Translations under genes and position numbers: made by a program | The notes under the pieces: generated by a model | The model's database searches: none | Seen by the model: only the letters and a program-made list of their open reading frames with translations | What the model was told of the DNA's origin: nothing | Origin: a virus | Lineage: Duplodnaviria; Caudoviricetes | Virus record (IMG/VR): IMGVR_UViG_3300020477_000013 | Location: 64,001-128,000 of that record | Length of the DNA: 64,000 nucleotides | Direction: 5' to 3' (one strand) | Shown: piece after piece, positions 1 to 64,000 of the stretch | Layout: every line of letters starts with the position of its first letter | Position numbering within the stretch: the first letter of the stretch is position 1

Positions 1-2
1 TT

Positions 3-1643
3 CGCATCAAGATACTGGGCGGTGGTTCTGCTGCAAAAAGCTTGAATAGAAAAACATTCCTAAATTCAGTGAATACTACCTCAAGGGCTCTATCTATGGA
101 TGAGGAAACAAAGAAAGAGCTATCTGCTTTTTTAGGGACAAATACTAAAGATCCGGATATTTCGAAGTTAAAATCTATTTTAAGTACGCTGTATGGTAAG
201 AATGGTGATGGAGGAAAGGCTAATACGTATCAAGCAACTATCAATTCTGTGATATCACAGAAGCTAAAGGATATAACAACGAAACCTGATCCATTTCTTA
301 GGAGTATTCCTGATTCTCTAAGAGGTGGAGCTGCTACTGATTATATTACTCCTGCTGTCGATGCCAGTATAAAGAAAGCAAAGAAGAGATCATGGGTGTC
401 TTTGGGGAAAATTTTAACCTTATTTGTTGGCATACCGCTAGCAGCCTCAAACCGCTTTCACGAAATACAGATTATCACTTATTCATTCAATGCGAAGGCA
501 ACATTCGTGAGATCGTTTAATATAGCCCAGTTCCCTATTAACATAGAGGAGTTTGAGACGAAGATAGGGAAATTCACAAAGGCAGGTTTAGCAATGTCTG
601 TTTCATCATTTTTGGGATGGCTACGGCGTGAGTTTGTATCGACACCAATTGCAACGCCTTACGGTTTTAACCAGATGTATGATATCAAGGATGACGGCTA
701 CAGCTATAAAGATAAATTCAAGGATGCAACAATTCTTGCTAATGAGAGAAGGCAGAGGATGATGGTCGCGTACCACGGTTCCAAAGATTCATCAGCACCG
801 GAGGATTTAGAGTTCAAGCCACCTCGCCTAGACTTTAAGATAGAGGCCCTTCCTCTACAGAAGGATATTGCTGATTCGAAAAAGCAACCGTCAGAAGCGC
901 CTGAGACGCTTTTACGTATTCATATTTTTGATGCACAAAATATTGATAATGTTACTGAGTCGATGTTACTCACATCTGCATTTGAAGAAACAATAGGTTA
1001 TATAGGCAGGTCAGCTTCTGCCGTGAAAAATGCAGATCAGAAAAATGCTGGTCATATTGCTTCATTTGGCGAAGGATTGCGTCGTGCACTAAAGGCAGGA
1101 ATTATAGAGCCTGTGGGTACCACCGTTAAGACGAAGGAAGCAGGGACACAAGATTTGGTTAAGCTACGGTATAAGCTAAAGGGTAATTTCTCTTCTCTGA
1201 AGAGGTTCGTTTCATATAACATGCCTACAATTGATGTAGGGTCGAATTCATCTGCTGTGATTAATGCAAATCTGGAAACACAAAATAATCCCCTGCTAGC
1301 TACAATCAGTATGCAGCGCGCAAGAAGTAAGAGTTCATCTCAAGCGCCAGGTGTAAACCAAGGTGCGATGCCAATGCAGATAAACCCCACGACCGTCAGC
1401 CTTACGACATATGGAAACCCTCTCCTGTCCATGGGCCAGCAGTTTTTTATTGATTTTCATACAGGGACAAGCGCAGATAATGTCTATAGGGTTTCTCAAC
1501 TGACTCATAATATTACGCCTGGATCATTCGAGTCTGATATTGACTTAATTAACCTTGAGGCATATGGCGTGTTTAGGTCAACAACCCAGGTCATTGAAGA
1601 TGCACTCACTAGAATACAAGAGATAGAAACATCTAAATCGTAG
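3..1643 (+). CDS. Baseplate hub / tail late-control-D-like protein, 5'-truncated by the window edge
   Basis: The frame is open from base 3, upstream of the TTG at 42. The C-terminus VSLTTYGNPLLSMGQQFFIDF...YRVSQLTHNITPGSFESDIDL resembles the gp27/gpD hub terminal beta-barrel. Confidence 0.55.
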   Translation, partial: RIKILGGGSAAKSLNRKTFLNSVNTTSRALSMDEETKKELSAFLGTNTKDPDISKLKSILSTLYGKNGDGGKANTYQATINSVISQKLKDITTKPDPFLRSIPDSLRGGAATDYITPAVDASIKKAKKRSWVSLGKILTLFVGIPLAASNRFHEIQIITYSFNAKATFVRSFNIAQFPINIEEFETKIGKFTKAGLAMSVSSFLGWLRREFVSTPIATPYGFNQMYDIKDDGYSYKDKFKDATILANERRQRMMVAYHGSKDSSAPEDLEFKPPRLDFKIEALPLQKDIADSKKQPSEAPETLLRIHIFDAQNIDNVTESMLLTSAFEETIGYIGRSASAVKNADQKNAGHIASFGEGLRRALKAGIIEPVGTTVKTKEAGTQDLVKLRYKLKGNFSSLKRFVSYNMPTIDVGSNSSAVINANLETQNNPLLATISMQRARSKSSSQAPGVNQGAMPMQINPTTVSLTTYGNPLLSMGQQFFIDFHTGTSADNVYRVSQLTHNITPGSFESDIDLINLEAYGVFRSTTQVIEDALTRIQEIETSKS

Positions 1644-1662
1644 GTGTTAACGCAGAAATAAC

Positions 1663-1690
1663 TGAACACTCACATTGTAGGGTGTATTTT
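1663..1690 (+). promoter_or_regulatory. Putative early/middle promoter (class E)
   Basis: TGAACA-N16-TATTTT upstream of the polA-like gene. Confidence 0.55.
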
Positions 1691-2913
1691 TGTTCATGTT
1701 CTGTATTCACAAAGTAGCTATAGGCACAAACATGCATTTGGTTGTGCGTTCCGATGAATATTACTGGGTAAATAATGTTCCCCAGGATATGTGGACATAC
1801 GGTCATCCTGACAAATTTTCTAGGCTTAGATTAGAGAGTGTGTCTAAAATGTTTTCGTGTGATTTACCTGCATTTGTTCCGGAGCAATATAGGTGTAGCA
1901 TGAATGCTGTGCTTAGTGGATCTATTTCTTATCCATGGAGACATATATTGCCTAGGTCTCTCTACAAGCAGAACCTGGGAACTATAATAAATGCACTTAA
2001 GCAGCTGTATGATGCATTTTCTGATAGCGGCTATATGGAAACATGTTTTCGCACCGAGGCTTTCCTGGGCCTTTTAGAGAGGGTGCCTGTTAACAGTGAA
2101 AAGTTATCAATGCATCTTGAAAATGAAAATAGCCCGACGGTTAAGTCTACCCTTAGGTCATTTTCACCCTCGGCCGATGGGCTATGTAAGCCCGTCTCAT
2201 ACGATCACTATAGCACATCGACCGGCCGAATGACTGTGAAGTCAGGCCCTAGAATTCTTACATTACCAGCGCGGTGCAGGGATATTCTGGAGTCAAAAGA
2301 TCCAGAAAAAATATTAATACAGGTCGACTTTATTTCGCTAGAGCCCAGGGTCGCATTATGTGTGAGAGGCTTAGGGGATAATTCGGCTGACATATATGAT
2401 TTAATTTCTAAAAATTTGTTTTCGGGTAAGTTTACTCGTTCTCAAATGAAAATAGCTGTTCTTTGTGCATTGTACGGTGTGTCTGCTAAAAAATTATCTA
2501 AAATTATTCCCGGTAACGATTCACACACTGTGATAAGAGAGGTCAAGAAATATTTTGGGGTTTTCGAAAAGACTGCTACACTCAAGGCATTAATAGAAAA
2601 GAATGGATTTCTACAAAATGCATTTGGGCGACCATTGTTTTTTGATGATAATGATGACCATTTGTTATTTAGTCATTTTATTCAATCAACTGCAGCTAGT
2701 GCAGCAGTCCTGGGCTTTATAGGCTTAAACAGTGAAATGAGTAATGTGGATATCAATTTCAAGCAGTTCTTTGTTATTCATGATGCATGCATAGTCGAGA
2801 TTAAAAAAAGCGATATCGCACAGGTCGAAAAAATATGCAGTTCCGGTATCAAGATTGAGGGACTAGGTGTCTTTCCTCTCTCTGTTAAGGTGTTGGATGC
2901 GAATGGTATATAA
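1690..2913 (+). CDS. Minimal family A DNA polymerase (polymerase domain only); true start probably 1696 or 1732
   Basis: STGRM; motif A VDFISLEPRV; motif B RSQMKIAVLCALYG; motif C VIHDA. No recognisable exonuclease domains; only 407 aa. Confidence 0.8.
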   Translation: MFMFCIHKVAIGTNMHLVVRSDEYYWVNNVPQDMWTYGHPDKFSRLRLESVSKMFSCDLPAFVPEQYRCSMNAVLSGSISYPWRHILPRSLYKQNLGTIINALKQLYDAFSDSGYMETCFRTEAFLGLLERVPVNSEKLSMHLENENSPTVKSTLRSFSPSADGLCKPVSYDHYSTSTGRMTVKSGPRILTLPARCRDILESKDPEKILIQVDFISLEPRVALCVRGLGDNSADIYDLISKNLFSGKFTRSQMKIAVLCALYGVSAKKLSKIIPGNDSHTVIREVKKYFGVFEKTATLKALIEKNGFLQNAFGRPLFFDDNDDHLLFSHFIQSTAASAAVLGFIGLNSEMSNVDINFKQFFVIHDACIVEIKKSDIAQVEKICSSGIKIEGLGVFPLSVKVLDANGI

Positions 2914-2917
2914 TTAA
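2910..2917 (+). promoter_or_regulatory. Putative late promoter (class L)
   Basis: ATAATTAA 21 nt upstream of a leader-tagged gene. Confidence 0.5.
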
Positions 2918-2938
2918 TAGTATGAATGTGGAGAAATT

Positions 2939-3526
2939 ATGGTCATTGAGTCAGTAATTAGAAACTATGTCAGGGGGTTGCTTTTAGAGAAAGAAGAAGA
3001 AGAGCCACCTACCACAACGGGTCCAGGCCCAGGTCGGTTTAAAAAAGAGCTTAAAGACCTTAAGGCTTTAGCGGATGTTGATCCTGCGAAGCTTATGTCG
3101 AACCTTAATATCTCCGACCCTGGAGGTGATACGGAAGAAGCTTCACTAGAGTCGATACTCAAGAGTGCGGTAGGGGGAACATCAGAGATGAAGGCAGCAT
3201 ATGGATCTCCATCTAAAAAGTCTGACAGTGCCGACCGCATCGGGTATTCGATACCTGTAACAGGCGAAGGAATGTCACCACGTGATGGGCTAGTTTTCAT
3301 AAGGGAGGCATTTAAGGGAGCAAAATCTGTAGGTTATTGGACATGGGATAAAGATATACAGATTGAGCTATTAGGGGGAGATATCTTGGCATATGTTTCT
3401 GAGAGCCCCTTTACGTGGAATAAGGCAAAAAAGGCAAAAAAGGCAAAAAAGGATGATAAGCCTGGTGCTGAGAAAGATAACAAACCTGATGCTGAGAAAG
3501 ATAACAAGCCTGACGAACAAGCATGA
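2939..3526 (+). CDS. Leader-tagged hypothetical protein (putative virion/internal head protein)
   Basis: N-terminus ESVIRNYVRGLLLE; charged repetitive C-terminus. Confidence 0.75.
   Translation: MVIESVIRNYVRGLLLEKEEEEPPTTTGPGPGRFKKELKDLKALADVDPAKLMSNLNISDPGGDTEEASLESILKSAVGGTSEMKAAYGSPSKKSDSADRIGYSIPVTGEGMSPRDGLVFIREAFKGAKSVGYWTWDKDIQIELLGGDILAYVSESPFTWNKAKKAKKAKKDDKPGAEKDNKPDAEKDNKPDEQA
3422..3514 (+). repeat. Coding tandem repeats: 3x AAGGCAAAA, then about 2.6x of a 24-nt unit (DNKPDAEK)
   Basis: Read directly: 3422-3448 and 3452-3514. Confidence 0.9.
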
Positions 3527-3560
3527 TGAAACAAAAAAGAGAAAAAGAGGTACGCAGCTG

Positions 3561-3597
3561 ATAATTAATTGAACATATATTGACATGGGATTATTTT
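3561..3597 (+). promoter_or_regulatory. Adjacent class L (ATAATTAA 3561-3568) and class E (TGAACA-N16-TATTTT 3570-3597) motifs
   Basis: Both motifs lie in the intergenic gap before the lipoprotein gene. Confidence 0.5.
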
Positions 3598-3602
3598 TTC
3601 TT

Positions 3603-4031
3603 ATGAAGAAAAGTTTGATTTTATCATTTGTACTATTGTTTGTTGCTTGTGGGGTTCCTAGAAAAGTAGAGGAGCCTCCCATAGATCCATATCAACACTT
3701 AACCTCAACTTCAGTGCTAGAACACTGCGATCCTCCAACGGAGAATTATATGTTTCCTATATTTGGAGACATGTATTTTATAACGAGGCATAAAAACTGT
3801 GGTGGTGTTGATGATATGTTGATCACCCACTTTAGCCCAGAGATTTCAGATCTTCAGGAGACTGCTGTAAAGTTACTAGTTATATTGTATACTAGGCAAC
3901 CAGATGAAAATCTGGAATATGAGCATATCAAGACTTATGTTGGGACAGGTGCTGAGCCACACTCAATATTCTATAGGTTGATAAATAAAGACCCGGTTAC
4001 GAAAGAGGTACCACAAGATGTCATCCAATGA
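3603..4031 (+). CDS. Putative lipoprotein
   Basis: MKKSLILSFVLLFVAC: basic N-region, hydrophobic core, lipobox-like VAC. Confidence 0.65.
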   Translation: MKKSLILSFVLLFVACGVPRKVEEPPIDPYQHLTSTSVLEHCDPPTENYMFPIFGDMYFITRHKNCGGVDDMLITHFSPEISDLQETAVKLLVILYTRQPDENLEYEHIKTYVGTGAEPHSIFYRLINKDPVTKEVPQDVIQ

Positions 4032-4602
4032 TTTTGATACTGTTAAAAAGAACTGGGAAAAGTTTGAGAAATACTGCAAGAGATTAAGTGATCCCCATAT
4101 TGATGAATTGCTTGATACATTAGGGGAGAGGCTAGTGATGTGTCCTGCATCTCCTCGAAAAGATCAATATGGGTGTTACCCTGGGGGACTAGTTGAGCAT
4201 GCAATGGAGGTTACCTCATTAATGAGGTCTCTATGTGATGTATATGGCACCGATATTCAGCTAGCGTCAATTATTAAGGTCGGTTTGTTACATGAGATAG
4301 GAAAGGTTGGTGACTTAACGACGCCATATTTTGTAGACCAAGATTCAGATTGGCACAGGGAGAAGTTAGGGCAGTTATATAAATATAGCGATGATATAAA
4401 CAAAATGTCCGCCTCACACCGAACACTGTTCCTGTTGCAACATTTCGGGGTTATACTAACTCAAGATGAGTGGCTAGCTATCCAGCTAGCATCTGGTTCT
4501 CACTTTGAAGAGAATAGATTTTACGTGGGGCATGAGCCTTCTCTTGCTTTTATTCTACAACAATCTAAGCAGGCAGTTATTCATAAGGCTAATATGGCCT
4601 AG
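4018..4602 (+). CDS. HD-domain phosphohydrolase/nuclease (YhaM-like, HE variant)
   Basis: YPGGLVEHAMEV ... GLLHEIGK ... H(R) pattern. Confidence 0.75.
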   Translation: MSSNDFDTVKKNWEKFEKYCKRLSDPHIDELLDTLGERLVMCPASPRKDQYGCYPGGLVEHAMEVTSLMRSLCDVYGTDIQLASIIKVGLLHEIGKVGDLTTPYFVDQDSDWHREKLGQLYKYSDDINKMSASHRTLFLLQHFGVILTQDEWLAIQLASGSHFEENRFYVGHEPSLAFILQQSKQAVIHKANMA

Positions 4603-4607
4603 GCTGC

Positions 4608-4615
4608 ATACTTAT
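4608..4615 (+). promoter_or_regulatory. Putative late promoter (class L)
   Basis: ATACTTAT 5 nt upstream of the tagged gene at 4621. Confidence 0.45.
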
Positions 4616-4620
4616 AGAAT

Positions 4621-5025
4621 ATGAATATTTTACGAAGATATATTCGTCAAATTCTGCTAGAGGGCTTAGGGACCGTCAACGTTCCAGACGTGGGTAAAAC
4701 GTCTGTGAAAGATTATAAGTCTTCGATGGATTCATCACTAGCAGCAGGAAAACCAGGTATCAAGCAGGTTACATCGCCAGCCGTCGAAGATAACGGCGAT
4801 AAAGAAAATTTGCTAACCGAGCCAGATGAAATAGAGGATGGTGATAGCCAAGAAGAGGTTAACGCTATTTCTACGGGTGGCGCAGCCATGGCATCTTCCG
4901 GTGCAATTCGAGGTGTTACTACACCCCTAGGGACGGATTCAACTTATCCTTCAAAGAAGAAGAAGAAGAAAAAGAAAGCCTCGAAGAAAGGCGATTCGAA
5001 TTGGTACAAGGCTACCACAAATTAA
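4621..5025 (+). CDS. Leader-tagged hypothetical protein with poly-Lys C-terminus
   Basis: MNILRRYIRQILLEG; KKKKKKKKASKK. Confidence 0.75.
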   Translation: MNILRRYIRQILLEGLGTVNVPDVGKTSVKDYKSSMDSSLAAGKPGIKQVTSPAVEDNGDKENLLTEPDEIEDGDSQEEVNAISTGGAAMASSGAIRGVTTPLGTDSTYPSKKKKKKKKASKKGDSNWYKATTN

Positions 5026-5027
5026 CT

Positions 5028-5055
5028 TGAACATTAATTATTGAAATTTTACATT
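5028..5055 (+). promoter_or_regulatory. Putative early/middle promoter (class E)
   Basis: TGAACA-N16-TACATT upstream of SSB; strong RBS AAGGAG before 5113. Confidence 0.55.
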
Positions 5056-5112
5056 TATGTATGTTGAGTGTGTTTGCTAATTTGCATTTTACTATTATAA
5101 GGAGTTTAGAAA

Positions 5113-5901
5113 ATGGCAATTGATTTTGATGCGATCCGTAATAAGCTGTCACAGCTGTCTGGCCAGAATAGCCGTCGTAATGTTATGTGGCGTCCCCAAG
5201 AGGGAGAAGAGCATGTTGTTAGGCTGATGTCTTTTCCCAATAACGACGGCCAGCCCTTTAAGGAGCGCTGGTTCTATTATAATATTGGGAACAACCCTGG
5301 CCTTCTGGCACCATATCAGTTTGGAAAGCCGGATCCAATCCAGGAGTTGATCCAAAAGCTTCGTGACGATGGAAGCAAGGAATCTTATGAGCTAGCGAAG
5401 AAGCTATACCCTAAGATGCGAAGCTATGCTCCAGTTGTAGTTCGGGGTGAAGAAGATAAGGGGGTGAGGTTGTGGTCATTTGGAAAGACCGTTTACCAGT
5501 CTCTCCTTAATATTATGCTTGACGAAGACTACGGCGATATCACAGATCCTTCTGACGGCCGAGATGTTAAGGTCGTTTGCACAAAGGCACCGGGTAGAAT
5601 GTGGGCCACTACGGAGGTTCGCCCTCGGGGAAAGCAGACTGTCCTAGAGTCAAATAAGAAGAAGGCAAAAGAGTGGATGGATTCGATTCCTGATTTGGAT
5701 GAGATGTACTCCCTTAAGACTTATGAAGAGCTTGAAAAGATTGTCAATGACTGGCTAAATGGCGATGATGATGATTCTATGGGAACCGTCCACCAGAGTT
5801 CTTCATCTCCCTCGCCTTCACCCGCGGCTGCGGCCTCTGATGCGTCTACATCGAAGTATAAGAGTTTAGACGAGGCATTTGCTGACCTAGAAGACCTCTA
5901 G
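5113..5901 (+). CDS. Single-stranded DNA-binding protein, T4 gp32-like
   Basis: Aromatic-rich OB core (PFKERWFYY, VRLWSFGKTVY, DITDPSDGRD) and acidic tail DEAFADLEDL. Confidence 0.85.
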   Translation: MAIDFDAIRNKLSQLSGQNSRRNVMWRPQEGEEHVVRLMSFPNNDGQPFKERWFYYNIGNNPGLLAPYQFGKPDPIQELIQKLRDDGSKESYELAKKLYPKMRSYAPVVVRGEEDKGVRLWSFGKTVYQSLLNIMLDEDYGDITDPSDGRDVKVVCTKAPGRMWATTEVRPRGKQTVLESNKKKAKEWMDSIPDLDEMYSLKTYEELEKIVNDWLNGDDDDSMGTVHQSSSSPSPSPAAAASDASTSKYKSLDEAFADLEDL

Positions 5902-5924
5902 GCAAAATACATACCTCAATCTAT

Positions 5925-5956
5925 AAAAGGGGGAAGCATTGCTTCCCCCTTTTTTT
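5925..5956 (+). terminator. Rho-independent terminator
   Basis: AAAAGGGGGAAGC-ATT-GCTTCCCCCTTTT followed by a T run. Confidence 0.85.
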
Positions 5957-5984
5957 GAACACTTCATGATTTTACTGTTATGAT
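5956..5984 (+). promoter_or_regulatory. Putative early/middle promoter (class E)
   Basis: TGAACA-N17-TATGAT directly after the terminator, upstream of recA. Confidence 0.55.
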
Positions 5985-6005
5985 TACATGTAAAGAGGAT
6001 TTTTA

Positions 6006-7202
6006 ATGGCTAGAACTAAGAAAAACCAAAAAGGGATGGACGATTTTACCTCTGACCTGATAAGCTCTCTAAATAAAGAACATGGTGCAAAAATTGCATA
6101 TAATCTTGCTTATGATGTTTCTCCTACACATGTGAAGAGATGGATAAGCACAGGCTCACGTCAGCTTGATTACATCGTGTCAAATAGAGAAAACGGCGGC
6201 CTTCCAGAGGGTAGAATTGTTGAAATATTTGGCCCCCCGTCAATCGGCAAGTCACATCTTGCAATACAGGTGGCTCGATCGACACAACAGTTGGGGGGTA
6301 TTGTTGTATATATTGATACAGAGAACGCGACAAGCGTAGAAAATCTTTCTTTGTTAGGCGTCGATATTAGTAAAAGGTTTGTTTATGTCGACACCCACTG
6401 TACGGAGGAGGTTTTGTCTATTGCTGAGGCAACCATAATGAAAGCCAAAGCCATGGACAAAGATGTTCCTATTACAATTATTTGGGACTCTGTTGCTGCA
6501 TCCTCACCCAAGGCAGAACTAGTTGGTGATTATGATAAAGACTCCATAGGACTACAGGCCCGCGCTATATCAAAGGGTATGCGAAAGATTACGGGTGTGA
6601 TTGCAAACCAGAATGTTTTGTTTGTGATTTTGAATCAGATACGAACAAAGATTGGCGTTATGTTCGGAGACCCGACGACGACGCCAGGAGGAAAGGCAAT
6701 TCCTTTTCATTCTTCTGTGAGAATTAAGCTGGGTGCAGGGCAGAAGATAGAAAATAAAGAAAAAGAGGTTGTTGGAATTCACGTTTCAGCAAAGACAATA
6801 AAAAACAAGGTATCACCACCCTTTAGGTCCGTGGCTTTTGAAATTCACTTTGGTAAAGGGATCAAGGAGCATGAGCAGATATTTGATCTTCTGAGAAAGA
6901 ATGGTCCTGAGATTATTGGGGGAGAAGAAATTTCCATCTCAGGCGCTAGCGCATGGAAGTGTATTACCGTGTCAAATGCTGAGACCGGTGAGGTAAAACT
7001 AGAGAAGAAATTTCACAAAGCAGACTTCCAAGAGATTATAGACGATAATGTCTTTGGTCCGTATGTCGATGCTATGTTAGGGAAAGTGTTTATAAGATCT
7101 AGCGAGTCACCAGCAGATGTGGAGCTTGACGTCAACTCTTATGAAGAGGTAAGGTCTATATCTATTGATATGAAAGATGAGCTAATTGATCCGGAGGGAT
7201 GA
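6006..7202 (+). CDS. recA: RecA/UvsX recombinase
   Basis: Walker A GPPSIGKS; YIDTEN; IIWDSVAA; LNQIR; TTPGGKAIPFHSSVRI. Confidence 0.95.
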   Translation: MARTKKNQKGMDDFTSDLISSLNKEHGAKIAYNLAYDVSPTHVKRWISTGSRQLDYIVSNRENGGLPEGRIVEIFGPPSIGKSHLAIQVARSTQQLGGIVVYIDTENATSVENLSLLGVDISKRFVYVDTHCTEEVLSIAEATIMKAKAMDKDVPITIIWDSVAASSPKAELVGDYDKDSIGLQARAISKGMRKITGVIANQNVLFVILNQIRTKIGVMFGDPTTTPGGKAIPFHSSVRIKLGAGQKIENKEKEVVGIHVSAKTIKNKVSPPFRSVAFEIHFGKGIKEHEQIFDLLRKNGPEIIGGEEISISGASAWKCITVSNAETGEVKLEKKFHKADFQEIIDDNVFGPYVDAMLGKVFIRSSESPADVELDVNSYEEVRSISIDMKDELIDPEG

Positions 7203-8160
7203 CATGTCTGGCATGCGGCCTGTGATGTTGATAGATGGGCTAAATGTCTACACTAGACACTTTATAGCTAATCCTTCCATGAGTGATTTGGGTCATCATG
7301 TGGGAGGTGTTGTCGGGTTTATGAAGGGGCTACAATTGCTGGCTGACCGGATTAAGCCCCAGGCCATATATGTAGTGTGGGAGGGTGGCGGTTCTCCCCG
7401 CCGCCGGGCAATATATTCAGGTTACAAACAAGGTAGAAAACCCCAGAAGTTGAATCGCTTTTATGGGTCCGATATTCCTGACACGATAGAGAACAGGAAC
7501 TACCAGCTTGTTCTAACAATAGAGCTGTTAAAAAATACTCCCATAAACCAAATATATGTGGGAGATTGTGAAGCAGATGATATCATAGGGTTTCTGGTTA
7601 AAAATCGATTTAAAGACAAAGATATTGTAATAGTGTCATCTGACAAAGATTACTACCAGCTCCTGACAGATAAAGTTACACAGTGGTCACCTGGCCAGAA
7701 AAAATTTATTATGCAAAACGATGTACATAAGAAGTTTCATATACCGGTACATAATTTTTGTACTGTGAGGTGCTTCGTGGGAGATGCATCAGACGGCCTA
7801 GGAGGAATAAAAGGTGCAGGATTTAAGACAATGGCATCAAGGTTTCCTGAGCTAGTATCGGATAAGCATATCTCAGTTAATGACATTATAGAATCCAGCA
7901 TAGAAAAATCAAGTAGTAGTAAACTCAAGCTATATTCTAGAATAACTCAAGATCCTGAAGTTCCATTAAGGAATTGGAAATTGATGTACTTGGACACCAA
8001 GAACTTATCTGCAACTCACATTCAAAAAATTAATGGTGAGATTGATACTTTTGAACCAAGTAGAAATAAGATCAATTTAATGAAAATATTAATGAGAGAA
8101 GGAATACGCACATTTGATGCCGACTCTTTTTTTCTCGCAATTAACTCAGCCATCCAATAG
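7186..8160 (+). CDS. 5'-3' exonuclease / flap endonuclease (T4 RNase H-like)
   Basis: LIDGLN; EADDII; SSDKDYYQL; GDASDGLGGIKGAG (H3TH). Confidence 0.9.
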   Translation: MIRRDDMSGMRPVMLIDGLNVYTRHFIANPSMSDLGHHVGGVVGFMKGLQLLADRIKPQAIYVVWEGGGSPRRRAIYSGYKQGRKPQKLNRFYGSDIPDTIENRNYQLVLTIELLKNTPINQIYVGDCEADDIIGFLVKNRFKDKDIVIVSSDKDYYQLLTDKVTQWSPGQKKFIMQNDVHKKFHIPVHNFCTVRCFVGDASDGLGGIKGAGFKTMASRFPELVSDKHISVNDIIESSIEKSSSSKLKLYSRITQDPEVPLRNWKLMYLDTKNLSATHIQKINGEIDTFEPSRNKINLMKILMREGIRTFDADSFFLAINSAIQ

Positions 8161-8166
8161 GGCGAA

Positions 8167-9555
8167 ATGAAATCAGAAATTATTAATTCATCGACAGCGA
8201 ATTTCAGTCAATATGGTAAGGTGTTTCAAGAGAAAATTTTCCAAGGCTTATTAACCGACCATCGGTGGTCAGCCCAGATGTTCGAGGTGATGAAGCCTGA
8301 TTTTTTTGATGTAAAATCGTTAGCATATCTCACAATGAGATATTTCTCATATTACGAGAAATATAAGTGTTTTCCCACAATGCCTTTGCTTATAACGATT
8401 ATCAAGGAGGACTTGGGAAACAGCGATGACGCTATCTTAAAAGATCAAATAGTCGAATTCCTGTATCGGATTAAAATGAATCCTGATATGGGTGATATAG
8501 AGTATGTTAAAGATAAGTCGCTCGATTTTTGTAAGAGGCAGGCTTTTAGAGATGCTCTAGAGCAAGCTGTAGAGTTAATCCAGACAGATAAATTTGAAAG
8601 TGTTGTAGGGTTAATGAAAGAAGCAGTCTCTATTGGCCTTCCCCATAACACAGGCCATGATTTCTTTGAAGATGCTGATGCTAGGTTTATAAAGATTAAC
8701 AGGCAGGTTTGCCCTACAGGAATAAATCGCCTAGATGCAAAAGATATTTTGAACGGCGGCCTAGGTAGGGGAGAAATAGGCGTTGTCACCGCAAATACCG
8801 GTGTAGGAAAATCTCATTGGCTAGTTGCCATGGGTGCAAATGCAATGAGGGTTGGGAAAAACGTACTACATTATACCTTTGAACTATCAGAGCATGCAGT
8901 CGCGTTAAGGTATGATTCTAACTTGTGCGGAATTCCTAGCAACGAAGTTCAAGATCATAAAGAAGAAGTTTTAAAAAGATATGAGGGATTGGAGCTTGGC
9001 AGGCTTATAATTAAAGAATACCCTACTGGGTCGGCATCTTCTGTTACGATAAGGAATCATATCGAGAAATTAATGCTGCGTGGATTTATGCCTAGCTTAA
9101 TTGTTATTGATTATGCCGATATTATGAGATCTACCAAGAGCTATGATTCTTTGAGACATGAGTTGAAATTAATTTACGAAGAGCTTAGAAATTTATCCAT
9201 GGATTTAAATGTGCCGATTTGGACGGCTTCACAAGCCAACAGGGACTCAGCGAATTCAGAGATAGTTGGGCTTGAGAACATGTCTGAGGCATATGGAAAG
9301 GCGATGGTCGCAGATGTTGTTGTGTCTTTGTCTCGTAGGGCGATGGAGAAATCGACGGGGGCAGGAAGATTATTTGTCGCGAAAAATCGGGCTGGAAAAG
9401 ATGGCCTCGTTTTTCCTGTTCACATTGACACATCACGATCTATAATCAAGATAGTTGACGAGTCAGAATTGACGCTGCGGGAGGCAACACAAAATGATGA
9501 AAGCGAATTGAAGGCTATGCTTAAGAAGAAGTGGAAGGAAGTAAGCAAGATATAA
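8167..9555 (+). CDS. Replicative DnaB-family helicase (T4 gp41-like)
   Basis: Walker A ANTGVGKS; HYTFE; VIDYADIM; WTASQANR; KNRAG. Confidence 0.93.
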   Translation: MKSEIINSSTANFSQYGKVFQEKIFQGLLTDHRWSAQMFEVMKPDFFDVKSLAYLTMRYFSYYEKYKCFPTMPLLITIIKEDLGNSDDAILKDQIVEFLYRIKMNPDMGDIEYVKDKSLDFCKRQAFRDALEQAVELIQTDKFESVVGLMKEAVSIGLPHNTGHDFFEDADARFIKINRQVCPTGINRLDAKDILNGGLGRGEIGVVTANTGVGKSHWLVAMGANAMRVGKNVLHYTFELSEHAVALRYDSNLCGIPSNEVQDHKEEVLKRYEGLELGRLIIKEYPTGSASSVTIRNHIEKLMLRGFMPSLIVIDYADIMRSTKSYDSLRHELKLIYEELRNLSMDLNVPIWTASQANRDSANSEIVGLENMSEAYGKAMVADVVVSLSRRAMEKSTGAGRLFVAKNRAGKDGLVFPVHIDTSRSIIKIVDESELTLREATQNDESELKAMLKKKWKEVSKI

Positions 9556-9574
9556 TTTTTTTAAGGGGAGAGTA

Positions 9575-12061
9575 ATGTTTAAATTTGAGGAAGCTGTCAG
9601 AGAATCTTCTGAGTATTTTTGTAATGACGAACTAGCTGCGAACGTTTTTATTACGAAATATGCTCTTACTGACAAGCACGGTAATTTGCATGAAAAGACA
9701 CCTGATGATATGCATCGCCGTTTAGCACGTGAATTTGCACGAGTAGAATCTACCTACCCCAACCCACTAAGCGAAGAAGAAATATATGGATTATTTAAAG
9801 ATTTCAGGTTTATAATCCCGCAGGGTTCTCCCATGTCGGGAATAGGAAACCCGTATCAAGTTCAGTCAATTTCTAACTGTTTTGTAATTGAGTCTCCGCA
9901 CGATTCATATGGGGGAATTCTCAAGGCAGATCAAGAGCTAGTCCAGATAGCAAAGAGAAGGGGAGGTGTGGGATTCGATCTTTCCACGATTAGACCACAT
10001 GGAGTCGCGACTGCAAACTGTGCAAAGACGACTGACGGTATCGAGGTATTCATGGACCGTTTTTCAAATTCATGTCGTGAAGTTGCACAAAATGGTCGCC
10101 GCGGCGCCTTAATGCTTTCAATCTCTGTCCATCACCCCCAGATTTGTGATTTTATAAAAATCAAGCGTGATCTAACTAGGGTGACTGGTGCAAATATTTC
10201 TGTTCGCCTATCTGACGAGTTTTTGAATGCCGTCGAGGCCGGTACCGATGTTGAGTTGAGGTTCCCTGTCGACAGTAAAGAGCCATTGATATCTAAGAAT
10301 GTAGATGCATTAGAGCTGTGGGATCAAATTATCGAGAATGCTCATGCATGTGCTGAGCCTGGCCTTTTGTTTTGGGATACTGCGACATCTATGACACCAT
10401 CTGATGTGTATAAAGATGAAGGTTTTGGTTCTACCTCAACTAACCCATGCGGTGAAATTATCCTGTCACCGTATGATAGTTGCCGGCTCATGGTGGTTAA
10501 CCTATTGTCTTTTGTTGATAATCCGTATACCGATAATGCAAGTTTCAATTATGAAAAAATGGCCGAAGTAGTCCAGAAGGCACAGAGACTAATGGATGAC
10601 ATGATTGACTTGGAGGTAGAGCAAGTTGAAAAGATACTTACGAAGATTGACATGGACCCTGAACCTGACGAGGTAAAACAGATTGAAAAAGACTTGTGGG
10701 AAAATATTAAGACTCAGGCAATCTTAGGTCGTAGAACAGGCCTAGGCGTAACAGCAGTAGGAGATGCCCTTGCTGCTTTAGGTATTCGATATGGGTCTAG
10801 TGACTCTATTGAGGTTGTAGAGTTATTTTATAAAACCCTGGCTGTGAATGCTTACCGCTCTTCTTGTATTATGGCAAAAGAGCGCGGTTCTTTTGAGATG
10901 CACGATCATAACAAAGAAAGAAACCACCCTTTTTTAGAGCGGATATTTGAGGCTGCACCTGACGTTAGAGAGATGAGTAAAAAATATGGTCGCAGAAATA
11001 TTGCTCTCACTACAACTGCACCTGCTGGATCTGTGTCCGTTTTGACCCAGACTACATCAGGGATCGAGCCGGCTTTTATGCTCCACTATACACGCCGCAA
11101 GAAGCTAACTGAAAATGATGCAGATGGCCGTGTGGATTTTGTCGATGAGAGCGGTGATCGATGGCAAGAGTATAACGTCTACCACCATGGGTTTAAGAAG
11201 TGGATGGAGGCCTTTGGCGCTGGTGGAGATGAGGCCACGAATAATGAGAAGCTTGTCGAGATGAGCCCGTATAACGGTGCAACTGCAAATGAGATAGATT
11301 GGGTTGCGAAAGTTAAGATGCAGGCTGCGGCTCAAAAATGGGTTTGTCATGCGATTTCTAATACAACAAATCTACCAGCAGATGTTGACATAGAGACAGT
11401 AAAGGACGTTTATTTAACTGGATGGAAGTTAGGGTGCAAGGGAGTAACTGTCTATAGGGACGGATCTAGGGCTGGTGTTCTTGTGGGCGCTAGCAACGAG
11501 TCCGGAAGTGAATTTACGACGCAAGAAGCTCCATCTCGCCCTGATGAGTTAAAATGCTCTATTCATCATGCTAGTATTAAGGGTGAGGCATGGACAATAT
11601 TGGTCGGGCTCATGGATGGGCGTCCGTATGAGGTTATGGGGGGCCTGCAGAAATATATCGAAATACCCAAGAAATACAGGAAAGGTACAATTATTAAGCA
11701 TCATTACAAGACAAAAAATTCCCGCTATGACCTACGTATAGGAAAGAATGGTGATGAAATTTTGATTAAAGATATAGTCTCGGTGTTTGATAATCCTAAC
11801 CATGCAGGATTTACAAGGACGATATCGCTAGCTCTTCGGCATGGTGCACCCTTGCAATATATCGTAGAGCAGCTTCAAAAAGACAGGGAAATGGATATGT
11901 TTTCGTTCTCCCGTGTCATTGCCAGGGTTTTGAAAAACTATATCAAGGATGGTACGCTTCCGGGTAAGACGACTTGTTCAAATTGTGGTGCAGAAGAGTC
12001 GCTAGTGTATCAAGAAGGGTGCGTAATGTGTACTGCCTGTGGCAGCGGTAAATGTGGGTAA
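9575..12061 (+). CDS. nrdJ: Class II (B12-dependent) ribonucleotide reductase with C-terminal Zn ribbon
   Basis: SNCF; TNPCGEI; RRTGLG; TTAPAGS; CKGVTVYRDGSR; CSNC...CTAC. No nrdB nearby. Confidence 0.92.
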   Translation: MFKFEEAVRESSEYFCNDELAANVFITKYALTDKHGNLHEKTPDDMHRRLAREFARVESTYPNPLSEEEIYGLFKDFRFIIPQGSPMSGIGNPYQVQSISNCFVIESPHDSYGGILKADQELVQIAKRRGGVGFDLSTIRPHGVATANCAKTTDGIEVFMDRFSNSCREVAQNGRRGALMLSISVHHPQICDFIKIKRDLTRVTGANISVRLSDEFLNAVEAGTDVELRFPVDSKEPLISKNVDALELWDQIIENAHACAEPGLLFWDTATSMTPSDVYKDEGFGSTSTNPCGEIILSPYDSCRLMVVNLLSFVDNPYTDNASFNYEKMAEVVQKAQRLMDDMIDLEVEQVEKILTKIDMDPEPDEVKQIEKDLWENIKTQAILGRRTGLGVTAVGDALAALGIRYGSSDSIEVVELFYKTLAVNAYRSSCIMAKERGSFEMHDHNKERNHPFLERIFEAAPDVREMSKKYGRRNIALTTTAPAGSVSVLTQTTSGIEPAFMLHYTRRKKLTENDADGRVDFVDESGDRWQEYNVYHHGFKKWMEAFGAGGDEATNNEKLVEMSPYNGATANEIDWVAKVKMQAAAQKWVCHAISNTTNLPADVDIETVKDVYLTGWKLGCKGVTVYRDGSRAGVLVGASNESGSEFTTQEAPSRPDELKCSIHHASIKGEAWTILVGLMDGRPYEVMGGLQKYIEIPKKYRKGTIIKHHYKTKNSRYDLRIGKNGDEILIKDIVSVFDNPNHAGFTRTISLALRHGAPLQYIVEQLQKDREMDMFSFSRVIARVLKNYIKDGTLPGKTTCSNCGAEESLVYQEGCVMCTACGSGKCG

Positions 12062-12082
12062 AGGAAAAAAAGAGGTTAGCAG

Positions 12083-12685
12083 ATGAAGTGGGTTTCCAAA
12101 ATATCAGGTTTAATAAAAGAGATAGAGTTAAGAAAAAGCCCGGTGATTATTAGGGTTAATAAATTCGATGAAGAGTCTGCAAAGAAATTTTCACAAGAGA
12201 TGGCATTAGCACATAATACTGGGCAAAAAGTTATTCCCGTTGTAATTGATTCTTACGGGGGCCAAGTTTATTCACTTATGTCAATGATAGCTGCTATTAG
12301 AGATGCTGAGATTCCTGTTGCGACTATAGTCGAAGGAAAGGCGATGTCTTGCGGTGCAGTGCTGCTATCTTTTGGGGAAGACGGATTACGGTTTGCTGAT
12401 CCCCATGCAACGGTAATGATACATGATGTCTCTAGCGGGATGTATGGAAAGGTCGAGGAGCTCAAGGCCGATGTTAAAGAGGCTGAAAGGCTAGACGAAA
12501 AGATATACACAATGATGGCACGAAACTGTGGTAAGAAAGATGACTATTTCAAAAAGAAGGTCTTCAATAAAAAACATGCAGATTGGTTTATGGACGCTGA
12601 AGAAGCAAAGCGTCATGGCTTAGTTAACCACTTAAGGATACCAAAGCTTACAATTGCTGTCGATGTCAGTATAGAGATGGAGTAG
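12083..12685 (+). CDS. clpP: ClpP-family protease
   Basis: IDSYGG; GKAMSCG (Ser); VMIHD (His); MDAEEAKRHGLV. Confidence 0.88.
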   Translation: MKWVSKISGLIKEIELRKSPVIIRVNKFDEESAKKFSQEMALAHNTGQKVIPVVIDSYGGQVYSLMSMIAAIRDAEIPVATIVEGKAMSCGAVLLSFGEDGLRFADPHATVMIHDVSSGMYGKVEELKADVKEAERLDEKIYTMMARNCGKKDDYFKKKVFNKKHADWFMDAEEAKRHGLVNHLRIPKLTIAVDVSIEME

Positions 12686-12688
12686 CAT

Positions 12689-13591
12689 ATGTTCGGTATG
12701 ATGAGAAAGATATCATATAACAAAAAGTCATCTAAAAAATTAGGTTGGCGCCCTTTCTGGTTTGGGGAAGATGATTTTAGTTCCACATTAATAAAAAAGA
12801 TTAAAGAATTTCAGGAGAGCCATGATCTTAAACCAGATGGCTTGTGCGGAGATGTTACATTTCGCCGTATATATTCTGAGCAAGAGTCCTCTAAGGACGA
12901 AGATACCGGATCACAAATTATAGTCGAGGGAATTCCTATATCGATTCCGTGGGATAAAGTCGTTTCTATAGAGGATCCGGATAATCTTTCATTACCGAGA
13001 AGTTGCTATCGTCATCGAGACAGGCCTGACCCAACACAAATTGTGACGCATTTTGATGTTTGTCTTAGCGCGGCATCATGTAAGCGAGTGTTACAAAAAA
13101 GGGGCCTGTCTAGCCATTTTGTGATTGATAATGACGGTACGATATACCAGATGGTCGATACCGCATATGAGGCATGGCATGCCCCACCCTCGAATAAGAG
13201 AAGTATCGGTATCGACATAAGTAATGCATATTATGTCAAGTACAATAAAACCTATAAGTCTAGGGGGTTTGGGCTCCGCCCTGTTTTAAAAAATCTACCC
13301 TTGCATGGTACAAAGATTAAGGAGTGCCTGGGGTTTTATGATGTTCAAATAGAGGCGTACAAGGTATTACTTAACACACTTTGTGATTTTTATAAGATCC
13401 CAAAAGAGTGTCCGCTAGATGATAATGGAGATCTTCTGAGGGGCGTGTCGAAGGATGCACGGTCCGGGAAGTTTAAGGGCATTGTTTGCCATTATCATTT
13501 AACGAGAAAAAAAATTGACTGTGTTAATTTAGAGTTAAAGCAAGTGTTAGACGAAATGAAGGTCTCCGGTATGAGCAACGATGAAGCCTGA
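12689..13591 (+). CDS. Endolysin: peptidoglycan-binding domain plus N-acetylmuramoyl-L-alanine amidase (Amidase_2)
   Basis: IKEFQESHDLKPDGLCG; IVTHFD; SSHFVIDNDGTIYQ; AWHA; SIGIDI; IVCHY; KIDC. Confidence 0.88.
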   Translation: MFGMMRKISYNKKSSKKLGWRPFWFGEDDFSSTLIKKIKEFQESHDLKPDGLCGDVTFRRIYSEQESSKDEDTGSQIIVEGIPISIPWDKVVSIEDPDNLSLPRSCYRHRDRPDPTQIVTHFDVCLSAASCKRVLQKRGLSSHFVIDNDGTIYQMVDTAYEAWHAPPSNKRSIGIDISNAYYVKYNKTYKSRGFGLRPVLKNLPLHGTKIKECLGFYDVQIEAYKVLLNTLCDFYKIPKECPLDDNGDLLRGVSKDARSGKFKGIVCHYHLTRKKIDCVNLELKQVLDEMKVSGMSNDEA

Positions 13592-14291
13592 ACTAAGGGT
13601 TGAGTTATATGATGACGGCATAGGGGCTGTTGAGTATGTTTCTCATATGGGTGATGATTTAACGATCGTGAATGCAGCACGTGTGTCTTTTGGCAAGCAC
13701 AAGGAAATACTTGATCAAAAAGATGCTAAGCTGATTAGGTATTTAATCAAACATCGTCATACGTCGACGCTGGAGCATAACATTGTCACTTTTCGCTTTA
13801 CTGTACCTCTTTTCATTCGCAGTCAGCATCATCGTCATCGCACTTGGAGCTACAACGAGATCTCTAGACGGTACACGGACGTTGATATCAAATTCTATGA
13901 AACAAAAGCACTCAGGACTCAACATGCATCAAACCGTCAGGCTTCGAATCCGAATGTTTTGCAAGACCCTATTATAGACCCTGGTGGAATAAGCGGCGGG
14001 AATCATGCCAGCTACCTAATTTCATCTCATCACTCTTCTTCTTTGAGGCTATATAATAAACTACTCGACAATGGCGTCTGTAGAGAACAGGCTCGTGGCA
14101 TTTTGCCCCAAAATATGTACACACAATATTATGGTACTGTGAATTTGAATAACCTGATAAAATTTGTAGAGCTGAGATCGCATGAGGGTGCACAATGGGA
14201 GATTCAGCGTGTCGCTGCTGCATGCATACAAATAGCATCTAGCTTGTGGCCTGAAACAATTTGCGCCTACAAAGAGATTAGGGAAATTTAG
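13581..14291 (+). CDS. thyX: Flavin-dependent thymidylate synthase
   Basis: HTSTLEH; RHRTWSYNEISRRY signature; REQARGILP. Confidence 0.95.
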   Translation: MKPELRVELYDDGIGAVEYVSHMGDDLTIVNAARVSFGKHKEILDQKDAKLIRYLIKHRHTSTLEHNIVTFRFTVPLFIRSQHHRHRTWSYNEISRRYTDVDIKFYETKALRTQHASNRQASNPNVLQDPIIDPGGISGGNHASYLISSHHSSSLRLYNKLLDNGVCREQARGILPQNMYTQYYGTVNLNNLIKFVELRSHEGAQWEIQRVAAACIQIASSLWPETICAYKEIREI

Positions 14292-14302
14292 CCTGTGGAT
14301 TG

Positions 14303-14310
14303 ATAATTAT
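14303..14310 (+). promoter_or_regulatory. Putative late promoter (class L)
   Basis: ATAATTAT 19 nt upstream of the GTG at 14330. Confidence 0.5.
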
Positions 14311-14329
14311 TTCAAGCCCGGGGTGTACG

Positions 14330-17300
14330 GTGAGTTCAGAATTTGCTAGTCTCATAAGAAAATATATTGCAGAAGCCAATGATTATTCATGGGATGTTTC
14401 TAACCGCAAAAATATGTTGCTAGATCAACCTGGGATGGAGCAGGAAGATAAGGATAACACTGAGGAGTACCTAAAGTCAATGGGCTTGATGGAAAATATC
14501 ATCGCTCTTTACTTAAGGGGTATTTTAAGTGAGAAAGAACTACGCGGCCAAAAGAGCAAGCGTACACTCTACCACATTGGCAAACGACCAGCAGAGCCGA
14601 AGCCTGCTGAGCGCTGGGGTGCAAAAGGTGAGGAGGGCTGGTCTAGAGACTGGATAGAGGGCCCTGTTAAGTCTGGAGTTTTTTTAACACCCAATCCAAC
14701 AGATATTGCCTGGAATCACGGCGTCAGCGGCAATGTGTATGCCTATAAGGTTCCACAATGGGTTATTGAAAAATCAGGAGGTGTGAACCGTTTTGATACA
14801 GGCTCAGAGATCCTCATATCACAAGAGATATGGGAAGAGGCTGGGGATGAGATAGAATTCTTAGGCAAGACTATGGGCAAAGATGAGTTATGGGACTCGG
14901 TTGACTCGTCTTATTACAGCTCGAAGCAAAAGAAGGGTGTACGTGGCGCACACAAGCATGATGACGGTGCATCTAGCATCTCAGGGCTTAGATCAACCAA
15001 CCACCCCGAAGCTGCGATCAAGATGATGTCTCAAGAAGAGATCGAGAAAGCCCTAGCAAAATTTGAAAATGAGTACGCACAGGAGGGCCCTGCGGAGGTG
15101 GTCAAGGGCCCGCGAGATAAAAAAGGGCTCGTCATCCCCTACCTTGGCAAGCAACCAAGGGGTAAAGACAAAGAGCTTATTGATCTTCTCAACAAGTACA
15201 TGAAGGAGTCGGTTGTTCGACAGTATATAAAGGATCTGCTTGTAGAGGTCCCACTTGATGACTTTGAGTATGTTTCCAAAGACCACGACGATGTAATGGT
15301 CCGAGAAGAGGTTGCTGATTATTTCAAAGCGATACCACAGAGTGTCAACATCTACGTCGCACATACAGACGATCTTAGCTGGGCACATAGGCTGCCAAAC
15401 GAAATACAGGGCAAGGTATCCGGATTTAAAAGTCGAGGCCAGGTCACCCTTACTGATATTTCAAACATCGGAGAGCTATATCCTCAGATACAGAGGGCTA
15501 TGCACCCAGAAGGAATCAATCTTCTCTACGTCTACCCTAAATCTTTTGAAGTTCCTGCCGGCGGTGATACATTCATTGCTGATGTCAACCCCCACTATTT
15601 GGCTCACGATCTTCATCACATGCTTGAGAATGCCCCCGGCCGTGAAAGAGGAGAAAAAGACAAATTCACTTCTCTTATAAAAGAGTATCTGATGGAGCTG
15701 GTCTGGCTGTCTCACGGTGGCGGGTCGGTGGAAGCTGAGCAAGTGCGAGATACAATGCGGAGAACCGGCCGGCGTCTTGGGGTTGCAAATACAAACCTCT
15801 TGATGAGTGAACTGTTTCCAGGCATCAAACTACCCAGTGGTGACTTCGATCTATTTGGTGATGTCTTTGCTGACTACCTGAAGAACGATGGAAACTTAGT
15901 CCTCGGCGTTCCAGAGCAGCTCGATTATGATGGCACAGTCATTGAATTGAATCCCGGCTCTAAGCACGATCAACGAGCGCAGCAATACGAAAAGAAATTT
16001 AAAGATCTGTTCAATGCAGTATTGGATCCGCTCAAGGGAAAGGTGGCAATGTTCAACATCTTCGAGGTCGAACACCGCGAAGTAGAGCGTGCAAGGAAAC
16101 AAGCCGAAGAGAAAATGCAAGCTGACCATGGCCAACTCATCGACCACATTAAGTCTATGGGCGGAGAGTTTAAGTACTTCGACGAAAGCCACAGAGAAGA
16201 GGGTGTCGAGGAGTTGATATTTGACACCGGTCTCAAGCCTGAAAAGCCGGTCTATGGGATCGAAGAGTTCACCCAACAATTTCCAGAAGAGGCGGCTGGC
16301 ATTGAGGCTTTGGGCTACAAGATAACGAGTGCCTTTGACGGGTTCGGGGGTAGCTCTGTGGAGATTAGGCTGAAGATGGCAGGCATCAAAGAGAGCGTTT
16401 TAAGAAAATATATAAGGCAACTACTCAAAGAAGACCCCATGGGCTTTGTTCACGACCTAGCAGCCTCGGATAAGTTCGGCGATCAGTTTAGGGGTGGCCA
16501 AGTTGGTAAAGATGCTGGTCGAGATATCAAGCGCGCTTTCAACAAAAACGCAGACCACCAATTTCTCAGCACGCTGGATACAGTTCACTGGTTTTACACT
16601 GTTTACGACTTAGAGCCCTTGGTAGGAAAAGGTAAAGATGAACTTTCTGCAACAATGACGCTCCCCGGAGATAGCTTTGACCCAGCCGGTCTTCCATACG
16701 GGCTATGGATTAAGGGCAGAATAACACTGGCTACTAATGAACAAGATAAGATGTACTCCGGATTTTATGGGGACTATGGCGCCGGCTATGAAGGATCAGA
16801 AGAGGAAGTTGCTCATAGAGACCGGTCTTCTGGCAGAAATAAACGGCCATCTGTATCAAAAGATTACAGTCGATACGGCCAGCTCGAACGCGGAAATGAA
16901 TACATGGAGAAGATGGCAAGAGATGGTATTCCCTATATCTTAGATCAGTCAACATGGAATCCAGGTAAGACCAGGTCTAATAATGAGGCGCTGGTAGATA
17001 ATTGGAGGCCTATAGGGATCATTGTTGCAAAGAACGACGTTATAAAAGCTATTCTCAAAGCAGCCAAGAAACTTGCTGGAGAAGGTGGTACCCCACCGAG
17101 CGGTAATATTGCCAAAGACATTAATTATTTTTCGACTGGTGTGACACAAGAGATCATACTAGCAGCCCTACAGTTGGGCGTTCCGATTTATGACACGAGT
17201 CGAACAAAGCTATGGGGCCCTCCCACACACCAGAGTGGAACACAAAAAGAGCTCCGCCAGTACGTAAGAGGGCAGTTAATTTTAGAAGATCGAATCCTCC

Positions 17301-17644
17301 AAGAAAACGTTTTCAAGAAAGCGATTTCATGGGTAAAAGAAAAAGGGCAAGCAGGTATAGAGGCAACCCGCGAATTTCTCACTGACCTAAAAGAAGAGTT
17401 ATCAGAAACTAGGGAGGGAGCAGCACTTCTTACGAAACTAGCTTCTGGTAAAAATTTGTCGCCAGAAGAAACTGGATTTCTAAAACAGCAAGCTAAAGAT
17501 GTAGCGTCAGGTACAGTCCTACTAGGCTTGTTTGCCCTTCCGGGTGGTGGGTTGGCTACTGCAGCCCTTTTAAAAGTAGCAGGAAAAGTAGGTGTTAACC
17601 TTAAACCTACAGCATTTAGAGGGAATGATGAAACTACTTCATGA
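14330..17644 (+). CDS. Multidomain putative polyprotein with four internal leader-like motifs (ART-like, HDxxH, ART-like and LETM1-like segments)
   Basis: Motifs at 14489, 15200, 16367 and 17243 separate unrelated domains. The GTG at 14330 is preferred as start because it gives SLIRKYIAE. Confidence 0.8.
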   Translation: MSSEFASLIRKYIAEANDYSWDVSNRKNMLLDQPGMEQEDKDNTEEYLKSMGLMENIIALYLRGILSEKELRGQKSKRTLYHIGKRPAEPKPAERWGAKGEEGWSRDWIEGPVKSGVFLTPNPTDIAWNHGVSGNVYAYKVPQWVIEKSGGVNRFDTGSEILISQEIWEEAGDEIEFLGKTMGKDELWDSVDSSYYSSKQKKGVRGAHKHDDGASSISGLRSTNHPEAAIKMMSQEEIEKALAKFENEYAQEGPAEVVKGPRDKKGLVIPYLGKQPRGKDKELIDLLNKYMKESVVRQYIKDLLVEVPLDDFEYVSKDHDDVMVREEVADYFKAIPQSVNIYVAHTDDLSWAHRLPNEIQGKVSGFKSRGQVTLTDISNIGELYPQIQRAMHPEGINLLYVYPKSFEVPAGGDTFIADVNPHYLAHDLHHMLENAPGRERGEKDKFTSLIKEYLMELVWLSHGGGSVEAEQVRDTMRRTGRRLGVANTNLLMSELFPGIKLPSGDFDLFGDVFADYLKNDGNLVLGVPEQLDYDGTVIELNPGSKHDQRAQQYEKKFKDLFNAVLDPLKGKVAMFNIFEVEHREVERARKQAEEKMQADHGQLIDHIKSMGGEFKYFDESHREEGVEELIFDTGLKPEKPVYGIEEFTQQFPEEAAGIEALGYKITSAFDGFGGSSVEIRLKMAGIKESVLRKYIRQLLKEDPMGFVHDLAASDKFGDQFRGGQVGKDAGRDIKRAFNKNADHQFLSTLDTVHWFYTVYDLEPLVGKGKDELSATMTLPGDSFDPAGLPYGLWIKGRITLATNEQDKMYSGFYGDYGAGYEGSEEEVAHRDRSSGRNKRPSVSKDYSRYGQLERGNEYMEKMARDGIPYILDQSTWNPGKTRSNNEALVDNWRPIGIIVAKNDVIKAILKAAKKLAGEGGTPPSGNIAKDINYFSTGVTQEIILAALQLGVPIYDTSRTKLWGPPTHQSGTQKELRQYVRGQLILEDRILQENVFKKAISWVKEKGQAGIEATREFLTDLKEELSETREGAALLTKLASGKNLSPEETGFLKQQAKDVASGTVLLGLFALPGGGLATAALLKVAGKVGVNLKPTAFRGNDETTS

Positions 17645-18422
17645 ATACATAAGGTCGACCCTAATGTCTGAGTCTAGGTTTAAGCAGATATTTAAACCCA
17701 AATTCACAGACTTACGGCAATACTTAGCGGGGTCTTCTTTTTTGGATGCTGACCCTGCCGGTGATCTAGATGAAGACACATGGTCGTCTGAGGCCGCCGT
17801 GGTACTTAGGGACGATTTAAATGATTATTTCGATTCAAAATTTGAGTCTGGTTATTTGACAGCAATTGTGAAGGTTGATATGGGATGGACAGACCCCAAA
17901 GCTGGTAAAGACAGTGTTCTTAAGAATGCGACATATTACTTCAAGGGTGGCCTTCATTTCCTAGAGGTTATGTTAGCAGATATTGATGATGGTTCTGTCA
18001 TAAGGGACATGGGACGCCCTGAGCAAAAGGTTTACGAAGTTATTTTACACGAGCTTTTACACATGCAACAGTTTTTAAGGTTTAGCAAGGGAGAACCCAC
18101 TGATAAAAAGTGGGAACACTTCATGAAAGAGTATCGCCGCCGCGGCGGAGCATCAGGTATGGGTTCAGATTATTTCTTTTTTGACGAACCTGGTGCTGCA
18201 TCTGAACTTGAGACATTTTCGTTGCAAATTGCTATTGAGCTTGTGGATGCTATTGGTCAGGAGGCTGCTGTCGCAATATTAGGGCAACAACCTGATTATG
18301 ACATGATAAGAAGAAATTCCGCATCATTTAGAGATATTGAGAAAGCAGGTAATCTCACATCACGCCCCGAATTTAAAGAGCTGGTTAAAAGGGCGAAGCA
18401 ATACGCGAGGCTATCATCATGA
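17625..18422 (+). CDS. Leader-tagged zincin-like metallopeptidase
   Basis: MMKLLHEYIRSTLMSE; ILHELLHMQQ (HExxH) plus downstream ELETFS. Confidence 0.65.
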   Translation: MMKLLHEYIRSTLMSESRFKQIFKPKFTDLRQYLAGSSFLDADPAGDLDEDTWSSEAAVVLRDDLNDYFDSKFESGYLTAIVKVDMGWTDPKAGKDSVLKNATYYFKGGLHFLEVMLADIDDGSVIRDMGRPEQKVYEVILHELLHMQQFLRFSKGEPTDKKWEHFMKEYRRRGGASGMGSDYFFFDEPGAASELETFSLQIAIELVDAIGQEAAVAILGQQPDYDMIRRNSASFRDIEKAGNLTSRPEFKELVKRAKQYARLSS

Positions 18423-19231
18423 AATTACTACGTGAATACATAAGAACACTGTTAACCGAGCGTAATACGATGAAGCGCCCAACCGTGGGAGCAATTCTAG
18501 ACGCGATAGATGTTGTCCAAGCAGCCGAAGATGAAGAAGCAAAGAAGAAGGCCTTAAAAAAGCTTGAGAAGTCCCTGGGGTGGAAAGTAGCTAAGATGCT
18601 AGCAGGACCATTCGGCGATGCAGTTAGCATTGCAAAAGATGCCGCTGGAGTATATAAGACATTAAAGGATACAAAGAAGGCTCCTGAAAAGATGGATAAC
18701 CCTATCCTGGACTTACTTCAAGTCGATTCAGGTTATAAAAACATGTTAGACGACTCAGTCGAGTTCGAATTTGATAAAGATATGGTAAGTTATTTAAACA
18801 GCTTACCTCGAGAAGCACCACTTCCTGATATGACCGTGGAGCTTGAGAAATGGATACAGAAGAAGTTTAATAGGGGAATTTCTGGTGCTGATGTAACAGA
18901 GGTTATTTTTCGTAAGCATATAGGAAACTTAATTCGAGAAGCGATTGAAAATGAAAGTCAGTTCCGTGAGCTTTTGGAGGCTGGTCATTTTGATCAAGCC
19001 ATAGCCTTGGCAGATTCATTAGGCATCAGTGGAAGAGAACTACCTTGGACTGGTGAGCTCTTAGAAGATTACGTGTATGAGAAACTGAAGAACATTCCAA
19101 TAGATGCGTACGATGATGCCAAATTAGTTTGGCACCAGGCCAAAATTGATGCGCTAAATGTTCTAGATATTAGTCTAGAAGAGTACATGGGGCCTAGTCC
19201 ACTAATGATGTATTACAACTCTAGACGATAG
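18419..19231 (+). CDS. Leader-tagged hypothetical protein with a second internal motif
   Basis: MKLLREYIRTLLTE; internal FRKHIGNLIREAIENE. Confidence 0.75.
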   Translation: MKLLREYIRTLLTERNTMKRPTVGAILDAIDVVQAAEDEEAKKKALKKLEKSLGWKVAKMLAGPFGDAVSIAKDAAGVYKTLKDTKKAPEKMDNPILDLLQVDSGYKNMLDDSVEFEFDKDMVSYLNSLPREAPLPDMTVELEKWIQKKFNRGISGADVTEVIFRKHIGNLIREAIENESQFRELLEAGHFDQAIALADSLGISGRELPWTGELLEDYVYEKLKNIPIDAYDDAKLVWHQAKIDALNVLDISLEEYMGPSPLMMYYNSRR

Positions 19232-19242
19232 AGGGAAATGGT

Positions 19243-19485
19243 ATGAAAATAACAAAGCGACAACTTAAAAATCTTATTCGAGAAGCATTCTGGGACAAGA
19301 AGCCTCCTGCTCCCGCGGCCGGATCGGACAAGTTCATGAACCCCCTGTCAGCAGCGTCGGAGTCCATGAGGGAAGTCATATCAGCTCTATGGGGCCCATG
19401 GGACGATCCTCCCCGGCCTGATTTACTAAAGAAAGCTCAAGCTTTGGCTAAAGAAATTGATGAAGCTTCAAAGGACCAGATATGA
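19243..19485 (+). CDS. Leader-tagged small protein
   Basis: MKITKRQLKNLIREA; RBS GAGGG. Confidence 0.8.
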   Translation: MKITKRQLKNLIREAFWDKKPPAPAAGSDKFMNPLSAASESMREVISALWGPWDDPPRPDLLKKAQALAKEIDEASKDQI

Positions 19486-19772
19486 AAATCACCAAACGGC
19501 AACTAAGAAGAATCATCCGAGAAGAAATAGACCACATGACTGGTTTACCAGTGGGTACACCAGTGACCTCGGTTGAGGTTGAGTGGTATGGCCATGAGCA
19601 CACTGAGGGTGAAGGGATTAGCTACGCTGTCCCCACCGAGGTTGTCCTACAGGGTGAGAAGGTGATTCGTAACTATATCGATGGCAAGTTTTACCCTCGA
19701 TACAAGTACCTTATCACGAAGGCAACATGGCGCGAGATCGATGCGCTCATGGGGGATGACTGGAAGCGATGA
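19482..19772 (+). CDS. Leader-tagged small protein
   Basis: MKITKRQLRRIIREE; ATGA overlap. Confidence 0.8.
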   Translation: MKITKRQLRRIIREEIDHMTGLPVGTPVTSVEVEWYGHEHTEGEGISYAVPTEVVLQGEKVIRNYIDGKFYPRYKYLITKATWREIDALMGDDWKR

Positions 19773-20035
19773 AAATCACAAAAAGACAACTAAGAAGAAT
19801 CATCAAAGAAGAATTGCGGCATCTGGCTGAGTACGGATCTCGCTATGGCGATCAAGGCGAGCGAGTCACTGCCGATATGAATGATGAAGAAAAAGAGTGG
19901 TTCCAGAAAGGCGTCGAGGCTGGTAGCCATAGAGGATCCGGTTATGATGATATGCCACATCCCACCACCGCCGGCGGAGCCTGGTATGATGCATGGGTGC
20001 TTGGCTTCGAACATGCCAAGTCAGGAGGCTACTAA
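19769..20035 (+). CDS. Leader-tagged small protein
   Basis: MKITKRQLRRIIKEE; ATGA overlap. Confidence 0.8.
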   Translation: MKITKRQLRRIIKEELRHLAEYGSRYGDQGERVTADMNDEEKEWFQKGVEAGSHRGSGYDDMPHPTTAGGAWYDAWVLGFEHAKSGGY

Positions 20036-20382
20036 TGAAAATCACAAAAAGACAACTTAGATCGCTGATTCAGGAAATGGCAGATGCTCCCCTAGAGCCA
20101 CCTGCGCAGAACCCAAACGTTCAAATTATCTTAGATCAAATGGAAGAGATGTCAATAGCCGATATTCGAGTCATATGGCAAGCCGCTGCCGATACAACCA
20201 AGCGAAAGCGAAATGAATTAAAGGCCGGTTTCAAAAAAGGTGACCGGGTCCAATGGACTCGTAAGAACGGCTCGCAAGGAGTGGGGACTGTTGTTCGCCG
20301 CGGAGGAAAGTACGTCATGGTTCAACCTGACGGTGATAATCGAACATGGAAAAAATGGCCGGATAGTTTGAGTAAGATATAA
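20035..20382 (+). CDS. Leader-tagged small protein with SH3/KOW-like C-terminal domain
   Basis: True start at 20035 (TAATG overlap, RBS AGGAGG); MKITKRQLRSLIQE; FKKGDRVQW...GTVVRRGGKYVMV. Confidence 0.75.
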   Translation: MKITKRQLRSLIQEMADAPLEPPAQNPNVQIILDQMEEMSIADIRVIWQAAADTTKRKRNELKAGFKKGDRVQWTRKNGSQGVGTVVRRGGKYVMVQPDGDNRTWKKWPDSLSKI

Positions 20383-20789
20383 TGAAACTACTCCGCGAGT
20401 ACATAAGGGTTTTACTCGAGCAGCCCGATATCGGATTGCCTCCGACGCTGTACCATGCGACTTATGGTCCTTTAGTTGACTCGATCATGTCATCTGGCTT
20501 AGGTGGATCCAGAGATACAATGTGGGAAGATTCTGTGAGAGGTACTGTTTATCTTGCACTAAGTGATGACGTTGCTTATAGCTATGCTGAAACTTCCGAC
20601 GACGCATGGGATAAGTTTGAGACTGATGAAGGGCTGGAGATTGTAGTATTCGAAGTTGACACTTCTCAACTTGATCCATCTAAATTTAACATAGATCAGA
20701 ATGTCATAGATAACGAGGGAGACACTTTAGGGTATTATGGTGTCGTACCTCCTTCTGCGCTTAGGATGATCAGTAGAGTGTACGCATGA
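20382..20789 (+). CDS. Leader-tagged Tpt1/KptA-like ADP-ribosyltransferase-fold protein
   Basis: MKLLREYIRVLLE; LYHAT...SIMSSGL...VYLA...VVFEVD...VPPSAL. Confidence 0.65.
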   Translation: MKLLREYIRVLLEQPDIGLPPTLYHATYGPLVDSIMSSGLGGSRDTMWEDSVRGTVYLALSDDVAYSYAETSDDAWDKFETDEGLEIVVFEVDTSQLDPSKFNIDQNVIDNEGDTLGYYGVVPPSALRMISRVYA

Positions 20790-21604
20790 AACTACTACGT
20801 GAATACATAAGAAGTCTGCTGATTGAGACTGCGATAGGTCAGTGTTATCCGCATGTCGTTAAGATGGCCAAGGGTTCTTCTCAAGAAGAATTCTCAGACC
20901 TAGCCAGATTCAAAGTAGCTCATGGTAGAGTGACAGACAAGTATTCAGGTGAATCAGTTCTACATGCCTGGGTTGAAAAAGGCGATATGGTTTTCGATTG
21001 GCAGACACATTCCACCAAACCTGATGGTATTCCGAAAGATGTCTACTACGACATGTACGCACCAGAAATCCACAACGAATACACAGCCGAAGAGACCATG
21101 GTCAACTGTTTGAAAAGTGGCCAGGCCGGCCCATGGACTTTGAGAGAGTCTACAGGGATAATAGAAGACGGTTGGCCTGGGGTTACATGGAAAGTCCAGA
21201 ATTATGGGAACGGTATCTCCGTTGTCTTAATGATGAGTGGGCAAAAGATGGGAAGCATCATAGCTCGGGAAGTTTCGCGCTGGAAATACTGTGCCGATGA
21301 CGTAGAGAAGTTAAAGGCACAAGGGTATGATTACGAAGACCCACGCTGGCCATCATTAGGACCTAAACTTTTCGCGGTAGGTAATTCTGCAATCGACCAA
21401 GCATTCCGGGGCCAAGGCTGGGGAAAGAAGATGTATAAAGTCCTGATCGACACCATCCGCCAAGAAGCAGGCCGCCGGGGTGCATTTATCGGCGCAGATG
21501 TATGTACAGGCGGATCAACCTCGAAAGGTGCCTTAGGCGTATGGAGATCATTGGCCAGGGACTATCCATCATCCGGTAACGTAGTCTACGTGGGGCCGAA
21601 ATGA
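20786..21604 (+). CDS. Leader-tagged two-domain protein: papain/transglutaminase-like plus GNAT acetyltransferase
   Basis: MKLLREYIRSLLIE; GQCY...HAWVE...VFD (C-H-D); IDQAFRGQGWGKKMY (GNAT motif A). Confidence 0.65.
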   Translation: MKLLREYIRSLLIETAIGQCYPHVVKMAKGSSQEEFSDLARFKVAHGRVTDKYSGESVLHAWVEKGDMVFDWQTHSTKPDGIPKDVYYDMYAPEIHNEYTAEETMVNCLKSGQAGPWTLRESTGIIEDGWPGVTWKVQNYGNGISVVLMMSGQKMGSIIAREVSRWKYCADDVEKLKAQGYDYEDPRWPSLGPKLFAVGNSAIDQAFRGQGWGKKMYKVLIDTIRQEAGRRGAFIGADVCTGGSTSKGALGVWRSLARDYPSSGNVVYVGPK

Positions 21605-22134
21605 AACTACTCCGCGAGTACATAAGGTCACTACTGAGTGAGAGGATAGCATCCACTTATGGTAAGCAGAGCCAGACGCCTGGCAAGAAGAATGTGTACC
21701 GTGGAATGAAACTTACAATGCCTAGCGCATCCCTGGCATCAGCAATTCGCAAGGGTAAAATTAGTGGAGACGAGCGAGCAAGATTAATCCTCGGACAATT
21801 GCAAAATGAGTCCACAGGTGTTTCATGGTCCGAGACTTTTCATACCGCCGTTAGTTTTGCTGATACATGGAGTGCCTCGAATAGAGGTAAAACGATTCAT
21901 GTAATCCTACAGGCTACTATCGACGACGGGCAGGGCTTTGATCCAATTACTACAGGCCAAGAACCTCGGATGTTCTGGGATGAAAACGAAATAAGGATGG
22001 AGCCTGGAGCAACTATACCAATTACAGCGATATATTTATTCATCAAAGGAAAAGATAAATTCGCACCTCAAAAACTACAGTTTCATATTATTACATTGAA
22101 AGACGAAGAAAATCCACTGATGGTGAAAGCATGA
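21601..22134 (+). CDS. Leader-tagged R-S-E class ADP-ribosyltransferase
   Basis: MKLLREYIRSLLSE; VYRG ... GVSWS...AVSFA ... DENEI. Confidence 0.72.
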   Translation: MKLLREYIRSLLSERIASTYGKQSQTPGKKNVYRGMKLTMPSASLASAIRKGKISGDERARLILGQLQNESTGVSWSETFHTAVSFADTWSASNRGKTIHVILQATIDDGQGFDPITTGQEPRMFWDENEIRMEPGATIPITAIYLFIKGKDKFAPQKLQFHIITLKDEENPLMVKA

Positions 22135-22655
22135 ACCTATTACGTGAGTACATAAGGGAGTTATTAGGTGAAGGTGTAGAATTCAGGGAGCTTGATTCTC
22201 CCCTGACATATTATCGATCTAGCAATGTAAAGAGACTGGCTTTATGCGATACGTCTGTAGATGAACCTGCCAGCAGGAGTGATCTTTACTTTTCAGAATA
22301 CCAAGAAATGGAATACGTCGGCAGATCTGGTCGAAGATTAAAGAAACCCAGGAAAGGACAGTTGATACCCGGCGTTTCTGATGTCTGCGTTATTGGGTTC
22401 TTGGACTATCACCAGCAAGGCACCACCCGTGATGGTAAGCCAATGTGGTATTTAGACTATATAAAAACTCGTGGAGGCCACGGTGGGCAAAAGGTGGCTA
22501 GCCGTCTAGTAGACGAGTTTTTCAATCGATATGTAACCGATCCAGGTGTACACGTACACTTCGGAAAGATGATGCGTAAGGAGGTTGGCCACCTAAAAGA
22601 TAAGATGGCAAAGAAATACCCTGACAACATCGTCATTGGGGCAAGGAATTACTGA
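22131..22655 (+). CDS. Leader-tagged GNAT-like protein
   Basis: MNLLREYIRELLGE; VIGFLDY...WYLDYIKTRGGHGGQKVASRLV. Confidence 0.55.
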   Translation: MNLLREYIRELLGEGVEFRELDSPLTYYRSSNVKRLALCDTSVDEPASRSDLYFSEYQEMEYVGRSGRRLKKPRKGQLIPGVSDVCVIGFLDYHQQGTTRDGKPMWYLDYIKTRGGHGGQKVASRLVDEFFNRYVTDPGVHVHFGKMMRKEVGHLKDKMAKKYPDNIVIGARNY

Positions 22656-23473
22656 TGAACCTACTCCGCGAATACATAAGATCACTTCTGGTTGAAGACG
22701 CAGCTAAGCGCAAACAGTTCGCTCAACACCTTATTGATGCAGGTCACTCTGAGGCAAATTTTGACACGCCTGATGTAGTCGGCCACAGTATTGACAAGGT
22801 GAAGAAGCTCGTTAAGACTGCTCTCGATCAAGGCAAGCTTCTCAAAAAGGCTTTCGCCGAAACTGCAGACAGGGCTTTCCTCGATAGCTTAGTCACAGTT
22901 CACTGGTTCAAAACCAGAAAGACGATGGAGGCATTTTTAGAAGGATCATTTAGTCCCAAGGATGAATTATCAGCCACGGCTTACCTACCGGGTGAAATAA
23001 AAGGCGCCGGCAGGTTTGGTGATTATGGAATCCTTATCAAGGGCCATATCACTCTTTTGGCAAACGACATGGATCAACTCTACACAGGGGCTTCCAGCAC
23101 TTACAATGCAGTGTTTCCTGAAAGAAAGAAGCAGTCTGGCATTAACAAGGGTGTCGAGCAGATATATGAACCAAAAGGTTACGAAGACTATAAGATCGTT
23201 GTGCTTGACGAAGAAGATTGGAACCCCTCTATTGGTGGCTTCCGCAGCTCACAGAATAATGAGGCGCTCGTCGACAACTGGTCTCCGATGGCAATTATCG
23301 TCCCTGACTCTTCAAATCAGCCAGGTTACTGGGATGAAGATTTACAAAAGATGGAACCTGCCGGCCCTGATACAGCGGAAGCCGATATCATTTGGAAACC
23401 GCTACTAGACAAGGCCGGCCTGGATATCCCAGTTATGACAACAAGGGAGCTTGTATCGAGAGGCTGGGTATAA
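22655..23473 (+). CDS. Leader-tagged ART-like protein, paralog of segment 4 of the 14330 protein
   Basis: MNLLREYIRSLLVE; TVHWF...KDELSA...IKGHITL...NNEALVDNW. Confidence 0.7.
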   Translation: MNLLREYIRSLLVEDAAKRKQFAQHLIDAGHSEANFDTPDVVGHSIDKVKKLVKTALDQGKLLKKAFAETADRAFLDSLVTVHWFKTRKTMEAFLEGSFSPKDELSATAYLPGEIKGAGRFGDYGILIKGHITLLANDMDQLYTGASSTYNAVFPERKKQSGINKGVEQIYEPKGYEDYKIVVLDEEDWNPSIGGFRSSQNNEALVDNWSPMAIIVPDSSNQPGYWDEDLQKMEPAGPDTAEADIIWKPLLDKAGLDIPVMTTRELVSRGWV

Positions 23474-23601
23474 AAATAACAAATACAAAGTGTCATGAAG
23501 CATATGCAATGACTATTTATCTAATCAAAACGATATTACATGCATATAATGTTGATAGTGGCTTTGGATATGCTTAGGGCTATGAAAAAACGGGTGGTAA
23601 T

Positions 23602-24234
23602 ATGAGAATAGCAAAAAATCAACTTAGAAGAATCATCAAAGAACAGATGAAGTCTTGGAAAGAACGACAGGCCGAGCTGGACGCATGGGAGAAAAAGCTA
23701 GTTGCTGCACTTCCAAAAGACCCTTCGAAAATGAGTAATGCTGACCACAAAAAAGTTGCACAGCTCTTTATCGATGAATATGGCCTAGATCAAGCAGACG
23801 CTTTTTATGAAGATGACCGAGGTACATTGGCAGACTTAGGGGTTACACCATATCCTGATCTCGAAAACATCCGCATGGCCATCATGATGGCACTGGATAA
23901 AGATCATAAAAAACGAGTTAATGCTTCTCCTCATAAAAAAGAACTTAGGGCCATCGGGGGTGACAGCTACGGTGCAGTCGAGCCTCGTGAGGTAGCGTAC
24001 TTGACATACCAACCTATTCGTAAGGGTGGTAAAGTTGTAGCATTCATGGTCGAAGACAGCGAGACTCCATGGGGTACAATGCCTCTCGGCCATTCAAGCT
24101 TTGTCGTTGATGAACAATGGGCGAAACAGTCCGGGACAACGGTGGACAAGATTATAAAAGTGTTAGAGAAGGGCGGTGCAACTTTGAGAAAGCGCCGTAA
24201 GCCAGTTAAGAGAACAACTCCATACTACGACTAG
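23602..24234 (+). CDS. Leader-tagged hypothetical protein
   Basis: MRIAKNQLRRIIKEQ. Confidence 0.75.
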   Translation: MRIAKNQLRRIIKEQMKSWKERQAELDAWEKKLVAALPKDPSKMSNADHKKVAQLFIDEYGLDQADAFYEDDRGTLADLGVTPYPDLENIRMAIMMALDKDHKKRVNASPHKKELRAIGGDSYGAVEPREVAYLTYQPIRKGGKVVAFMVEDSETPWGTMPLGHSSFVVDEQWAKQSGTTVDKIIKVLEKGGATLRKRRKPVKRTTPYYD

Positions 24235-24242
24235 CAGGCAAA

Positions 24243-24575
24243 ATGAAATTAAATAGAGATGATATATCAGGTGACGTGGTAAAAAATAATGACACGTATA
24301 TCGTGGTTGATAACACGAACCTCACAGGCCTTGTTGTTTCTAAAACCATATTGCACCCAAAGAAAGAGACCACGGGGCATAGCCATGCGGGCCAAGAAGA
24401 GGTGTATCAATTTGTGTACGGAACTGGTAAAATGCAGGTCGGACAAAACAAATTCGATGTCAACTCTGGCGATATCGTGTTAATCCCTGATGGCTTGTTT
24501 CACAAGGTGTGGAATATATCATGTGTAGAAGACCTAACATTTGTATGTGTTTTTGACGGAAAGAGGAGTCATTAG
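24243..24575 (+). CDS. Cupin-domain protein
   Basis: GHSHAGQEEVY...GDIVLIPDGLFHKV. Confidence 0.85.
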   Translation: MKLNRDDISGDVVKNNDTYIVVDNTNLTGLVVSKTILHPKKETTGHSHAGQEEVYQFVYGTGKMQVGQNKFDVNSGDIVLIPDGLFHKVWNISCVEDLTFVCVFDGKRSH

Positions 24576-24580
24576 TAAAA

Positions 24581-24714
24581 ATGCTTAAGCTAATATTGTG
24601 CGGTATAGCTATTATTATTATTCTCTATGCCGTATCAGATGGGGATTAGCTATATGGGTTGTGGCAATTGGTTATTTTGTGGGAAATGTAGTATGTAAAG
24701 CAGGGGAAATATGA
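24581..24714 (+). pseudogene. Small two-TM membrane protein interrupted by an apparent 1-nt frameshift in a G4 tract
   Basis: MLKLILCGIAIIIILYAVSDG stops at 24649. The -1 frame continues GLAIWVVAIGYFVGNVVCKAGEI to a TGA overlapping the next ATG. Confidence 0.4.
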
Positions 24715-25010
24715 GTAATTTTGGAATTAGCATTGATGCTTTTGAGAAAGACGAAGAAATGGAAGGGACTGTTTTTGAGTTATATGAAAAGCTTCCGAAT
24801 CGTGAATTTAAGAGCCATATTCAGTTTATAAGGGCTGATAGTTTAAGGGATGCTGAAGATAAGACTGCCGAGGTTAATCCGGATTATTGGCGAACACAGT
24901 CGATACGGTCAGTCGGTGTCACATATGTGTGGGATACATTCACACAGCTCTACTATTCATATCATATGGCCAAGTCAGCATTAGGTTTGGATAAATTGAC
25001 GGATGAGTAA
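24711..25010 (+). CDS. Hypothetical protein
   Basis: ORF with RBS-like AGGGG. Confidence 0.7.
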   Translation: MSNFGISIDAFEKDEEMEGTVFELYEKLPNREFKSHIQFIRADSLRDAEDKTAEVNPDYWRTQSIRSVGVTYVWDTFTQLYYSYHMAKSALGLDKLTDE

Positions 25011-25016
25011 AGTAAT

Positions 25017-25460
25017 ATGGAACTTCTTCGTGAGTATGTTAGGACATTATTAGAACAACACACCCAATCAGAGGACCCCTCTTCGGCCGAGCCTTTAAAC
25101 GGTGCTGTGACGGTCGCTGGGATCCCTATTAGCGTTGAAATTGCATCTACTCCAAAATTAAGAAAAGCCGGCCTAATGAACCGAGCGCATCTTGAGCGTG
25201 GAATGCTTTTTTGCTTTCCTGATTGCCGCCCTAGATCATTTTGGATGAAAAATACGCATGTGCCACTGTCGATAGCTTATGCAGATGATAACGGCATTAT
25301 AACAAATATAGAAGACATGGATCCGCATAGTCTCACCGGTGTAAAGTCAATAACTCCAGCTACTTATGCTTTGGAGATGGAGCAGGGGTGGTTTGATAAA
25401 AATGGGGTAGTTCCAGGAGACAAGATTGGGGGTCGCAATGTCAGAAAAAGTAAAAGTTAG
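25017..25460 (+). CDS. Leader-tagged DUF192 family protein
   Basis: MELLREYVRTLLEQ; VEIA...GLMNR...GMLF...FWMKNT..PLSIAY...ALEM. Confidence 0.85.
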   Translation: MELLREYVRTLLEQHTQSEDPSSAEPLNGAVTVAGIPISVEIASTPKLRKAGLMNRAHLERGMLFCFPDCRPRSFWMKNTHVPLSIAYADDNGIITNIEDMDPHSLTGVKSITPATYALEMEQGWFDKNGVVPGDKIGGRNVRKSKS

Positions 25461-26211
25461 GGGCTATATGAAGCCGGCCGCTAGTTTTCATACGTTGGTA
25501 GAGTGGGATATTGTTGTAGCACAGTTACTAGAGCTTCAGCATGAGGGAATTGACACTCGAGGTGGAATAGTACAAGATCAAAGGTTGATAGATATTTTAA
25601 ATAATTTCTTCGGATATCAGCTTATCGATGAGGTGGCTAGGTGGGATTTACTAACACAAAAAAATGTGCTTGACTTTATCGAGGACTTTGTCAATCATAG
25701 GTTTTGGAGTTTTGAGAGAGAATATTCACATTATTTTCCTGATATTAACAGGCTTAAATTCGCATATTTCTATTCTAGGGGTGACATGGAACCATATGTG
25801 ATGCTTGATGATGAGTATACTATCCAGCTTTATGGTTCCACATATAATCCTAAGCTGTTATGTCACTATACCACCGAAGAGGGTGCAAAGAGACTGTCTG
25901 ATGCAATATCGAGAGGTATAGAATATGACATATCAAGCTTTACAGTGATGGATCGCCCATTTTTTAGGAAAGAGTCGAATGTGCTGGTAACGTTTATAGG
26001 GAATGTTAGAGCAGGATTCAGGAGTGACATTAAATCGATGGCACTTGATACGGGTCGCCGAGCATGCAACATGTATCGACTTGAGTACCCGGGTAGGGAC
26101 ATTAATAATATATGTTATGAACTTGACACGTGCGATTCTGATGTAAGGACTAGCTTGTGGAATGAGTACATTGCTACGCCTATTGAGATAGTAGGAATTT
26201 CGTCGAGGTAG
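25438..26211 (+). CDS. Hypothetical protein, possibly with an ART-like C-terminal half
   Basis: LCHYTT...ISSFT...WNEYIA pattern; weak. Confidence 0.55.
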   Translation: MSEKVKVRGYMKPAASFHTLVEWDIVVAQLLELQHEGIDTRGGIVQDQRLIDILNNFFGYQLIDEVARWDLLTQKNVLDFIEDFVNHRFWSFEREYSHYFPDINRLKFAYFYSRGDMEPYVMLDDEYTIQLYGSTYNPKLLCHYTTEEGAKRLSDAISRGIEYDISSFTVMDRPFFRKESNVLVTFIGNVRAGFRSDIKSMALDTGRRACNMYRLEYPGRDINNICYELDTCDSDVRTSLWNEYIATPIEIVGISSR

Positions 26212-26214
26212 TTT

Positions 26215-26242
26215 TGTACAACTTACCTTGTTGTTATAAATT
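26215..26242 (+). promoter_or_regulatory. Putative early/middle promoter (class E)
   Basis: TGTACA-N16-TAAATT upstream of the repair operon. Confidence 0.5.
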
Positions 26243-26248
26243 GAATTC

Positions 26249-26683
26249 ATGAGATGGATTCCTCCAAAGTCGCCCCACGGATTAATACAAGAAACCCTCT
26301 GGCCTGATGAGTGGAGAATCCTGGTTTCTTGCCTTTTATTAAACATGACTACACGAAGGCAGGTCGACAGGGTAATAGACCAGCTCTTTCATTTGTATCC
26401 AGGCCCTGTTAGTATGTCTATGGCAAAAGATGAAGATCTTCATGCAATTATAAAGCCCCTGGGGCTAGCAAACAAGCGTGTAAAGACCCTTAAGCGGTTT
26501 TCAACAGAGTACCTGGAGAAAGATTGGGCTTCACCTTTAGAGCTATATGGGTGTGGTAAATATGCTAACGATACGTGGAGAATTTTCTGTCAAGGGGAGT
26601 GGCGTGAGACAACACCCGATGACCATGCCCTTACTAACTATCATAACTATCTAAAATTAGTGAGAGAGCAAGAAAATGCCTGA
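26249..26683 (+). CDS. MBD4-like HhH DNA glycosylase (catalytic domain only)
   Basis: WIPPKSPHGLIQETLW..W..L..C..LN..T ... IKPLGL...R ... LYGCGKYANDTWRIFC..EW....PDDHAL..Y closely tracks the human MBD4 glycosylase domain (recalled alignment). Confidence 0.85.
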   Translation: MRWIPPKSPHGLIQETLWPDEWRILVSCLLLNMTTRRQVDRVIDQLFHLYPGPVSMSMAKDEDLHAIIKPLGLANKRVKTLKRFSTEYLEKDWASPLELYGCGKYANDTWRIFCQGEWRETTPDDHALTNYHNYLKLVREQENA

Positions 26684-27476
26684 AGGACCAGAGGTTAGAA
26701 AAATAGCACAGACTCTTGCTGGTGCCGTATCAGGTGAAACGCTTAACTCAGTAGAGGTTGTTAGCGGGAGATATTTAAAGAAAGACCCTTCCGGGATAAA
26801 CTTATTCAGGCAACAGCTTCCTAAAAAGGTTGTGGGAGCAGGATGTCACGGCAAATTTATGTATTGGATGCTTGACGATGAGTGCTCTATTTGGTCTACG
26901 CTGGGGATGACCGGCGAGTGGACGTTAGAAAAATCAAAGCATACAAGGTTAATTTTCAAGCTAGGGAATAATGAAGTATACTTTAATGATCAGAGAAATT
27001 TTGGTACGCTAAAATTTGTTCGCGGTAAATTTGCGCTAATAGAAAAACTGCAATCATTAGGCCCTGATATGTTGGCTGAGGATGTCACAGACTCAAATTT
27101 TATTTCTCAAATTCGAAAAAAACCTGGGTGGGAGATCACAAAAGCATTGATGGACCAGGCGATCGTCGCCGGCGTCGGGAATTATATTAAGTCTGATTCA
27201 TTATGGCTTTCAAAAATTAGTCCTCATAGAAAAGTATGCGACCTCAATGATGTTGAGCTTAAGTCATTGAATAATGCAATAAAGCGCATTATGAGGGAAA
27301 GCTTTAATACCGGTGGCTCAACAATAGAGACGTATAAGGATTCTACTAAAGAAGGAGAATACACAAGACGTTTTCTTGTTTATAATCAAAAAATGGATCC
27401 TGACGGAAATAAGGTCGTTAGGGAATTAACGGCAGACAATAGGACAACACATTGGTGTCCTGACATACAAATTTAG
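26676..27476 (+). CDS. Fpg/Nei family DNA glycosylase/AP lyase with zincless finger
   Basis: MPEGPEV; HGKFMY; LMDQAIVAGVGNY (H2TH); C-terminal DPDGNKV...RTTHWCP lacks the CxxC pairs. Confidence 0.9.
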   Translation: MPEGPEVRKIAQTLAGAVSGETLNSVEVVSGRYLKKDPSGINLFRQQLPKKVVGAGCHGKFMYWMLDDECSIWSTLGMTGEWTLEKSKHTRLIFKLGNNEVYFNDQRNFGTLKFVRGKFALIEKLQSLGPDMLAEDVTDSNFISQIRKKPGWEITKALMDQAIVAGVGNYIKSDSLWLSKISPHRKVCDLNDVELKSLNNAIKRIMRESFNTGGSTIETYKDSTKEGEYTRRFLVYNQKMDPDGNKVVRELTADNRTTHWCPDIQI

Positions 27477-27486
27477 GAGCTAAATT

Positions 27487-27711
27487 ATGAATGACAATGG
27501 TTTTAAATTTTCAGATGATGTTATTGCGCAGGTTGCAAAACTAATACAGGTTGCAATTCTAACTGGTACTGACATAGTTGATCACTTACGGCAGGTGAGG
27601 CTTAAGTTGACAGGAGATACGCTTTACGTAGATGATGATTATGCTTCATCATTTGAAGACAATATCCAGTCAATGCTTAAGGAGCTTGAAGAGAATGCCA
27701 CAGGCGAGTGA
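27487..27711 (+). CDS. Hypothetical protein
   Basis: ORF with RBS AGGAG. Confidence 0.75.
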   Translation: MNDNGFKFSDDVIAQVAKLIQVAILTGTDIVDHLRQVRLKLTGDTLYVDDDYASSFEDNIQSMLKELEENATGE

Positions 27712-28084
27712 CAATGATATGTTAGAAGAGATGTTTTTTCTTCGTGAAAGATTCATGTCTAGACTAACAGCAGAAAAGCCAGATCAGTATCCTACGTGGC
27801 CTATTGATTTAAGTGATAAGAGATCCCAGCAGCATGTTCGTGATATGGCCCTCCGCGGCGTCGAAGAGATGTTTGAGGCATTACAACATTTAAAAAACTG
27901 GAAGCCTCACCGTGACACAGAGGTAAGGGAATTCGATAAAGAAGAATTCATAGAGGAAATAGTAGATGCATTTAACTATTTTCTTTCTGTGTTAGTGTTA
28001 ACAGGTGTTAGTGCTGCTGATTTACACAATGCATACCTCAAGAAAGATTCTATTATCCATGATAGGCTTGAAAACGGCTACTAG
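27695..28084 (+). CDS. All-alpha dCTPase/dUTPase (T4 gp56-like)
   Basis: EEMFEAL..LKNWKPH; EEIVDAFNYF...G.SA..L...YLKK..IIHDRLENGY (gp56 ends KNQHNFERQDNGY). Confidence 0.8.
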   Translation: MPQASDNDMLEEMFFLRERFMSRLTAEKPDQYPTWPIDLSDKRSQQHVRDMALRGVEEMFEALQHLKNWKPHRDTEVREFDKEEFIEEIVDAFNYFLSVLVLTGVSAADLHNAYLKKDSIIHDRLENGY

Positions 28085-28740
28085 GCAGGAATAGGTAGGA
28101 TAAAGTTAAATACTGCTAGGTAGTGACATGCACTACCCAGCAATACTAAGATATGCCATATCGAGTGATAATATTTTTTATGGTCATTAATGTAGAAGTA
28201 TACTCCGACCGTGTAGGATATTCCACCCATCAGCATTAACATCAATCCTTCAGGGTGTACGGTCTCTATGAGGGGGCCCACCATGAATAGTCCTATCCAC
28301 CCTAGCAGCAAATAGCTGGCAAGTGAAATAGTTTCTGATACATTGAAGTAGAATATCTTCCACATTACTCCAGATATTGCTAAGAACCAGACGCATGTGA
28401 ATAAGATCATACCCCAATCTTGCTTTAGGGGTATGAGTAGTAGGGGCGAGTACCCACCTGCTATCATGATATAGATGCACGCATGATCTAGTATCCGGAA
28501 TTTTCTTTTGAGCTGTTTCTCCATAGTTCCGTGAAACAAGGCGGATGAGCTCAGGCCAAGGAATGCAGACCCCCCGTACAGTATGACTGCTAATGTTTTC
28601 CAGCCTCCCCCCAATAAGATAGAGTCGGAAATTAAGAAGTATGTCCCCACAGCTATAAAAAATGCACCGCATGCATGTGTCATGCAATTAATCCATTCTT
28701 CTTTTTGTGTCTTGTTTGAGACACAACTGTGAGATTGCAT
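28081..28740 (-). CDS. Hemolysin III / PAQR (YqfA-like) membrane protein
   Basis: EEWINCMTHA; SSALFH; DHACIYIMIAGGYSP; HSIWHILVL; about 7 TMs; RBS AAGGGG. Confidence 0.92.
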   Translation of the reverse strand: MQSHSCVSNKTQKEEWINCMTHACGAFFIAVGTYFLISDSILLGGGWKTLAVILYGGSAFLGLSSSALFHGTMEKQLKRKFRILDHACIYIMIAGGYSPLLLIPLKQDWGMILFTCVWFLAISGVMWKIFYFNVSETISLASYLLLGWIGLFMVGPLIETVHPEGLMLMLMGGISYTVGVYFYINDHKKYYHSIWHILVLLGSACHYLAVFNFILPIPA

Positions 28741-28897
28741 AGTACCCCTTAAGATAAAAACGATATGCCTGTAATTACATATTCTATTCAGGCGGCAAAA
28801 TTCGATATTGGGATATAACTTTTTTATTTTTTTTATTATTGTATGTTATTATGCCGCTAAACCGTGCGGCTGTTTGAGTGTATTTGCATTTTTGTGA

Positions 28898-28905
28898 ATA
28901 ATTAA
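28898..28905 (+). promoter_or_regulatory. Putative late promoter (class L)
   Basis: ATAATTAA 19 nt upstream of the tagged gene at 28925. Confidence 0.5.
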
Positions 28906-28924
28906 TTTGTGGAGGCAACACTAG

Positions 28925-29473
28925 ATGAAGATTCCTGCATTGCGAAAGATTATTAGAGAAGAGCTAATAAAGAATTACTTATTCGAATTCGGCGATTGCC
29001 CCGGGACTGATTCATTACCTGACGGCGCAAAAGCCTTGGTGAAAGAAGATGATGATGAGGTCCAGAAAGATGTAGACTATAATGTCGATGCCACTGGCGC
29101 AAAAGTAACAGGAAAGATGGCCAAGGCCATGGACCCTAATGCAAGTGCTAAAGAATTTGCTATTGCTGATGAGAAGATCGATAAGTCAGGTACCCCGAAA
29201 GAGCAGGCAGGGATGTTAGCAAAATTTGCTTTAGATTATGTCGAGGGTGATACCGCTGAAGCTACATCAATATTAAAGTTGGCATCTACAACTGGTATTA
29301 AAGGCCTAGGGACAACGGCTCCTGAAGATGAAGCAGCAGAGGGTGATGCAGCATCCGAAGACGCCGGCGAAGATTTTAAGAAAGGGATGTCTGAAGGGCT
29401 GTCTAAGAGTAGGATGATTGAGATAATCAAAGAAGAGATTGCTAGCCATTATTTAGCCACGATAAGAAAATAG
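28925..29473 (+). CDS. Leader-tagged acidic protein (motifs at both ends)
   Basis: MKIPALRKIIREE...; C-terminal LSKSRMIEIIKEEI. Confidence 0.75.
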   Translation: MKIPALRKIIREELIKNYLFEFGDCPGTDSLPDGAKALVKEDDDEVQKDVDYNVDATGAKVTGKMAKAMDPNASAKEFAIADEKIDKSGTPKEQAGMLAKFALDYVEGDTAEATSILKLASTTGIKGLGTTAPEDEAAEGDAASEDAGEDFKKGMSEGLSKSRMIEIIKEEIASHYLATIRK

Positions 29474-29496
29474 ATAACCAAATTTTGGTTTTTGCA

Positions 29497-29541
29497 TGTA
29501 AATTCTAGACCCATGTGTTAATATAACACATGGGTTTTTTT
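29497..29541 (+). promoter_or_regulatory. Class E promoter overlapped by a perfect 12-bp hairpin and T tract
   Basis: TGTAAA(29497)-N16-TAATAT(29519); ACCCATGTGTTA-ATA-TAACACATGGGT (29509-29535) followed by a T run. Confidence 0.65.
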
Positions 29542-29554
29542 AAGCGAGGGTTTT

Positions 29555-32500
29555 TTGGGTAAGACACCGAAGAAGTTTGTTGGGATGCATGCTCATGATG
29601 GATTTTCTACGTTCGATGGTTTAGGATATCCACAAGAGCATATAGATTTTGTAAAAAGTAATGATATGGACGCGTGGTGCTTGACAAACCATGGCCATAT
29701 GAATAGTTTTTGCCATGCATATTTGCATGCTGAAAAGTTAAATAAGGCTGGCGGAAATTTTAAGTTTGTCGCAGGTTGTGAGATGTATGTACATCCCGAC
29801 TTAGATGCCTGGCGCTTAGACTATGATATTCGCGCAGCAGCAAAGAAGGGTGACAAGGAGGCGTTGTTTAGGCTTCGCGATGAGAGGGAGAAGCTTATAA
29901 CGCCTATTACGATGAAGGTTGATGCCGATGATGAGACCCTAGATATATCCACCGATGAAGCTAGTCTTACAATCGAGAATGAGGAAGAAACGAAGTCCGG
30001 AAAATTTTACGACCCCATTAAGAGACGCCATCACTTAGTTGTTTTGCCAAAAACCTCCGAAGGCTTAAGGAGGTTATTTCACCTGGTGTCTAGAGGTTAC
30101 CTGGAGGGATTCTATAGGTTTCCACGTATTGACTATAAGATGTTAAAAGAGGCCGCCCAGGGTGGCCACCTGATGGTGTCTACCGCATGTCTAGGTGGGC
30201 CCTTGGCATATGAAGTTTTTCGTCACTTACAAGAGGTTGAGTTTGATTCACTGGATCCTAAGTGGATGGATGATCCGTCACTACAACAAAAGATATTAAA
30301 TGGCGTCTCAAATTCTTATGGTCAGTTGGCCGATGCGGTGGGTAAAGAGAATGTGTATGTTGAACTACAGTTTAATCACCTTGTTGCCCAACATCTAGTC
30401 AATAGGGCTCTCATTCAATTTGCAAATAATGAGGGCATGCAAGATAAGCTTGTAGTTACATGTGATTCTCACTATGCGCATCCTGAACACTGGAAAGAAC
30501 GTGAATTGTATAAAAAGCTGGGGTGGTTAAACTATAGGGAGTTTGATCCGTCAAAACTACCTCAGTCCAAGGAAGAGCTTAAGTGTGAGCTATATCCTAA
30601 AAACGCACAGCAGGTGTGGGAATCTTACATTAATACAACTAAAGAGTATGATTTCTATGACGATGATATAATTTGTGATGCCGTAGAGCGGACATATGAC
30701 ATTGTTCATGACGAAATTGGAGACATTCATCCAGATAAGTCTATGAAACTCCCAGATTATGTTGTTCCAGCTGGTAAGAGTGATGATAGGGCCCTGTTGG
30801 ATATGTGTAAGGAGGGATTAATTGATAGAGGTTTAGCAGATAAGCCTGAATATATAGACAGGCTAAAGAAAGAACTCTCCGTCATTAGGGAAAAGAAATT
30901 TTCAAAATATTTCTTAACGATGAAAGCTATCATGGATCTTGCCAGAGGTCATATGCTGGTCGGGCCCGGCCGTGGATCAGCTGCCGGCAGTTTGGTAGCA
31001 TATGTTTTATATATCACCAATGTTGACCCGATCGAATATGGGTTACTTTTTGAGCGTTTTCTGAGCGTTCATAGGCAGGGTGCACCTGACATTGATTCCG
31101 ATGTCGGGGATCGTGATAAGCTGATTGATCTGCTTAAAGAAAATTTCGGTGATAATAATATCGTACCAATCTCAAATTATAATACATTTAAACTTAAGTC
31201 ATTAGTCAAAGATATTTCTAGGTTTTACGGAATTCCATTTGATGAAGTCAATAAGGCACTAGCTCCTGTTGAGAATGACGTTAAGAAAGCTGTCTTTAAG
31301 AAAGGGACAGACAAGAACCTCTTTACTCTCTTGTATGAAGATGCAATTAAGTACAGCAAGTCATTCCAGGATTTTATTGAGAAATATCCAGAGATTGCAG
31401 AACCTATTGAGGTGCTATTTAAGCAAAATAAAGCCCTAGGCAGGCATGCAGGAGGAGTAATAGTCTCAGAAAATGTAGCTGAGCAGATGCCCTTGATCAT
31501 GGCTCGTGGCGAAATTCAGACACCCTGGGTAGAGGGTATGCACTACAAGCACCTCGAGGAGCTAGGATGGATTAAATTTGACCTCCTCGGCCTTGAGACG
31601 TTGCGCATCATTGAGAGATGCATAGCATTGATTCTACAGCGCCACGAGGGCCATGAATCACCCTCCTACTTGAATGTCAAAGAGTGGTTTAACGATCATA
31701 TGGATCCGAAGGTGATTGATTTTGATGACCAGCAGGTTTATGAGAAAATCTACCACGCTGCAAGATGGGCAGGTATTTTCCAGTGTACCGCAAGGGGAGC
31801 ACAAAATTTCTTTAAGAAAGGAAAGCCCTGTAGCATTATTGACATTGCAACGCTTACATCAATTTACAGGCCCGGGCCTCTTACCGCCGGCGTGCATGAC
31901 ATATATTTAGGTGCAAAATCTAATCCAGATGATGTCGACTATAAACACCCTCTTATTAAGCAGGTGCTTGAGCCTACATACGGTGCCATTATTTTTCAAG
32001 AGCAAGTTATGGAGCTATGTAATGTAGTAGCCGGATTCCCTCAAGAGGACTGTGACATGGTTCGCCGCACAATCATGAAAAGATCAGCATCAAAAGCTGA
32101 TGCCATGAAAAAGCAGGCCATGGAACTTAAGCAGAGGTTTGTTGATGGTGCAGTTTCAAACGGCGTTCCTTCACATGTTGCAGATGAGCTATATGACAAG
32201 ATCATGTTTTTCTCAGGATATGGCTTCAATAAGTCTCATGCTGTTTCATATGCGATTGACTCCTATTATTGTGCATGGCTTATGACGTACTATGAAGAGG
32301 AGTGGCTGTGCGCTTATTTGGAGGCAATGTCTAATAATCCCACGAAGCGTGCAAAGGCATTTAGCGAGATAAAGAAATTAGGATATAAGGTCGTACCTAT
32401 CGATATCAATTATGCTACTAAGAGCTGGACTATTCTGGAAGGCAAAAAATTTATGCCCTCGTTTTTATCTTGCAAGGGCGTCGGCGAGGCAGCTATTGAC

Positions 32501-33154
32501 GAGATTATTGAGGAACGCCCTTACAAGCAGGTGGATGATCTGTTATGGAATGATGTGGGAAAGTGGAAGCACTCTAAATTTAATAAGAGAGCACTTCAAA
32601 ATTTAATCAAGGTTCGTGCCTTTGGCTCTATGGATCTCGTTGGTGAAGGAAAGACTTTTTCTTCTTATTCACAAATGCATGAAATTTTAATAGAGAATAA
32701 TTCGTCTATTAAAAAATGGACAAAGCGAGATCCTGATAGGGGTAGAAATGCATTTCGAGAATGCCTAATAGAGACTGCTGGTATGCAAGAATGGTCCAAG
32801 ATGACGTTAGCAACCCACAGCGTTGATATAATGGGATCTTTCAATGCAGGTATGGTAGTTTCAGATGAGCTTCAAGACAAGTTGTCGGCTCGAGGTATTA
32901 ATTCCATCGATGAAATAGAGGGTAGGGATCTCTACTGGTTCGTCGTGACTGACATGAAGACAAAACTAACAAAACATAAAAAGCCTTATTTGCTTCTAAC
33001 AGTTACAGGTATTTCAGGAGGTAATTACAGGCTTTTTTGTTGGGGATGGAATGGAAAGCTTGAAATTCCCCAATACTCCCTGTGTGTAGCTGAAGTCGAT
33101 AAAAATGACTTTGGGTGTTCAACGCAACAAAGAAAGATAAAAGTTTTGAACTGA
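29555..33154 (+). CDS. dnaE: DNA polymerase III alpha subunit (family C)
   Basis: PHP HAH..S..DG, TNHG, GCE, CDSHY; GRGSAAGSLVAY; PDIDSD; GRHAGG; KFDLLGL; YGFNKSHA. Confidence 0.96.
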   Translation: MGKTPKKFVGMHAHDGFSTFDGLGYPQEHIDFVKSNDMDAWCLTNHGHMNSFCHAYLHAEKLNKAGGNFKFVAGCEMYVHPDLDAWRLDYDIRAAAKKGDKEALFRLRDEREKLITPITMKVDADDETLDISTDEASLTIENEEETKSGKFYDPIKRRHHLVVLPKTSEGLRRLFHLVSRGYLEGFYRFPRIDYKMLKEAAQGGHLMVSTACLGGPLAYEVFRHLQEVEFDSLDPKWMDDPSLQQKILNGVSNSYGQLADAVGKENVYVELQFNHLVAQHLVNRALIQFANNEGMQDKLVVTCDSHYAHPEHWKERELYKKLGWLNYREFDPSKLPQSKEELKCELYPKNAQQVWESYINTTKEYDFYDDDIICDAVERTYDIVHDEIGDIHPDKSMKLPDYVVPAGKSDDRALLDMCKEGLIDRGLADKPEYIDRLKKELSVIREKKFSKYFLTMKAIMDLARGHMLVGPGRGSAAGSLVAYVLYITNVDPIEYGLLFERFLSVHRQGAPDIDSDVGDRDKLIDLLKENFGDNNIVPISNYNTFKLKSLVKDISRFYGIPFDEVNKALAPVENDVKKAVFKKGTDKNLFTLLYEDAIKYSKSFQDFIEKYPEIAEPIEVLFKQNKALGRHAGGVIVSENVAEQMPLIMARGEIQTPWVEGMHYKHLEELGWIKFDLLGLETLRIIERCIALILQRHEGHESPSYLNVKEWFNDHMDPKVIDFDDQQVYEKIYHAARWAGIFQCTARGAQNFFKKGKPCSIIDIATLTSIYRPGPLTAGVHDIYLGAKSNPDDVDYKHPLIKQVLEPTYGAIIFQEQVMELCNVVAGFPQEDCDMVRRTIMKRSASKADAMKKQAMELKQRFVDGAVSNGVPSHVADELYDKIMFFSGYGFNKSHAVSYAIDSYYCAWLMTYYEEEWLCAYLEAMSNNPTKRAKAFSEIKKLGYKVVPIDINYATKSWTILEGKKFMPSFLSCKGVGEAAIDEIIEERPYKQVDDLLWNDVGKWKHSKFNKRALQNLIKVRAFGSMDLVGEGKTFSSYSQMHEILIENNSSIKKWTKRDPDRGRNAFRECLIETAGMQEWSKMTLATHSVDIMGSFNAGMVVSDELQDKLSARGINSIDEIEGRDLYWFVVTDMKTKLTKHKKPYLLLTVTGISGGNYRLFCWGWNGKLEIPQYSLCVAEVDKNDFGCSTQQRKIKVLN

Positions 33155-33174
33155 TAAGGGTATACACATATAAT
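33147..33174 (+). promoter_or_regulatory. Putative early/middle promoter (class E)
   Basis: TGAACT-N16-TATAAT upstream of the DNA-modification cluster. Confidence 0.55.
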
Positions 33175-33205
33175 TGCATATCGGCTCTTTATTAGAGGGT
33201 GAGTA

Positions 33206-33739
33206 TTGAAGAAAAAACAGCACATAATCATTTTTGACGGTCCTGATATGTGCGGAAAAACTGAGATGGCGATGGAATTATCGGCTGTTCTTGGCGTTCC
33301 GTATTTTAAAAATGAAAGTGAATGGGAATTTTTTGAAAAAGATCCAAGCTATTTTAGGAATGCGTTATCATATGGTGACACATTCTTTTATGCTTACTTA
33401 AGGCAAACAGGCGCATCTGTAATCTTAGACAGGTCATACCCATCAGAGTGGGTATATTCTAAGGTATTTTTACGAGTGACAAACGAAAAAGCGCTAAGCG
33501 AAGTAGATGCAATGGCTCATGGGATTCACACGAAGATAATAATTCCATACAGGAGTTCTTATGAAGGCTTAGAGGACCAGTTTTCATCCATAACGTCTGA
33601 CAAAATGCTAGAAATAGAGAACCTATATAGAAAATTCGCGGACTGGACTAAGTGTGATGTATTATTTCTGAATGTCGATTCAGAAGATTTAGATGATGAG
33701 ATATTTCAAATATTAAAATTCATAAACAAGGAAAATTAA
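33206..33739 (+). CDS. Thymidylate-kinase-like dNMP kinase
   Basis: IFDGPDMCGKT P-loop; ILDRSYPSEWVY. Confidence 0.85.
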   Translation: MKKKQHIIIFDGPDMCGKTEMAMELSAVLGVPYFKNESEWEFFEKDPSYFRNALSYGDTFFYAYLRQTGASVILDRSYPSEWVYSKVFLRVTNEKALSEVDAMAHGIHTKIIIPYRSSYEGLEDQFSSITSDKMLEIENLYRKFADWTKCDVLFLNVDSEDLDDEIFQILKFINKEN

Positions 33740-34773
33740 TGAAGATAGGAATTAGCTATTGGGGATTTTGCGAGAAATTTCAAGACTCGACTGTCTCAAA
33801 TACCCCTGATGGACACAGGTATGGTAGGCCAGTTTTGGTCGATGCGCTACTTGAGAGCGGTCATGAAGTTTATGCGTTGCAAGACCAGCGGGAAGATGTT
33901 AAGTACGATGGTTTAGATTATAGGTTCGCCGGTGATGGGTATCCTGACTTGGATGTCCTATTCGTAGAGTGGCGGTGGCCGACATATAAGAATAGCGGCG
34001 AAAATAAATTTGAACCCGACCTAGACAGGCAAACGCAGCTGTTGGATTACTACCATGGAAATATACCCATCGTTTCGTGGGATACCGACCTGAAGATGAC
34101 AGCTGATGATGAAGTTCGCTGGCCGCTTATGACTATTGCTGATCCATCATTTGATCCTAAGCATATGACAAGGGATAGGTTACGGTTAACATTTTGGTCT
34201 GACTTTCGTCAGATAATAGACACGACCACCGGACCGGTCGAGTTTGGGTATGTGGGTAATAACTATGAGCGTGACAAGATGTTTATGGAGTATTATTCAA
34301 AGCCGTCGCTGGTATTACGGGACAATGGTGTCCAGACCAAAGTTCACGGTAACTGGCTACAGCGCTCCCCTGAGAGGTCTAGCCCTGAAGATTTGATACG
34401 GATGCATCCTAATATTGCGTTCGGCAAGCGGGTATCATTTCATGATTCGATGCATCTCTTAAATGAATTTATCTGTACTGTCCACATAACAAAGCCAGGG
34501 TATGCAGATGTAGGGTTTGCATCACCTAGATACCTGGAAAACATAGTCGTAGGTACACCTGCGCTGGTACCATATGAGTTTAAATATAGCTCCATACTAG
34601 GTGAAGAATGGGTTGTCCATGGTCATTCCGACGTCATCGAGAAAGTTAGGTATTTAAAGAATCTTGGTTGCGATGAAAGAGATGATGTCGTCCGGCATCA
34701 GATGTACAATCTTTTAAAGCACCATAATTTTAGTGTTAATAATGTTGTTGAGTTTATTGAATCGCTGGTTTAA
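33739..34773 (+). CDS. GT-B glycosyltransferase resembling T4 DNA beta-glucosyltransferase
   Basis: MKIGISYWG; FGYVGNNYERDK; VHGNW; ASPRYLENIVVGTPALVPYEF (cf. BGT ITLRVWETMASDAVMLIDEEF, recalled). Confidence 0.7.
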   Translation: MKIGISYWGFCEKFQDSTVSNTPDGHRYGRPVLVDALLESGHEVYALQDQREDVKYDGLDYRFAGDGYPDLDVLFVEWRWPTYKNSGENKFEPDLDRQTQLLDYYHGNIPIVSWDTDLKMTADDEVRWPLMTIADPSFDPKHMTRDRLRLTFWSDFRQIIDTTTGPVEFGYVGNNYERDKMFMEYYSKPSLVLRDNGVQTKVHGNWLQRSPERSSPEDLIRMHPNIAFGKRVSFHDSMHLLNEFICTVHITKPGYADVGFASPRYLENIVVGTPALVPYEFKYSSILGEEWVVHGHSDVIEKVRYLKNLGCDERDDVVRHQMYNLLKHHNFSVNNVVEFIESLV

Positions 34774-34784
34774 GGAGAATCATT

Positions 34785-35777
34785 GTGACGCGTGTTCTTA
34801 TAACAGGGGTGGCTGGCCTCTTGGGTGCAAATTTTTCTAGGTATCTATTAGACAAGGGATATGAGGTTATAGGAATTGATAACCTGTCCGGAGGTTTCGA
34901 GGATAGTGTGGATCCTCGGGTTCGGTTCTATCCTGTAGATTTACAGGACTTGGATGTCGTAAATAACATTTTTCGTATCGAGAAACCTGACTATGTGTAT
35001 CATTTTGCCGCATATGCAGCCGAGGGATTAAGTCCATTTATCAGGAATTTTAATTACGTTAATAATGTCTTATGCTCCGTAAACGTTATTAATTCATGCA
35101 TCAAGTACGATGTGAAAAAACTAGTCTTTACATCTTCAATGGCGGTGTATGGATCTGGTTCACCACCCTTTAGGGAAGACCAACGCCCTTCCCCTGAAGA
35201 CCCATATGGTATAGCAAAATATGCTGTAGAGATGGATCTTGCATTAGCATACGAGCAGTTTGGGCTAGAATATACAATCATCCGCCCCCATAATGTGATA
35301 GGGATATACCAAAATATCTGGGATCGCTATAGAAATGTTATAGGTATCTGGATCAGAAAAGCTCTTAATGGTGAGGCCTTGACGATATTCGGGGACGGCA
35401 CTCAGGTTAGAGCATTTTCAGATATCAGGTTTTATATGGAGCCATTTGAGAAGGCTATGTATGATTATCATGGGGAATCCTTCAATATAGGGGCAGACAA
35501 GTACTATACAATTAATGATGCTTCAAAAATTGTCCAGGATGTTGCTTCTGGATTTGGCTATGACGTAGGTAGGGAATGGCTAGAGGCTAGAAATGAAGTA
35601 CATACTGCATACTGCGACCACAGTAAGGCAAAAGAGTTACTAGGGTTTGAGGACAACACAGATTTTGAGTTAATGGTGAGAACGATGTTTAAATGGGCAA
35701 TGTCGCAGCCTGATAGGGATGTCAAGTATAAGGATTATGAGATAGATAAGGGAATTTACAGTTTCTGGAAAAAGTAG
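34785..35777 (+). CDS. NAD-dependent NDP-sugar epimerase/dehydratase (extended SDR)
   Basis: TGVAGLLG; FTSSMAVYG; PYGIAK (YxxxK). Confidence 0.92.
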   Translation: MTRVLITGVAGLLGANFSRYLLDKGYEVIGIDNLSGGFEDSVDPRVRFYPVDLQDLDVVNNIFRIEKPDYVYHFAAYAAEGLSPFIRNFNYVNNVLCSVNVINSCIKYDVKKLVFTSSMAVYGSGSPPFREDQRPSPEDPYGIAKYAVEMDLALAYEQFGLEYTIIRPHNVIGIYQNIWDRYRNVIGIWIRKALNGEALTIFGDGTQVRAFSDIRFYMEPFEKAMYDYHGESFNIGADKYYTINDASKIVQDVASGFGYDVGREWLEARNEVHTAYCDHSKAKELLGFEDNTDFELMVRTMFKWAMSQPDRDVKYKDYEIDKGIYSFWKK

Positions 35778-35788
35778 GGGTATGGTTA

Positions 35789-36790
35789 ATGAACGTATAT
35801 GATAACTTTACACAATGCTATTTAGGCTTAATAGACCAGGTATATAACACACCTGATTTTATCTCTAGTCCTCGTGGGCAATTGGTGAAAGAGAAATTAG
35901 CAGTTAAGTTCCAGATTAATGATCCTAGGAGCAGAATTCCTTATACGGCTGCACGAAAATTTTCGTTGCACTATATGGTTGCTGAGTTACTTTGGTATTT
36001 GTCTGGAGAAGATTCTACGGAGTGGATATCAAATTACTCGTCTTTCTGGAGGAAGATATCCGACAACGGAAAGACTGCTAATTCTGCATATGGGGCCCGA
36101 ATTTTTAAAACACATGACAGAATTGCAGGTGGCCAATTAGTTCAGTGGGATTATGTGGTCAACGAACTCCGTAAAGACAACGACTCAAGACGAGCCGTTA
36201 TACATATACGTTCGCCATGGGATTCTACGCATGCGAAGCTTGATGTACCCTGTACACTCGCACTGCAGTTTTTTATTCGAGATAATAAGTTGCATCTTGT
36301 TGTTAATATGCGATCCTCTGATATAATACTAGGCATTGCTTACGACATTCCTGCATTTACTTTTATGCAAGAGCTTATGGCTGTGCAGCTTGGTGTGGGC
36401 TTGGGGACATATACACATATTAGTAATTCATTACACATTTACGAGAGGCATTTCAATATGGCAGAAGAAATTTTGTTGCCCGAGAACCAGACTGAGTCAT
36501 TGATGTGTCAGATATCTCGGGGCTCGATGCCCCCCCTCACGACAAACTTGCCTCCTATTCGTGAGCTATACCTATTTGAGGGTGCCATACGTAACTGTAG
36601 TACGGCTGAAGAAATTTATGAGTGCTTAGAAGAACTAGAAACTATTGATATTCATATAGATCATATAGACTACTGGCTTGATTGGGGAAAGGTTTTAGCA
36701 TCACATCGCCTTAAGAAGCTTGGGTTTCTAAATGAGTCAAATGATATGTTAAACTCTACTTCTTATGTTGGTTACCATTTACTATCTTAA
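35789..36790 (+). CDS. Thymidylate-synthase-superfamily dCMP-modifying enzyme (dCMP hydroxymethylase-like)
   Basis: Catalytic DVPC155; MRSSDIILGIAYD186 with Asp at the E. coli ThyA Asn177 / T4 gp42 Asp179 position; HISNSLHIYERH. Confidence 0.85.
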   Translation: MNVYDNFTQCYLGLIDQVYNTPDFISSPRGQLVKEKLAVKFQINDPRSRIPYTAARKFSLHYMVAELLWYLSGEDSTEWISNYSSFWRKISDNGKTANSAYGARIFKTHDRIAGGQLVQWDYVVNELRKDNDSRRAVIHIRSPWDSTHAKLDVPCTLALQFFIRDNKLHLVVNMRSSDIILGIAYDIPAFTFMQELMAVQLGVGLGTYTHISNSLHIYERHFNMAEEILLPENQTESLMCQISRGSMPPLTTNLPPIRELYLFEGAIRNCSTAEEIYECLEELETIDIHIDHIDYWLDWGKVLASHRLKKLGFLNESNDMLNSTSYVGYHLLS

Positions 36791-36805
36791 ATTTACGGAG
36801 AAATT

Positions 36806-37819
36806 ATGAATAGTTGTTTAGTTACAGGAGGCTGCGGATTTATAGGCAGCGCACTGGTAAGTAAGTTAGTCGAGGCAGGATGGAAGGTTGATGTAGTCGA
36901 CGACCTATCAGGCGGAGATATTACAGCACTTGGTGACTTGCAGAAGAGGGTTATTCACGTCGACATGGTTCCTCTTTTTGAACATAGGCATGAGCCGTCC
37001 AGGCTTGACAGCGAAGTGCTGGTAATCACAGGCGATTTTTCTCATGAAAATATCTTTACAAGAATAAAAGATAAGAGATATGATTATGTTTTTCATCTAG
37101 CTGCTAGGCCAAGGGTAGCATACTCGGTAGAGGACCCTATAACAACGATGGAACACAACCTGTTTAAGACGACTGCACTTTTTCATGCATGCGTAAAGTC
37201 AGTTAAGAGGGTCATTTTTTCAAGTTCATCTTCTGTATTTGGCAGGGTAGAAGAATTCCCTACCCCCGAAGAGTACCCCAAGAACCCCTGTTCACCATAC
37301 GCATTACAGAAGTATTCATGTGAGCAATTTGCATCTCTTTTTGTTGAGCTATATGGAATTGATATAGTCGGGCTGAGGTATTTTAATGTATACGGTCCTG
37401 GCCAGCTAGGTGACTCTCCGTATTCGACTGTTGTCTCTGCGTGGTGTTATGCGATCCAGCAAGATGCTGAACTAAGGCTCGATGGTGATGGTACACAGTC
37501 TAGGGACTTTACATATATCGATGATGTTGTTTCCGCAAACATGCTCGCGGCAACATCAACCAATGAGATTGCGGGCCACATGTTTAACATAGGAAAAGGA
37601 AAGTACCATTCTCTTAACGAGATCCTAGGGTTATTTAAAGACAGATACGGTGACCTTCCACTTAGGCATGCACCAACGCGCGCTGGCGATGTGCACAAAA
37701 CCCATGCAGATGTTAGCAATGCCGGGTCATTATTGGGTTATAATCCTCAAACTAGCATGGAGGATGGCTTGAATAAGACATTTGCCTGGTGGGAATCTTT
37801 AAGTGAGGTGGATGATTAA
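36806..37819 (+). CDS. NAD-dependent NDP-sugar 4-epimerase (extended SDR)
   Basis: TGGCGFIG; FSSSSSVFG; SPYALQK; LRYFNVYGP; RDFTYIDD. Confidence 0.92.
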   Translation: MNSCLVTGGCGFIGSALVSKLVEAGWKVDVVDDLSGGDITALGDLQKRVIHVDMVPLFEHRHEPSRLDSEVLVITGDFSHENIFTRIKDKRYDYVFHLAARPRVAYSVEDPITTMEHNLFKTTALFHACVKSVKRVIFSSSSSVFGRVEEFPTPEEYPKNPCSPYALQKYSCEQFASLFVELYGIDIVGLRYFNVYGPGQLGDSPYSTVVSAWCYAIQQDAELRLDGDGTQSRDFTYIDDVVSANMLAATSTNEIAGHMFNIGKGKYHSLNEILGLFKDRYGDLPLRHAPTRAGDVHKTHADVSNAGSLLGYNPQTSMEDGLNKTFAWWESLSEVDD

Positions 37820-38398
37820 ATGAGAGATCCTGAATTTATTATCTTTACGGGGCCCATGTTCGGTTCTAAGACTACCCGCATGCTGGCCACATTGGAAAGA
37901 TATACATACCAAAATAAGGATGTACTTGCCTTTAAGCCAAAAATGGATGACAGGTATAGCGAGAGTGAGATTTGCACCCACTCAGGCTTGAAATTTCCTG
38001 CCTATGTCGTGGCTACCGGCGCTGAGATTTTGGAGCGTGTCGAAACTATAGCTCCGGACATTGTTGCTGTCGATGAGGCATTTATGATTGACGGGTGTGC
38101 AGAAGCGGTGTTGGAGCTGTTTAGGGCTGGAAAGACAATCGTTATTTCATCCCTACAATTATCAGCTAGCGGGAATGTCTTTGTGGAGGTTAGGGATATG
38201 ATGCCATGGGCTACAAAGATTGAAGTTTGTCCAGCGGTCTGCACTGTTACCGGTAGGGATGCGTACTATACCCACAGAAAAGTAGAGGGATTAGGCGAGA
38301 TAGTTATCGGGGGTATAGATTTATATGAGCCTAGGAGTTGGGAACACCATCCACTTATGAACCACAGGAATATTCATGCCCATCCCAAGCCCCAATGA
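37820..38398 (+). CDS. tdk: Thymidine kinase (TK1 type)
   Basis: GPMFGSKTT; VAVDEAF; VIGG..YEPR. Confidence 0.9.
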   Translation: MRDPEFIIFTGPMFGSKTTRMLATLERYTYQNKDVLAFKPKMDDRYSESEICTHSGLKFPAYVVATGAEILERVETIAPDIVAVDEAFMIDGCAEAVLELFRAGKTIVISSLQLSASGNVFVEVRDMMPWATKIEVCPAVCTVTGRDAYYTHRKVEGLGEIVIGGIDLYEPRSWEHHPLMNHRNIHAHPKPQ

Positions 38399-39209
38399 GA
38401 TAGATACCGTCATTTATCATGCAAACTGTGCAGATGGCTTTGGCGCAGCATATGTTGCATGGAGGCATCTAGGCGCTAATGCTTCTTATTTGCCGTGGCA
38501 CCATGGGGATCCCCCTCCTGATGTGGAGGGTAAAAATGTTCTCATTGTAGATTTTTCATTTTCTAAATCAGATATTATCAAGATGAATTCCTGCGCGAAT
38601 TCGCTGGTTGTTCTAGATCATCACATTTCCGCAAAAAAGAATCTCAAAGGTTTGTCCTATGCAATAATAGACGTTACGAGGTCTGGCGCAATGATGGCAT
38701 GGGATTTTTTCTATGAAAACTGTGCTGCACCCCTATTAATTCAATATATTCAAGATCGTGATTTGTGGCGCTGGTCCCTTGAGGAATCTAGGGAATTTTC
38801 GGCGGGGCTTAATACAGTACCTTTTGATTTTAACGCATATGCTAGCCTTGAAGGTGAAGCTGCAGTTGCTGAGTTAATTGAGAAAGGCAAGGCAATCCTC
38901 GAGCACATTGATGCAGAGGTCTATTATGCCTGTAAGGGCTCCACAAGAAAGAGGTTCTTGGGATATGATGTTGCTATTGTAAATTCACGAAACTATAAAT
39001 CAGAGATTGGCTCTCGACTGTCTAAAGAATGTGATTTTGCGCTAATATGGCATTGTGACCAGTACTCAAGCATAAGCATAAGTCTCAGGGCCCAGGAGAA
39101 TTCGGTTGATGTTTCCGAAGTAGCATCAAAATTTGGTGGCGGTGGCCATAGTTGCGCCGCAGGATTCAGGGTCGATGATTTATCGTTTTTAAGTATGCTT
39201 TTAGATTGA
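38376..39209 (+). CDS. DHH/DHHA1 phosphoesterase
   Basis: YHANCADG; IVDFS; LDHH; GGGGHSCAAG. Confidence 0.9.
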   Translation: MPIPSPNEIDTVIYHANCADGFGAAYVAWRHLGANASYLPWHHGDPPPDVEGKNVLIVDFSFSKSDIIKMNSCANSLVVLDHHISAKKNLKGLSYAIIDVTRSGAMMAWDFFYENCAAPLLIQYIQDRDLWRWSLEESREFSAGLNTVPFDFNAYASLEGEAAVAELIEKGKAILEHIDAEVYYACKGSTRKRFLGYDVAIVNSRNYKSEIGSRLSKECDFALIWHCDQYSSISISLRAQENSVDVSEVASKFGGGGHSCAAGFRVDDLSFLSMLLD

Positions 39210-39280
39210 GCATTTTACGATTGCTTTAAGGTTAACCACAATACATATATGTGTAGATTTATGCATAATATGGGTGTGAT

Positions 39281-42200
39281 ATGACCGATAGAATCTCTTG
39301 GCTTCCTGCTTGCAATGCAACATTAACGAAAAAATTAGCTGCTGAAAGAAAGCAGCTTTTAGAGTCGTATGCCCTGAAGAAAGGCAGCGTTCGCCTGCTT
39401 GTAGAGGGTACATCTTATTATGATGCCCTGAATCGTAAGATAGAGATAGCACAATTAAATGAAGTCATATATCCCTATATGCTATTTTCTAGGGCAACAG
39501 GAAATGATTTTTATTCTAGGGTGGTCCGTAAAACTATAGCAGAATTGCGGCGCAGGGGCCTCGTCGATGAGGCCTCACCATTATTGCAAGAGGGTTTCTG
39601 GGATTCAGTTCAATCTGGAATCGGTAATTTTGCTGGTGGTGTTGACAGCTTTCTTAAGAAGATAAAATTAAAGAAAGAGCCGAAAGGGTGGGAAGAAGCC
39701 CAACGGATATTTCAGAAGATAGCCGAGAAAGAGGGTCACCAGGTCGTAAAAGACCTGGTTAAAGCAATAGACAGTGAGGTAAAATCGCTAGAGTCTGGCC
39801 TGGGTTCGAAGCCAAAAGATTCCAACTTTCCTGTCAACAAAAATAGAAATGCTTTCTTCTCAGGTGTTAATACAATCGCGACGACATATGATTCGATCGT
39901 CGCGGCTACTAAAAAAGATCCTGGCGATGATGGCTATATGCCAGTAGATATTGCTAATGAGATAATTGAGCAGCTGCGGATTGTTACCCAAAAATATATG
40001 GCTGATACTGAGAGAGACAAGGGTGGTATGTATGCGTCTTTCGGCGGCGGTGATGCTAAACAAGAGGCTGAGGCCGCTAATGAGACCGAGTATCATGAAG
40101 AGGATGTTCTAGCAGAGCAGGATGATGAAGGAGCTGAGGGGGCAGGGGATAAAAAGAAAGAGGAAGAAGAAAAGATTGATCCCGATGCAGAGGCTGAAAA
40201 AATGATGAGGGGTCAAAGTTCTCAAGTCTTTAATCGAATGACTAGCCTTAAGGCACCTCTCATCATTGCAGCTATGGGTGCAGCTATGGGGGCCCTAGGG
40301 TGGATTGCATACCAGCCATGGTTTCATGATTGGGTGACGGATTTTCTAGGTATTGCAAAGACTGATACTGAAACGATTAGTAACAGTTGGGAATCTACTC
40401 TTAAGGATTCAATGGACAGGGCTAACCCTGAAATGACTGAGCTCGGTCAGATAGAGGCCGGTGGCGGAGGCCTCGCGAAGCAGGTCTCCCGACTTCTCGG
40501 GCTAGGTGACAGTGAGAACCTTTTAGGGAAAGATGCTTCTCTTGAAGATCTCAAGAACGCTGCTTTAAAAGTGGGAGATGGTGATCTAGACAAGGGGCTC
40601 AGGGGTATTGCCGGCCTCACTGAAGGACGTGGGAATCCAGAGGAGGCATTCAAGTGGATGAAAGGTGCCATTGAGGATCCACAAATGGTCGGTGCTGAAA
40701 ATATTAGTGGCGAAGGCAGTCTTTGGAAGCTGTGGCTCGGTGGTACTGAACGATCCGGTGCTCCTGGTCGACAAATATTAAGTAAAGCAGGTAAGGCCTT
40801 TGCGGATTCGGTGACCGTCGATAAAGGCGCCGGTCCACAGATGCCTATCGACGCCGTCAGGAAGCTGGAAAAAACTAAAGAATTCTGGACGACAATGCCG
40901 AAAGGGATGTTTAGCGTCGGTGTTGGTAACAAGTTGCAGGGCTGGATTATTAAGAAAGCAGCCAAAGCTGTCGCGAAGCAGGCAGCAAAGACAGTTGTAG
41001 CTTCAGCAACTGTTACTACTACCTCATCCGGAGCGCTAGGCGTTTCTACTATGCTAGCATCCGCAGCCCCAGTTTTGGCCGGTATCGGCGTCTCTGCTGT
41101 CGCTGCAGGTGCTGCGCTAGCTGCCATCCGCCACAGAGCAAAGACAAAGTCAAGGATGGGTACATTAAATTCCTTACTTCAGACCCTAAATTTATTAGCA
41201 CCCCAGCCAGTTCCAGACGTCAAGCCTGATGAGGGTGAGAAATCGAAGGTTACTATAGTTTTAAATAATCCCGCACCGGCTGCCACCGGTGGCAAGGTTA
41301 AGAAAGAGAGTCTTATGCATGCTCTAGGGTTGCTAAACGAAAGGACTGACGTCACGATTACTGGTCTGGGCGGTAATGATGAGCTCAAGAAGACTGGGGG
41401 GGTCGCTAAATTTTCTCTGGCCAGCGTTCCCTTAGATATAACCCCCAGCGTGACTGATCTCATGTCAATACCATTTATAGAAAAGGGAATTAATGATTTT
41501 CTCCCTGATTTAAACTTGGCCGACCCGAATGTAGAAATTGAGATTATTGATAAGAGGAAGGCAGAAGAAATTCCTGAAAAGCCACCGCAAAAAGAGGCTC
41601 CGCCAGTGCCTGTTGTTCCTGCAGAGATAGCGAAGGGGAATAATGCGGTAGTTGTTTTTGATACTGACGGCGCGAAGGTCTGGCGTATTCTCAAGAAAAA
41701 AACATTTCAGAAATATGCCCAAGATGCCAAGCGGTCAAAGGACAAAGATGCTCCAGAGTTTGCAGACAGGTTTTCACGATATGACAGTATTCTTGCAAAA
41801 TTACGTGCAGACGGCGTATTTGTCAATTCAGATGTTTTAGAGGCTGAGCTTTCAAAAATTTCTTCTGGACAAGATGGCGATGCTTATCGTGCGACTTACA
41901 CAAGGACGAGGAAAGACAAGAAGACCGGTAAAGAAAAGAAGAGAAAATCTACCACTGGAGGATTTACTTCTGCTGGAGAAGTTAAGAGTATCGGTGATAT
42001 ACGAAAGAATATCAAAGGTGCTCCGGGTTCACGCCCACCCCGAAATGCAGGCGAAATGACAATAATATACTTGATCGGGTCTAATACATTGCAGGCCCTT
42101 CAGGGTGCCGGCTTGGATGATAAGAAGTCTCGGCAGGTTGCTATGAAGGCTATATCTGATTGGGCATCTGCCGGGAAACGCCCGAGTATAGCAGATCTAG

Positions 42201-42403
42201 GCGTTGACGATAAGGCAGCCAAGGTTTTAAAGAAGGCTAGCTTGGCAGAGGCTTTAGGCATGCAACAAGCACACAGGTACGCAATAGTTGATGTAACCCC
42301 TAAATTATTTAAACGAATGATTCGTGAAATAAGGGATGCCTCAAATAATTCAGGCGGCTCAATATCCCGAGACCGCCTCCTTACTTTAGCTGGTGTAAAG
42401 TAG
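39281..42403 (+). CDS. Large putative virion/ejection protein with hydrophobic helices and a terminal RLLTLAGVK motif
   Basis: Several L-x-E sites (LLE, LNE, LQE, LAE); hydrophobic AAMGAAMGALGWIAY and LAGIGVSAVAAGAALAAI. Confidence 0.7.
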   Translation: MTDRISWLPACNATLTKKLAAERKQLLESYALKKGSVRLLVEGTSYYDALNRKIEIAQLNEVIYPYMLFSRATGNDFYSRVVRKTIAELRRRGLVDEASPLLQEGFWDSVQSGIGNFAGGVDSFLKKIKLKKEPKGWEEAQRIFQKIAEKEGHQVVKDLVKAIDSEVKSLESGLGSKPKDSNFPVNKNRNAFFSGVNTIATTYDSIVAATKKDPGDDGYMPVDIANEIIEQLRIVTQKYMADTERDKGGMYASFGGGDAKQEAEAANETEYHEEDVLAEQDDEGAEGAGDKKKEEEEKIDPDAEAEKMMRGQSSQVFNRMTSLKAPLIIAAMGAAMGALGWIAYQPWFHDWVTDFLGIAKTDTETISNSWESTLKDSMDRANPEMTELGQIEAGGGGLAKQVSRLLGLGDSENLLGKDASLEDLKNAALKVGDGDLDKGLRGIAGLTEGRGNPEEAFKWMKGAIEDPQMVGAENISGEGSLWKLWLGGTERSGAPGRQILSKAGKAFADSVTVDKGAGPQMPIDAVRKLEKTKEFWTTMPKGMFSVGVGNKLQGWIIKKAAKAVAKQAAKTVVASATVTTTSSGALGVSTMLASAAPVLAGIGVSAVAAGAALAAIRHRAKTKSRMGTLNSLLQTLNLLAPQPVPDVKPDEGEKSKVTIVLNNPAPAATGGKVKKESLMHALGLLNERTDVTITGLGGNDELKKTGGVAKFSLASVPLDITPSVTDLMSIPFIEKGINDFLPDLNLADPNVEIEIIDKRKAEEIPEKPPQKEAPPVPVVPAEIAKGNNAVVVFDTDGAKVWRILKKKTFQKYAQDAKRSKDKDAPEFADRFSRYDSILAKLRADGVFVNSDVLEAELSKISSGQDGDAYRATYTRTRKDKKTGKEKKRKSTTGGFTSAGEVKSIGDIRKNIKGAPGSRPPRNAGEMTIIYLIGSNTLQALQGAGLDDKKSRQVAMKAISDWASAGKRPSIADLGVDDKAAKVLKKASLAEALGMQQAHRYAIVDVTPKLFKRMIREIRDASNNSGGSISRDRLLTLAGVK

Positions 42404-42419
42404 GGACAAGGGGGTGGTC

Positions 42420-42447
42420 TATACACTCGCGTGATATTTTTTATATT
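42420..42447 (+). promoter_or_regulatory. Putative early/middle promoter (class E)
   Basis: TATACA-N16-TATATT upstream of dCMP deaminase. Confidence 0.5.
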
Positions 42448-42474
42448 TATTTTGGCGATTTGTAGAGGCTATTT

Positions 42475-43002
42475 GTGATTAGAAAGTTGTTACATACCTT
42501 AGGTGACATGATAACCAGCGCGCATCCTCACTTAGAGAAGGGCGCTGTGAGGCTATCATTGGAGAGATTTTTGTCAAATTTACTTAGATCAGACAGGCCG
42601 GATTGGGATGACGTGTGGATGGATTTTGCATATTCCATAGCACGTCGGTCTTATGACCCCAGACATCAAGTGGGTGCAGTTGTTGTCACAGGTGATAATA
42701 CACAGGTGCTAGCTATTGGTTATAATGGTAATTATTCCGGTGGCCCAAATGAGGTAGAGTCTGATGTTCCTGGAGAGTCGGGTATGATACATGCTGAGAT
42801 TAATGCATTGCTGAAGATGGATTATAACACACCAAAAACGAAGAAGCTATATGTAACGCTGTCTCCATGTAAGATGTGTGCGAAGTCAATCATTAATGCA
42901 GGGGTAGATGAAGTCATCTATGATACCGAATATAGGGATACATCTGGATTGGAAATTTTAAAATCTTCTCACATTAAGGTAAGGGCCTTCGGTGGTAAGT
43001 GA
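42475..43002 (+). CDS. dCMP deaminase
   Basis: VGAVVV; GYNG; HAEINAL; SPCKMCAK. Confidence 0.93.
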   Translation: MIRKLLHTLGDMITSAHPHLEKGAVRLSLERFLSNLLRSDRPDWDDVWMDFAYSIARRSYDPRHQVGAVVVTGDNTQVLAIGYNGNYSGGPNEVESDVPGESGMIHAEINALLKMDYNTPKTKKLYVTLSPCKMCAKSIINAGVDEVIYDTEYRDTSGLEILKSSHIKVRAFGGK

Positions 43003-43010
43003 ATAATTAA
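43003..43010 (+). promoter_or_regulatory. Putative late promoter (class L)
   Basis: ATAATTAA 28 nt upstream of 43039. Confidence 0.5.
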
Positions 43011-43038
43011 TATTTGCTAGCAAAAAAAAGGGGCTCTT

Positions 43039-44295
43039 ATGTCTAGGAATTTTGAGAGAATTATTCGTAAAATTCTCACTGAAGATGAACTAACGAGTCT
43101 GTCTCTACAAGAGGGAAAAATGTATTTTCTCTTAAATGAGGCACTCGACCAAAGCGATATAGAGGAACTTCGAGCTTCGCTCGATGAAACCGAAGATTCC
43201 CTAAGTGCACTAGATACCGCATATGGGGGCGCTGGAATAAAGATAAGTGATATTCCTGGAGCAGGAGAATACGCAAAATCTTTAGCAGGTGCAGTAGGAA
43301 AGGCAAGGGGTATTGTTGCAAAGTTAGACCTTGAGGATCCCAAGTGGTCCGACCTTATACGGAAGACGTTCGGCCAGGGAGCTGATGCAAACGGTGTGGC
43401 ACGTGCCGTAACAGCTATTCAGGCAAAGGCAAGTGAATTTCACTCTGCAGTCACGACTGCGCTTGATAAGGTAGTCGCAAATTTAGAGCCAGTGTTTAAA
43501 GATGACAAAGAGCTGTGGGACCAGCCCCTGAATCAGGTCCTGGGTACTCAAGAGAACATGCCGTCTATAGAGGATTTTAAAGATGGTATCTCTAAAGCTA
43601 TCGGCAAAGGCGGCCCGAAGAAAGGTGCCATGGCGAAGCTCGGAGGGTGGGTTTCCGGAGTTTTCAAGAGGGGTGACCCTGTTCTAGATAAGATCACAGG
43701 TGACTTGCCTGATGAGCTAGACCTAAGCGGCATGGCAGATTATATTCTTTCACAGCCTCTCTCAGCCCTTAAGGGAGCTGCTGAGTCGGGGGTTTCGGAT
43801 GATGCCCCACCTCCTCTACCACAAGATGTTATCTCAGACGTTACAGATGCACCTGAAGAAAGTGGCACCGGTGAAGAGGGTGAAGAGGGTGAGAAGGGTG
43901 AGAAGGGTGAAGAGGGTGATGATGGTTGGGGATCTCCTGTCGGTGATCTGGACGCGTTACCCGGTTCAGGTAGGCCTAACGATCCTGAGGCTGAGGGCGA
44001 TCCCAATGCACCTGAAGAAGAGCCGGAATCGCAAGATGATGTTAAAGATGCAGAGGGATATGTTATAACTAAGGCAGACCTTAAGGCGATTAAGGGTGCA
44101 ATGGATAAAGCGAAAGGTCAAAAGAAGAGCCAGTCGAAGGCTCTCGGGGGACACTTAAACCAGCTGTTGGGACAAACGTTATTTGCTGAAAATAGGTCTT
44201 ACACCATGGGTGGCGTAAAGAGGGTGTTGTCCGAGCACATAGAGAAACAACAGGCTATGTCACGGTGGTTAAAGATTGCCGGCATTAAAAAGTAG
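43039..44295 (+). CDS. Tagged acidic protein (N-terminal ERIIRKILTE; C-terminal RWLKIAGIKK)
   Basis: Motifs read from the translation. Confidence 0.75.
   Translation: MSRNFERIIRKILTEDELTSLSLQEGKMYFLLNEALDQSDIEELRASLDETEDSLSALDTAYGGAGIKISDIPGAGEYAKSLAGAVGKARGIVAKLDLEDPKWSDLIRKTFGQGADANGVARAVTAIQAKASEFHSAVTTALDKVVANLEPVFKDDKELWDQPLNQVLGTQENMPSIEDFKDGISKAIGKGGPKKGAMAKLGGWVSGVFKRGDPVLDKITGDLPDELDLSGMADYILSQPLSALKGAAESGVSDDAPPPLPQDVISDVTDAPEESGTGEEGEEGEKGEKGEEGDDGWGSPVGDLDALPGSGRPNDPEAEGDPNAPEEEPESQDDVKDAEGYVITKADLKAIKGAMDKAKGQKKSQSKALGGHLNQLLGQTLFAENRSYTMGGVKRVLSEHIEKQQAMSRWLKIAGIKK
43870..43914 (+). repeat. 5x 9-nt coding repeat GGTGAAGAG/GGTGAGAAG (GEE/GEK)
   Basis: Read directly. Confidence 0.9.
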
Positions 44296-44308
44296 GGTTG
44301 TAGAAATT

Positions 44309-44746
44309 ATGGGAAACCACCAGATATCGGAGAAAAATATTATTAAGATAATGCGCGATGAATATCACCAGCGTTTAACTGAGGCTATAGCTGAGGCTGA
44401 TGTGTTTGATTCACGTGACAATATGGTAATAGGTCAAGATTTAAAAGTCCGCCATAAGAAATCGCAATATGAATATACGGTTGATGATGTAATAGAGGAC
44501 GATGAGTCAGGTGATGTACAAGTCATTTTGAGATTACCAGATGAGCCTAGGTTTGAGCCGCCCCCGGACGAGAGTGACGTAGTCATTACAGACACGACAG
44601 GGGCCATGATGATTGGTGAAGAAGATGCGATTAGTTTGGAGCCGCCCCTTGATGCCACCACGGAAGAAGAGTTTCATGATGCTCCAGATGAAGAAGTCTT
44701 TGTTGTAAGCAAAGAAGAATTTGAGAAAGAGTATGAGGTGAAATGA
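44309..44746 (+). CDS. Acidic hypothetical protein (leader-like IIKIMRDEYHQRLTE)
   Basis: ATG 44309 preferred as start. Confidence 0.7.
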   Translation: MGNHQISEKNIIKIMRDEYHQRLTEAIAEADVFDSRDNMVIGQDLKVRHKKSQYEYTVDDVIEDDESGDVQVILRLPDEPRFEPPPDESDVVITDTTGAMMIGEEDAISLEPPLDATTEEEFHDAPDEEVFVVSKEEFEKEYEVK

Positions 44747-45450
44747 TGTCGGACCTTGATTCAGAAATTAGGAGTGCTATTAGGGATAGTTTGGGCTTGC
44801 CAAAAAATGTACCTATGAAAAAAGATGCTGTGAATGAGGCATATGTAACTCAAGCGAAGAAATTTAATCTACCTACTGAGTTTTTAAGCGATAAAAGTAA
44901 GCGTGCACATTTTGAGATATTCGAAGAACATGTCGATGTATTAAATCGAGTGAGTGCTGAGCTTGATGGCGTTGATAGGGGAGATGCAAACCTAGATCAT
45001 TCAGCATTTAGGGGTTTAAAAATAGATGAAGTTTATAATTTAAATGCAGCATTTCTTCATGGTTTATTCTTTGATAATGTCAGTGATATTAAGAGCCAGA
45101 TTACGATGGACTCATTGGCATATATGCGGCTAGAGAGAGACTTCGGCTCATTCGATGAGTGGCAAAAGGATTTTATAGCATGTGCAATGTCTTCTAGGAA
45201 TGGGTGGGCTGTTACTGTATATAACACATTTTTAAATCGCTACATGAATGTCTGCGTAGATTTAAACAGCGTTAATATTCCACTTTCATCATTCCCGGTA
45301 ATAGTGCTTGACTGTTGGGAACATGCTTACTACCGCGATTACCTAGATGATAAGAAGACGTATATCTTTGCTATGATGAAAGAGCTTGACTGGGAAGTTA
45401 TAGAAAATAGAGTAAAGAAAGTAGAGAAAATGTCAAAGGTGATGAAATGA
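44743..45450 (+). CDS. Fe/Mn superoxide-dismutase-like protein (divergent N-terminus)
   Basis: LHGLFFDN; DFGSFDEWQKDF; GWAV; LDCWEHAYY. Confidence 0.85.
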   Translation: MMSDLDSEIRSAIRDSLGLPKNVPMKKDAVNEAYVTQAKKFNLPTEFLSDKSKRAHFEIFEEHVDVLNRVSAELDGVDRGDANLDHSAFRGLKIDEVYNLNAAFLHGLFFDNVSDIKSQITMDSLAYMRLERDFGSFDEWQKDFIACAMSSRNGWAVTVYNTFLNRYMNVCVDLNSVNIPLSSFPVIVLDCWEHAYYRDYLDDKKTYIFAMMKELDWEVIENRVKKVEKMSKVMK

Positions 45451-46130
45451 GATTAACCCGCAATATACTTCGTCGTCTTATAAAAGAGGAGCTTAACATA
45501 CTATCAGAACAGGATGACCCCTTTGGCCTTGAGGGCGGAGGCGAAGAAGAAGGCGCAGCAGATGAGGGTGCCGAGACTGAAGGCGAAGAAGAGGGTGGAG
45601 AAGACGCGGAAGGTGCCGAGGGTGAAGGTGAAGACGCAGAAGAGGAAGACGAAGAAGAAGTAGAGGAAATCGAGCCCCTCGGTGATGAAGAGCTTTCTCT
45701 AGCCAAGACCGTCGATGATGAACTAAATTCTGTCTTTATAGATTTCGAGTCAGATGCTATTAAGTCTGCTGATTGGAGCAACAAGAAAGAAGATGAGATG
45801 GCGGTTGATATTAAGGTGAGAGAAAGTGCACGTAGGAAAAAATTATCATTTTTGCTATTTGAGCGGGAAGAAGCTCCCCAGATTGATATGGAGACATTCA
45901 CAGCAGATGTTGCTAGGCTTATAAAGAATTATGATTCCCTCTTGGACATGAAGGCTATTATAATGAAGAAAGCCCAAGATTTTATTTCAAAAAAATATGG
46001 GAAGGAGCAAGTTGAAGAGCTACTTTCAATACTCGAACTACGATATGACCTGACATTAGATATACATCAAGATGAAATAGATCCTCATGCCGTAGGTGCT
46101 AGTCCGACCCAGGCAGAGGGTGGTGCGTAA
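45447..46130 (+). CDS. Leader-tagged highly acidic protein (scaffold/core-like)
   Basis: MRLTRNILRRLIKEE...LSE; E/G-rich tract. Confidence 0.75.
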   Translation: MRLTRNILRRLIKEELNILSEQDDPFGLEGGGEEEGAADEGAETEGEEEGGEDAEGAEGEGEDAEEEDEEEVEEIEPLGDEELSLAKTVDDELNSVFIDFESDAIKSADWSNKKEDEMAVDIKVRESARRKKLSFLLFEREEAPQIDMETFTADVARLIKNYDSLLDMKAIIMKKAQDFISKKYGKEQVEELLSILELRYDLTLDIHQDEIDPHAVGASPTQAEGGA

Positions 46131-46409
46131 ATGTCATATAGGGATTTTGAGACAAAAAAATCTCTCCACATTAATCTTACAAGTGATACACATGCAGCGC
46201 TAAAGATTCGCGCATTTAAGCATAAATTATCCATGCAAGAGATTTTTGAAGAACTAGCTAGGCAAATAGTATGTAATGAGCCGTATATGCAAAAAGTGAT
46301 ATCAGGCTTAGAGTCAAAAAAACGTGCTAGGGCAACCCAGAAAATGATTAAGACTGATGCTGAGTCAATTTTTAGGGTAATCGAAGCAGAAAGTCCTATC
46401 GACGATTAA
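46131..46409 (+). CDS. Ribbon-helix-helix DNA-binding protein
   Basis: KSLHINLTSDTHAALKIRAFKHKLSMQEIFEELAR. Confidence 0.7.
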   Translation: MSYRDFETKKSLHINLTSDTHAALKIRAFKHKLSMQEIFEELARQIVCNEPYMQKVISGLESKKRARATQKMIKTDAESIFRVIEAESPIDD

Positions 46410-46417
46410 AAATTGCT

Positions 46418-46711
46418 ATGATTGGTGGTATAATTAAATTTATGAGGAATATGATTACGCCAGTATCCCAATCTATAGATCCAGAACCTTCCCAGGTGGA
46501 TTGTCTTAAGGCTGAAATTGAGGATCTTAAGAGTGAGCTTAAGAATGTTAATACCGTCCTGAAGTATCTTGCGACAGCTAATGTGGAATTAGCAAGAGAT
46601 ATGCAAATAATTTATGACTCGCTAAGGCAAATATCTTCTTCTGTATGCGACCCATATGATTCTATGGGGTTTCCTGTAGTTGATCCTGACGACGACGATA
46701 TGTTGAACTGA
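46418..46711 (+). CDS. Coiled-coil hypothetical protein
   Basis: Heptad-rich LKAEIEDLKSELKNV. Confidence 0.65.
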   Translation: MIGGIIKFMRNMITPVSQSIDPEPSQVDCLKAEIEDLKSELKNVNTVLKYLATANVELARDMQIIYDSLRQISSSVCDPYDSMGFPVVDPDDDDMLN

Positions 46712-46721
46712 GTTTAGCGCA

Positions 46722-46729
46722 ATATTTAT
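46722..46729 (+). promoter_or_regulatory. Putative late promoter (class L)
   Basis: ATATTTAT upstream of the lysis-like genes. Confidence 0.45.
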
Positions 46730-46791
46730 AACATCACTTGCAGTCTAAAACTGCATCCTGCTCACGCAGGATTAGAAATAGGAGAAAAGTG

Positions 46792-47034
46792 ATGGAAATG
46801 CTAAATAAGGTGTTAGGTTGGTTAAGAGGTTTAACGGAGGTGAGTGTATGCCTTCTTGCTCTTGCGGTTGTTCTTCAGCTTCTTTTTGGGGCTAGCGTGG
46901 CGTTTTTCCCCGTCGACGTTGTTGGTAATGTCATAGGCGTTACTAAGAGCTTAGGTGGAGAGGGCTTGGTAGGTCTTGTCTCAGTTGGACTACTCTATGT
47001 AATTCTACAGAGAGGGATCTCTAGGGCAGCCTAA
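46792..47034 (+). CDS. Small membrane protein (2 TM), possible holin/antiholin
   Basis: RBS AGGAG; hydrophobic segments. Confidence 0.6.
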   Translation: MEMLNKVLGWLRGLTEVSVCLLALAVVLQLLFGASVAFFPVDVVGNVIGVTKSLGGEGLVGLVSVGLLYVILQRGISRAA

Positions 47035-47061
47035 AGCTTTTGGCATTGGAGGTATTTTATT

Positions 47062-47247
47062 ATGAGAGCATTTATGGATGCAGTGTTAAGTAAATTAATC
47101 TCCAGAAAGCTGTTGGTTTTTTTGACGGCTACTGGACTTTCATTAGGGGGCAGCCTTGACTCTGATACATGGGGAATGGTTGCAATAGCATATATTGGCG
47201 CACAAGGTGTCGTTGATGTTGCAAAAATGTGGAAGCACGGAGCTTGA
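47062..47247 (+). CDS. Holin-like small 2-TM protein
   Basis: SRKLLVFLTA...WGMVAIAYIGAQGVVD, basic C-terminus. Confidence 0.6.
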   Translation: MRAFMDAVLSKLISRKLLVFLTATGLSLGGSLDSDTWGMVAIAYIGAQGVVDVAKMWKHGA

Positions 47248-47249
47248 TA

Positions 47250-47657
47250 ATGACCTGGTTAGCGGTGAAGTCAGCAACTAAGAAAGTATGGGTATGGTGT
47301 AAGCGTAACTGGAAATTTATAGTTGGCCTGGCCATTCCTTTGGTAATTGGTTTGCTGGCTCGCCGCTCGTTTGATTACAATAAAATAAATGAGAGGATTC
47401 AAGAAGATTACCGCAAAGAGATTAACGTTATCAATGAATCACATAAGATAGAAAAAGAAAATAATGAATTGGCTCATGAGAAATACAGGGATGCAGTTAA
47501 GCAAATTGAAGAGAAGTTTGCAGCTGAGGAAAAAGAGTTAACTCAAGCCAAGAAAAAAGAGATTAAAAAAATCATAAAAGAGAACATTGATGATCCTGAT
47601 GAGATCACCCGGCGCCTGTCACAAATTACTGGGTTTGAAATTCATAATAATGAATGA
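47250..47657 (+). CDS. N-terminal TM plus coiled-coil protein (i-spanin-like)
   Basis: WKFIVGLAIPLVIGLLARR followed by a long charged helix. Confidence 0.55.
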   Translation: MTWLAVKSATKKVWVWCKRNWKFIVGLAIPLVIGLLARRSFDYNKINERIQEDYRKEINVINESHKIEKENNELAHEKYRDAVKQIEEKFAAEEKELTQAKKKEIKKIIKENIDDPDEITRRLSQITGFEIHNNE

Positions 47658-47675
47658 TAATGGGCTATGAGGTGG

Positions 47676-47683
47676 ATATTTAA
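47676..47683 (+). promoter_or_regulatory. Putative late promoter (class L)
   Basis: ATATTTAA 30 nt upstream of 47714. Confidence 0.45.
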
Positions 47684-47713
47684 TCTTGTATGAATTATGG
47701 AGTATAGTACGAG

Positions 47714-49384
47714 ATGAAAAAACTAACTTTAAAAGAGCTAAGAAAGCTAATATTGCATGAAGTTAGGTCGCATTCACGAAAGCAGAAACATGTTTCTCTT
47801 GCATCACTTTTGTTTGAAGAAAAAGAAGAAGGTGAAGGAATTCCAAAGTTTACCGTTGTTGCGTTATACGGTCCTCCTGCTGCTGGAAAGGGTGCTGCTA
47901 AGGATTTTGTGAAAGGTAAATTCGGGGGTAACGAGCAAAAATCGACGATAGACGATTACATCTCGTCTCTGCCTTCGGATTCTCAAGATTCCGCGAAAAA
48001 GGATATCAAGGATACTATAGAGGCAGAAGAAGATGCATGGATGACTGGAATTACGACCGGCAGGTTTCCTACCGCAGTTTTTCTAGATCTTCATAACAAG
48101 GCACAGATGGATGCATCTAAGTGGGATGCTGCAGGTGCCGAGTACTGGCATCGAAATGAGACTGACCAGGGGGGTCCTGTCACGGACCTCATAGATGGTA
48201 AGACATATGTCAAGATTATGGAAGAGAATAACGGCGATGTCACATCTGCAGCTGAGCAGTTCTCAAAGTTTCCAGAGACGCAAAGCTGGTTTGCTCAAGC
48301 CAGGGGTTTTTCTAAGGCACCTCCCGGCATGGAAGATTTAGAACAATACATGGGCTCAGAGATGGTTGACGGTAAGGAGCGAACACTTAAAATTCGCAAT
48401 GCCGCTGCAGATGATTACATCGGCAAGGTGGAAGCCTCTATCGAATCGATGATGGGTGATGCAAAGAAATATGGCTCTTTATTTTTAGCCGACCAGGCTG
48501 GCGAAAGTACTACGAATTTAGAGCGCATCGGCGCATTAGGAAAATTACGTGACAAGGGTGTGAGGGTCATAGGCGTCTATATCCACCAGCCCAAAGAAAG
48601 AACGACAATAGCAAATCTTCATAGAAAGTCGATGGATAGAGGCGGCCGCCGTGTCGCCCAATCGGAGGTCGATGCGATCGCTGATGCTGGGCCCACTATC
48701 GATATTGAGAAAAATGAGATTTCACCCGCCAACCGAGGTAAAGCAATTCAGGCCATGTGGGATAATGACTTTGACGGAATTTACGTCTACCACCCAGGTA
48801 AAGAGTTTGATTACGAACAGCAAGCTCAGGGTGTGACGTCTGGTGGTGATATAGGGGACGTGCCGATTGCATCTTCTATCTGCGAGCCTTTCGGCGACGG
48901 AATGGGCATGTTAGATATTGAGGGATGCGATGATGAAAAAGTACATCCAGGTAAAAGGGGTAAAAAAGTTGGTGCAGGATCCCTTAGGGGTCTCGAGGCA
49001 AAGCTGGCTAAGAAAGCCGGCGTTGGTGATAAAGATGAAACAGGGTACCTACCGGCATTTGAGGATTTAGACTCTGATGATCGCAAAGCAGTCGTTGACG
49101 TTCTCAACAGCAATTATGGATTCTCAGGTGTGACAGATAAGCACTTACAGAGCTATCTGACATTATATGCCCCGGGAGGTGCAAACAGGAGCCCGGGCTA
49201 CGGAAAGAAGAAAGATTTCGGTAATAACCCTTATGCAAAAGATCTTTTTAAAAATATGTCTGCTGACATATCAATACCCATTCGCGAGCCTGATGAAGAC
49301 ACAAAGAAAGAGTGTATTCTTGCAAAGAAGGGTGATGAGCTAATACTGGAAAGATGGCAGAAGCTAGCAGGGATAATAAAATGA
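47714..49384 (+). CDS. Doubly tagged P-loop kinase, zeta-toxin/AAA_33-like
   Basis: MKKLTLKELRKLILHE; GPPAAGKG; VIGVYIHQP..R....N..R....GGRRV; C-terminal ERWQKLAGIIK. Confidence 0.7.
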   Translation: MKKLTLKELRKLILHEVRSHSRKQKHVSLASLLFEEKEEGEGIPKFTVVALYGPPAAGKGAAKDFVKGKFGGNEQKSTIDDYISSLPSDSQDSAKKDIKDTIEAEEDAWMTGITTGRFPTAVFLDLHNKAQMDASKWDAAGAEYWHRNETDQGGPVTDLIDGKTYVKIMEENNGDVTSAAEQFSKFPETQSWFAQARGFSKAPPGMEDLEQYMGSEMVDGKERTLKIRNAAADDYIGKVEASIESMMGDAKKYGSLFLADQAGESTTNLERIGALGKLRDKGVRVIGVYIHQPKERTTIANLHRKSMDRGGRRVAQSEVDAIADAGPTIDIEKNEISPANRGKAIQAMWDNDFDGIYVYHPGKEFDYEQQAQGVTSGGDIGDVPIASSICEPFGDGMGMLDIEGCDDEKVHPGKRGKKVGAGSLRGLEAKLAKKAGVGDKDETGYLPAFEDLDSDDRKAVVDVLNSNYGFSGVTDKHLQSYLTLYAPGGANRSPGYGKKKDFGNNPYAKDLFKNMSADISIPIREPDEDTKKECILAKKGDELILERWQKLAGIIK

Positions 49385-49866
49385 TAAAACGCAGGATTAA
49401 AAAAATAGCATTGAGCATATGCTTTTTCTTTACTGTATTTACATGCACATTTCAATCGGTTGCTATAGCTGATGAGCCTGTCATTGCCCCCAAGGTGTCT
49501 ACTCTAAAAAAGGGTGATACCGCTCCGTTTGACGGAACATTATTTAGCACTGACGCTGCAGCAAGTTTGCTGGTGGATTTAGAGAATAGGCAAAAGCAAT
49601 GTGACATACAGAAAAGTAGGGAGCTGAGTCTATTAAGGTCAGAGTTACAGCTGAAGATTGACCTTAAGCAATCTGCATTTGATGCACTGCAGTATAAGCA
49701 TACCAACATACTATCAATCAAAGAAGATCAAATTAAATTTTTGCAAGGACAGTTGAAACCCACACCATGGTATGAATCTGGCGAGTTTTGGTTTGCCATG
49801 GGAATAGTGGGGGGTATCCTTATAACCGTGGGTGCCGGATATGCAATTGGTCAGGCTTCAAAGTAA
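49381..49866 (+). CDS. Signal peptide + coiled coil + C-terminal TM protein (spanin-like)
   Basis: SVAIA-DEP signal; periplasmic coiled coil; FWFAMGIVGGILITVGAGYAI. Confidence 0.55.
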   Translation: MIKRRIKKIALSICFFFTVFTCTFQSVAIADEPVIAPKVSTLKKGDTAPFDGTLFSTDAAASLLVDLENRQKQCDIQKSRELSLLRSELQLKIDLKQSAFDALQYKHTNILSIKEDQIKFLQGQLKPTPWYESGEFWFAMGIVGGILITVGAGYAIGQASK

Positions 49867-49880
49867 CGAAGGATAATATT

Positions 49881-51110
49881 ATGAGCATTCATGTTAAAAA
49901 AGATGCAATTCGCGGCCTTTTGAGGAAGGCATTATTTGAGCAGGTAGGCGGTGGATGGGCAGCTGGTGATGTAGATTCCGCTCAAGGATTTCATGCCACA
50001 GATGAAGAAGAGACGACAATCCCAAGTGAAGTACCTGTTGAGGCATCAGACCAGATGGCAATGCAGCTCACACAAGACAGGCCACCTATAGAAGATGAAG
50101 ACTTTACACCATCGAGCCCTACTGAGCTCGGCCTAGCTGCTGACGCATGGGGGCGCTTGGTTCCAGATGATCAAGTCGAATATTTTTACGAGAAAATTAA
50201 GCTTATATATGACGCTGCTCTTGATAGACATAATACACCACAAGAAGAAGAGGAAGATATTGAGGTTAGCGAGGAAGAAGAGGAAGTTGAGAAAACAAAT
50301 GAATCTTTTGTGCGCCGCCCAGGCCTAGGGCGTCAGGCTTCAAGGGTTGTTGAGCAGCTCGGTCTAGATGATTTCTTCTCAGCCGAAGAGTATGACGAGT
50401 ATCGTGGTATCGATGACGCCCCTGAGGATGATGAAGTTCCCCAGTTTTCGAGTTCTTCTGGGGAAAATTTGGATGACCTTGCCTCCAAATTCGGTTATAG
50501 CGGTGCCAGCGGGGTGAGACAAGATTTGGAGAGAATTTTTAAGCGCCTAGGTTTTACGGTAGAGAATATAACCGACGAGAAGCTTGATGCGGTCCGCACG
50601 TATGCACAGTCGGAATTTATAGATGAGCTACTATCACAAGAATTTATAGATGAGGAAGACGCTGCAGAGCTTAAGAAAAATCCGGGTGAGGTTTCTGGTT
50701 TAGACTCATTTAGGTTTTTCTTTGTGAGTGGTTTTATGTTACCTGCATACCAGAAGATATTACGTGATGCACGAAAGAGGGTAGAGGCAGAAGTAGATAA
50801 GATTGGGCTACCCAAAAAGACGCGACAGACGGTTATGAACCAGGCTCTTGGTGACACCCCCCGCAGGATGGATAAGTTAGCTGCAAAGCTTACTAGGGAT
50901 GCAGCATCTGAAGGAATGTCACCGGAAGAGGCAGATGCAATGCTACAAAAGACGATAGACCTTTTTCCCACACTTTCAAAAATAGGAAGTGCAGAGGGTG
51001 ACTTAGTTGCGACCGCAATGGATATCTGGTCTGCCGCAGGGAATGCAAAGAAGAAGCGGGTAATGTCAAAAGCCCTCCAGTCAACTGCTGAATTTCAAGA
51101 TCTAGAATAA
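49881..51110 (+). CDS. Leader-tagged acidic hypothetical protein
   Basis: KDAIRGLLRKALFE. Confidence 0.7.
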   Translation: MSIHVKKDAIRGLLRKALFEQVGGGWAAGDVDSAQGFHATDEEETTIPSEVPVEASDQMAMQLTQDRPPIEDEDFTPSSPTELGLAADAWGRLVPDDQVEYFYEKIKLIYDAALDRHNTPQEEEEDIEVSEEEEEVEKTNESFVRRPGLGRQASRVVEQLGLDDFFSAEEYDEYRGIDDAPEDDEVPQFSSSSGENLDDLASKFGYSGASGVRQDLERIFKRLGFTVENITDEKLDAVRTYAQSEFIDELLSQEFIDEEDAAELKKNPGEVSGLDSFRFFFVSGFMLPAYQKILRDARKRVEAEVDKIGLPKKTRQTVMNQALGDTPRRMDKLAAKLTRDAASEGMSPEEADAMLQKTIDLFPTLSKIGSAEGDLVATAMDIWSAAGNAKKKRVMSKALQSTAEFQDLE

Positions 51111-51124
51111 GGGGGTAGCTTTTT

Positions 51125-51553
51125 ATGAGTGCTATTCTTTTAAAGGAAATGATGCAGGGGTACTTTGATGAAGTTGAATGCGGCGATTCGGGGTACCTAG
51201 ATTTTTCATATGATGTACCTACCATTAAGCTTCATGATCTTCCTGTGGCAAAGATGGAATCAACATGGGAGATTATTGACAGCCCACGCAGGCTAATGAA
51301 ATCTTTTCATATTAATGATCCAACACTACGTAAAGAATTTGTGAATGAGCTTCTTGACTATGAAGACTCTGTCGGTCATAACGCTAAGATTACCATAGAC
51401 TCAAGTAGCATCATTGTAGAAGTGTATACACATGATGTTAATGATGTGACTGAGATTGACAAAGAATATGCCCAAGCCGCAGATGATATACACACTGATA
51501 TTTTACATTATGACACAAAGGTAATAGATGATGAGCAATACTTTGGAGCCTAG
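51125..51553 (+). CDS. Pterin-4a-carbinolamine dehydratase-like protein
   Basis: W...RRLMKSF...EFV......GHNAKI...VEVYTHDVNDVTEID..YA...D. Confidence 0.7.
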   Translation: MSAILLKEMMQGYFDEVECGDSGYLDFSYDVPTIKLHDLPVAKMESTWEIIDSPRRLMKSFHINDPTLRKEFVNELLDYEDSVGHNAKITIDSSSIIVEVYTHDVNDVTEIDKEYAQAADDIHTDILHYDTKVIDDEQYFGA

Positions 51554-51947
51554 TAAGGAGTACAACCGTGTTTTGTCAAATCCTGACAACTTTATTGCTA
51601 GTGATAGCCTTCTAGAGGTTCTAGGCTCAGAGTGGCTTAATGAAGAGTCCCCCAGCGAATTAGTGAGCTGGAGATGTTCTCTAAGGTTTTCTAATTTTAG
51701 TTTGGGCGGAGAGCTTGTGTCAGTCAGTATTAAGAAAAAAACTAAGTCATTAGCAATTCGGTGTGAGGCAAAAGACATTATGAATTTGCTTAATGATACA
51801 TGTTTGAAGTCATTTTGTGTTGAGAGTATACCCGAGGGAACCGTCATCGTTGAAGAACATGGGCTTCCTGTGATGATTGATATTCAACTAGAAGGTTCAT
51901 ATCATGCGTTAGTTTTAGTGACGCTTAAACAATTACAGGATAATTAA
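51528..51947 (+). CDS. Hypothetical protein
   Basis: ORF in operon context only. Confidence 0.6.
   Translation: MMSNTLEPSKEYNRVLSNPDNFIASDSLLEVLGSEWLNEESPSELVSWRCSLRFSNFSLGGELVSVSIKKKTKSLAIRCEAKDIMNLLNDTCLKSFCVESIPEGTVIVEEHGLPVMIDIQLEGSYHALVLVTLKQLQDN
51940..51947 (+). promoter_or_regulatory. Putative late promoter (class L)
   Basis: ATAATTAA 18 nt upstream of 51966. Confidence 0.5.
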
Positions 51948-51965
51948 TTATAACAGGGGATTCAT

Positions 51966-52148
51966 ATGAAAAAAGCGTACCAGTTTGATAAATTCATGAA
52001 AGACATCGTTAAGAGAGAGCAAGACAAAAAGCCTGTTATCCATGAAAATGATGAATACGAGGAATCGCTACAGCGCCAGTATCGAAAGCGCTATGCCGAA
52101 AAGTGGCAAAATCGTATCAAGTATAACACTAGGGGAAACCGTGGCTAA
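51966..52148 (+). CDS. Small basic hypothetical protein
   Basis: RBS AGGGGA; overlaps the next gene. Confidence 0.7.
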   Translation: MKKAYQFDKFMKDIVKREQDKKPVIHENDEYEESLQRQYRKRYAEKWQNRIKYNTRGNRG

Positions 52149-52797
52149 ATTTATCATTAAAGATGAGATAGAGCTTGAGAAGTATCTTTCTCGTATCGTG
52201 AGGGAAGCAGCAGCTGATGCCGTTGCTACATCCGGCCGTGATGAGCGAAAAAGGCAACGTATGATGGACGATCTTACTAGCGATTTCGAAAAGAAAAATT
52301 CTAAAGATGAAGTTGACGAAGCCGAGGGTGACGAAGAAGATGCGGCACCTGCTGACGAGAAAGAGAAAGATGTACCGTCCGCAGATGTAAAAAAACCTTC
52401 TGAGCAGAAGGTGGCAGACGCTGGACTCCGTGATATCATTAAGACTCTAAATGTGATGAGGTCAGGTAGGTCAACGAAAGATCCTGAAGTTAAGAAGGCA
52501 CTTAAGAGTTATGTTGATGGGTTAACATCCGGCGAGCAACAGTCTCTCTACGCATTCCTATCAGGTTTATCTGAAATGATGGTCGGTGGTGAGACTGGTA
52601 AGGAGGCGACTGATCCTCAGCAGGTGGGATTAAAGACGAAGCCTATAGGCTCTGCTGACGAGGTTGAGCGTCAAGATGTCAAGGTTAAGGTTAAAAAGAC
52701 TGAGAAGAGAGGTACTGAGTCAGCACCGATAGTTGTCGGCGAGAATGCTGATAAGTCTCATGAGTTACGCCGCTTGAACGAATTGAGGAGAGGATGA
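52141..52797 (+). CDS. Leader-tagged hypothetical protein
   Basis: GTG 52141; LEKYLSRIVREA. Confidence 0.7.
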   Translation: MAKFIIKDEIELEKYLSRIVREAAADAVATSGRDERKRQRMMDDLTSDFEKKNSKDEVDEAEGDEEDAAPADEKEKDVPSADVKKPSEQKVADAGLRDIIKTLNVMRSGRSTKDPEVKKALKSYVDGLTSGEQQSLYAFLSGLSEMMVGGETGKEATDPQQVGLKTKPIGSADEVERQDVKVKVKKTEKRGTESAPIVVGENADKSHELRRLNELRRG

Positions 52798-52801
52798 AGC
52801 C

Positions 52802-53074
52802 ATGAAGACTTTGAAATTAAGGGCTGCGATTAGAAATATCATTGATGAGGCAAAACATGATCCTGGCCAGGAGACCCACCTCACTATTACTGGGAAAGTT
52901 GTACCATTCGGATGTAAGACGTGTGTTAATGATTTAGAGCACAGGATCGAAGATGCGAAAGTGAGGAGGGACACATGCCCTCATCGCTCCGACTCAAGGG
53001 AACACTACAATGGGCTGCTCCGTGTTTTACGTAGGGAATTGAGGAGCGCTAGAAAAACCTTCGAGGGATCTTAG
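52802..53074 (+). CDS. Leader-tagged small protein with CxxC / C-x-H motifs
   Basis: LRAAIRNIIDE; CKTC...CPHR...HY. Confidence 0.7.
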   Translation: MKTLKLRAAIRNIIDEAKHDPGQETHLTITGKVVPFGCKTCVNDLEHRIEDAKVRRDTCPHRSDSREHYNGLLRVLRRELRSARKTFEGS

Positions 53075-53102
53075 TGCATTTTTTTATGATAGATGGTATA
53101 AT
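53075..53102 (+). promoter_or_regulatory. Putative class E promoter (divergent -35)
   Basis: TGCATT-N16-TATAAT. Confidence 0.4.
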
Positions 53103-53132
53103 CAATACCTGATTATATAAGGAGCATTGCAC

Positions 53133-54431
53133 ATGGGAGCCCTAGCAGGTCATCTAAGTCATTTACAAGAGAACCTTGATTTCACCTTTGGCGAACTTAA
53201 GTCGATCCTTTCAAGCATTGTTTCTGGGGATACACCGGTTGTCGAAAAAGTTGATGGCCAAAATATATTCTTTTCTTTTAGCGTCGATCCTACGACAGGT
53301 GCTGTAAGAACTGCAAGAAACAAGGGCGACCTCGCAAAGGGGGGAATGACCCCGGACGAGTTTTCCTCAAAATGGGAAGGTCATCCTGCACAAGATGCAT
53401 TTATGAATGGCTTTAACGCAATCGAGGCCGGCCTGTCCGGCATAGGTGGTTCAACCCTTAAGACAATCTTTACTCCACAAAACGAGGGAGGTAAGAGATT
53501 CATTAATGCGGAGATTGTTTACACCGGGAACCCGAATGTCATCAACTATGGCGGTGATTATATTGTAATGCATAACCTGCAAGAGTTTGATGAAGCAGGA
53601 AAGTTAACTGACATTCAGCTGCAGGGTGGAGATTTTGCCTCTCTAGTGAGTGCTGTTGAATCTGCACAGCAGGATGCTGATGCCAAGGGATGGGCTGTGA
53701 TAGGTCCTCAAGTGGTAGAACTGCAGGACTTGAGTATGTCCGATATTTTAGAGAGTGTCAATGCCGGCATCGATTCCTTGGGCATTTCTGATAGTATGAC
53801 ATTAGGCGACTTCGTAGCAGAAAAACTCCGCATCGGAAAGGTAGGTAATTTGCCTATTTCTGTTAATAAGCAGGAAGACTTAATTCGTAGGATTATTGAA
53901 ATTGGCCAGGGGGTAGAGTCAAAAGACCTCCCTCCGTTAGCCGACATCAAGAAAGGCCTTCCTAAAGATGTACAGAAGCAGATTAGCTCTATGGCCACGC
54001 AGGCAAATGCCATGAAGGTGATTGGGGCTATTCTTGCACCTGTAGAGTTAGTTATCCACAATCTTGCTGTTGAGGTCCTCCGTGGGCTTTCCTCTGCCCT
54101 TTCTGGCGGTCATGATGAAGAGATTTCGCGACTGAAGTCTGAATTAGATACCGCAGTAGAAAAAATTAATTCCGCTAAAGATTCTAAGAGTGATGCTAGG
54201 CGTGAGATGCTAAAGAAGCAATTGGATAAATTAGGTTCTTCTAAAAATATTTCATCTAGTATGGAAGGAATTGTGTTTGAGCATCCACCGGGCAGTAAGT
54301 CGCTTTACAAGCTAACTGGTGCTTTCGCACCCCTAAATCAGATTATCGGTGCCTCTTATCGGATTCCAAAGGTTCAGAATGAATCTCTACTACGTAATTA
54401 TGTAAGGGAATTTATGGGTGGGTTGATGTGA
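53133..54431 (+). CDS. ATP-dependent ligase / nucleotidyltransferase-like protein (KxDG) with C-terminal tag
   Basis: VEKVDGQN; RNKG; NAEIV; EGIVF; YKLTG; C-terminal NESLLRNYVREF; RBS AAGGAG. Confidence 0.7.
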   Translation: MGALAGHLSHLQENLDFTFGELKSILSSIVSGDTPVVEKVDGQNIFFSFSVDPTTGAVRTARNKGDLAKGGMTPDEFSSKWEGHPAQDAFMNGFNAIEAGLSGIGGSTLKTIFTPQNEGGKRFINAEIVYTGNPNVINYGGDYIVMHNLQEFDEAGKLTDIQLQGGDFASLVSAVESAQQDADAKGWAVIGPQVVELQDLSMSDILESVNAGIDSLGISDSMTLGDFVAEKLRIGKVGNLPISVNKQEDLIRRIIEIGQGVESKDLPPLADIKKGLPKDVQKQISSMATQANAMKVIGAILAPVELVIHNLAVEVLRGLSSALSGGHDEEISRLKSELDTAVEKINSAKDSKSDARREMLKKQLDKLGSSKNISSSMEGIVFEHPPGSKSLYKLTGAFAPLNQIIGASYRIPKVQNESLLRNYVREFMGGLM

Positions 54432-56449
54432 GTGACCAATTAATACGAGAGTGGATTCGCCTTGTGCTGGCAGAAGGCCATGGCTTGCTGCAAGAGGCCG
54501 GCCTTACTGGATCTGAATTTAATAAGCCTGCTATTATTTACCCCACCACTGGTAAGATTGTCCGCCCTGAACGATTCAAGGTTTTCAAGTGGAAGATAAC
54601 GGGACAGCCGCTAGACAAGAAAGAGCTAGAATTTGCTGAAAGTATCGGATATGAATTCCCTCTAGAGAACGCATTTGTTATTAATAGTACCCAACTATTA
54701 GAGGCTGACCCTGATCTTGCTGATCCAAATAATCGAGAGAGCTCTTGGGTGACCAAGGTAGAAATAGTCGAAGATAAAAACAGCGAACTTCTAGCTGCAC
54801 TAGAAGCAGAAGATAGTAGCGCATACAACGCAGCCCTTAAAAATGGTGTTACAGTCAGGCCTATTGACACCCCCCCACCTGGTGTTACGTCATCGACCGG
54901 CCAGGTTCCTGGGCTAGATAAAGACGGTAATTTTGTGATTAATAGTGGTGCGTTGTTTCTAAAGACTAAAGAGTTTAGCCCTAGGGGCGGCTCTACTGGT
55001 AAAAGGATTAGCCTGGGTGTCTTAAGCGAACTTGGCCTTGAAGATGCAGTTAACCAACTAGCATCATCCGAGAAGCCTATGCCACTAGCAATAGTAAATG
55101 AAGGATCTTCAGGCCTTAAACGCTTTCCTTCCACCGGATGGCTTTGGGTTACCGGTGCAACTCAGGCAGGTTCTTCGAAAGTAGCTGGTCAGGTCTCTAA
55201 GTCGGATATCAATTTTGACCTTGCAACGGGGGGTACTCTAGGGATAAGTTTGAAACTACCGTCTGCAGAGAACTGGCTATCTGCTGACACATTAACAGAG
55301 AAGTTTCAAACGTACGTTAAAGACATGATCTGTAAAGAAGATTTGTCCAGGGATGGATCTGAACCTTGCAGATGTACAAATGGAATACAAACTGATAAGG
55401 GTGTTGCTAGGATTATAAATGTAGGTGGCATATATTATCCGGTTTTGGATAAGGGTGATCTAGGAGACTGGTGGAAAGCTCCTCTCCCGGCTGATCGTCG
55501 ACCTCCGGCTTCCGGTCCCAATTTTTCTCTACCCTGGCCGGAAGATGAGAGAGTTCAATTAATGGACCATGCCGTTTTTGGACCTTCAGGAAATAAAGTT
55601 GATGTAGTTGTTAGCGGGGAATACTACGCTAATCCTGCTGCTGATGAATGGGGTAAAGGGGAAGGAAAGTACCCGAATATTTACGTTTCTGAAGAAAGAA
55701 TGCCCATCTCAAAAATTTCCCCTGAAGCATTGAAGGCTTTAACGAGTGAGGGTGCTCAAGTCGCTGATGATCACATTGAACTTGACGCAATCATTATTAG
55801 TGGCGAGGCTTTTACTACTATTGACGAGCTAACAGCTAAGATGATGCCTGTGGCAATATTACGTAGAGAAGGCACCCGAGGCCTCAAGTGGGGAACTGAA
55901 CTTGATGGTACTATTCTCGCGACAAAGGGACTGAGGCTAAGTTTTGTGATGGCATCTCGTGTTTCCGGTGCAACAGCCGAATTATCAGGTGCTTCGGTTG
56001 ATCTTTCACCTTGTCCTGTGGCGACAGACCCCGTTCCCGGTGAGGATTCAGATAGGTATTTGCCAATGAAGCTTGGAGAGAGGTTGCTAAGAAAGCTTGT
56101 TCGTGAGTCTTTAATTCTAGAAGAGCTTACCAAATCGGACAAGAAAGAGATTGAAAAGATTGCTAGAAAGCAAATTGCCAAGGACATGTTGGCCAAGAAA
56201 GAAATAGAGAAGATAGCAAAGAAGCAAGTAGAAGACGGGATCAAGAAAGCATTAGGCGTTTCATTTTTAGGGACAAAGGGTGACATTAATAAGTTTGTGT
56301 CTGATGTTACGAAAGACCACGCAGATAAGTGGCTTACAGATAAGTCTACTAAAGATGAAATAGCAGATATCACTAAGGCAGTGATGAAAAAATTGTATAA
56401 GGATTTGTCGTTCACATATCCGAATTTAATAGATAGGATTAAGGTATAG
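54428..56449 (+). CDS. Leader-tagged PD-(D/E)xK nuclease-like protein with a motif-delimited C-terminal helical module
   Basis: DQLIREWIRLVLAE; KSDINF...GISLK; internal RLLRKLVRESLILEE. Confidence 0.6.
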   Translation: MSDQLIREWIRLVLAEGHGLLQEAGLTGSEFNKPAIIYPTTGKIVRPERFKVFKWKITGQPLDKKELEFAESIGYEFPLENAFVINSTQLLEADPDLADPNNRESSWVTKVEIVEDKNSELLAALEAEDSSAYNAALKNGVTVRPIDTPPPGVTSSTGQVPGLDKDGNFVINSGALFLKTKEFSPRGGSTGKRISLGVLSELGLEDAVNQLASSEKPMPLAIVNEGSSGLKRFPSTGWLWVTGATQAGSSKVAGQVSKSDINFDLATGGTLGISLKLPSAENWLSADTLTEKFQTYVKDMICKEDLSRDGSEPCRCTNGIQTDKGVARIINVGGIYYPVLDKGDLGDWWKAPLPADRRPPASGPNFSLPWPEDERVQLMDHAVFGPSGNKVDVVVSGEYYANPAADEWGKGEGKYPNIYVSEERMPISKISPEALKALTSEGAQVADDHIELDAIIISGEAFTTIDELTAKMMPVAILRREGTRGLKWGTELDGTILATKGLRLSFVMASRVSGATAELSGASVDLSPCPVATDPVPGEDSDRYLPMKLGERLLRKLVRESLILEELTKSDKKEIEKIARKQIAKDMLAKKEIEKIAKKQVEDGIKKALGVSFLGTKGDINKFVSDVTKDHADKWLTDKSTKDEIADITKAVMKKLYKDLSFTYPNLIDRIKV

Positions 56450-56451
56450 CT

Positions 56452-56790
56452 ATGAAAATTACAAAGAAAGAACTAAGAAGAATTATCAAGGAAGAAAAAC
56501 AGGGGCTTTTAAGAGAGGCATGGATGGCTAACTCTGGAGGTTCATTTAGCCCGATGGCGTCACGTGCTGATTCTGAGTTTGCTGAGATGATTAGGGAAGC
56601 CGGCCCAGGCAGCGCTGTAGGTGACTACCCAAGAGACGAAAGGGACTGGGTCGAGATGTTAGGACAATTAATTGACCAAGATCTGACGTCTCGTGGTGTA
56701 TGGTATGAAGATGAAGGTGCAGCAGTGATGAGGGCACTTGAGAGCCTCAGGCTCCAGATTAGTGACAGTATGAGAGGCCCCACACGATGA
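56452..56790 (+). CDS. Leader-tagged small protein
   Basis: MKITKKELRRIIKEE...LLRE. Confidence 0.8.
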   Translation: MKITKKELRRIIKEEKQGLLREAWMANSGGSFSPMASRADSEFAEMIREAGPGSAVGDYPRDERDWVEMLGQLIDQDLTSRGVWYEDEGAAVMRALESLRLQISDSMRGPTR

Positions 56791-57413
56791 AGATAGGTCT
56801 TGTACCCATCTCAGCCAAGCCTTATCATGCCGGTCATCATGCACTAGTCTCTGCAGCCTCAGCTCAGAATGATAAAGTGCTTTTATTCGTCTCAACATCC
56901 GACCGGAAAAGAAAGGGTGAATTTCCTATCTTGGGAAGTGATATGGCGGATATATGGGTGAGATACCTAGAGCCTATTATGCCAGGAAATGTAGAGATCG
57001 TCTATGGGGGATCTCCAGTTCAGAAAGTCTACGGAACTTTAGAGAACGCATGCATGGGTGGCACTAAAAATGTGTATACTGTATATTCGGACCCTGAAGA
57101 TACAGCTGCCAATTACCCTCCTGCAAATAGAGAAAAATACTTTCCTGGCCTATGTGATATAGGAACAGTGAAATTCGCAGCCGAAGAGGACCCTGGGATG
57201 TTTACACGAGGTGTAGGAACGCCTAATGTAAGTGGAACAAAGATTAGGGCAGCTTTAGCTGCAGGTGATATCTCTACATTTTCAGCAGGTATGCCTGCCG
57301 GCGTTGACGCTGAAGCAATTTTTGCCGATCTCGGTGGACAGCCTAGACTAAGTGTTGGAAGTACTAACGAAGATTTATTGAGATCTTATGTTGGCGCGAT
57401 CATTCGTGGTTAG
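56787..57413 (+). CDS. HxGH (cytidylyltransferase/NMNAT-like) nucleotidyltransferase with C-terminal tag
   Basis: SAKPYHAGH; VSGTKIR; C-terminal NEDLLRSYVGAII. Confidence 0.82.
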   Translation: MKIGLVPISAKPYHAGHHALVSAASAQNDKVLLFVSTSDRKRKGEFPILGSDMADIWVRYLEPIMPGNVEIVYGGSPVQKVYGTLENACMGGTKNVYTVYSDPEDTAANYPPANREKYFPGLCDIGTVKFAAEEDPGMFTRGVGTPNVSGTKIRAALAAGDISTFSAGMPAGVDAEAIFADLGGQPRLSVGSTNEDLLRSYVGAIIRG

Positions 57414-57417
57414 TATA

Positions 57418-57819
57418 CTAGGCGCTAGTGTTAATATTCCCGCCTATACTCCCGCCAGATTCTTCTAACATTTTATTCATTTCTTGTAATAACTTGATAG
57501 CTAGTACCATTTCAAGTAATTTTTCGAGATCCATTTCGCCACCCTCACCTTCTTTACAGCCTCCAATTGCTGAATTATGAAGTTGCATGTGGTCTTGGGT
57601 ACTCATTGAACTTATGGGAGAGCTATTTTGACCTTGGCCAATTGTCGTTGAACCATCCCCAGTTGATTCAGCTACTTTTGTGTTTCCACCTGCATTTCCG
57701 ATGCTTTCTGCTCCTCCAGCGCTTCCTGTTTCACCAGCACCCGCTGCCCCCCCGATACTTGCACCTGCCGCGGCTCCCCCGCCGGCACTTACGCCCCCTA
57801 CTGCTCCAACACTGCTCAT
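57418..57819 (-). CDS. Gly/Ala/Ser-rich protein with a C-terminal amphipathic helix
   Basis: RBS AGGAG on the minus strand; DLEKLLEMVLAIKLLQEM. Confidence 0.7.
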   Translation of the reverse strand: MSSVGAVGGVSAGGGAAAGASIGGAAGAGETGSAGGAESIGNAGGNTKVAESTGDGSTTIGQGQNSSPISSMSTQDHMQLHNSAIGGCKEGEGGEMDLEKLLEMVLAIKLLQEMNKMLEESGGSIGGNINTSA

Positions 57820-57947
57820 TCTTAAAATCTCCTTGCCTAAAAGGCCTATATTATAATAAGGTGCTAGGTAAGATTTACCAATAAAAATTATAAATGTGAG
57901 TTGAGTGCAGTATGTTGTGATTAATCTTTACTTTGTGAAGAAGCTCA

Positions 57948-57955
57948 ATAATTAT
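57948..57955 (+). promoter_or_regulatory. Putative late promoter (class L)
   Basis: ATAATTAT 31 nt upstream of 57987. Confidence 0.45.
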
Positions 57956-57986
57956 AGTAATTGCTAAATTCTAGTGTGGTAATAAG

Positions 57987-58235
57987 ATGGATGTCGTAAA
58001 GAGGATTGAGAAAGAGTTGGGCACTGCTACCGAACATGGCCTGGGCTTCGATGACTGGATTTCGATGAAGAAATATTTATTGCGTTCAATTCCGTCTCAT
58101 ATGAGAACTAATTTTTCCACTAGGGACCCAAAAACAAAAGCACAACACATGAATGAATTCGAGGTCGGTATCGTGAAAAGCTACGAGGCCTTAACAGGAA
58201 AATCATTGAGGTTACCCCATGTCACAATTAAATGA
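57987..58235 (+). CDS. Hypothetical protein
   Basis: ORF; overlaps the next gene. Confidence 0.65.
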   Translation: MDVVKRIEKELGTATEHGLGFDDWISMKKYLLRSIPSHMRTNFSTRDPKTKAQHMNEFEVGIVKSYEALTGKSLRLPHVTIK

Positions 58236-59502
58236 AGAAAAGGAATTTAGGGAATTCGTACGCAAGATACTTGTCGAGCGTAGTGCCCCATTAACCGAAG
58301 GTCCGCTCCGTGATGCTTTCATAAAACCGTTTGAAGACGTTATCAAGGTCGCAAAAGTTTCGTTAAAAGATATCTTGACAGTTGCAAAATTTAACTGGGA
58401 TATGCTGACTACATTTGACCCAATTAAGATAGCAAATATGCGTAGCAATTTTAAGGAAAGAAGAAAGAAGATTAAAGAGGAATATAAAGAGGTGATGGCC
58501 CCCATTAAAGAGGCTATGGGGCATGAAGACATCAAGTTAGCTGCATTCATGCTGAACCCAGCTGGCTATCTTGCGGGATCACTCGTGAAGTCAGGCGTCA
58601 CTAGTGCTCCTGATGTATTAAATTTCTTTAAAGAAGCCGGCTTCGGAGACCCGACAGAGGGTGAAAAAGATGATTCAGGTGGTAAAATTAAGGACCCGGT
58701 AGGTGTTATTGGTACGGCCTTTAAGGCGCTAAAGAAGCTTTTCTTTATAGAGGGTGCAAGTATTCTTCTACCTGACGGTGTACTTCTTACAGAGCAAGAC
58801 AAGAAGGCCGGTACAGGCCCCGAAGGCGCCGGCTTTGACCCGAAGAGTGCGACTGCAGCAGCGCTGCAAGATCTAGGGGTTTTGGATTGGGTTGAGTCAA
58901 GATCAAAGAGCATGGTGGAAGATGCTAAGTCGGCAAACGAGGAATTTCTTTCTCTTTTTTCTGACAACGTAGATATAATCAATCGCTTAATGACAGCTAA
59001 TTCGTATGAATCTCTCCAGGAAGTTATAGATGATGCGTTGGCTAAAGAATTAGACATCGGAGCTTCCATTGAGGATTGGGGCGACATGGTTAAAGAAGAG
59101 GTCGATAAGCTGCTACAAGATGAAAGTAATAGAGAAGCATTTATTCGGGCCGTTGCGAAGAAGAACGGAAAGGAGATACCGGAGAATGAGCCTATCCCTG
59201 AGGACTTTAAGAATACTCCGGAAGAACAGCTTCGTGAAGAGGCTACAAGCATGATGTTTGCGAACGGTACCGAGCAGCTACGAGAAAAGGCTGAGGAAAT
59301 GAGAGATGTGATGATAGAAAAAATAAAAGAGGAGTTTGAGTCTTATAAGAGCGAATTCTTCGAAGACTATGGTATAGATGACCAGACAGCGAAGGTTATG
59401 AAAGAAACGCCTATCGGTAAAGAATTTTTTAAGCACTTCGAAGAAACAGAGAAGAAGCTAGACACACCTCCCCCAACTGGTACTGCCCCTGTGTCCTCTT
59501 AG
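58219..59502 (+). CDS. Leader-tagged helical acidic protein
   Basis: QLNEEKEFREFVRKILVE...LTE. Confidence 0.75.
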   Translation: MSQLNEEKEFREFVRKILVERSAPLTEGPLRDAFIKPFEDVIKVAKVSLKDILTVAKFNWDMLTTFDPIKIANMRSNFKERRKKIKEEYKEVMAPIKEAMGHEDIKLAAFMLNPAGYLAGSLVKSGVTSAPDVLNFFKEAGFGDPTEGEKDDSGGKIKDPVGVIGTAFKALKKLFFIEGASILLPDGVLLTEQDKKAGTGPEGAGFDPKSATAAALQDLGVLDWVESRSKSMVEDAKSANEEFLSLFSDNVDIINRLMTANSYESLQEVIDDALAKELDIGASIEDWGDMVKEEVDKLLQDESNREAFIRAVAKKNGKEIPENEPIPEDFKNTPEEQLREEATSMMFANGTEQLREKAEEMRDVMIEKIKEEFESYKSEFFEDYGIDDQTAKVMKETPIGKEFFKHFEETEKKLDTPPPTGTAPVSS

Positions 59503-59572
59503 TTCTATTTTTTTTACATCTTGGAATTGTCACTAAATAATATAGAATAAGATTTTTGGGAGATTAGAGGAT

Positions 59573-59953
59573 ATGCCTAAGCAGTGGATACCTGAAATAT
59601 TTTATGAAGACATGGAAGACGGTTTAACTTCGCACATTCCGTTTATCTCAGTCCCTTCCGGCGAAGAAATGCCGAAGCTGTTATACATTTTCGAGTCTAG
59701 GGAGACTGGTGATATGGAGCCTGGTCCTGATGGAGAAGATCTTCCAGTGACAGAGGTGACACTTCACCAGTTTGCAGATATGGAAAAGCTTAAGCTAGGC
59801 TTGACCAGTTATGAATATGACAGGGTGAGAATTACATTAGGTCTAGAACCCCTAGAGTCTGCAGTCGAAAAGGGTAGGAATATTACCTCAGCTGTAAGAG
59901 AAAAGCTGGGGATTGTCGAGGGTAAATTTCCTGAACCTGGTGAACAAGAATAG
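59573..59953 (+). CDS. Hypothetical protein
   Basis: RBS GAGGA. Confidence 0.75.
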   Translation: MPKQWIPEIFYEDMEDGLTSHIPFISVPSGEEMPKLLYIFESRETGDMEPGPDGEDLPVTEVTLHQFADMEKLKLGLTSYEYDRVRITLGLEPLESAVEKGRNITSAVREKLGIVEGKFPEPGEQE

Positions 59954-59962
59954 TGACTTAAG

Positions 59963-59999
59963 TGTAAACCTGCTTGTTTTATGATATAATTCTTATATC
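59963..59999 (+). promoter_or_regulatory. Class E promoter with an overlapping 7-bp palindrome
   Basis: TGTAAA-N16-TATAAT; GATATAA-TTC-TTATATC at 59983-59999. Confidence 0.6.
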
Positions 60000-60026
60000 T
60001 TTAACTACCAAAGAGGATCATTTACA

Positions 60027-60680
60027 ATGAACTATCTGTCACGTGATGCAGCAATGTCTGCTATAAAGAACATGAAGAATTTTCATGATGATATTGTCTT
60101 GCTGTATAAACAGCATGGGATGGACCTACTTGATAATTTGGGCCGTCGAAACATTGTAATGTCCCAGGCTCAAGAGAAGTTTTTTGCTCAAGCGCTAGTT
60201 GACTTGTGCGGTGACGTTGAAGCCGATGGTAAGACAGGCCAGCCTGACATTGTTATTCCCTCTTTGGGTAGGGAGCTTGAGTGCAAGCTCACGACTCGTA
60301 ACAAAGGTGGGGCGATTAGCCTACAGACTGATTTTGAGACGTTAAGCCAGAAGGGTAAGCTGGATTACCTCTATGTTATTGCGGATAGCACCTTTAATAG
60401 ATTTTCTGTATTGCACTTCATCGATCTATGCGTGGATGATTTTAGGCATGTTTCCAATGGGTCTAGAGGTAAAGTAGGAATGAAGAAGCATGAAGGCATG
60501 AAAAAATGCAATGTCTTGCTTGGGAGTGCTGTTTGTATTAATGATATTAATATTTCGAAGTGGAAGGACAGGCTTTTGTCTGCTAAGACGGACTCTCGTA
60601 GAGAAAAAATTAAAGAAAAGATTGAGTATTGGGAGACCACTCCGGGAAAGTATCGCTTCGAATTGGAAGAAGTTTCCTGA
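60027..60680 (+). CDS. PD-(D/E)xK restriction-endonuclease-like nuclease
   Basis: GQPDIVI......ELECKLT. Confidence 0.7.
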   Translation: MNYLSRDAAMSAIKNMKNFHDDIVLLYKQHGMDLLDNLGRRNIVMSQAQEKFFAQALVDLCGDVEADGKTGQPDIVIPSLGRELECKLTTRNKGGAISLQTDFETLSQKGKLDYLYVIADSTFNRFSVLHFIDLCVDDFRHVSNGSRGKVGMKKHEGMKKCNVLLGSAVCINDINISKWKDRLLSAKTDSRREKIKEKIEYWETTPGKYRFELEEVS

Positions 60681-60688
60681 TGAAGACA

Positions 60689-60696
60689 ATATTTAT
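60689..60696 (+). promoter_or_regulatory. Putative late promoter (class L)
   Basis: ATATTTAT 19 nt upstream of 60716. Confidence 0.5.
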
Positions 60697-60715
60697 AAGA
60701 GTTAAGGAGTAACCA

Positions 60716-61036
60716 ATGATTTTCAATGCAGATCGGCTTCAAGTTTTATCGGGAATTAAGAACAACAGTAGTGGGGGAAATTTATTAAATGAGTCTTCTA
60801 CACGTAGTCGAAATCAGCTAGTCGAGCAAAAGATTCGACAGATCATCAGGGAAGAGATTAAGTCTTATCTCAATGAGCGCCAGTCAAAGGCCGCCTCCGT
60901 TGGATTTAAGAAGAATAATCTTACTGCTGCGATGGGCTTCGCCGGGCCCGGCTTCCAACCTAGGAATGAGCCGAACAGGTCTGTATCCAGAGGTCCTGGC
61001 GGTACACTTGGCTTTGGCGGGCCAGGATTTATGTAG
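60716..61036 (+). CDS. Small protein carrying both tag types
   Basis: DRLQVLSGIK...LLNE...LVEQKIRQIIREEI; Gly/Phe-rich tail. Confidence 0.75.
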   Translation: MIFNADRLQVLSGIKNNSSGGNLLNESSTRSRNQLVEQKIRQIIREEIKSYLNERQSKAASVGFKKNNLTAAMGFAGPGFQPRNEPNRSVSRGPGGTLGFGGPGFM

Positions 61037-61053
61037 AATTCTAGAATCTGGTT

Positions 61054-61081
61054 TATAAATTCCAGCTTAGTACTGTATATT
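61054..61081 (+). promoter_or_regulatory. Putative early/middle promoter (class E)
   Basis: TATAAA-N16-TATATT. Confidence 0.5.
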
Positions 61082-61100
61082 TCTTGTAGAGGATATAGCT

Positions 61101-61538
61101 ATGTACAAAGTGGGCCAGGTTTTATATGTGATATTACAAAAAAAGCAGAGGATTATCCCTGTGCAGGTAGTAGAGCAAATTGTTCGCAGGACAGTCGAGG
61201 GTGAAAAAATTCAATACCTCGTTCGTGGGCCTGGGCGAGAGGAAGATATAGATCTCGATACATTCGGTGATCAGGTATTTGAAGACCTCGATGTAGTAAA
61301 AAGTACGTTGAGGCAAAATATATTCAAGGTTATTGATGATATGGCATCGAAAGCTTTAGAGATTGCAGGAAATTATTTTGAGATTGCGCAAAGTGATCCA
61401 GCAGGTGGCGAAGAATCTCATAACCAAGAAGAAAGTGGGGAACCTACCGGTGACACCGTTAGGATTCAACTAGAGAATGGCCAGATGGCAAATGTAAAAA
61501 TTTCTGCACCTACTACTGTTACACAAAAAAAAAGATGA
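61101..61538 (+). CDS. Hypothetical protein (N-terminal SH3-like)
   Basis: YKVGQVLYV...IPVQVVEQ; RBS GAGGA. Confidence 0.7.
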   Translation: MYKVGQVLYVILQKKQRIIPVQVVEQIVRRTVEGEKIQYLVRGPGREEDIDLDTFGDQVFEDLDVVKSTLRQNIFKVIDDMASKALEIAGNYFEIAQSDPAGGEESHNQEESGEPTGDTVRIQLENGQMANVKISAPTTVTQKKR

Positions 61539-62353
61539 AAATACTCCTGTTAGACGGCTATAATTTAATCTATAGGGCTCGATACTCCTTTAAGCAAGGC
61601 GATCATCCTACAATATACTCATTTTTTCGTAGCCTGAGGCCGTTGGTGGAGAAATTTGACCCGGATTTCGTGTATTTCGTAACCGAGGGTTATCCGGCAT
61701 CACGGTATGAGATTTTACCTGAGTATAAAGCTTCAAGGGTTAGGGATGATGACCCTTCATTTAGCGAGCAGAAAAAGCAAATTATCTCTATCCTTAAGTC
61801 ATCATTTCCTGTTGCGGTTTGTCGGCACCCTAATTATGAGTGTGATGATGTTATTGCAAGCCTAGTTAGATATAGACACAGCGCAGATGAGTGCGTGGTC
61901 GTGTCAAGTGACACAGATTTTATACAGTTGTACAATACATGTGCTAACGTTTCTATTTACAATCCTGTTAGGAAAAATATCGTACCTGCCCCGGGGTATG
62001 ATTATGTTACGTGGAAGTCTTTACGGGGTGACGCATCTGATAATATTAAGGGAATCAGGGGCATTGGTGATAAGAGGGCGACGAAACTAGTATCCGACAC
62101 AGAGAAGCTAGCCAGCTTCCTAAGCGCTGACTCTGCACGAAGAGAGATATTCGAGAGGAATATGTCCTTAATTAGCTTTATTGACCTATCTGACCAGTTA
62201 GACGTATTAGAGGTTTCTACTTCTACGCCGGACTGGGATGGTGTTAAGAAAATATTTGATGATTTGGGATTCAATTCGATTACAAATCAAAAGTCCTGGT
62301 TAAAATTTCAAAATACATTTTCCAGACTTGGAAATGCCACACATAAAAACTAG
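61535..62353 (+). CDS. Second 5'-3' exonuclease / FEN-family protein
   Basis: LLDGYNLIYRA; YKASR; ECDDVI; SSDTDFIQL; GDASDNIKGIRGIG. Confidence 0.92.
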   Translation: MKILLLDGYNLIYRARYSFKQGDHPTIYSFFRSLRPLVEKFDPDFVYFVTEGYPASRYEILPEYKASRVRDDDPSFSEQKKQIISILKSSFPVAVCRHPNYECDDVIASLVRYRHSADECVVVSSDTDFIQLYNTCANVSIYNPVRKNIVPAPGYDYVTWKSLRGDASDNIKGIRGIGDKRATKLVSDTEKLASFLSADSARREIFERNMSLISFIDLSDQLDVLEVSTSTPDWDGVKKIFDDLGFNSITNQKSWLKFQNTFSRLGNATHKN

Positions 62354-62363
62354 GAGATTAATA

Positions 62364-64000
<1,637 letters not shown>

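Follow-up and report, generated by a model that had tools for sequence, protein, structure and literature searches.

Unrelated proteins of an uncultured marine jumbo phage share a short N-terminal leader of two dialects, a putative capsid-targeting propeptide

Results

The window analysed here is a stretch of 64,000 nucleotides from a marine jumbo phage, uncultured and with a head of the T4 type, and it carries on its plus strand a series of genes whose products begin with similar short leaders. A first-pass annotation had described two leader variants, each ending in (I/L)-x-E, in about 25 proteins (27 sites). We translated all 27 starts and scored them with leader HMMs and with an ungapped 14-position PSSM. 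The null was provided by 48,040 internal windows from proteins of the parent record (G000; 201.6 kb, 73% complete by CheckV), which placed the 99.95th percentile at 6.1 bits and the 99.99th at 12.8 bits. Both variants, referred to as type A and type B, were confirmed by HMM and PSSM. Of the sites, 16 proved to be strong (23-38 bits), one was strong with a two-residue gap, seven were weak and above background, and three were unsupported. At the scores of the weak class, which run from 6 to 10 bits and so start at or slightly under the 99.95th percentile, about two false positives are expected across all N-termini.

The strong sites begin with a 134-residue product (4621..5025), whose type B leader, MNILRRYIRQILLE, scored 26.5 bits with the HMM and 32.6 bits with the PSSM. 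The type B gene that had been placed at 17625 does carry the leader, with its start one Met codon downstream (17628..18422; 264 residues; HMM, 28.1 bits). It is followed by another type B gene at 18419..19231 (270 residues; HMM, 27.4 bits; PSSM, 32.3) and by type A genes at 19243..19485 (80 residues, acidic body of pI 4.9; HMM, 32.1 bits), 19482..19772 (96 residues; 30.0 bits), 19769..20035 (88 residues; 32.3 bits) and 20035..20382 (115 residues, basic body; 31.2 bits). Type B genes come next, at 20382..20789 (135 residues), 20786..21604 (272 residues; 28.4 bits), 21601..22134 (177 residues; 28.3 bits), 22131..22655 (174 residues; 29.1 bits; 59% identical to its ortholog in the related genome G001) and 22655..23473 (272 residues; 30.6 bits). 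The other strong genes are of type A at 23602..24234 (210 residues; 27.4 bits), 45447..46130 (227 residues, very acidic body of pI 4.1; 24.1 bits) and 56452..56790 (112 residues; 26.1 bits), and of type B at 25017..25460 (147 residues; 26.8 bits). The gene at 28925..29473 (182 residues) has a type A leader minus two residues, and its gapped HMM score is 18.5 bits.

The weak class comprises the site at 52141 and genes that depart from the consensus in different ways. The 195-residue product of 2939..3526, which has no Pfam or PHROG match, carries a type B-like tag spanning residues 4-17 whose PSSM score, 7.4 bits, exceeds the null's 99.95th percentile, and the 427-residue product of 58219..59502 carries one at residues 7-20 (9.6 bits). 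A third type B-like tag begins a 673-residue product translated from a GTG start (54428..56449; 6.3 bits). The remaining members are a leader variant on a 418-residue protein (43039..44295; 7.6 bits), a type A variant on a 556-residue protein whose gene has an ATATTTA motif 38 nt upstream (47714..49384; 9.1 bits) and a variant with a two-residue insertion on a 90-residue protein (52802..53074; 6.0 bits ungapped). The ungapped PSSM score gave no support for a tag at 49881, at 60716 or at the N-terminus of the product of 14330.

The gene at 14330..17644 encodes a polyprotein-like product of 1104 residues. Motifs resembling the leader occur at residues 1, 54, 289, 687 and 973, and the best internal copy (nt 16391-16432) scored 23 bits. 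The stand-alone tagged gene at 22655 has a paralog, leader included, in residues 689-899 (35% identity, E 2.7e-25). The internal tags sit at domain borders, and two of them are preceded by (I/M)-K-E|S.

The bodies behind the tag were said to be unrelated, and as judged by BLASTP they mostly are. Among 90 tagged proteins of G000 and G001, only 19 pairs matched at E<1e-3, almost every one a pair of G000-G001 orthologs, and 63 proteins were singletons. Type A bodies are mostly small and acidic, with a median pI of 4.6. The functions proposed for individual bodies fared unevenly. The product of 25017 is a DUF192 protein (PF02643, E 9.4e-28), and an ADP-ribosyltransferase (ART) fold was recovered for the product of 20382. 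The AlphaFold2 model of the latter (pLDDT 81) has the leader as a detached, low-confidence helix (residues 2-13) joined by a linker to a confidently predicted domain, for which the best Foldseek matches were Tpt1/KptA and other ART folds (E 1.9e-5). In this cargo family the tag dialect varies by lineage. Signals for an SprT-like metallopeptidase at 17628 (PF10263, E 8e-4) and for GNAT at 20786 (PF00583, E 0.015) and 22131 lie under the Pfam cut-offs, and the kinase, nuclease and SH3 assignments were unconfirmed. The body encoded at 19769 resembles ribosome modulation factor (RMF): metagenomic homologs with an identical leader match PF04957 just below its cut-off. For the 22655 protein, DUF3626/OspC-like families came up as candidate leads (Atlas). 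The statement that no core enzyme of replication or nucleotide metabolism is tagged held in the PSSM scan of G000, where the RecA, DnaB, RNR and DnaE genes all lacked the tag.

When the leader HMMs were run on the whole record and on related genomes, the tag was found throughout G000, at a frequency far above chance, and in the relatives. About 50 genes of G000 are tagged. More than 30 type A genes form a tandem array at 146.5-161.2 kb, past the end of the window. In the PSSM scan of G000, 49 matches were N-terminal and about three truly internal, and thus the tag is nearly always at the initiation codon. Three relatives of 281-293 kb contain 31-43 tagged genes each (41 copies in G002 and 31 in G004).

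The conserved block is 14 residues long, counted from the initiation codon. The consensus is M-K-I-T-K-R-Q-L-R-R-I-I-K-E for type A and M-K-L-L-R-E-Y-I-R-x-L-L-x-E for type B. In the pooled set from G000, G001, G002 and G004, type A has 110 copies, with L8, I12 and E14 kept in 106 of them each, and type B has 43, with L/I12 kept in 41 and E14 in 36. Conservation drops abruptly past Glu14, the information content falling from about 4 bits at that residue to less than 1 bit by residue 17. Some leaders have a second hydrophobic-x-Glu a few residues farther on (about 22 residues in all).

The first-pass annotation had recommended a search of the rest of the genome for a gp21-like prohead protease of family S78 or S80. 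A gp21-type protease is present; it belongs to family S77 (PF03420, E 2.7e-26, above cut-off), aligns with T4 gp21 (5jbl, 1.9e-16) and keeps the catalytic His and Ser. It is accompanied by a T4-type portal gene (PF07230, 8e-82) and a gp23-type capsid gene (PF07068, 1e-76), and an S77 prohead protease was found in all seven of the large tag-bearing relatives searched. At the sequence level, the capsid protein has V-L-R-E|A/S at residues 58-62, where the cut of T4 gp23 falls in the alignment, and four genomes keep this site. To our knowledge, the S77 protease is present in every T4-like phage, and its presence is, therefore, necessary but not discriminating. Prediction of a complex between leader and protease scored 0.00 and was returned as no answer.

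Two conserved genes that follow the protease gene encode tag-like N-termini in all six genomes. HMMs of these two genes, built from the other five genomes, ranked the ortholog in G000 at the top, and nearly all of the matches below it were type A leaders. The capsid gene of G005 is followed directly by two type A genes. The motif ATATTTA[T/A/G] occurs 27-46 nt upstream of eight structural genes, and also before 47714, before 60716 and before the first gene of the type A array. Because it also precedes at least one non-structural gene (106475 of G000), late co-expression of the tagged genes with the head genes is only suggested.

Discussion

We think it somewhat better than an even chance that both leaders are propeptides for capsid targeting, like those of T4, and that the tagged proteins are loaded into the capsid and trimmed there. 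In T4, the capsid-targeting sequence MKTYQEFIAE is carried by IPI, IPII, IPIII and Alt, and the prohead protease gp21 cleaves it off (Mullaney & Black 1996, reviewed in PMC9026906, PMC5694885, PMC3012670). The T4 propeptides are 10-19 residues long, with residues 4 and 7 required for targeting and residues 8 and 10 for processing (PMC9026906), and Alt is cut at ITE-6 and LTE-619 (PMC5694885). The leaders described here likewise are short, stand on unrelated proteins and end in Ile/Leu-x-Glu, in phages whose head genes are of the gp20 and gp23 types and whose protease is of the gp21 family (S77); an ART fold occurs in one cargo, as in Alt, and the cargo set changes fast between relatives, as it does for the internal proteins of T-even phages. 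Type B shares M1, K2, a hydrophobic residue 4, E6, an aromatic residue 7 and I8 with the T4 sequence. Further, circumstantial support comes from the tag-like starts of the two head-module proteins, from the L-R-E|A site kept in the capsid protein and from the internal tags of the polyprotein.

The differences from T4 are also considerable. The tag has 14 residues (about 22 with the second cut motif) instead of 10, two dialects occur in one genome, there are polyproteins with internal tags, and the phage is a jumbo phage of about 280 kb with a DnaE-type polymerase. The tagged genes, identified here by sequence, number about 30-50 per genome, as compared with a handful in T4. Many of the cargoes are small and acidic, including most of the type A bodies, whereas the T4 internal proteins are basic, which speaks against packaging. 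We know of no T4-type head that holds some 50 cargo species. No convincing tag was seen in immuto, Mel-JY01, RM378 or MED4-213, the cultured phages nearest in capsid protein, and published experiments, therefore, do not transfer. Of the enlarged, modular T4-like system that had been proposed, the computational checks bore out a gp21-type protease, the spread of the tag over the genome and its relatives, the I/L-x-E ends and an ART-fold cargo; several of the listed sites and cargo functions did not hold. A large two-dialect variant of the T4 system is still the description that we moderately favor.

The giant phages phiKZ, 201phi2-1 and SPN3US have inner-body or ejection proteins that are cut by an S80 protease (PMC5694885, PMC9026906). 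There are likenesses to that system, in that its dozens of head-internal proteins include paralog families, its propeptides undergo several post-Glu cuts, and paralogs can have identical N-terminal propeptides (SPN3US gp53/gp54). However, its protease is of family S80, P3 is Ser, Ala or Gly, and the propeptides often exceed 100 residues. With their S77 protease, Ile/Leu at P3 and a 14-residue propeptide, the leaders described here do not fit an inner-body system of the phiKZ type.

We infer docking, cleavage, retention and injection of the cargo, which might proceed as follows. The tagged proteins would be made alongside the head proteins, and the amphipathic N-terminal helix would dock on the prohead core. 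The S77 protease would then cut after the invariant Glu14, with Ile/Leu12 at P3, and, where a downstream hydrophobic-x-Glu is present, a second time after that. The mature cargo would be retained in the head and enter the host with the DNA. The internal tags of the 1104-residue product would be cutting points that free several modules.

One could envision instead a shared amphipathic helix that serves some purpose unconnected with the capsid, such as docking or oligomerisation on a host target or a phage factor, and whose bearers are a fast-evolving superfamily of effectors that act in the infected cell and are never packaged. The helix is indeed strongly amphipathic (hydrophobic moment 0.61-0.67), the type A leader is basic (net +4), and paralogs that have diverged everywhere but at the N-terminus could account for the small acidic bodies. 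We consider this unlikely, though it is the most serious of the alternatives, given that conservation stops sharply at an invariant Glu with Ile/Leu at P3, that the tag stands on clearly unrelated folds (ART, DUF192, RMF-like), that two conserved head-module proteins start in a tag-like manner, and that internal copies lie at domain borders. A signal for chaperone clients seems very improbable. A Leu/Ile core flanked by basic residues does resemble a DnaK-binding motif, and G000 encodes an HSP70 (E 8e-248), with DnaJ-like and GroEL-like N-termini in its gene list. However, the HSP70 is found only in G000 and G001 and is absent from G002, G003 and G004, all tag-bearing, and type B is not basic. 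We give still less credence to a recognition sequence for a modifying enzyme, comparable to a RiPP leader and its radical-SAM maturase, as PF04055 is absent from the tag-rich G000, G001 (100% complete), G002 (96%) and G004 (92%); only G003 has one, and none lies in or beside the tag arrays. Neither a radical-SAM maturase nor a phage DnaK partner is thus supported.

It is just as hard to credit that the conserved element acts in DNA or RNA, whether in the initiation of translation, as the border of a recombination cassette or as a promoter, the peptide being a by-product. Array genes do overlap by ATGA/TGATG, their codons are A-rich, and the leaders of 20382 and 21601 share 27 identical nucleotides, from which recombination between leaders probably occurs. 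In contrast, three to five synonymous codons are used at the invariant residues (five each at Leu8 and Arg6), the 24 nt upstream of the tagged starts are unconserved, and the leader peptide is invariant among metagenomic proteins with differing bodies. The varied codons and unconserved upstream DNA indicate that selection acts on the tag as protein, and they largely refute a nucleic-acid element as the sole explanation; such an element may contribute to gene shuffling.

Returning to capsid targeting, a wider proposal is possible, although we hold it to be doubtful. A clade of marine T4-like jumbo phages of about 280 kb would address 30-50 proteins per genome to the capsid by means of a two-dialect code and deliver them at infection. 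Besides enzymes, some of them with an ART fold, the cargo would include RMF-like proteins, small acidic proteins by the dozen and multi-module polyproteins that are split at their internal tags, and the dialects might specify different docking sites or copy numbers. If the tags are capsid addresses, one short motif would identify from sequence all of the proteins that the phage carries into its host, or about a seventh of the 282 called genes, and dozens of hypothetical proteins would become candidate first-minute effectors (anti-defence factors, ADP-ribosylating enzymes, ribosome silencers). The expression-packaging-processing idea developed with T4 would then apply to a natural system of about ten times the size, and the tag together with the S77 protease would be a rule for mining injected proteins in metagenomes. 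This would also be the largest known genetically addressable injected arsenal for a T4-type head, with dialects that vary by phage lineage. A third dialect is common to five adjacent, unrelated genes on another marine contig.

The leader family extends beyond the window

Leader HMMs were built separately for type A (M-K-I-T-K-R-Q-L-R-R-I-I-K-E) and type B (M-K-L-L-R-E-Y-I-R-x-L-L-x-E) and were run on the six-frame translation of the entire source record, G000. They detected at least 38 type A and at least 9 type B copies, every one of which starts exactly at an ATG, GTG or TTG. As judged with an ungapped PSSM, for which 48,040 internal windows served as the null, 49 of the 282 G000 genes have a tagged N-terminus, compared with approximately 2 expected by chance; our gene calls for this record are home-made and give wrong starts for a few tagged genes. 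The related large phage records G001, G002 and G004 have 43, 41 and 31 tagged genes, respectively. At G000 146524-161168 (18.5 to 33.2 kb past the window end; 524-15168 of locus L006) lies a tandem array of type A genes, over 30 in number and mostly encoding 80-130 aa. The leader of the array is stretched to approximately 22 residues (…E-E-K-A-R-L-L-x-E), and within it a 551-aa ORF (G000 153296) contains another leader, in frame, at residue 229.

The first-pass annotation had listed 27 tag sites, all of which translate as written. Sixteen are strong, the site at window 28925 is strong when a two-residue deletion is allowed, and seven, which score from just under the 99.95th percentile upwards, are weak and may include a few false positives; there is no support for 49881, 60716 or the 14330 N-terminus. 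The core of the observation holds, although several of the cargo functions named with it were not confirmed, and the scan of the full genome and its relatives that the annotation proposed shows the tag to be genome-wide and the family, with the array and the copies in G001, G002 and G004, to be larger than was claimed. Replication and nucleotide-metabolism genes had been described as untagged, and indeed none of those that we identified bears the tag.

The tag is conserved as a peptide and is joined to unrelated bodies

In the genomes G000, G001, G002 and G004 taken together, type A has 110 copies and type B has 43. L8, I12 and E14 are each present in 106 of the 110 type A copies, and across the four genomes the information content declines from approximately 4 bits at E14 to approximately 1 bit at residue 16-17 and to less than 0.5 bit by residue 23. 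A second hydrophobic-x-Glu is found inside residues 16-26 in 69 of the type A copies. Synonymous codons are used at invariant residues (five at Leu8, five at Arg6 and three at Ile12), and the 24 nt upstream of the leaders show no conservation. These patterns indicate that selection on the tag acts at the peptide level. One pair of leader copies has 27 identical nucleotides in common, so that leaders probably recombine or convert one another to some extent, which is insufficient to explain the family.

In a test of modularity, the first 16 residues were cut off 90 tagged proteins of G000 and its complete 293-kb relative G001, and the remaining bodies were compared by BLASTP. Only 19 pairs were detected at E<1e-3, nearly all of them G000-G001 orthologs with 36-75% identity, and 63 of the 90 bodies were singletons; by this sequence measure the tag is modular. 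Type A bodies are short and acidic (median total length 95 aa, median pI 4.6), whereas those of type B are longer (median 186 aa). The DUF192 assignment of the body at window 25017 was verified, and the body at 20382, annotated as ART, is predicted to have an ADP-ribosyltransferase-superfamily fold (AF2 mean pLDDT 81; Foldseek ranks Tpt1/KptA at the top, with E 1.9e-5, and other ART folds next). In that model, residues 2-13 of the tag form a helix of low confidence that stands apart from the confidently modelled domain, to which an unstructured linker connects it. Signals for the SprT-like peptidase and GNAT bodies were seen, yet they fall under the Pfam cut-offs. A weak resemblance to ribosome modulation factor (RMF) was found at window 19769-20035, and metagenomic homologs of the 19769 cargo have an identical leader, with PF04957 just under the cut-off; some of them carry two tandem leaders. 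Pfam gave no match for most tagged cargoes, and PHROGs none for 10 of them. Members of the ART-fold cargo family in more distant metagenomic phages have other tags of equal length and pattern, all ending in hydrophobic-x-Glu. On a 178-kb metagenomic contig, a third dialect is common to five adjacent unrelated genes, and a sixth gene has a type A-like tag. Tagged genes also flank a cupin-domain gene that has no tag (window 24243-24575; PF07883, 9e-10).

Tag-like motifs recur at residues 1, 54, 289, 687 and 973 of a 1104-aa ORF (window 14330-17644). Its segment from residue 689 to 899 is paralogous to the tagged protein that stands alone at window 22655 (35% identity, E 2.7e-25), and the alignment starts at the leader of the latter. 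Because (I/M)-K-E|S stands directly before two of the internal tags, cuts on both sides would excise the tag. The long ORFs of G001 have internal tag copies of the same kind. Such tags, kept where N-terminal targeting would be impossible, fit a role in processing.

The head module is T4-type and contains leader-like N-termini

G000 is a single linear record of 201,585 bp, estimated by CheckV to be 73% complete, and 277 of the 282 genes in our rough gene call lie on the + strand. The window corresponds to bases 64001-128000 of G000, and among its genes are those for a DnaE-type polymerase, RecA, a DnaB-type helicase and ribonucleotide reductase. Upstream of it, at G000 25.8-37.6 kb, is a T4-type head module composed of the large terminase, a gp20-type portal (PF07230, 8e-82), a Peptidase_S77 prohead core protease (PF03420, 2.7e-26, exceeding the curated cut-off) and a gp23-type major capsid protein (PF07068, 1e-76). 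The nearest capsid proteins from cultured phages, belonging to Flavobacterium phage immuto and Microcystis phage Mel-JY01, are approximately 48% identical to that of G000. From this distance and the T4-type module, we classify the phage as an uncultured marine jumbo phage that is distantly T4-like. Capsid-protein genes occur as a tandem pair in the complete relative G001 (176269-180147; locus L121), and their products have 72-73% identity to the one in G000.

The S77 protease (G000 30278-30880) is the gp21-like prohead protease that the first-pass annotation had proposed to seek elsewhere in the genome, and all seven of the tag-bearing large records that were searched encode it. It aligns to the T4 gp21 structure 5jbl (1.9e-16) and has His (D-H-P-D) and Ser (I-S-S-R-G) at two positions that read Ala in the crystallised chain, which we take to be inactivating substitutions. 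When the protease was modelled in complex with the first 40 residues of a type A protein, the prediction scored 0.00, which is no answer and counts neither way. The mature N-terminus of T4 gp23 aligns near residue 56-62 of the G000 capsid protein, at the sequence V-L-R-E|A, and V-L-R-E|A/S is kept in G001, G004 and G005. Immediately upstream of the capsid gene, in the same position as T4 gp22, is the gene for a 597-aa acidic protein that starts M-S-K-L-F-K-E-A-I-A-E|A and has several further L/I-x-E motifs.

Two genes follow the protease gene in 6 of 6 genomes, with an extra ORF between them in the five relatives. The product of the first starts M-A-K-I-(T/S)-K-x-x-L-K-x-I-V-K-E-C-L-V-E-I-L-x-E, and that of the second has L-L-R-K-I-V-L-E-E-K-R-R-M-Q-E near its start. 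When HMMs built from the five non-G000 genomes only were searched against the six-frame translation of G000, the G000 ortholog ranked first and was followed almost exclusively by type A leaders, which made up approximately 28 of the 30 next matches for the first gene and 20 of 24 for the second, with individually weak E-values (best 9e-4 and 8e-3). In G005, the capsid gene is directly followed by two type A genes. No clear covariation between tag dialect and head-module protein N-terminus was seen across G000, G001, G002 and G004.

The sequence ATATTTA[T/A/G] precedes eight structural genes by 27-46 nt and is also found before the genes at window 47714 and 60716 and before the first gene of the large type A array. 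Since at least one non-structural gene has it too, the motif only suggests co-expression of tagged and structural genes. For the T4 late promoter TATAAATA there was no enrichment, with 3 copies, none of them upstream of a structural gene.

Interpretation of the tag

The capsid-targeting sequence (CTS) of T4 is MKTYQEFIAE (bioRxiv 10.1101/2021.01.19.427310). The propeptides of T4 head-internal proteins have 10-19 residues, of which residues 4 and 7 mainly govern targeting and residues 8 and 10 processing (PMC9026906). The CTS is the sole common part of the T-even internal proteins, a diverse defence-countering set (PMC3012670), and T4 Alt is processed at ITE-6 and LTE-619 (PMC5694885). Type B and the T4 CTS both have M1, K2, a hydrophobic residue at 4, E6, an aromatic residue at 7 and I8, whereas type B has four more residues before L-x-E. 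These matches, together with the propeptide comparison, place the tag system, known here from sequence alone, in the same kind as the T4 CTS. The present system differs in the coexistence of two dialects, the longer tag, the polyproteins and the 31-49 tagged genes per genome.

We consider it reasonably probable that the leaders are T4-type capsid-targeting propeptides, a reading with good circumstantial support; under it the cargo would be packaged, cleaved and injected, as the first-pass annotation had inferred. An element acting in DNA or RNA as the main cause is excluded because codons vary synonymously at invariant leader residues. The tag could instead serve as a client signal for the phage DnaK, and HSP70 is indeed present in G000 and common to G001, but it is missing from three tag-bearing genomes (G002, G003 and G004), which makes this role unlikely. 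A leader for a radical-SAM maturase is likewise not supported, and fails on presence and absence, as the enzyme is lacking from the tag-bearing G000, G001, G002 and G004. That the tag is a docking helix with no capsid role seems to us rather improbable.

No paper describing the tag system came up in full-text literature searches on the leader strings or on the third dialect, and searches by topic returned T4 and phiKZ papers only. The cultured phages with the nearest capsid proteins (immuto, Mel-JY01, Rhodothermus RM378 and Prochlorococcus MED4-213) gave only marginal leader-profile matches (E 0.01-0.03). Across 185,579 species genomes, the type A DNA pattern was found in only 4 MAG contigs, from unrelated taxa; because these are probably mis-binned phage DNA, they offer no clue to the host. 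Type A leaders are present on the 305,838-bp contig NHDW01000006.1 (L156/L159), which was assigned to the 'Methylococcaceae bacterium TMED69' MAG and is probably a complete phage of the G000 clade mis-binned as bacterial.

Additional features of G000

A gene for ATP-dependent phosphoenolpyruvate carboxykinase, an unusual auxiliary metabolic gene, is located at G000 164433-165899 (L006 18433-19899; PF01293, E 1e-171). The chaperone set includes a GroEL-like protein (window 62582-64000, continuing past the window end), HSP70/DnaK (E 8e-248; G000 131279-133150) and a DnaJ-like protein (138235-139281). Intergenic sequences at approximately 133.7, 144.0, 171.6, 175.8 and 189.8 kb resemble the 3' ends of tRNA genes. 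Near the record end, at G000 190381-199122 (L008, L009), approximately 20 tiny tandem genes (59-78 aa) starting M-K-V-G-D-L-V-K constitute a second paralog family, and similar starts are found on the unrelated contig L113.

What the first reader, a model, noticed from the sequence alone, without database searches (positions are those of the whole stretch)
14330..17644. 1100-aa putative viral polyprotein with leader motifs as internal domain linkers
The tag recurs inside one ORF at the boundaries of unrelated segments: MENIIALYLRGILSE (14489-14533), MKESVVRQYIKDLLVE (15200-15247), RLKMAGIKESVLRKYIRQLLKE (16367-16432) and QKELRQYVRGQLILEDRILQE (17243-17305). The segments are an ART-like LYH...GVFLT...EILI domain, an HDLHH-containing domain, an ART-like paralog of 22655 and a LETM1-like tail. 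At 16367 the C-type tag (LKMAGIK) runs directly into a B-type tag. Inference: formerly coupled cassettes fused and are re-separated by the head protease. The same logic applies to 18419, 20786 (TLRE between domains) and 54428 (RLLRKLVRESLILEE).
Basis: partly seen in the sequence, partly recalled or inferred. Interest (0 to 1): 0.85.

Follow-up and report, generated by a model that had tools for sequence, protein, structure and literature searches.

The report
Phage cargo polyprotein with tag linkers
A 1104-residue gene of an uncultured marine T4-type giant phage strings together four unrelated enzyme-like modules, each preceded by the same short 'address tag' ending in Leu-x-Glu that starts dozens of other genes of this phage, so it is most likely a chain of capsid-packaged proteins that the phage's head protease cuts apart.

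Summary
ORF 14330-17644 (1104 aa) carries an N-terminal leader and four internal leader copies at exactly the stated coordinates. That clustering is far beyond chance.

The window lies in a 201.6-kb viral record that encodes a T4 gp21-type prohead protease. Its major capsid protein keeps an L-x-E|A site where T4 gp23 is cut.

Across about 180 relatives, each segment (M1-M4) occurs in two forms. It is either a stand-alone 'leader + module' gene, or it is fused in at least 15 different orders and combinations with other effector-type domains. Homology always starts right after the leader's Glu. In 66 M2 and M3 junctions, P1 is E in 94% and P3 is L/I in 94%.

A DNA breakpoint against a close relative falls inside an internal leader. 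The internal leader is conserved at protein level but not at synonymous sites.

- M1 and M3 have ADP-ribosyltransferase-like folds, but the matches are weak (Z about 6).
- M2 is unresolved.
- M4 is weakly LETM1-like.

Shuffling and fusion of tagged cassettes is shown. Packaging and cleavage by the head protease are inferred, not shown.

Verdict: a new variant of the T4 capsid-targeting / internal-protein system, of clear interest. Other first-stage notes on this same genome describe the same tag system.

The parts
14330..17644 (+). Whole ORF (1104 aa from GTG 14330; TTG 14300 is an alternative start). It is a chain of leader-tagged modules.
   Evidence: The identical protein is on record from 3 contigs, the longest 288 kb.
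14330..14374 (+). N-terminal leader, residues 1-15, ending ..KYIAE|A. This is close to the T4 IPII/IPIII capsid-targeting sequence, which ends ..EFIAE|A.
14375..14488 (+). S0: a short acidic 38-residue element between leaders 1 and 2. It recurs ahead of a leader in relative P0026.
14489..14533 (+). Internal leader 2, ending ..GILSE|K (E68). An L-M-E site also sits at its start (E55).
14534..15199 (+). Module M1, residues 69-290. Its N-terminal 120 residues have an ADP-ribosyltransferase-like fold, followed by a helical tail. Near-invariant features: LYH, GVF, SE(I/V)LI.
   Evidence: Model pLDDT 81.9. VIA Z 6.3-5.5 to MbcT, ParT, RES and TreTu; Z about 4-5 to diphtheria toxin. Foldseek rows are enriched in ART, PARP and DarT entries. 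Alignment of 90 sequences.
15200..15247 (+). Internal leader 3, ending ..DLLVE|V (E306). The DNA homology breakpoint against relative L002 lies at 15210-15224, inside this leader.
15248..16384 (+). Module M2, residues 307-685. Fold unknown. Invariant AHTDD and HYxAHDLHHxxE motifs suggest a metal site.
   Evidence: No match in Pfam, PHROGs, PDB or the Atlas.
16385..16432 (+). Internal leader 4, ending ..QLLKE|D (E701). It is the best-scoring internal copy (21.3 bits). It starts with Ile, not Met. An I-K-E site sits at its start.
16433..17242 (+). Module M3, residues 702-971. It has a CteC-like ADP-ribosyltransferase-like fold and is a paralogue of ORF 22655-23473.
   Evidence: Model pLDDT 88.9, pTM 0.87. 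CteC is the top match: Foldseek E 4.7e-3 and VIA Z 6.4 over 166 residues, with the next match at Z 4.5. Paralogy.
17243..17305 (+). Internal leader 5, with two tandem L/I-x-E sites: ..LILE|D (E986) and ..ILQE|N (E992). Relatives whose gene ends with M3 stop just before this point.
17306..17641 (+). Module M4, residues 993-1104. It is basic and helical with a Gly-rich hydrophobic stretch. In relatives it occurs as a stand-alone 127-147-aa gene behind three different leader families. It is faintly LETM1_RBD-like.

Best explanation
The ORF is a chain of capsid cargo.

The tag. The phage is an uncultured marine T4-type jumbo phage. It marks proteins destined for the inside of its head with a 13-16-residue amphipathic leader ending in L/I-x-E. 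This leader is the counterpart of the T4 capsid-targeting sequence. More than 40 genes in the 201-kb record start with it.

The fusion. In this gene, four such 'leader + cargo' cassettes (M1-M4) and a short element (S0) are fused in frame, and each leader is kept as the linker.

Proposed steps:
1. The precursor docks on the scaffolding core through its leaders.
2. When the gp21-type prohead protease is activated, it cuts after the Glu of each leader (E15, E68, E306, E701, E986 and/or E992).
3. This releases about 27, 45, 32 and 12 kDa proteins that stay in the head and enter the host with the DNA.
4. At least two of them (M1 and M3) are ADP-ribosyltransferase-like enzymes that modify host targets.

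The leader also serves as the recombination joint by which cassettes are swapped, fused and split between related phages.

Shown: the tags and their positions, modular shuffling at the tags, the presence of the protease, and the motif match.

Inferred: docking, cleavage, packaging, ejection and enzymatic activity.
For: 1. A T4 gp21-family protease is encoded in the head module. It scores 92 bits against PF03420 and is 33% identical to T4 gp21, E 3e-24.

2. The capsid protein keeps ..VLRE|AN.. at the place where T4 gp23 has ..FLTE|AE... T4 gp23 loses 65 residues there (PMC9958956).

3. T4 gp21 cuts after Glu in I/L-x-E: Alt at ITE-6 and LTE-619 (PMC5694885). In the 10-residue T4 targeting sequence, residues 8 and 10 govern processing (PMC9026906). 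T4 IPII and IPIII start with a 10-mer ending ..FIAE|A. This ORF starts with a 15-mer ending ..YIAE|A.

4. Genes beside the protease also start with leader-like peptides, and the scaffold-like gene starts with a peptide ending ..AIAE|A.

5. Each module occurs alone behind an N-terminal leader and also inside multi-module proteins. There are at least 15 architectures. Partner domains include PolyA_pol, PAP2, Zeta toxin, HD, Fic and 2H-SAK+SET.

6. Homology begins at the residue after the leader's Glu. For M2, 17 of 17 junctions have P1 = E and P3 = L. For M3, 45 of 49 have P1 = E and 45 of 49 have P3 = L/I.

7. The same cargo modules sit behind a different leader family (MKLILENWRKYLxE) in another phage, where four neighbouring genes share that tag. 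The tag therefore goes with the phage lineage and not with the cargo.

8. The core of the internal leader shows 5 synonymous changes and 1 conservative change against a relative. The 4 residues just upstream are all replaced.

9. The DNA breakpoint against relative L002 lies inside leader 3.
Against: - There is no proteomic, structural or biochemical evidence that any of these proteins is in a virion or is cut.
- The gene lies among replication and nucleotide-metabolism genes (ThyX, RNR, ClpP), about 40 kb from the head module. T4 IP and alt genes are also scattered (from my own knowledge of the T4 map; only ipII and ipIII were located here).
- L/I-x-E sites are not enriched in the ORF as a whole: 16 observed against 13.9 +/- 3.4 expected. 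The motif alone is therefore weak evidence.
- More than 40 tagged genes would be an unusually large cargo set for one head.
- The ART assignments rest on middling scores (Z about 6; Foldseek E 5e-3 to 0.5).
Confidence: 0.55

Rival explanations
1. The ORF is an uncleaved polyvalent protein. The leaders are only helical spacers or docking helices between domains, and the 125-kDa protein acts as one multi-enzyme polypeptide, whether or not it is packaged.
For: Multi-domain effector proteins of 2-15 domains are common in phages (PMC5512222). The M1 core also sits in giant Topo-IB/HAD_SAK/2H proteins that lack these leaders. In giant phages, some regions that are removed as propeptides in related phages stay attached without harm (PMC5694885).
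Against: The Glu at the last leader position is almost invariant, and the module boundary falls exactly after it. A spacer would not need either feature. The same peptide is the N-terminus of more than 40 single-domain proteins. The tag changes with the phage lineage and not with the domain.
Confidence: 0.2
2. Cleavage happens but by another protease. Candidates are the ClpP-family protease encoded two genes upstream (12083-12685), or self-processing by M2, whose invariant HDLHH..E motif could be a zincin-like site as in the metallopeptidase domains of polyvalent proteins.
For: A ClpP gene is present (PF00574, 105.7 bits). Autoproteolysis by embedded metallopeptidases has been proposed for polyvalent proteins (PMC5512222). 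M2 has conserved His, Asp and Glu clusters.
Against: ClpP is not known to recognise a defined L-x-E site (established knowledge of the Clp family). M2 is absent from most tagged proteins and from many multi-module relatives that still keep the leaders. M2 has no detectable peptidase homology. The motif matches the gp21 family, which is present.
Confidence: 0.1
3. The internal leaders are neutral scars of leader-mediated recombination that fused neighbouring cassettes. They have no function as peptides.
For: Tag DNA is repeated at cassette junctions, and the breakpoint against a relative lies inside a leader. Cassette order differs between close relatives.
Against: The internal leader pattern persists in junctions whose modules are only 40-55% identical. 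It shows synonymous but almost no amino-acid change in its core. Scars should decay.
Confidence: 0.1
4. The internal leaders mark internal translation starts, so the modules are made as separate tagged proteins from one mRNA without proteolysis.
For: Leaders 2 and 3 begin with ATG. T4 gene 21 has an internal start (annotation).
Against: Leader 4 begins with ATC and leader 5 with CAA. No Shine-Dalgarno sequence stands in front of any of them. In relatives the first leader residue is M, K, V, I, N or T.
Confidence: 0.05

Closest known systems
T4 internal proteins IPI-III and Alt with their capsid-targeting sequence, processed by the gp21 prohead protease
   Same: A short N-terminal amphipathic propeptide ending in I/L-x-E is shared by otherwise unrelated proteins. 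The protease is of the gp21 family. One cargo class is ADP-ribosyltransferase-like, as Alt is. The cargo set varies between related phages (PMC3012670, PMC9026906, PMC5694885).
   Different: T4 has about five such proteins, each a single cargo with one tag. Here more than 40 genes carry the tag. In this ORF the tag recurs internally, four times, between unrelated cargoes. The tags are longer (13-16 aa) and come in subtypes. Nothing here has been shown experimentally.
Ejection and inner-body proteins of giant phages (phiKZ, 201phi2-1, SPN3US) processed at several sites by a gp21-related protease
   Same: Many head proteins are cut after Glu at a short motif. Propeptides hold several redundant sites. 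There is a large mass of ejected protein (PMC5694885, PMC9026906).
   Different: Those motifs are S/A/G-x-E, not L/I-x-E. The cuts remove propeptides; they are not described as separating unrelated enzymes joined by a repeated address tag. This capsid and protease are nearer to T4 and 'far-T4' phages.
Polyvalent proteins of phages and conjugative elements (Iyer, Burroughs, Anand, de Souza, Aravind 2017, PMC5512222)
   Same: Several unrelated effector-type domains sit in one polypeptide, in variable order. The domain repertoire overlaps: ART, Zeta toxin, 2H/SAK, HD, PAP2, Fic. They are thought to be delivered with the DNA.
   Different: That paper proposes release of domains by embedded metallopeptidase domains. 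In the passages I searched it does not mention a repeated capsid-targeting or cleavage tag between domains. No MuF or recognised peptidase domain is present here.
Polymorphic toxin cassettes such as CdiA-CT after the VENN motif and Rhs tips after the DPxGL motif (from my own knowledge, not tested here)
   Same: A short conserved motif marks the border between a constant delivery part and variable cargo. It doubles as the recombination joint for swapping cassettes and is, in Rhs, a cleavage site.
   Different: These are bacterial secretion systems, not phage heads. They carry one cargo per protein and have immunity genes. There is no sequence relation.

Membership tests
T4-type capsid-targeted internal head proteins | The genome encodes a gp21-family (Peptidase_S77) prohead protease in the head gene cluster | tested here: met
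   PF03420 at 92.3 bits, genome 30362-30787. 33% identity to T4 gp21, E 3e-24. It lies between the portal and capsid genes.
T4-type capsid-targeted internal head proteins | A short N-terminal propeptide ending in I/L-x-E, shared by otherwise unrelated proteins | tested here: met
   44 ORFs of the record start with the leader. This ORF starts with a peptide ending ..YIAE|A; T4 IPII and IPIII start with one ending ..FIAE|A.
T4-type capsid-targeted internal head proteins | The protein is present in the prohead core or virion, and the propeptide is removed by the protease | not testable with these tools
   There is no cultured phage and no proteome. The docking attempt gave no answer.
T4-type capsid-targeted internal head proteins | The protease specificity (L/I-x-E) is retained in this phage | tested here: inconclusive
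   The capsid protein has ..VLRE|A.. at the position aligned with the T4 gp23 site ..FLTE|A... This is consistent, but cleavage was not observed.
Polyvalent proteins (PMC5512222) | Two or more unrelated effector-type domains in one polypeptide of a phage, recurring in variable combinations | tested here: met
   M1-M4 are mutually unrelated. Relatives show at least 15 architectures. Partner domains are listed.
Polyvalent proteins (PMC5512222) | A hallmark packaging or processing domain (MuF, zincin-like metallopeptidase) | tested here: not met
   No Pfam or PHROG family matches any segment. The HDLHH motif of M2 is unassigned.
ADP-ribosyltransferase superfamily (modules M1 and M3) | ART fold | tested here: inconclusive
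   M1: VIA Z 6.3, 6.0, 5.7, 5.5 and 5.5 to MbcT, ParT, VPA0770, RES and TreTu over about 100 residues. M3: CteC at Z 6.4 over 166 residues, with the next match at 4.5, and Foldseek E 4.7e-3. The matches are consistent in kind, but Z is under 8.
ADP-ribosyltransferase superfamily (modules M1 and M3) | A catalytic triad (H-Y-E or R-S-E) in the right strands, and NAD+ use | not tested
   M1 has near-invariant H14, invariant E92, and aromatic positions. M3 has near-invariant H52 and E185 and invariant S133-G134, with S132 near-invariant. Their placement in the fold was not checked, and activity cannot be tested here.
LETM1 ribosome-binding domain (module M4) | Significant match to PF07766 | tested here: not met
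   The query segment itself has no match. 3 of 21 family members match, best E 8.9e-4, below any curated cut-off. This is a resemblance only.

The most novel reading that the evidence does not exclude
A lineage of marine T4-type jumbo phages uses one short peptide as address tag, protease site and recombination joint at once. This lets dozens of host-modifying enzymes be loaded into the head either singly or as self-resolving polyproteins, and be reshuffled freely between phages. It would be a combinatorial 'injected arsenal' on a scale about ten times that of T4.
Probability: 0.45. Interest if true: 0.85.

Novelty: new variant of a known kind. Interest (0 to 1): 0.66.

Why it matters
If the leaders are real targeting and cleavage units, three things follow.

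1. The T4 capsid-targeting principle, known from a handful of proteins in one model phage, would be a general and scalable loading system in abundant uncultured ocean phages. Polyproteins would be one way to load several enzymes from one precursor.

2. It would give a simple sequence rule (tag ending in L/I-x-E) for predicting the injected proteome of such phages from metagenomes.

3. It would flag hundreds of unknown protein families as candidate host-takeover or anti-defence effectors: 528 clusters at 50% identity relate to this one ORF.

It would also offer natural, portable tags for packaging foreign proteins into phage heads.

Tried and rejected
- No nucleotide or protein match to the ORF in 50,697 GenBank phage records.
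- Pfam and PHROGs gave nothing for any of the four segments.
- Profile searches of M1, M3 and M2 against PDB sequences gave nothing usable.
- ESM Atlas look-ups for M2 gave no usable hit. The Atlas's own model of relative P0049 is poor, with pLDDT 0.46. M2 stays unassigned.
- Mixed alignments of several modules against a two-module query (A2, A3) were misaligned, because the repeated leaders mis-anchor MAFFT. I discarded them and folded M1 and M3 singly. As a result, no model contains a linker, and the helical nature of the leaders is inferred from their heptad-like pattern only.
- Complex prediction of the protease with the 45-residue M2/M3 junction peptide returned 'no answer' (score 0.02). 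This is neither support nor evidence against.
- Contigs for the alternative-leader protein P0057 were too short to be informative.
- The internal-initiation reading was rejected: there are non-ATG first codons, no SD, and the residue is not conserved.
- The 'C-type tag' was rejected. It is the conserved end of M2.
- Overall enrichment of L/I-x-E in the ORF was not found.
Full report
WHAT IS THERE

The window is bases 64001-128000 of a 201,585-base viral record, estimated 73% complete. Relatives' contigs reach 284-288 kb. Almost all genes are on the + strand.

ORF 14330-17644 is one open frame of 1104 residues from GTG 14330. The identical protein is on record from three contigs, so the long frame is not an assembly accident.

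I built a position matrix from the nine N-terminal B-type leaders of this genome. It scores the internal copies at 21.3, 12.5, 9.4 and 9.0 bits. Shuffled proteomes give 4.35 hits at 8 bits or more across all 266 ORFs. Four such hits in one ORF are far beyond chance.

THE TAG IN THE GENOME

At least 44 ORFs of the record begin with a related leader. There are two main forms:
- A type, ..QLRRIIKE.
- B type, ..LREYIRxLLxE.

A variant..ESV(I/L)RxY(I/V)RxLLxE, is the usual internal form. It also starts ORF 2939. All forms end in L/I-x-E.

An internal perfect A-type leader occurs in a 551-aa ORF outside the window. Two-cassette proteins are therefore not unique to this gene.

THE PHAGE

The record encodes a T4 gp21-family prohead protease. 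It scores 92 bits against PF03420 and is 33% identical to T4 gp21, E 3e-24. It lies between the terminase and portal genes on one side and a gp23-type capsid gene on the other.

The capsid protein's nearest cultured relatives are Flavobacterium phage immuto and Microcystis phage Mel-JY01, at about 48% identity.

The capsid protein has ..LLENQAGQVLRE|AN.. where T4 gp23 has ..IFENQ...FLTE|AE... That T4 site is where the 65-residue propeptide is removed (PMC9958956).

Genes next to the protease start with leader-like peptides, and the scaffold-like 597-aa gene starts with a peptide ending ..AIAE|A. T4 IPII and IPIII start with a 10-mer ending ..FIAE|A. The ORF under study starts with a 15-mer ending ..YIAE|A.

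In T4, the first ten residues suffice for capsid targeting, and residues 8 and 10 govern processing (PMC9026906). Alt is cut at ITE-6 and LTE-619 (PMC5694885).

THE SEGMENTS ARE INDEPENDENT, MOBILE MODULES

A word-indexed search found 30 relatives. An exhaustive search found 528 clusters at 50% identity.

BLAST mapping shows four modules:
- M1, residues 69-290
- M2, residues 307-685
- M3, residues 702-971
- M4, residues 993-1104

These modules:
- occur alone as small genes, each with the leader at the N-terminus (for example P0039 for M3, P0033 for M2, P0117 and P0126 for M4, P0031 and P0042 for M1);
- occur fused in many orders (M2-M1, M2-M3, M3-M2, X-M1-M2-M3, M1-M2-X, X-M1-M3 and others);
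- are combined with poly(A)-polymerase-type nucleotidyltransferase, PAP2, Zeta-toxin/AAA_33 kinase, HD, Fic, and 2H-SAK plus SET domains. The M1 core also appears in giant Topo-IB/HAD_SAK/2H/LigD-phosphoesterase proteins.

In every junction, the homology starts at the residue after the leader's Glu. Over the wider set, M2 junctions have P1 = E and P3 = L in 17 of 17. M3 junctions have P1 = E in 45 of 49 and P3 = L/I in 45 of 49.

In the 284-kb relative L002, M1 and M2-M3 are two separate genes 2.5 kb apart. At DNA level, window 14514-15210 matches one gene and 15224-17221 matches the other. The breakpoint lies inside internal leader 3, at 15200-15247. Homology to the relative's M2-M3 gene ends at 17221, just before leader 5. 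M4 is therefore an added cassette.

The segments do occur as separate genes and cannot form one integrated fold.

THE TAG BELONGS TO THE PHAGE, NOT TO THE CARGO

The same M1, M3 and M4 modules are found behind a different leader family, MKL(I/L)xENWRxYLxE. On contig L009, four consecutive genes share that other tag, and their cargoes include M3-like and M4 modules.

A tag that changes with lineage while cargo is exchanged is what an address for a lineage-specific assembly machine would look like.

SELECTION ON THE INTERNAL TAG

At the M2/M3 junction, I compared the window with L002:
- The 12-codon leader core shows five synonymous changes and one conservative change.
- The four codons just upstream are all non-synonymous.

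The internal tag is therefore kept as a peptide and not as a DNA repeat.

The first residue of internal leaders is M, K, V, I, N or T. In this ORF, leader 4 starts with ATC and leader 5 with CAA, and none is preceded by a Shine-Dalgarno sequence. This argues against internal initiation.

L/I-x-E also occurs at the start of leaders 2 and 4 (LME55, IKE688). The leader peptide could therefore be excised by two cuts, but this is speculation.

WHAT THE MODULES ARE

M1:
- The model (pLDDT 81.9) has an N-terminal alpha/beta domain.
- Its best structural neighbours are all ART-superfamily proteins: MbcT Z 6.3, ParT 6.0, VPA0770 5.7, RES 5.5, TreTu 5.5. Diphtheria toxin, cholix toxin, PARP16 and DarT follow lower in the list.

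M3:
- The model has pLDDT 88.9 and pTM 0.87.
- The ubiquitin-modifying ART CteC is the top match by both methods: Foldseek E 4.7e-3; VIA Z 6.4 over 166 residues, with the next match at 4.5. Tpt1, an NAD-binding Salmonella effector and DarT are below it.
- M3 is a paralogue of ORF 22655.

These scores are middling, so 'ART-like' is a reasonable but unproven label.

M2 has invariant AHTDD and HYxAHDLHHxxE motifs but no detectable relative of known fold.

M4 is a small basic helical protein with a Gly-rich hydrophobic stretch. Three of 21 family members touch Pfam LETM1_RBD, best E 8.9e-4. The query itself does not.

MECHANISM AND RIVALS

The best-supported reading is that the ORF is a precursor of several capsid-packaged, ejected proteins, with these steps:
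1. The leaders bind the scaffolding core.
2. The gp21-type protease cuts after each leader Glu.
3. The released modules travel with the DNA.

Shown:
- the tags,
- the modular shuffling at the tags,
- protein-level conservation of the internal tags,
- the presence of the protease,
- conservation of an L-x-E|A site in the capsid protein.

Inferred:
- docking,
- cleavage,
- packaging,
- ejection,
- enzymatic activity.

Rivals, with my confidence in each:
- an uncleaved polyvalent protein with helical spacers (0.2);
- cleavage by another protease, such as the ClpP homologue at 12083-12685 or M2 itself (0.1);
- neutral recombination scars (0.1);
- internal translation starts (0.05).

A docking attempt between the protease and a junction peptide gave no answer and counts neither way.

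COMPARISON WITH WHAT IS KNOWN

The logic is that of the T4 internal proteins and Alt (PMC3012670, PMC9026906). It is also close to the multi-site processing of ejection proteins in phiKZ-like phages (PMC5694885). The domain syntax is that of polyvalent proteins (PMC5512222).

What I did not find is the use of the targeting/cleavage tag as a repeated linker between unrelated cargoes. It is absent from the papers I read and from a full-text search. The scale also differs: more than 40 tagged genes against about five in T4.

I class this as a new variant of a known kind.

Other first-stage notes on this same genome describe the tag arrays and the tag DNA as a recombination platform. My tests agree with them where they overlap, but those notes are not independent evidence.

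Noticed in passing
window 12083-12685 (+): A ClpP-family protease gene (PF00574, 105.7 bits) sits two genes upstream of the polyprotein, among replication and nucleotide-metabolism genes. It is a second phage-encoded protease of unknown role.
   Followed up: partly
window 29555-33154 (+): A DnaE-type DNA polymerase III alpha (PHP, NTPase, finger and HHH domains) is present in a phage whose capsid and prohead protease are T4-type. RecA (6006-7202), a DnaB-like helicase (8167-9555) and a ribonucleotide reductase large-subunit homologue with a C-terminal TSCPD domain (9575-12061) lie nearby.
   Followed up: partly
window 53127-54431 and 54428-56449 (+): ORF 53127 ends in a leader-like peptide (..ESLLRNYVREF..) and is overlapped by the start of ORF 54428, which itself begins with a leader. 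ORF 54428 has a further internal leader at about residue 552 (..LVRESLILE). This looks like a junction where two cassettes are not, or no longer, fused.
   Followed up: no
genome G000:C1:153296-154951 (outside the window): A 551-aa ORF has an A-type leader at its N-terminus and a perfect second copy at residue 235. It is a two-cassette polyprotein in the A-type array.
   Followed up: no
L009:7189-10826: In another uncultured phage, four consecutive genes start with a different shared leader, MKLILENWRKYLxE. Their cargoes include M3-like and M4 modules, and a ThyX gene lies nearby, as in this window.
   Followed up: partly
window 17592/17625-18422 (+): The next gene overlaps the 3' end of the polyprotein. 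It starts with a B-type leader and carries an HExxH motif with a weak SprT-like match (E 8.6e-4, below the cut-off). It may be a zincin-type cargo.
   Followed up: no
window 14375-14488 (+), and P0026 residues about 315-345: A short acidic element (S0, ..GMEQxDKDNxExYLKSMGL..) precedes a leader both here and inside an unrelated relative. Its role is unknown.
   Followed up: no
P0007 residues 674-695: A relative's protein ends with a complete internal-type leader followed by only three residues. This may be a broken fusion or a tag left without cargo.
   Followed up: no
genome G000:C1:35707-37638 (outside the window): The gp23-type capsid protein has 643 residues against 521 in T4, with a long unaligned stretch between residues about 125 and 340. 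This is probably an inserted domain.
   Followed up: no

Follow-up and report, generated by a model that had tools for sequence, protein, structure and literature searches.

Does this stretch of phage DNA encode a set of different ADP-ribosyltransferases (ARTs), and if so, how might the phage use them? With ARTs, phages reprogram transcription and translation in the host and counteract NAD-based defences. To our knowledge, few of these enzymes have been studied besides Alt, ModA, and ModB from T4. The window that we analyzed is 64,000 nucleotides of viral DNA (IMGVR_UViG_3300020477_000013:64001-128000), and a sequence-only reading had proposed that it contains a cluster of five or six ARTs. 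All of the motifs which that reading named are present where it placed them. In three families, the motifs go beyond chance because their residues vary little or not at all from one homolog to another. The best explanation (probability around 0.6) seems to be an island of tagged cargo proteins, delivered much as T4 Alt is, with at least three unrelated families of NAD-dependent ART-fold proteins. Of the proposed cluster, these three families (four domains) hold up, and two other candidates, segment 2 and 25438, are unproven.

The island belongs to a T4-like jumbo phage, marine and uncultured. It is a run of cargo genes on the same strand (14300-25460, about 11 kb), inserted between thyX and 25438, which is a gene of the conserved backbone (Table 1; we name most proteins by the start of the gene). 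The surrounding genes are involved in nucleotide metabolism (RNR, ClpP, and thyX). For the polyprotein at the beginning of the island, we used the start at 14300; gene callers place it at 14330. Among deposited phage genomes, we found no match to the island with megablast and no match to the polyprotein or 25438 with tblastn. We scanned every one of the ten larger island proteins against Pfam and PHROGs and identified no ART family, just weak SprT and GNAT signals.

Table 1. Features of the cargo island and its borders. Residues are numbered within each protein.
Feature	Position	Strand	Residues or evidence
thyX, left border of the cassette island	13581..14291	+	PHROG thymidylate synthase, E 8e-65
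Polyprotein, 1114 aa, of tag-delimited segments, two of them ART candidates	14300..17644	+	
Polyprotein segment 2, LYH...GVFLT...SEIL domain	14522..14944	+	Candidate by motif and language-model leads
Polyprotein segment 4, internal tag VLRKYIRQLLKE and VHW ART-like paralog	16397..17254	+	BLASTP, alignment A3
Tagged non-ART cargo, HExxH zincin or SprT-like metallopeptidase (weak)	17592..18422	+	Pfam SprT-like, E 8.6e-4, below cut-off
20382, tagged protein of 135 aa, putative minimal H-Y-D ART-like domain resembling the Tpt1 NAD lobe	20382..20789	+	H25, Y57, D105
Tagged non-ART cargo, weak GNAT acetyltransferase signal in C-terminal half	20786..21604	+	Pfam Acetyltransf_1, E 0.015
21601, tagged protein of 177 aa, predicted minimal R-S-ExE ADP-ribosyltransferase domain	21601..22134	+	R34, S75-W76-S77, E128-x-E130
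22655, tagged protein of 272 aa, helical hairpin and VHW...ELS...NEALVDNW domain with predicted ART-like fold	22655..23473	+	H83, S106, E203
25438, untagged conserved backbone gene, 257 aa, CHYT...ISSFT...WNEYI motifs	25438..26211	+	ATG start

The predicted fold and the conserved motif of 21601 support its assignment as an R-S-ExE ART, as had been proposed. Across its homologs, R34, G35, W76, E128, and E130 show little or no variation (R34, E128, and E130 are invariant), and S75 is conserved in at least 90%. In the AF2 model (pLDDT 81), YRG (residues 33-35) lies in strand 29-39, SWS (75-77) is in strand 75-77 and is followed by helix 80-86, and ENE (128-130) opens strand 130-132, which is the ARTC or R-S-E layout. 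A structure search with this model returned almost exclusively ARTs and ART toxins, and the best matches were LT-A, pertussis S1, EcPltA, Scabin, and the Rhs toxin TreX. As in the cholera- and pertussis-toxin-like ARTCs, R34 is at the position of the catalytic arginine (R7 of LT-A and R9 of pertussis S1, from the aligned ranges), with the S-x-S strand and the ExE loop after it. Neighbors in AFDB bear arginine-ART names. 21601 is most likely an arginine-specific protein mono-ART. Curated models (ADPrib_exo_Tox, ART, and Alt-like PHROGs) gave no Pfam or PHROG match at E <= 1 or 0.01, and phmmer searches of the PDB with 21601, 20382, and the polyprotein found nothing meaningful.

The second family includes 22655 and segment 4 of the polyprotein. 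Both contain the VHW, ELS, and NEALVDNW motifs, which in the polyprotein are at residues ~750-912 (nt ~16550-17040). These domains had been described as paralogs, and BLASTP agrees (36% identity over 235 columns, E 1e-29). In alignment A3, with family members as little as 32% identical, H83, E104, S106, and E203 are invariant, and segment 4 retains every invariant residue. The nearest structural matches to the model of the VHW domain (pLDDT 80) are Tpt1, CteC, DarT, and SopF, with modest scores; in a second-look structure search, the top seven hits were to Tpt1, CteC, and DarT. Over the globular part, the top matches were all ARTs, from several sub-families, and no other fold appeared. CteC is covered almost full length (residues 59-271), and the three motif positions are conserved. 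The motif of CteC is R65, S97, and E220 (PMC10810742), whereas motif 1 of the VHW family is a histidine: H83 falls on R65 by range offset. Unlike CteC, DarT, and Tpt1, the VHW proteins have an additional N-terminal helical hairpin, and when we scanned 35 family members against Pfam, we found no coherent signal and no match to DarT (PF14487) or Tpt1. The models support, with modest scores, that the VHW domains fold like DarT-, CteC-, or Tpt1-type ARTs. Structure prediction and structure search had been put forward as the check on the cluster, and for both 21601 and the VHW family they gave ART-like folds (at modest Z, <= 6.9) with hit lists that are nearly all ART.

The third family, represented by 20382, had been assigned to the Tpt1/KptA type, and only part of this assignment stands. 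The protein contains LYHAT at residues 23-27, and in alignment A2, L23, Y24, H25, Y57, D105, and N107 are each conserved in at least 90% of sequences. When we compared the A2 profile to the PDB, Tpt1 (6e3a) ranked first (E 0.0012), with an alignment that begins at the LYHGT motif. This matches the NAD lobe and not the N-terminal RNA-binding lobe: the alignment begins at residue 86 of 182 in the Tpt1 chain, after the 14-aa tag of 20382. Because 20382 is so short and the match begins at the start of the NAD lobe, there is no space for the N lobe, and the two-lobe architecture of Tpt1 is absent. The Arg-His portion of the Tpt1 catalytic tetrad belongs to this N-terminal lobe. Against the Tpt1 family in Pfam (PF01885), the protein from the window had no match and its best relative was below the cut-off (E 6e-4). 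The weak Pfam matches of the family, which include exotoxin A, converge on Exotox-A_cataly (14/35 members), PTS_2-RNA (6/35 members), RES, and ART-PolyVal (PF18760; 1/35 members, weak E of 0.19). ART-PolyVal has an H-Y-D configuration (PMC5512222), and like ART-PolyVal and Tox-ART-HYD2 (Iyer et al. 2017, PMC5512222), 20382 has a histidine in motif 1, a tyrosine in motif 2, and an aspartate in strand 5. Its language-model neighbors include Arr-ms and PARP. Together, the profiles support 20382 as an ART-like protein that resembles the NAD lobe of Tpt1 only and is not a member of the Tpt1 family. In all three families, residues at the active-site positions of ARTs (R/H in strand 1, S/Y in strand 2, and E/D in strand 5) are conserved.

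The remaining two proteins are candidate ARTs by motif and language-model leads only. In segment 2, LYHIG, GVFLT, and SEIL are in place (polyprotein residues ~90-172, nt ~14565-14815), and R42, F54, Y73, E96, G115, and K116 are invariant in its alignment (A4), but the histidine of the motif is replaced by tyrosine in several homologs. Individual members gave no coherent Pfam or NCBIfam signal, and there was no profile signal in the PDB. Its language-model neighbors are those of 20382; the hhalign score of A4 against A2 (23.6) was equalled by 3/60 column shuffles. 25438 is indeed an untagged ORF with ART-like motifs. Relatives are encoded at 129 viral loci, and in the alignment of the 80 that we kept (A6), H143, S166, and E243 are invariant. 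We found no Pfam, NCBIfam, or PDB signal for 25438; the language-model leads were DarT/PARP, Arr, and Tox-ART-HYD1, at 0.88-0.89. The hhalign score of A6 against A3, the VHW alignment, was 19.9, which 4/60 column-shuffled controls equalled. Since both scores are within the shuffled range, we did not count either pair, and hhalign among all five families found the shared tag only. Furthermore, homologs of 25438 are located directly after thyX in related genomes, so it is a backbone gene rather than an effector of the island, and it does not belong to the cluster.

Are these enzymes directed at nucleic acids instead? The domains with a histidine in motif 1 (20382, the VHW pair, and perhaps segment 2) could modify the ends, phosphates, or bases of RNA or DNA, as Tpt1/KptA and DarT do, and serve as a repair or anti-nuclease toolkit rather than in host takeover. 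Tpt1 and DarT are the best structural and profile neighbors, and homologs of segment 2 are found within proteins of 1-3 kaa beside topoisomerase IB, LigD 3'-phosphoesterase, HAD_SAK_1 (an RNA-repair HAD), 2H phosphoesterase, and PAP2. At one related locus (L006), an R-S-E domain follows a HAD_SAK_1 domain, and KptA-based RNA repair has been reported in jumbo phages (PMC9503650). On the other hand, 20382 lacks the lobe of Tpt1 that bears part of the catalytic tetrad, the protein ARTs CteC and SopF have scores as good as those of DarT and Tpt1, and a fold by itself does not determine what the substrate is. We view a nucleic-acid toolkit as a possible but somewhat doubtful explanation.

What suggests delivery like that of T4 Alt is the leader. 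An amphipathic leader, with the form MKLLREYIRSLLxE or MKITKRQLRRII.EE, opens nearly every gene of the island and each segment of the polyprotein, which has internal tags at 15212 and 16397. Strict REYIR tags occur 10 times in the window, all on the + strand at 4627-25023, and never in 20 shuffles. The leader ends in (L/I)-x-E (LLxE), where prohead proteases of the T4 gp21 type cut, and this glutamate (E14) is invariant in the VHW alignment although the sequence of the leader varies among phages. Elsewhere, the genome encodes a prohead protease of the T4 gp21 family (Peptidase_S77, E 2.9e-27) and a gp23-type capsid protein (E 1e-65). The gene right after the protease, which is in the scaffold position, has a related leader at its start. 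A leader ending in (L/I)xE along with a gp21-family protease is what we would expect for T4-type capsid-targeted internal proteins. In T4, the capsid targeting sequence is 10 residues long, and gp21 cuts after glutamate and removes the propeptide of Alt (PMC9026906). By analogy, the shared leader is probably similar to a capsid-targeting sequence, and head-packaged ARTs that are injected like Alt are the most likely reading. By means of their leaders, the proteins would enter the scaffolding core of the prohead; the leaders would then be stripped and the polyprotein cut by the gp21-type protease; and the mature enzymes would be ejected along with the phage DNA and would ADP-ribosylate proteins of the host, and perhaps also nucleic acids, as infection starts. 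We infer each of these steps (packaging, cleavage, injection, activity, and targets). The island ARTs may have a role in host takeover or in anti-defence.

The genome also encodes ClpP (12083). We considered and rejected it as the head maturation protease because it belongs to the conserved nucleotide-metabolism backbone and the T4-type protease is located elsewhere in the genome.

Alternatively, the ARTs might never be packaged and might act inside the infected cell, like ModA and ModB of T4, with the leader being a family-specific helix for cytoplasmic complex assembly or regulation, or else a recombination scar. Packaging is indeed our interpretation, T4 does have unpackaged ARTs, and the island is among RNR, ClpP, and thyX, about 45 kb away from the head gene cluster. 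This alternative does not account well for the invariant glutamate at the T4-type (L/I)xE end, for the gp21-family protease, or for the related leader on the gene in the scaffold position. Also, the internal leaders bound polyprotein modules that are separate genes in relatives, where the same modules are split or fused at tags. We consider unpackaged ARTs to be unlikely. That 21601 is the sole real ART, with VHW and 20382 sharing just a common small alpha/beta arrangement or being dead pseudo-enzymes, is less likely still, as the top VHW matches over the globular part come from several ART sub-families and no others, the VHW residues at the three canonical positions do not vary even at 32% identity, and the recurrent matches of 20382 are to four ART families in Pfam and Tpt1 chains in the PDB only.

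If Alt-like delivery is correct, then this phage has much in common with T4: the gp21-family protease, the gp23-type capsid protein, and cargo with leaders that end in (L/I)xE (PMC9026906), as well as an R-S-ExE ART in the cargo and, as for the internal proteins of T4, a cargo set that varies among relatives. Unlike in T4, there are several ART clades in one island, some of the modules are in a polyprotein, and packaging is a prediction. No PHROG or Pfam match pointed to sequence homology with Alt, ModA, or ModB. Alt is also far larger than the ART of 21601 (~165 aa). Like the polyvalent proteins, the cargo includes a zincin-like peptidase and other enzymes, and segment 2 has homologs in giant multi-domain phage proteins; unlike the giant polypeptides with ART-PolyVal, the island modules are mostly separate genes with a common leader.

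A bolder proposal is that a T4-like marine jumbo phage uses one standard capsid-targeting leader, both on genes and at polyprotein cut sites, to package an interchangeable set of four to six ARTs for injection. The set would be drawn from three or more clades that had not been modelled before, and one of these, DarT/CteC-like, would be used offensively on host DNA or proteins. We think that this full version is tentative and somewhat improbable. If true, the phage would have turned the chemistry of bacterial anti-phage toxins against the DNA or proteins of its host.

Head-packaged ARTs and jumbo phages with multiple ARTs have already been described, so the locus adds three to five new ART families and not a new principle. 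The density of ARTs had been presented as notable. Several are indeed found in one locus, but this is less unusual than it was made to seem: in published surveys, more than 40% of jumbo phages have ARTs, and Bacillus phage G has 10 or more (PMC9503650). Like phage G, this large myovirus genome encodes several unrelated ARTs; unlike in phage G, they are clustered in a tagged island, from a marine lineage without a deposited match. In six-frame searches of the genome record, which is estimated to be 73% complete, we found no match to Macro, NAPRTase/NadV, or ADP-ribosylglycohydrolase models, or to PF01885 or PF03496 (for PF03496, none even at E <= 10). Within that same record, tblastn identified no paralogs of the candidate domains besides the VHW pair. 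As an aside, reading motifs alone over-called the cluster: 2 of 6 candidates are unproven, and one of those is a backbone gene.

The three ART-fold families are small (135-272 aa) and conserved, and no curated model covers them. Because of their size, their clear predicted catalytic residues, and dozens of marine homologs, they are ready for expression and assays. If they are packaged, then the island is a natural system for modular loading of cargo via a portable leader, which would be useful for turning T4-like capsids into protein delivery vehicles for laboratory strains. Finally, the structural neighbors of 21601 include proteins from phage G and ParB-fused polyvalent proteins from mycobacteriophages.

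The sequence-only reading proposed several ADP-ribosyltransferase (ART)-fold effectors in this locus. All of the motifs that it named are present at the positions it gave. Direct Pfam and PHROGs scans of its six candidates, which are named here by window start coordinate or by polyprotein segment, matched no ART model. Three families with four domains have intact motifs: 21601, the VHW pair (22655 and polyprotein residues 700-985) and 20382. For these the proposal holds, while the other two candidates, segment 2 of the polyprotein and 25438, showed no profile signal.

The 177-amino-acid protein 21601 has a small family, with 12 database proteins and one fused form (in the related viral locus L006). 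R34-G35, W76, E128 and E130 are invariant in this family, and S75 is almost invariant. In the AF2 model (pLDDT 81, pTM 0.78), YRG lies in strand 1, SWS lies in a short strand and then a helix, and ENE opens a strand, which is the R-S-ExE order. The ranges of the structural alignments place R34 onto R7 of LT-A and R9 of pertussis S1. Where AFDB clusters are named, the names point to arginine ADP-ribosyltransferases, to an enterotoxin, and to Rhs or eCIS toxin tips. Nine BFVD entries matched at E <= 0.001, some of them ParB-fused polyvalent proteins from mycobacteriophages; numerous proteins of Bacillus phage G ranked lower. We put the probability that 21601 is an ART at about 0.9. The ExE rule links the ExE motif to arginine specificity, so judging from its motif, 21601 is probably arginine-specific.

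The two VHW...ELS...NEALVDNW domains are paralogous, as had been proposed (36% identity, E 1e-29). We found 79 database homologues of this family, and none of them contains a Pfam domain. Across homologues as low as 32% identical, the family keeps H83, E104, S106, K129/G130, N137, S161-G162, K165, D185 and E203-A-L-V-D-x-W without exception. The top ten Foldseek hits for the domain model (pLDDT 80) were CteC, OspC3 or CopC throughout, with a best E of 0.01. The R-S-E motif of CteC is R65, S97 and E220 (PMC10810742); with model residue 77 set on CteC 59, H83 coincides with R65. The AFDB neighbours include a DUF3626 protein, a halovibrin, and a head protein of the SPP1 gp7 family, matched in its C-terminal part. 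ARTs stand alone in the hit lists and none of the three canonical positions varies, so even with modest scores, the modeled domain is likely to have the ART fold. The substrate could be of either class: CteC and SopF act on proteins, DarT and Tpt1 on nucleic acids.

20382 (135 amino acids, 66 homologues) had been labeled as Tpt1/KptA. The family conserves LYHA(T/S), VYLA, SYAE and D-x-N-V...G-D-T-x-E-Y-x-G. When we scanned 35 members singly, 14 weakly matched Exotox-A_cataly (best E 0.0045), 6 matched PTS_2-RNA (6e-4), and one each matched RES and ART-PolyVal; all four are ART-superfamily models. When the family profile was compared to PDB, Tpt1 from Clostridium thermocellum ranked first (E 0.0012), with four more Tpt1 sequences and exotoxin A at lower ranks. 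The Arr-ms and PARP clusters are among the language-model neighbours. These profile matches make an ART fold a good bet for 20382. The alignment to Tpt1 begins at LYHGT, the start of the NAD lobe, and 20382 has no space for the N-terminal lobe of Tpt1. We therefore reject membership in Tpt1 and correct the label to NAD-lobe-like only: 20382 resembles an H-Y-D mini-ART. It shares the H-Y-D layout with the ARTs of polyvalent proteins, for which this layout has been reported (PMC5512222).

A HMMER search with the polyprotein over the whole library gave 528 relatives, and about 70 of the best 150 cover segment 2 (residues 75-215). Some of these are within proteins of 1-3 kaa; for instance, the metagenomic homologues P0252, P0269, P0293 and P0299 are 1.2-3.2 kaa. 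The large proteins also bear topoisomerase IB, LigD 3'-phosphoesterase, HAD_SAK_1, 2H phosphoesterase and PAP2 domains, which is a nucleic-acid end-processing neighbourhood. Across 42 aligned sequences, R42, F54, Y73, E96, G115 and K116 are invariant, and the motif His is replaced by Tyr in several. Pfam, NCBIfam and PDB gave no signal for segment 2. hhalign placed its LYH...GVFLT on LYHAT...VYLAL of the 20382 family with a score of 23.6, which 3 of 60 column shuffles also reached, and the language-model neighbours of the two overlap. Segment 2 is a reasonable ART candidate, with odds that are even or slightly in its favor.

25438 (257 amino acids) has 129 relatives among the viral contigs, with H143, S166 and W241-N-E243 invariant. 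Profile searches with 25438 gave no signal, and its hhalign score against the VHW family was weak and inside the shuffled range. The language model provides the only leads (DarT/PARP, Arr and Tox-ART-HYD1 at 0.88-0.89). The sequence-only reading counted 25438 as part of the cluster. In at least 10 related viral contigs, its homologue directly follows thyX; ClpP lies before this pair, and the HhH-GPD and 26676 genes come after it (the loci given for this junction are L018, L020, L022-L026, L039 and L040; window 13581-26211). This makes 25438 part of the backbone, with the tagged island as an insertion between thyX and 25438. The 25438 homologue adjoins a VHW-family gene in a further six relatives, which suggests that this junction is a cassette hot spot. 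The HhH-GPD base-excision glycosylase domain directly 3' of 25438 (144 amino acids, Pfam E 8e-7) keeps this position in relatives.

Coordinates of the island and its surroundings
Feature	Window position	Remarks
DNA polymerase, UvsX-like recombinase, exonuclease, DnaB-type helicase, RNR large subunit, amidase		upstream of island
ClpP-type protease	12083-12685	upstream of island
thyX	13581-14291	upstream of island
Polyprotein	14300-17644 (+)	1114 aa
YSWDVSNRKNM...YLKSMGLME module	14360-14495	polyprotein residues ~21-65
Polyprotein segment 2	14522-14944	ART candidate
Polyprotein segment 4	16397-17254	VHW family
Zincin/SprT-like HExxH protein	17592-18422	weak
Two GNAT-like proteins	20786-21604, 22131-22655	weak
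22655	22655-23473	VHW family
Cupin	24243-24575	island; untagged; E 9e-10
DUF192 protein	25017-25460	island; tagged; E 9e-28
HhH-GPD domain	26249-26683	3' of 25438

All large ORFs of the window are on the + strand. The viral record (201.6 kb, estimated 73% complete, with the window at bases 64001-128000) encodes, outside the window, a prohead protease of the T4 gp21 family (Peptidase_S77, E 2.9e-27) and, elsewhere in the genome, a major capsid protein of the T4 gp23 type (E 1e-65). These identify the virus as a T4-like jumbo myovirus. None of the 50,697 deposited phage genomes that we searched matches it, and its homologues stem from marine metagenomic data, Tara included.

The island leaders terminate in LLxE. 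The strict leader [LIVM]-[LIVMA]-R-x-Y-I-R-x-L-L-x-E has 10 copies genome-wide, all on the + strand and within window 4627-25023, and has 0 copies in 20 shuffles. One strict REYIR-type leader, MNILRRYIRQILLE, belongs to a small ORF (window 4627-5100) that precedes the island by about 10 kb. Genome-wide, 24 ORFs begin with a second leader, MKITKRQLRRII.EE. About 19 of the 24 are in a single small-gene array outside the window (G000:C1, the whole virus record, 146910-160926, or ~147-161 kb); this leader also occurs at window 19243-20040 and 23602. Several small KITKRQL-tagged proteins are within the island as well. In the VHW family, the Glu that ends the leader is invariant, though the leader varies among phages (e.g., MKLIMEQWRKYLxE).

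T4 gp21-family proteases cleave after Glu in such motifs, the N-terminal propeptide of T4 Alt is removed, and a 10-residue leader suffices for packing foreign proteins into T4 heads (PMC9026906). Directly after the gp21-type protease, where T4 has its scaffold gene, is a 140-amino-acid protein that starts with MSKISKSKLKTLIKECLVEILTE, a KITKRQL-type leader; the protease and this protein lie at G000:C1 ~30278-31308 (locus L098 1417-2447). The related loci L002, L003 and L006 have the same modules, joined or separated at the leaders; the arrangement in L006 is a HAD_SAK_1-tag-ART fusion. The tag sequences, the protease, the leader in the scaffold position, and the module splits fit with cargo that would be packaged in the head and freed by the protease.

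Head-packaged ARTs are already an established idea for T4 Alt and polyvalent proteins. In a survey, about 44% of phage ARTs were in contexts that suggest head packaging and over 40% of jumbo phages had ARTs, and phage G has at least 10 (PMC9503650, PMC5512222). Because both head packaging and multi-ART jumbo phages are established, the island represents no new principle. What is new is ART families that lack curated models, arranged neatly under common tags.

The ~40-amino-acid YSWDVSNRKNM module of the polyprotein lies after the leader and before the ART-like domain. It is also found in another phage's HAD_SAK_1-tag-module-ART fusion (L006 9269-10468).
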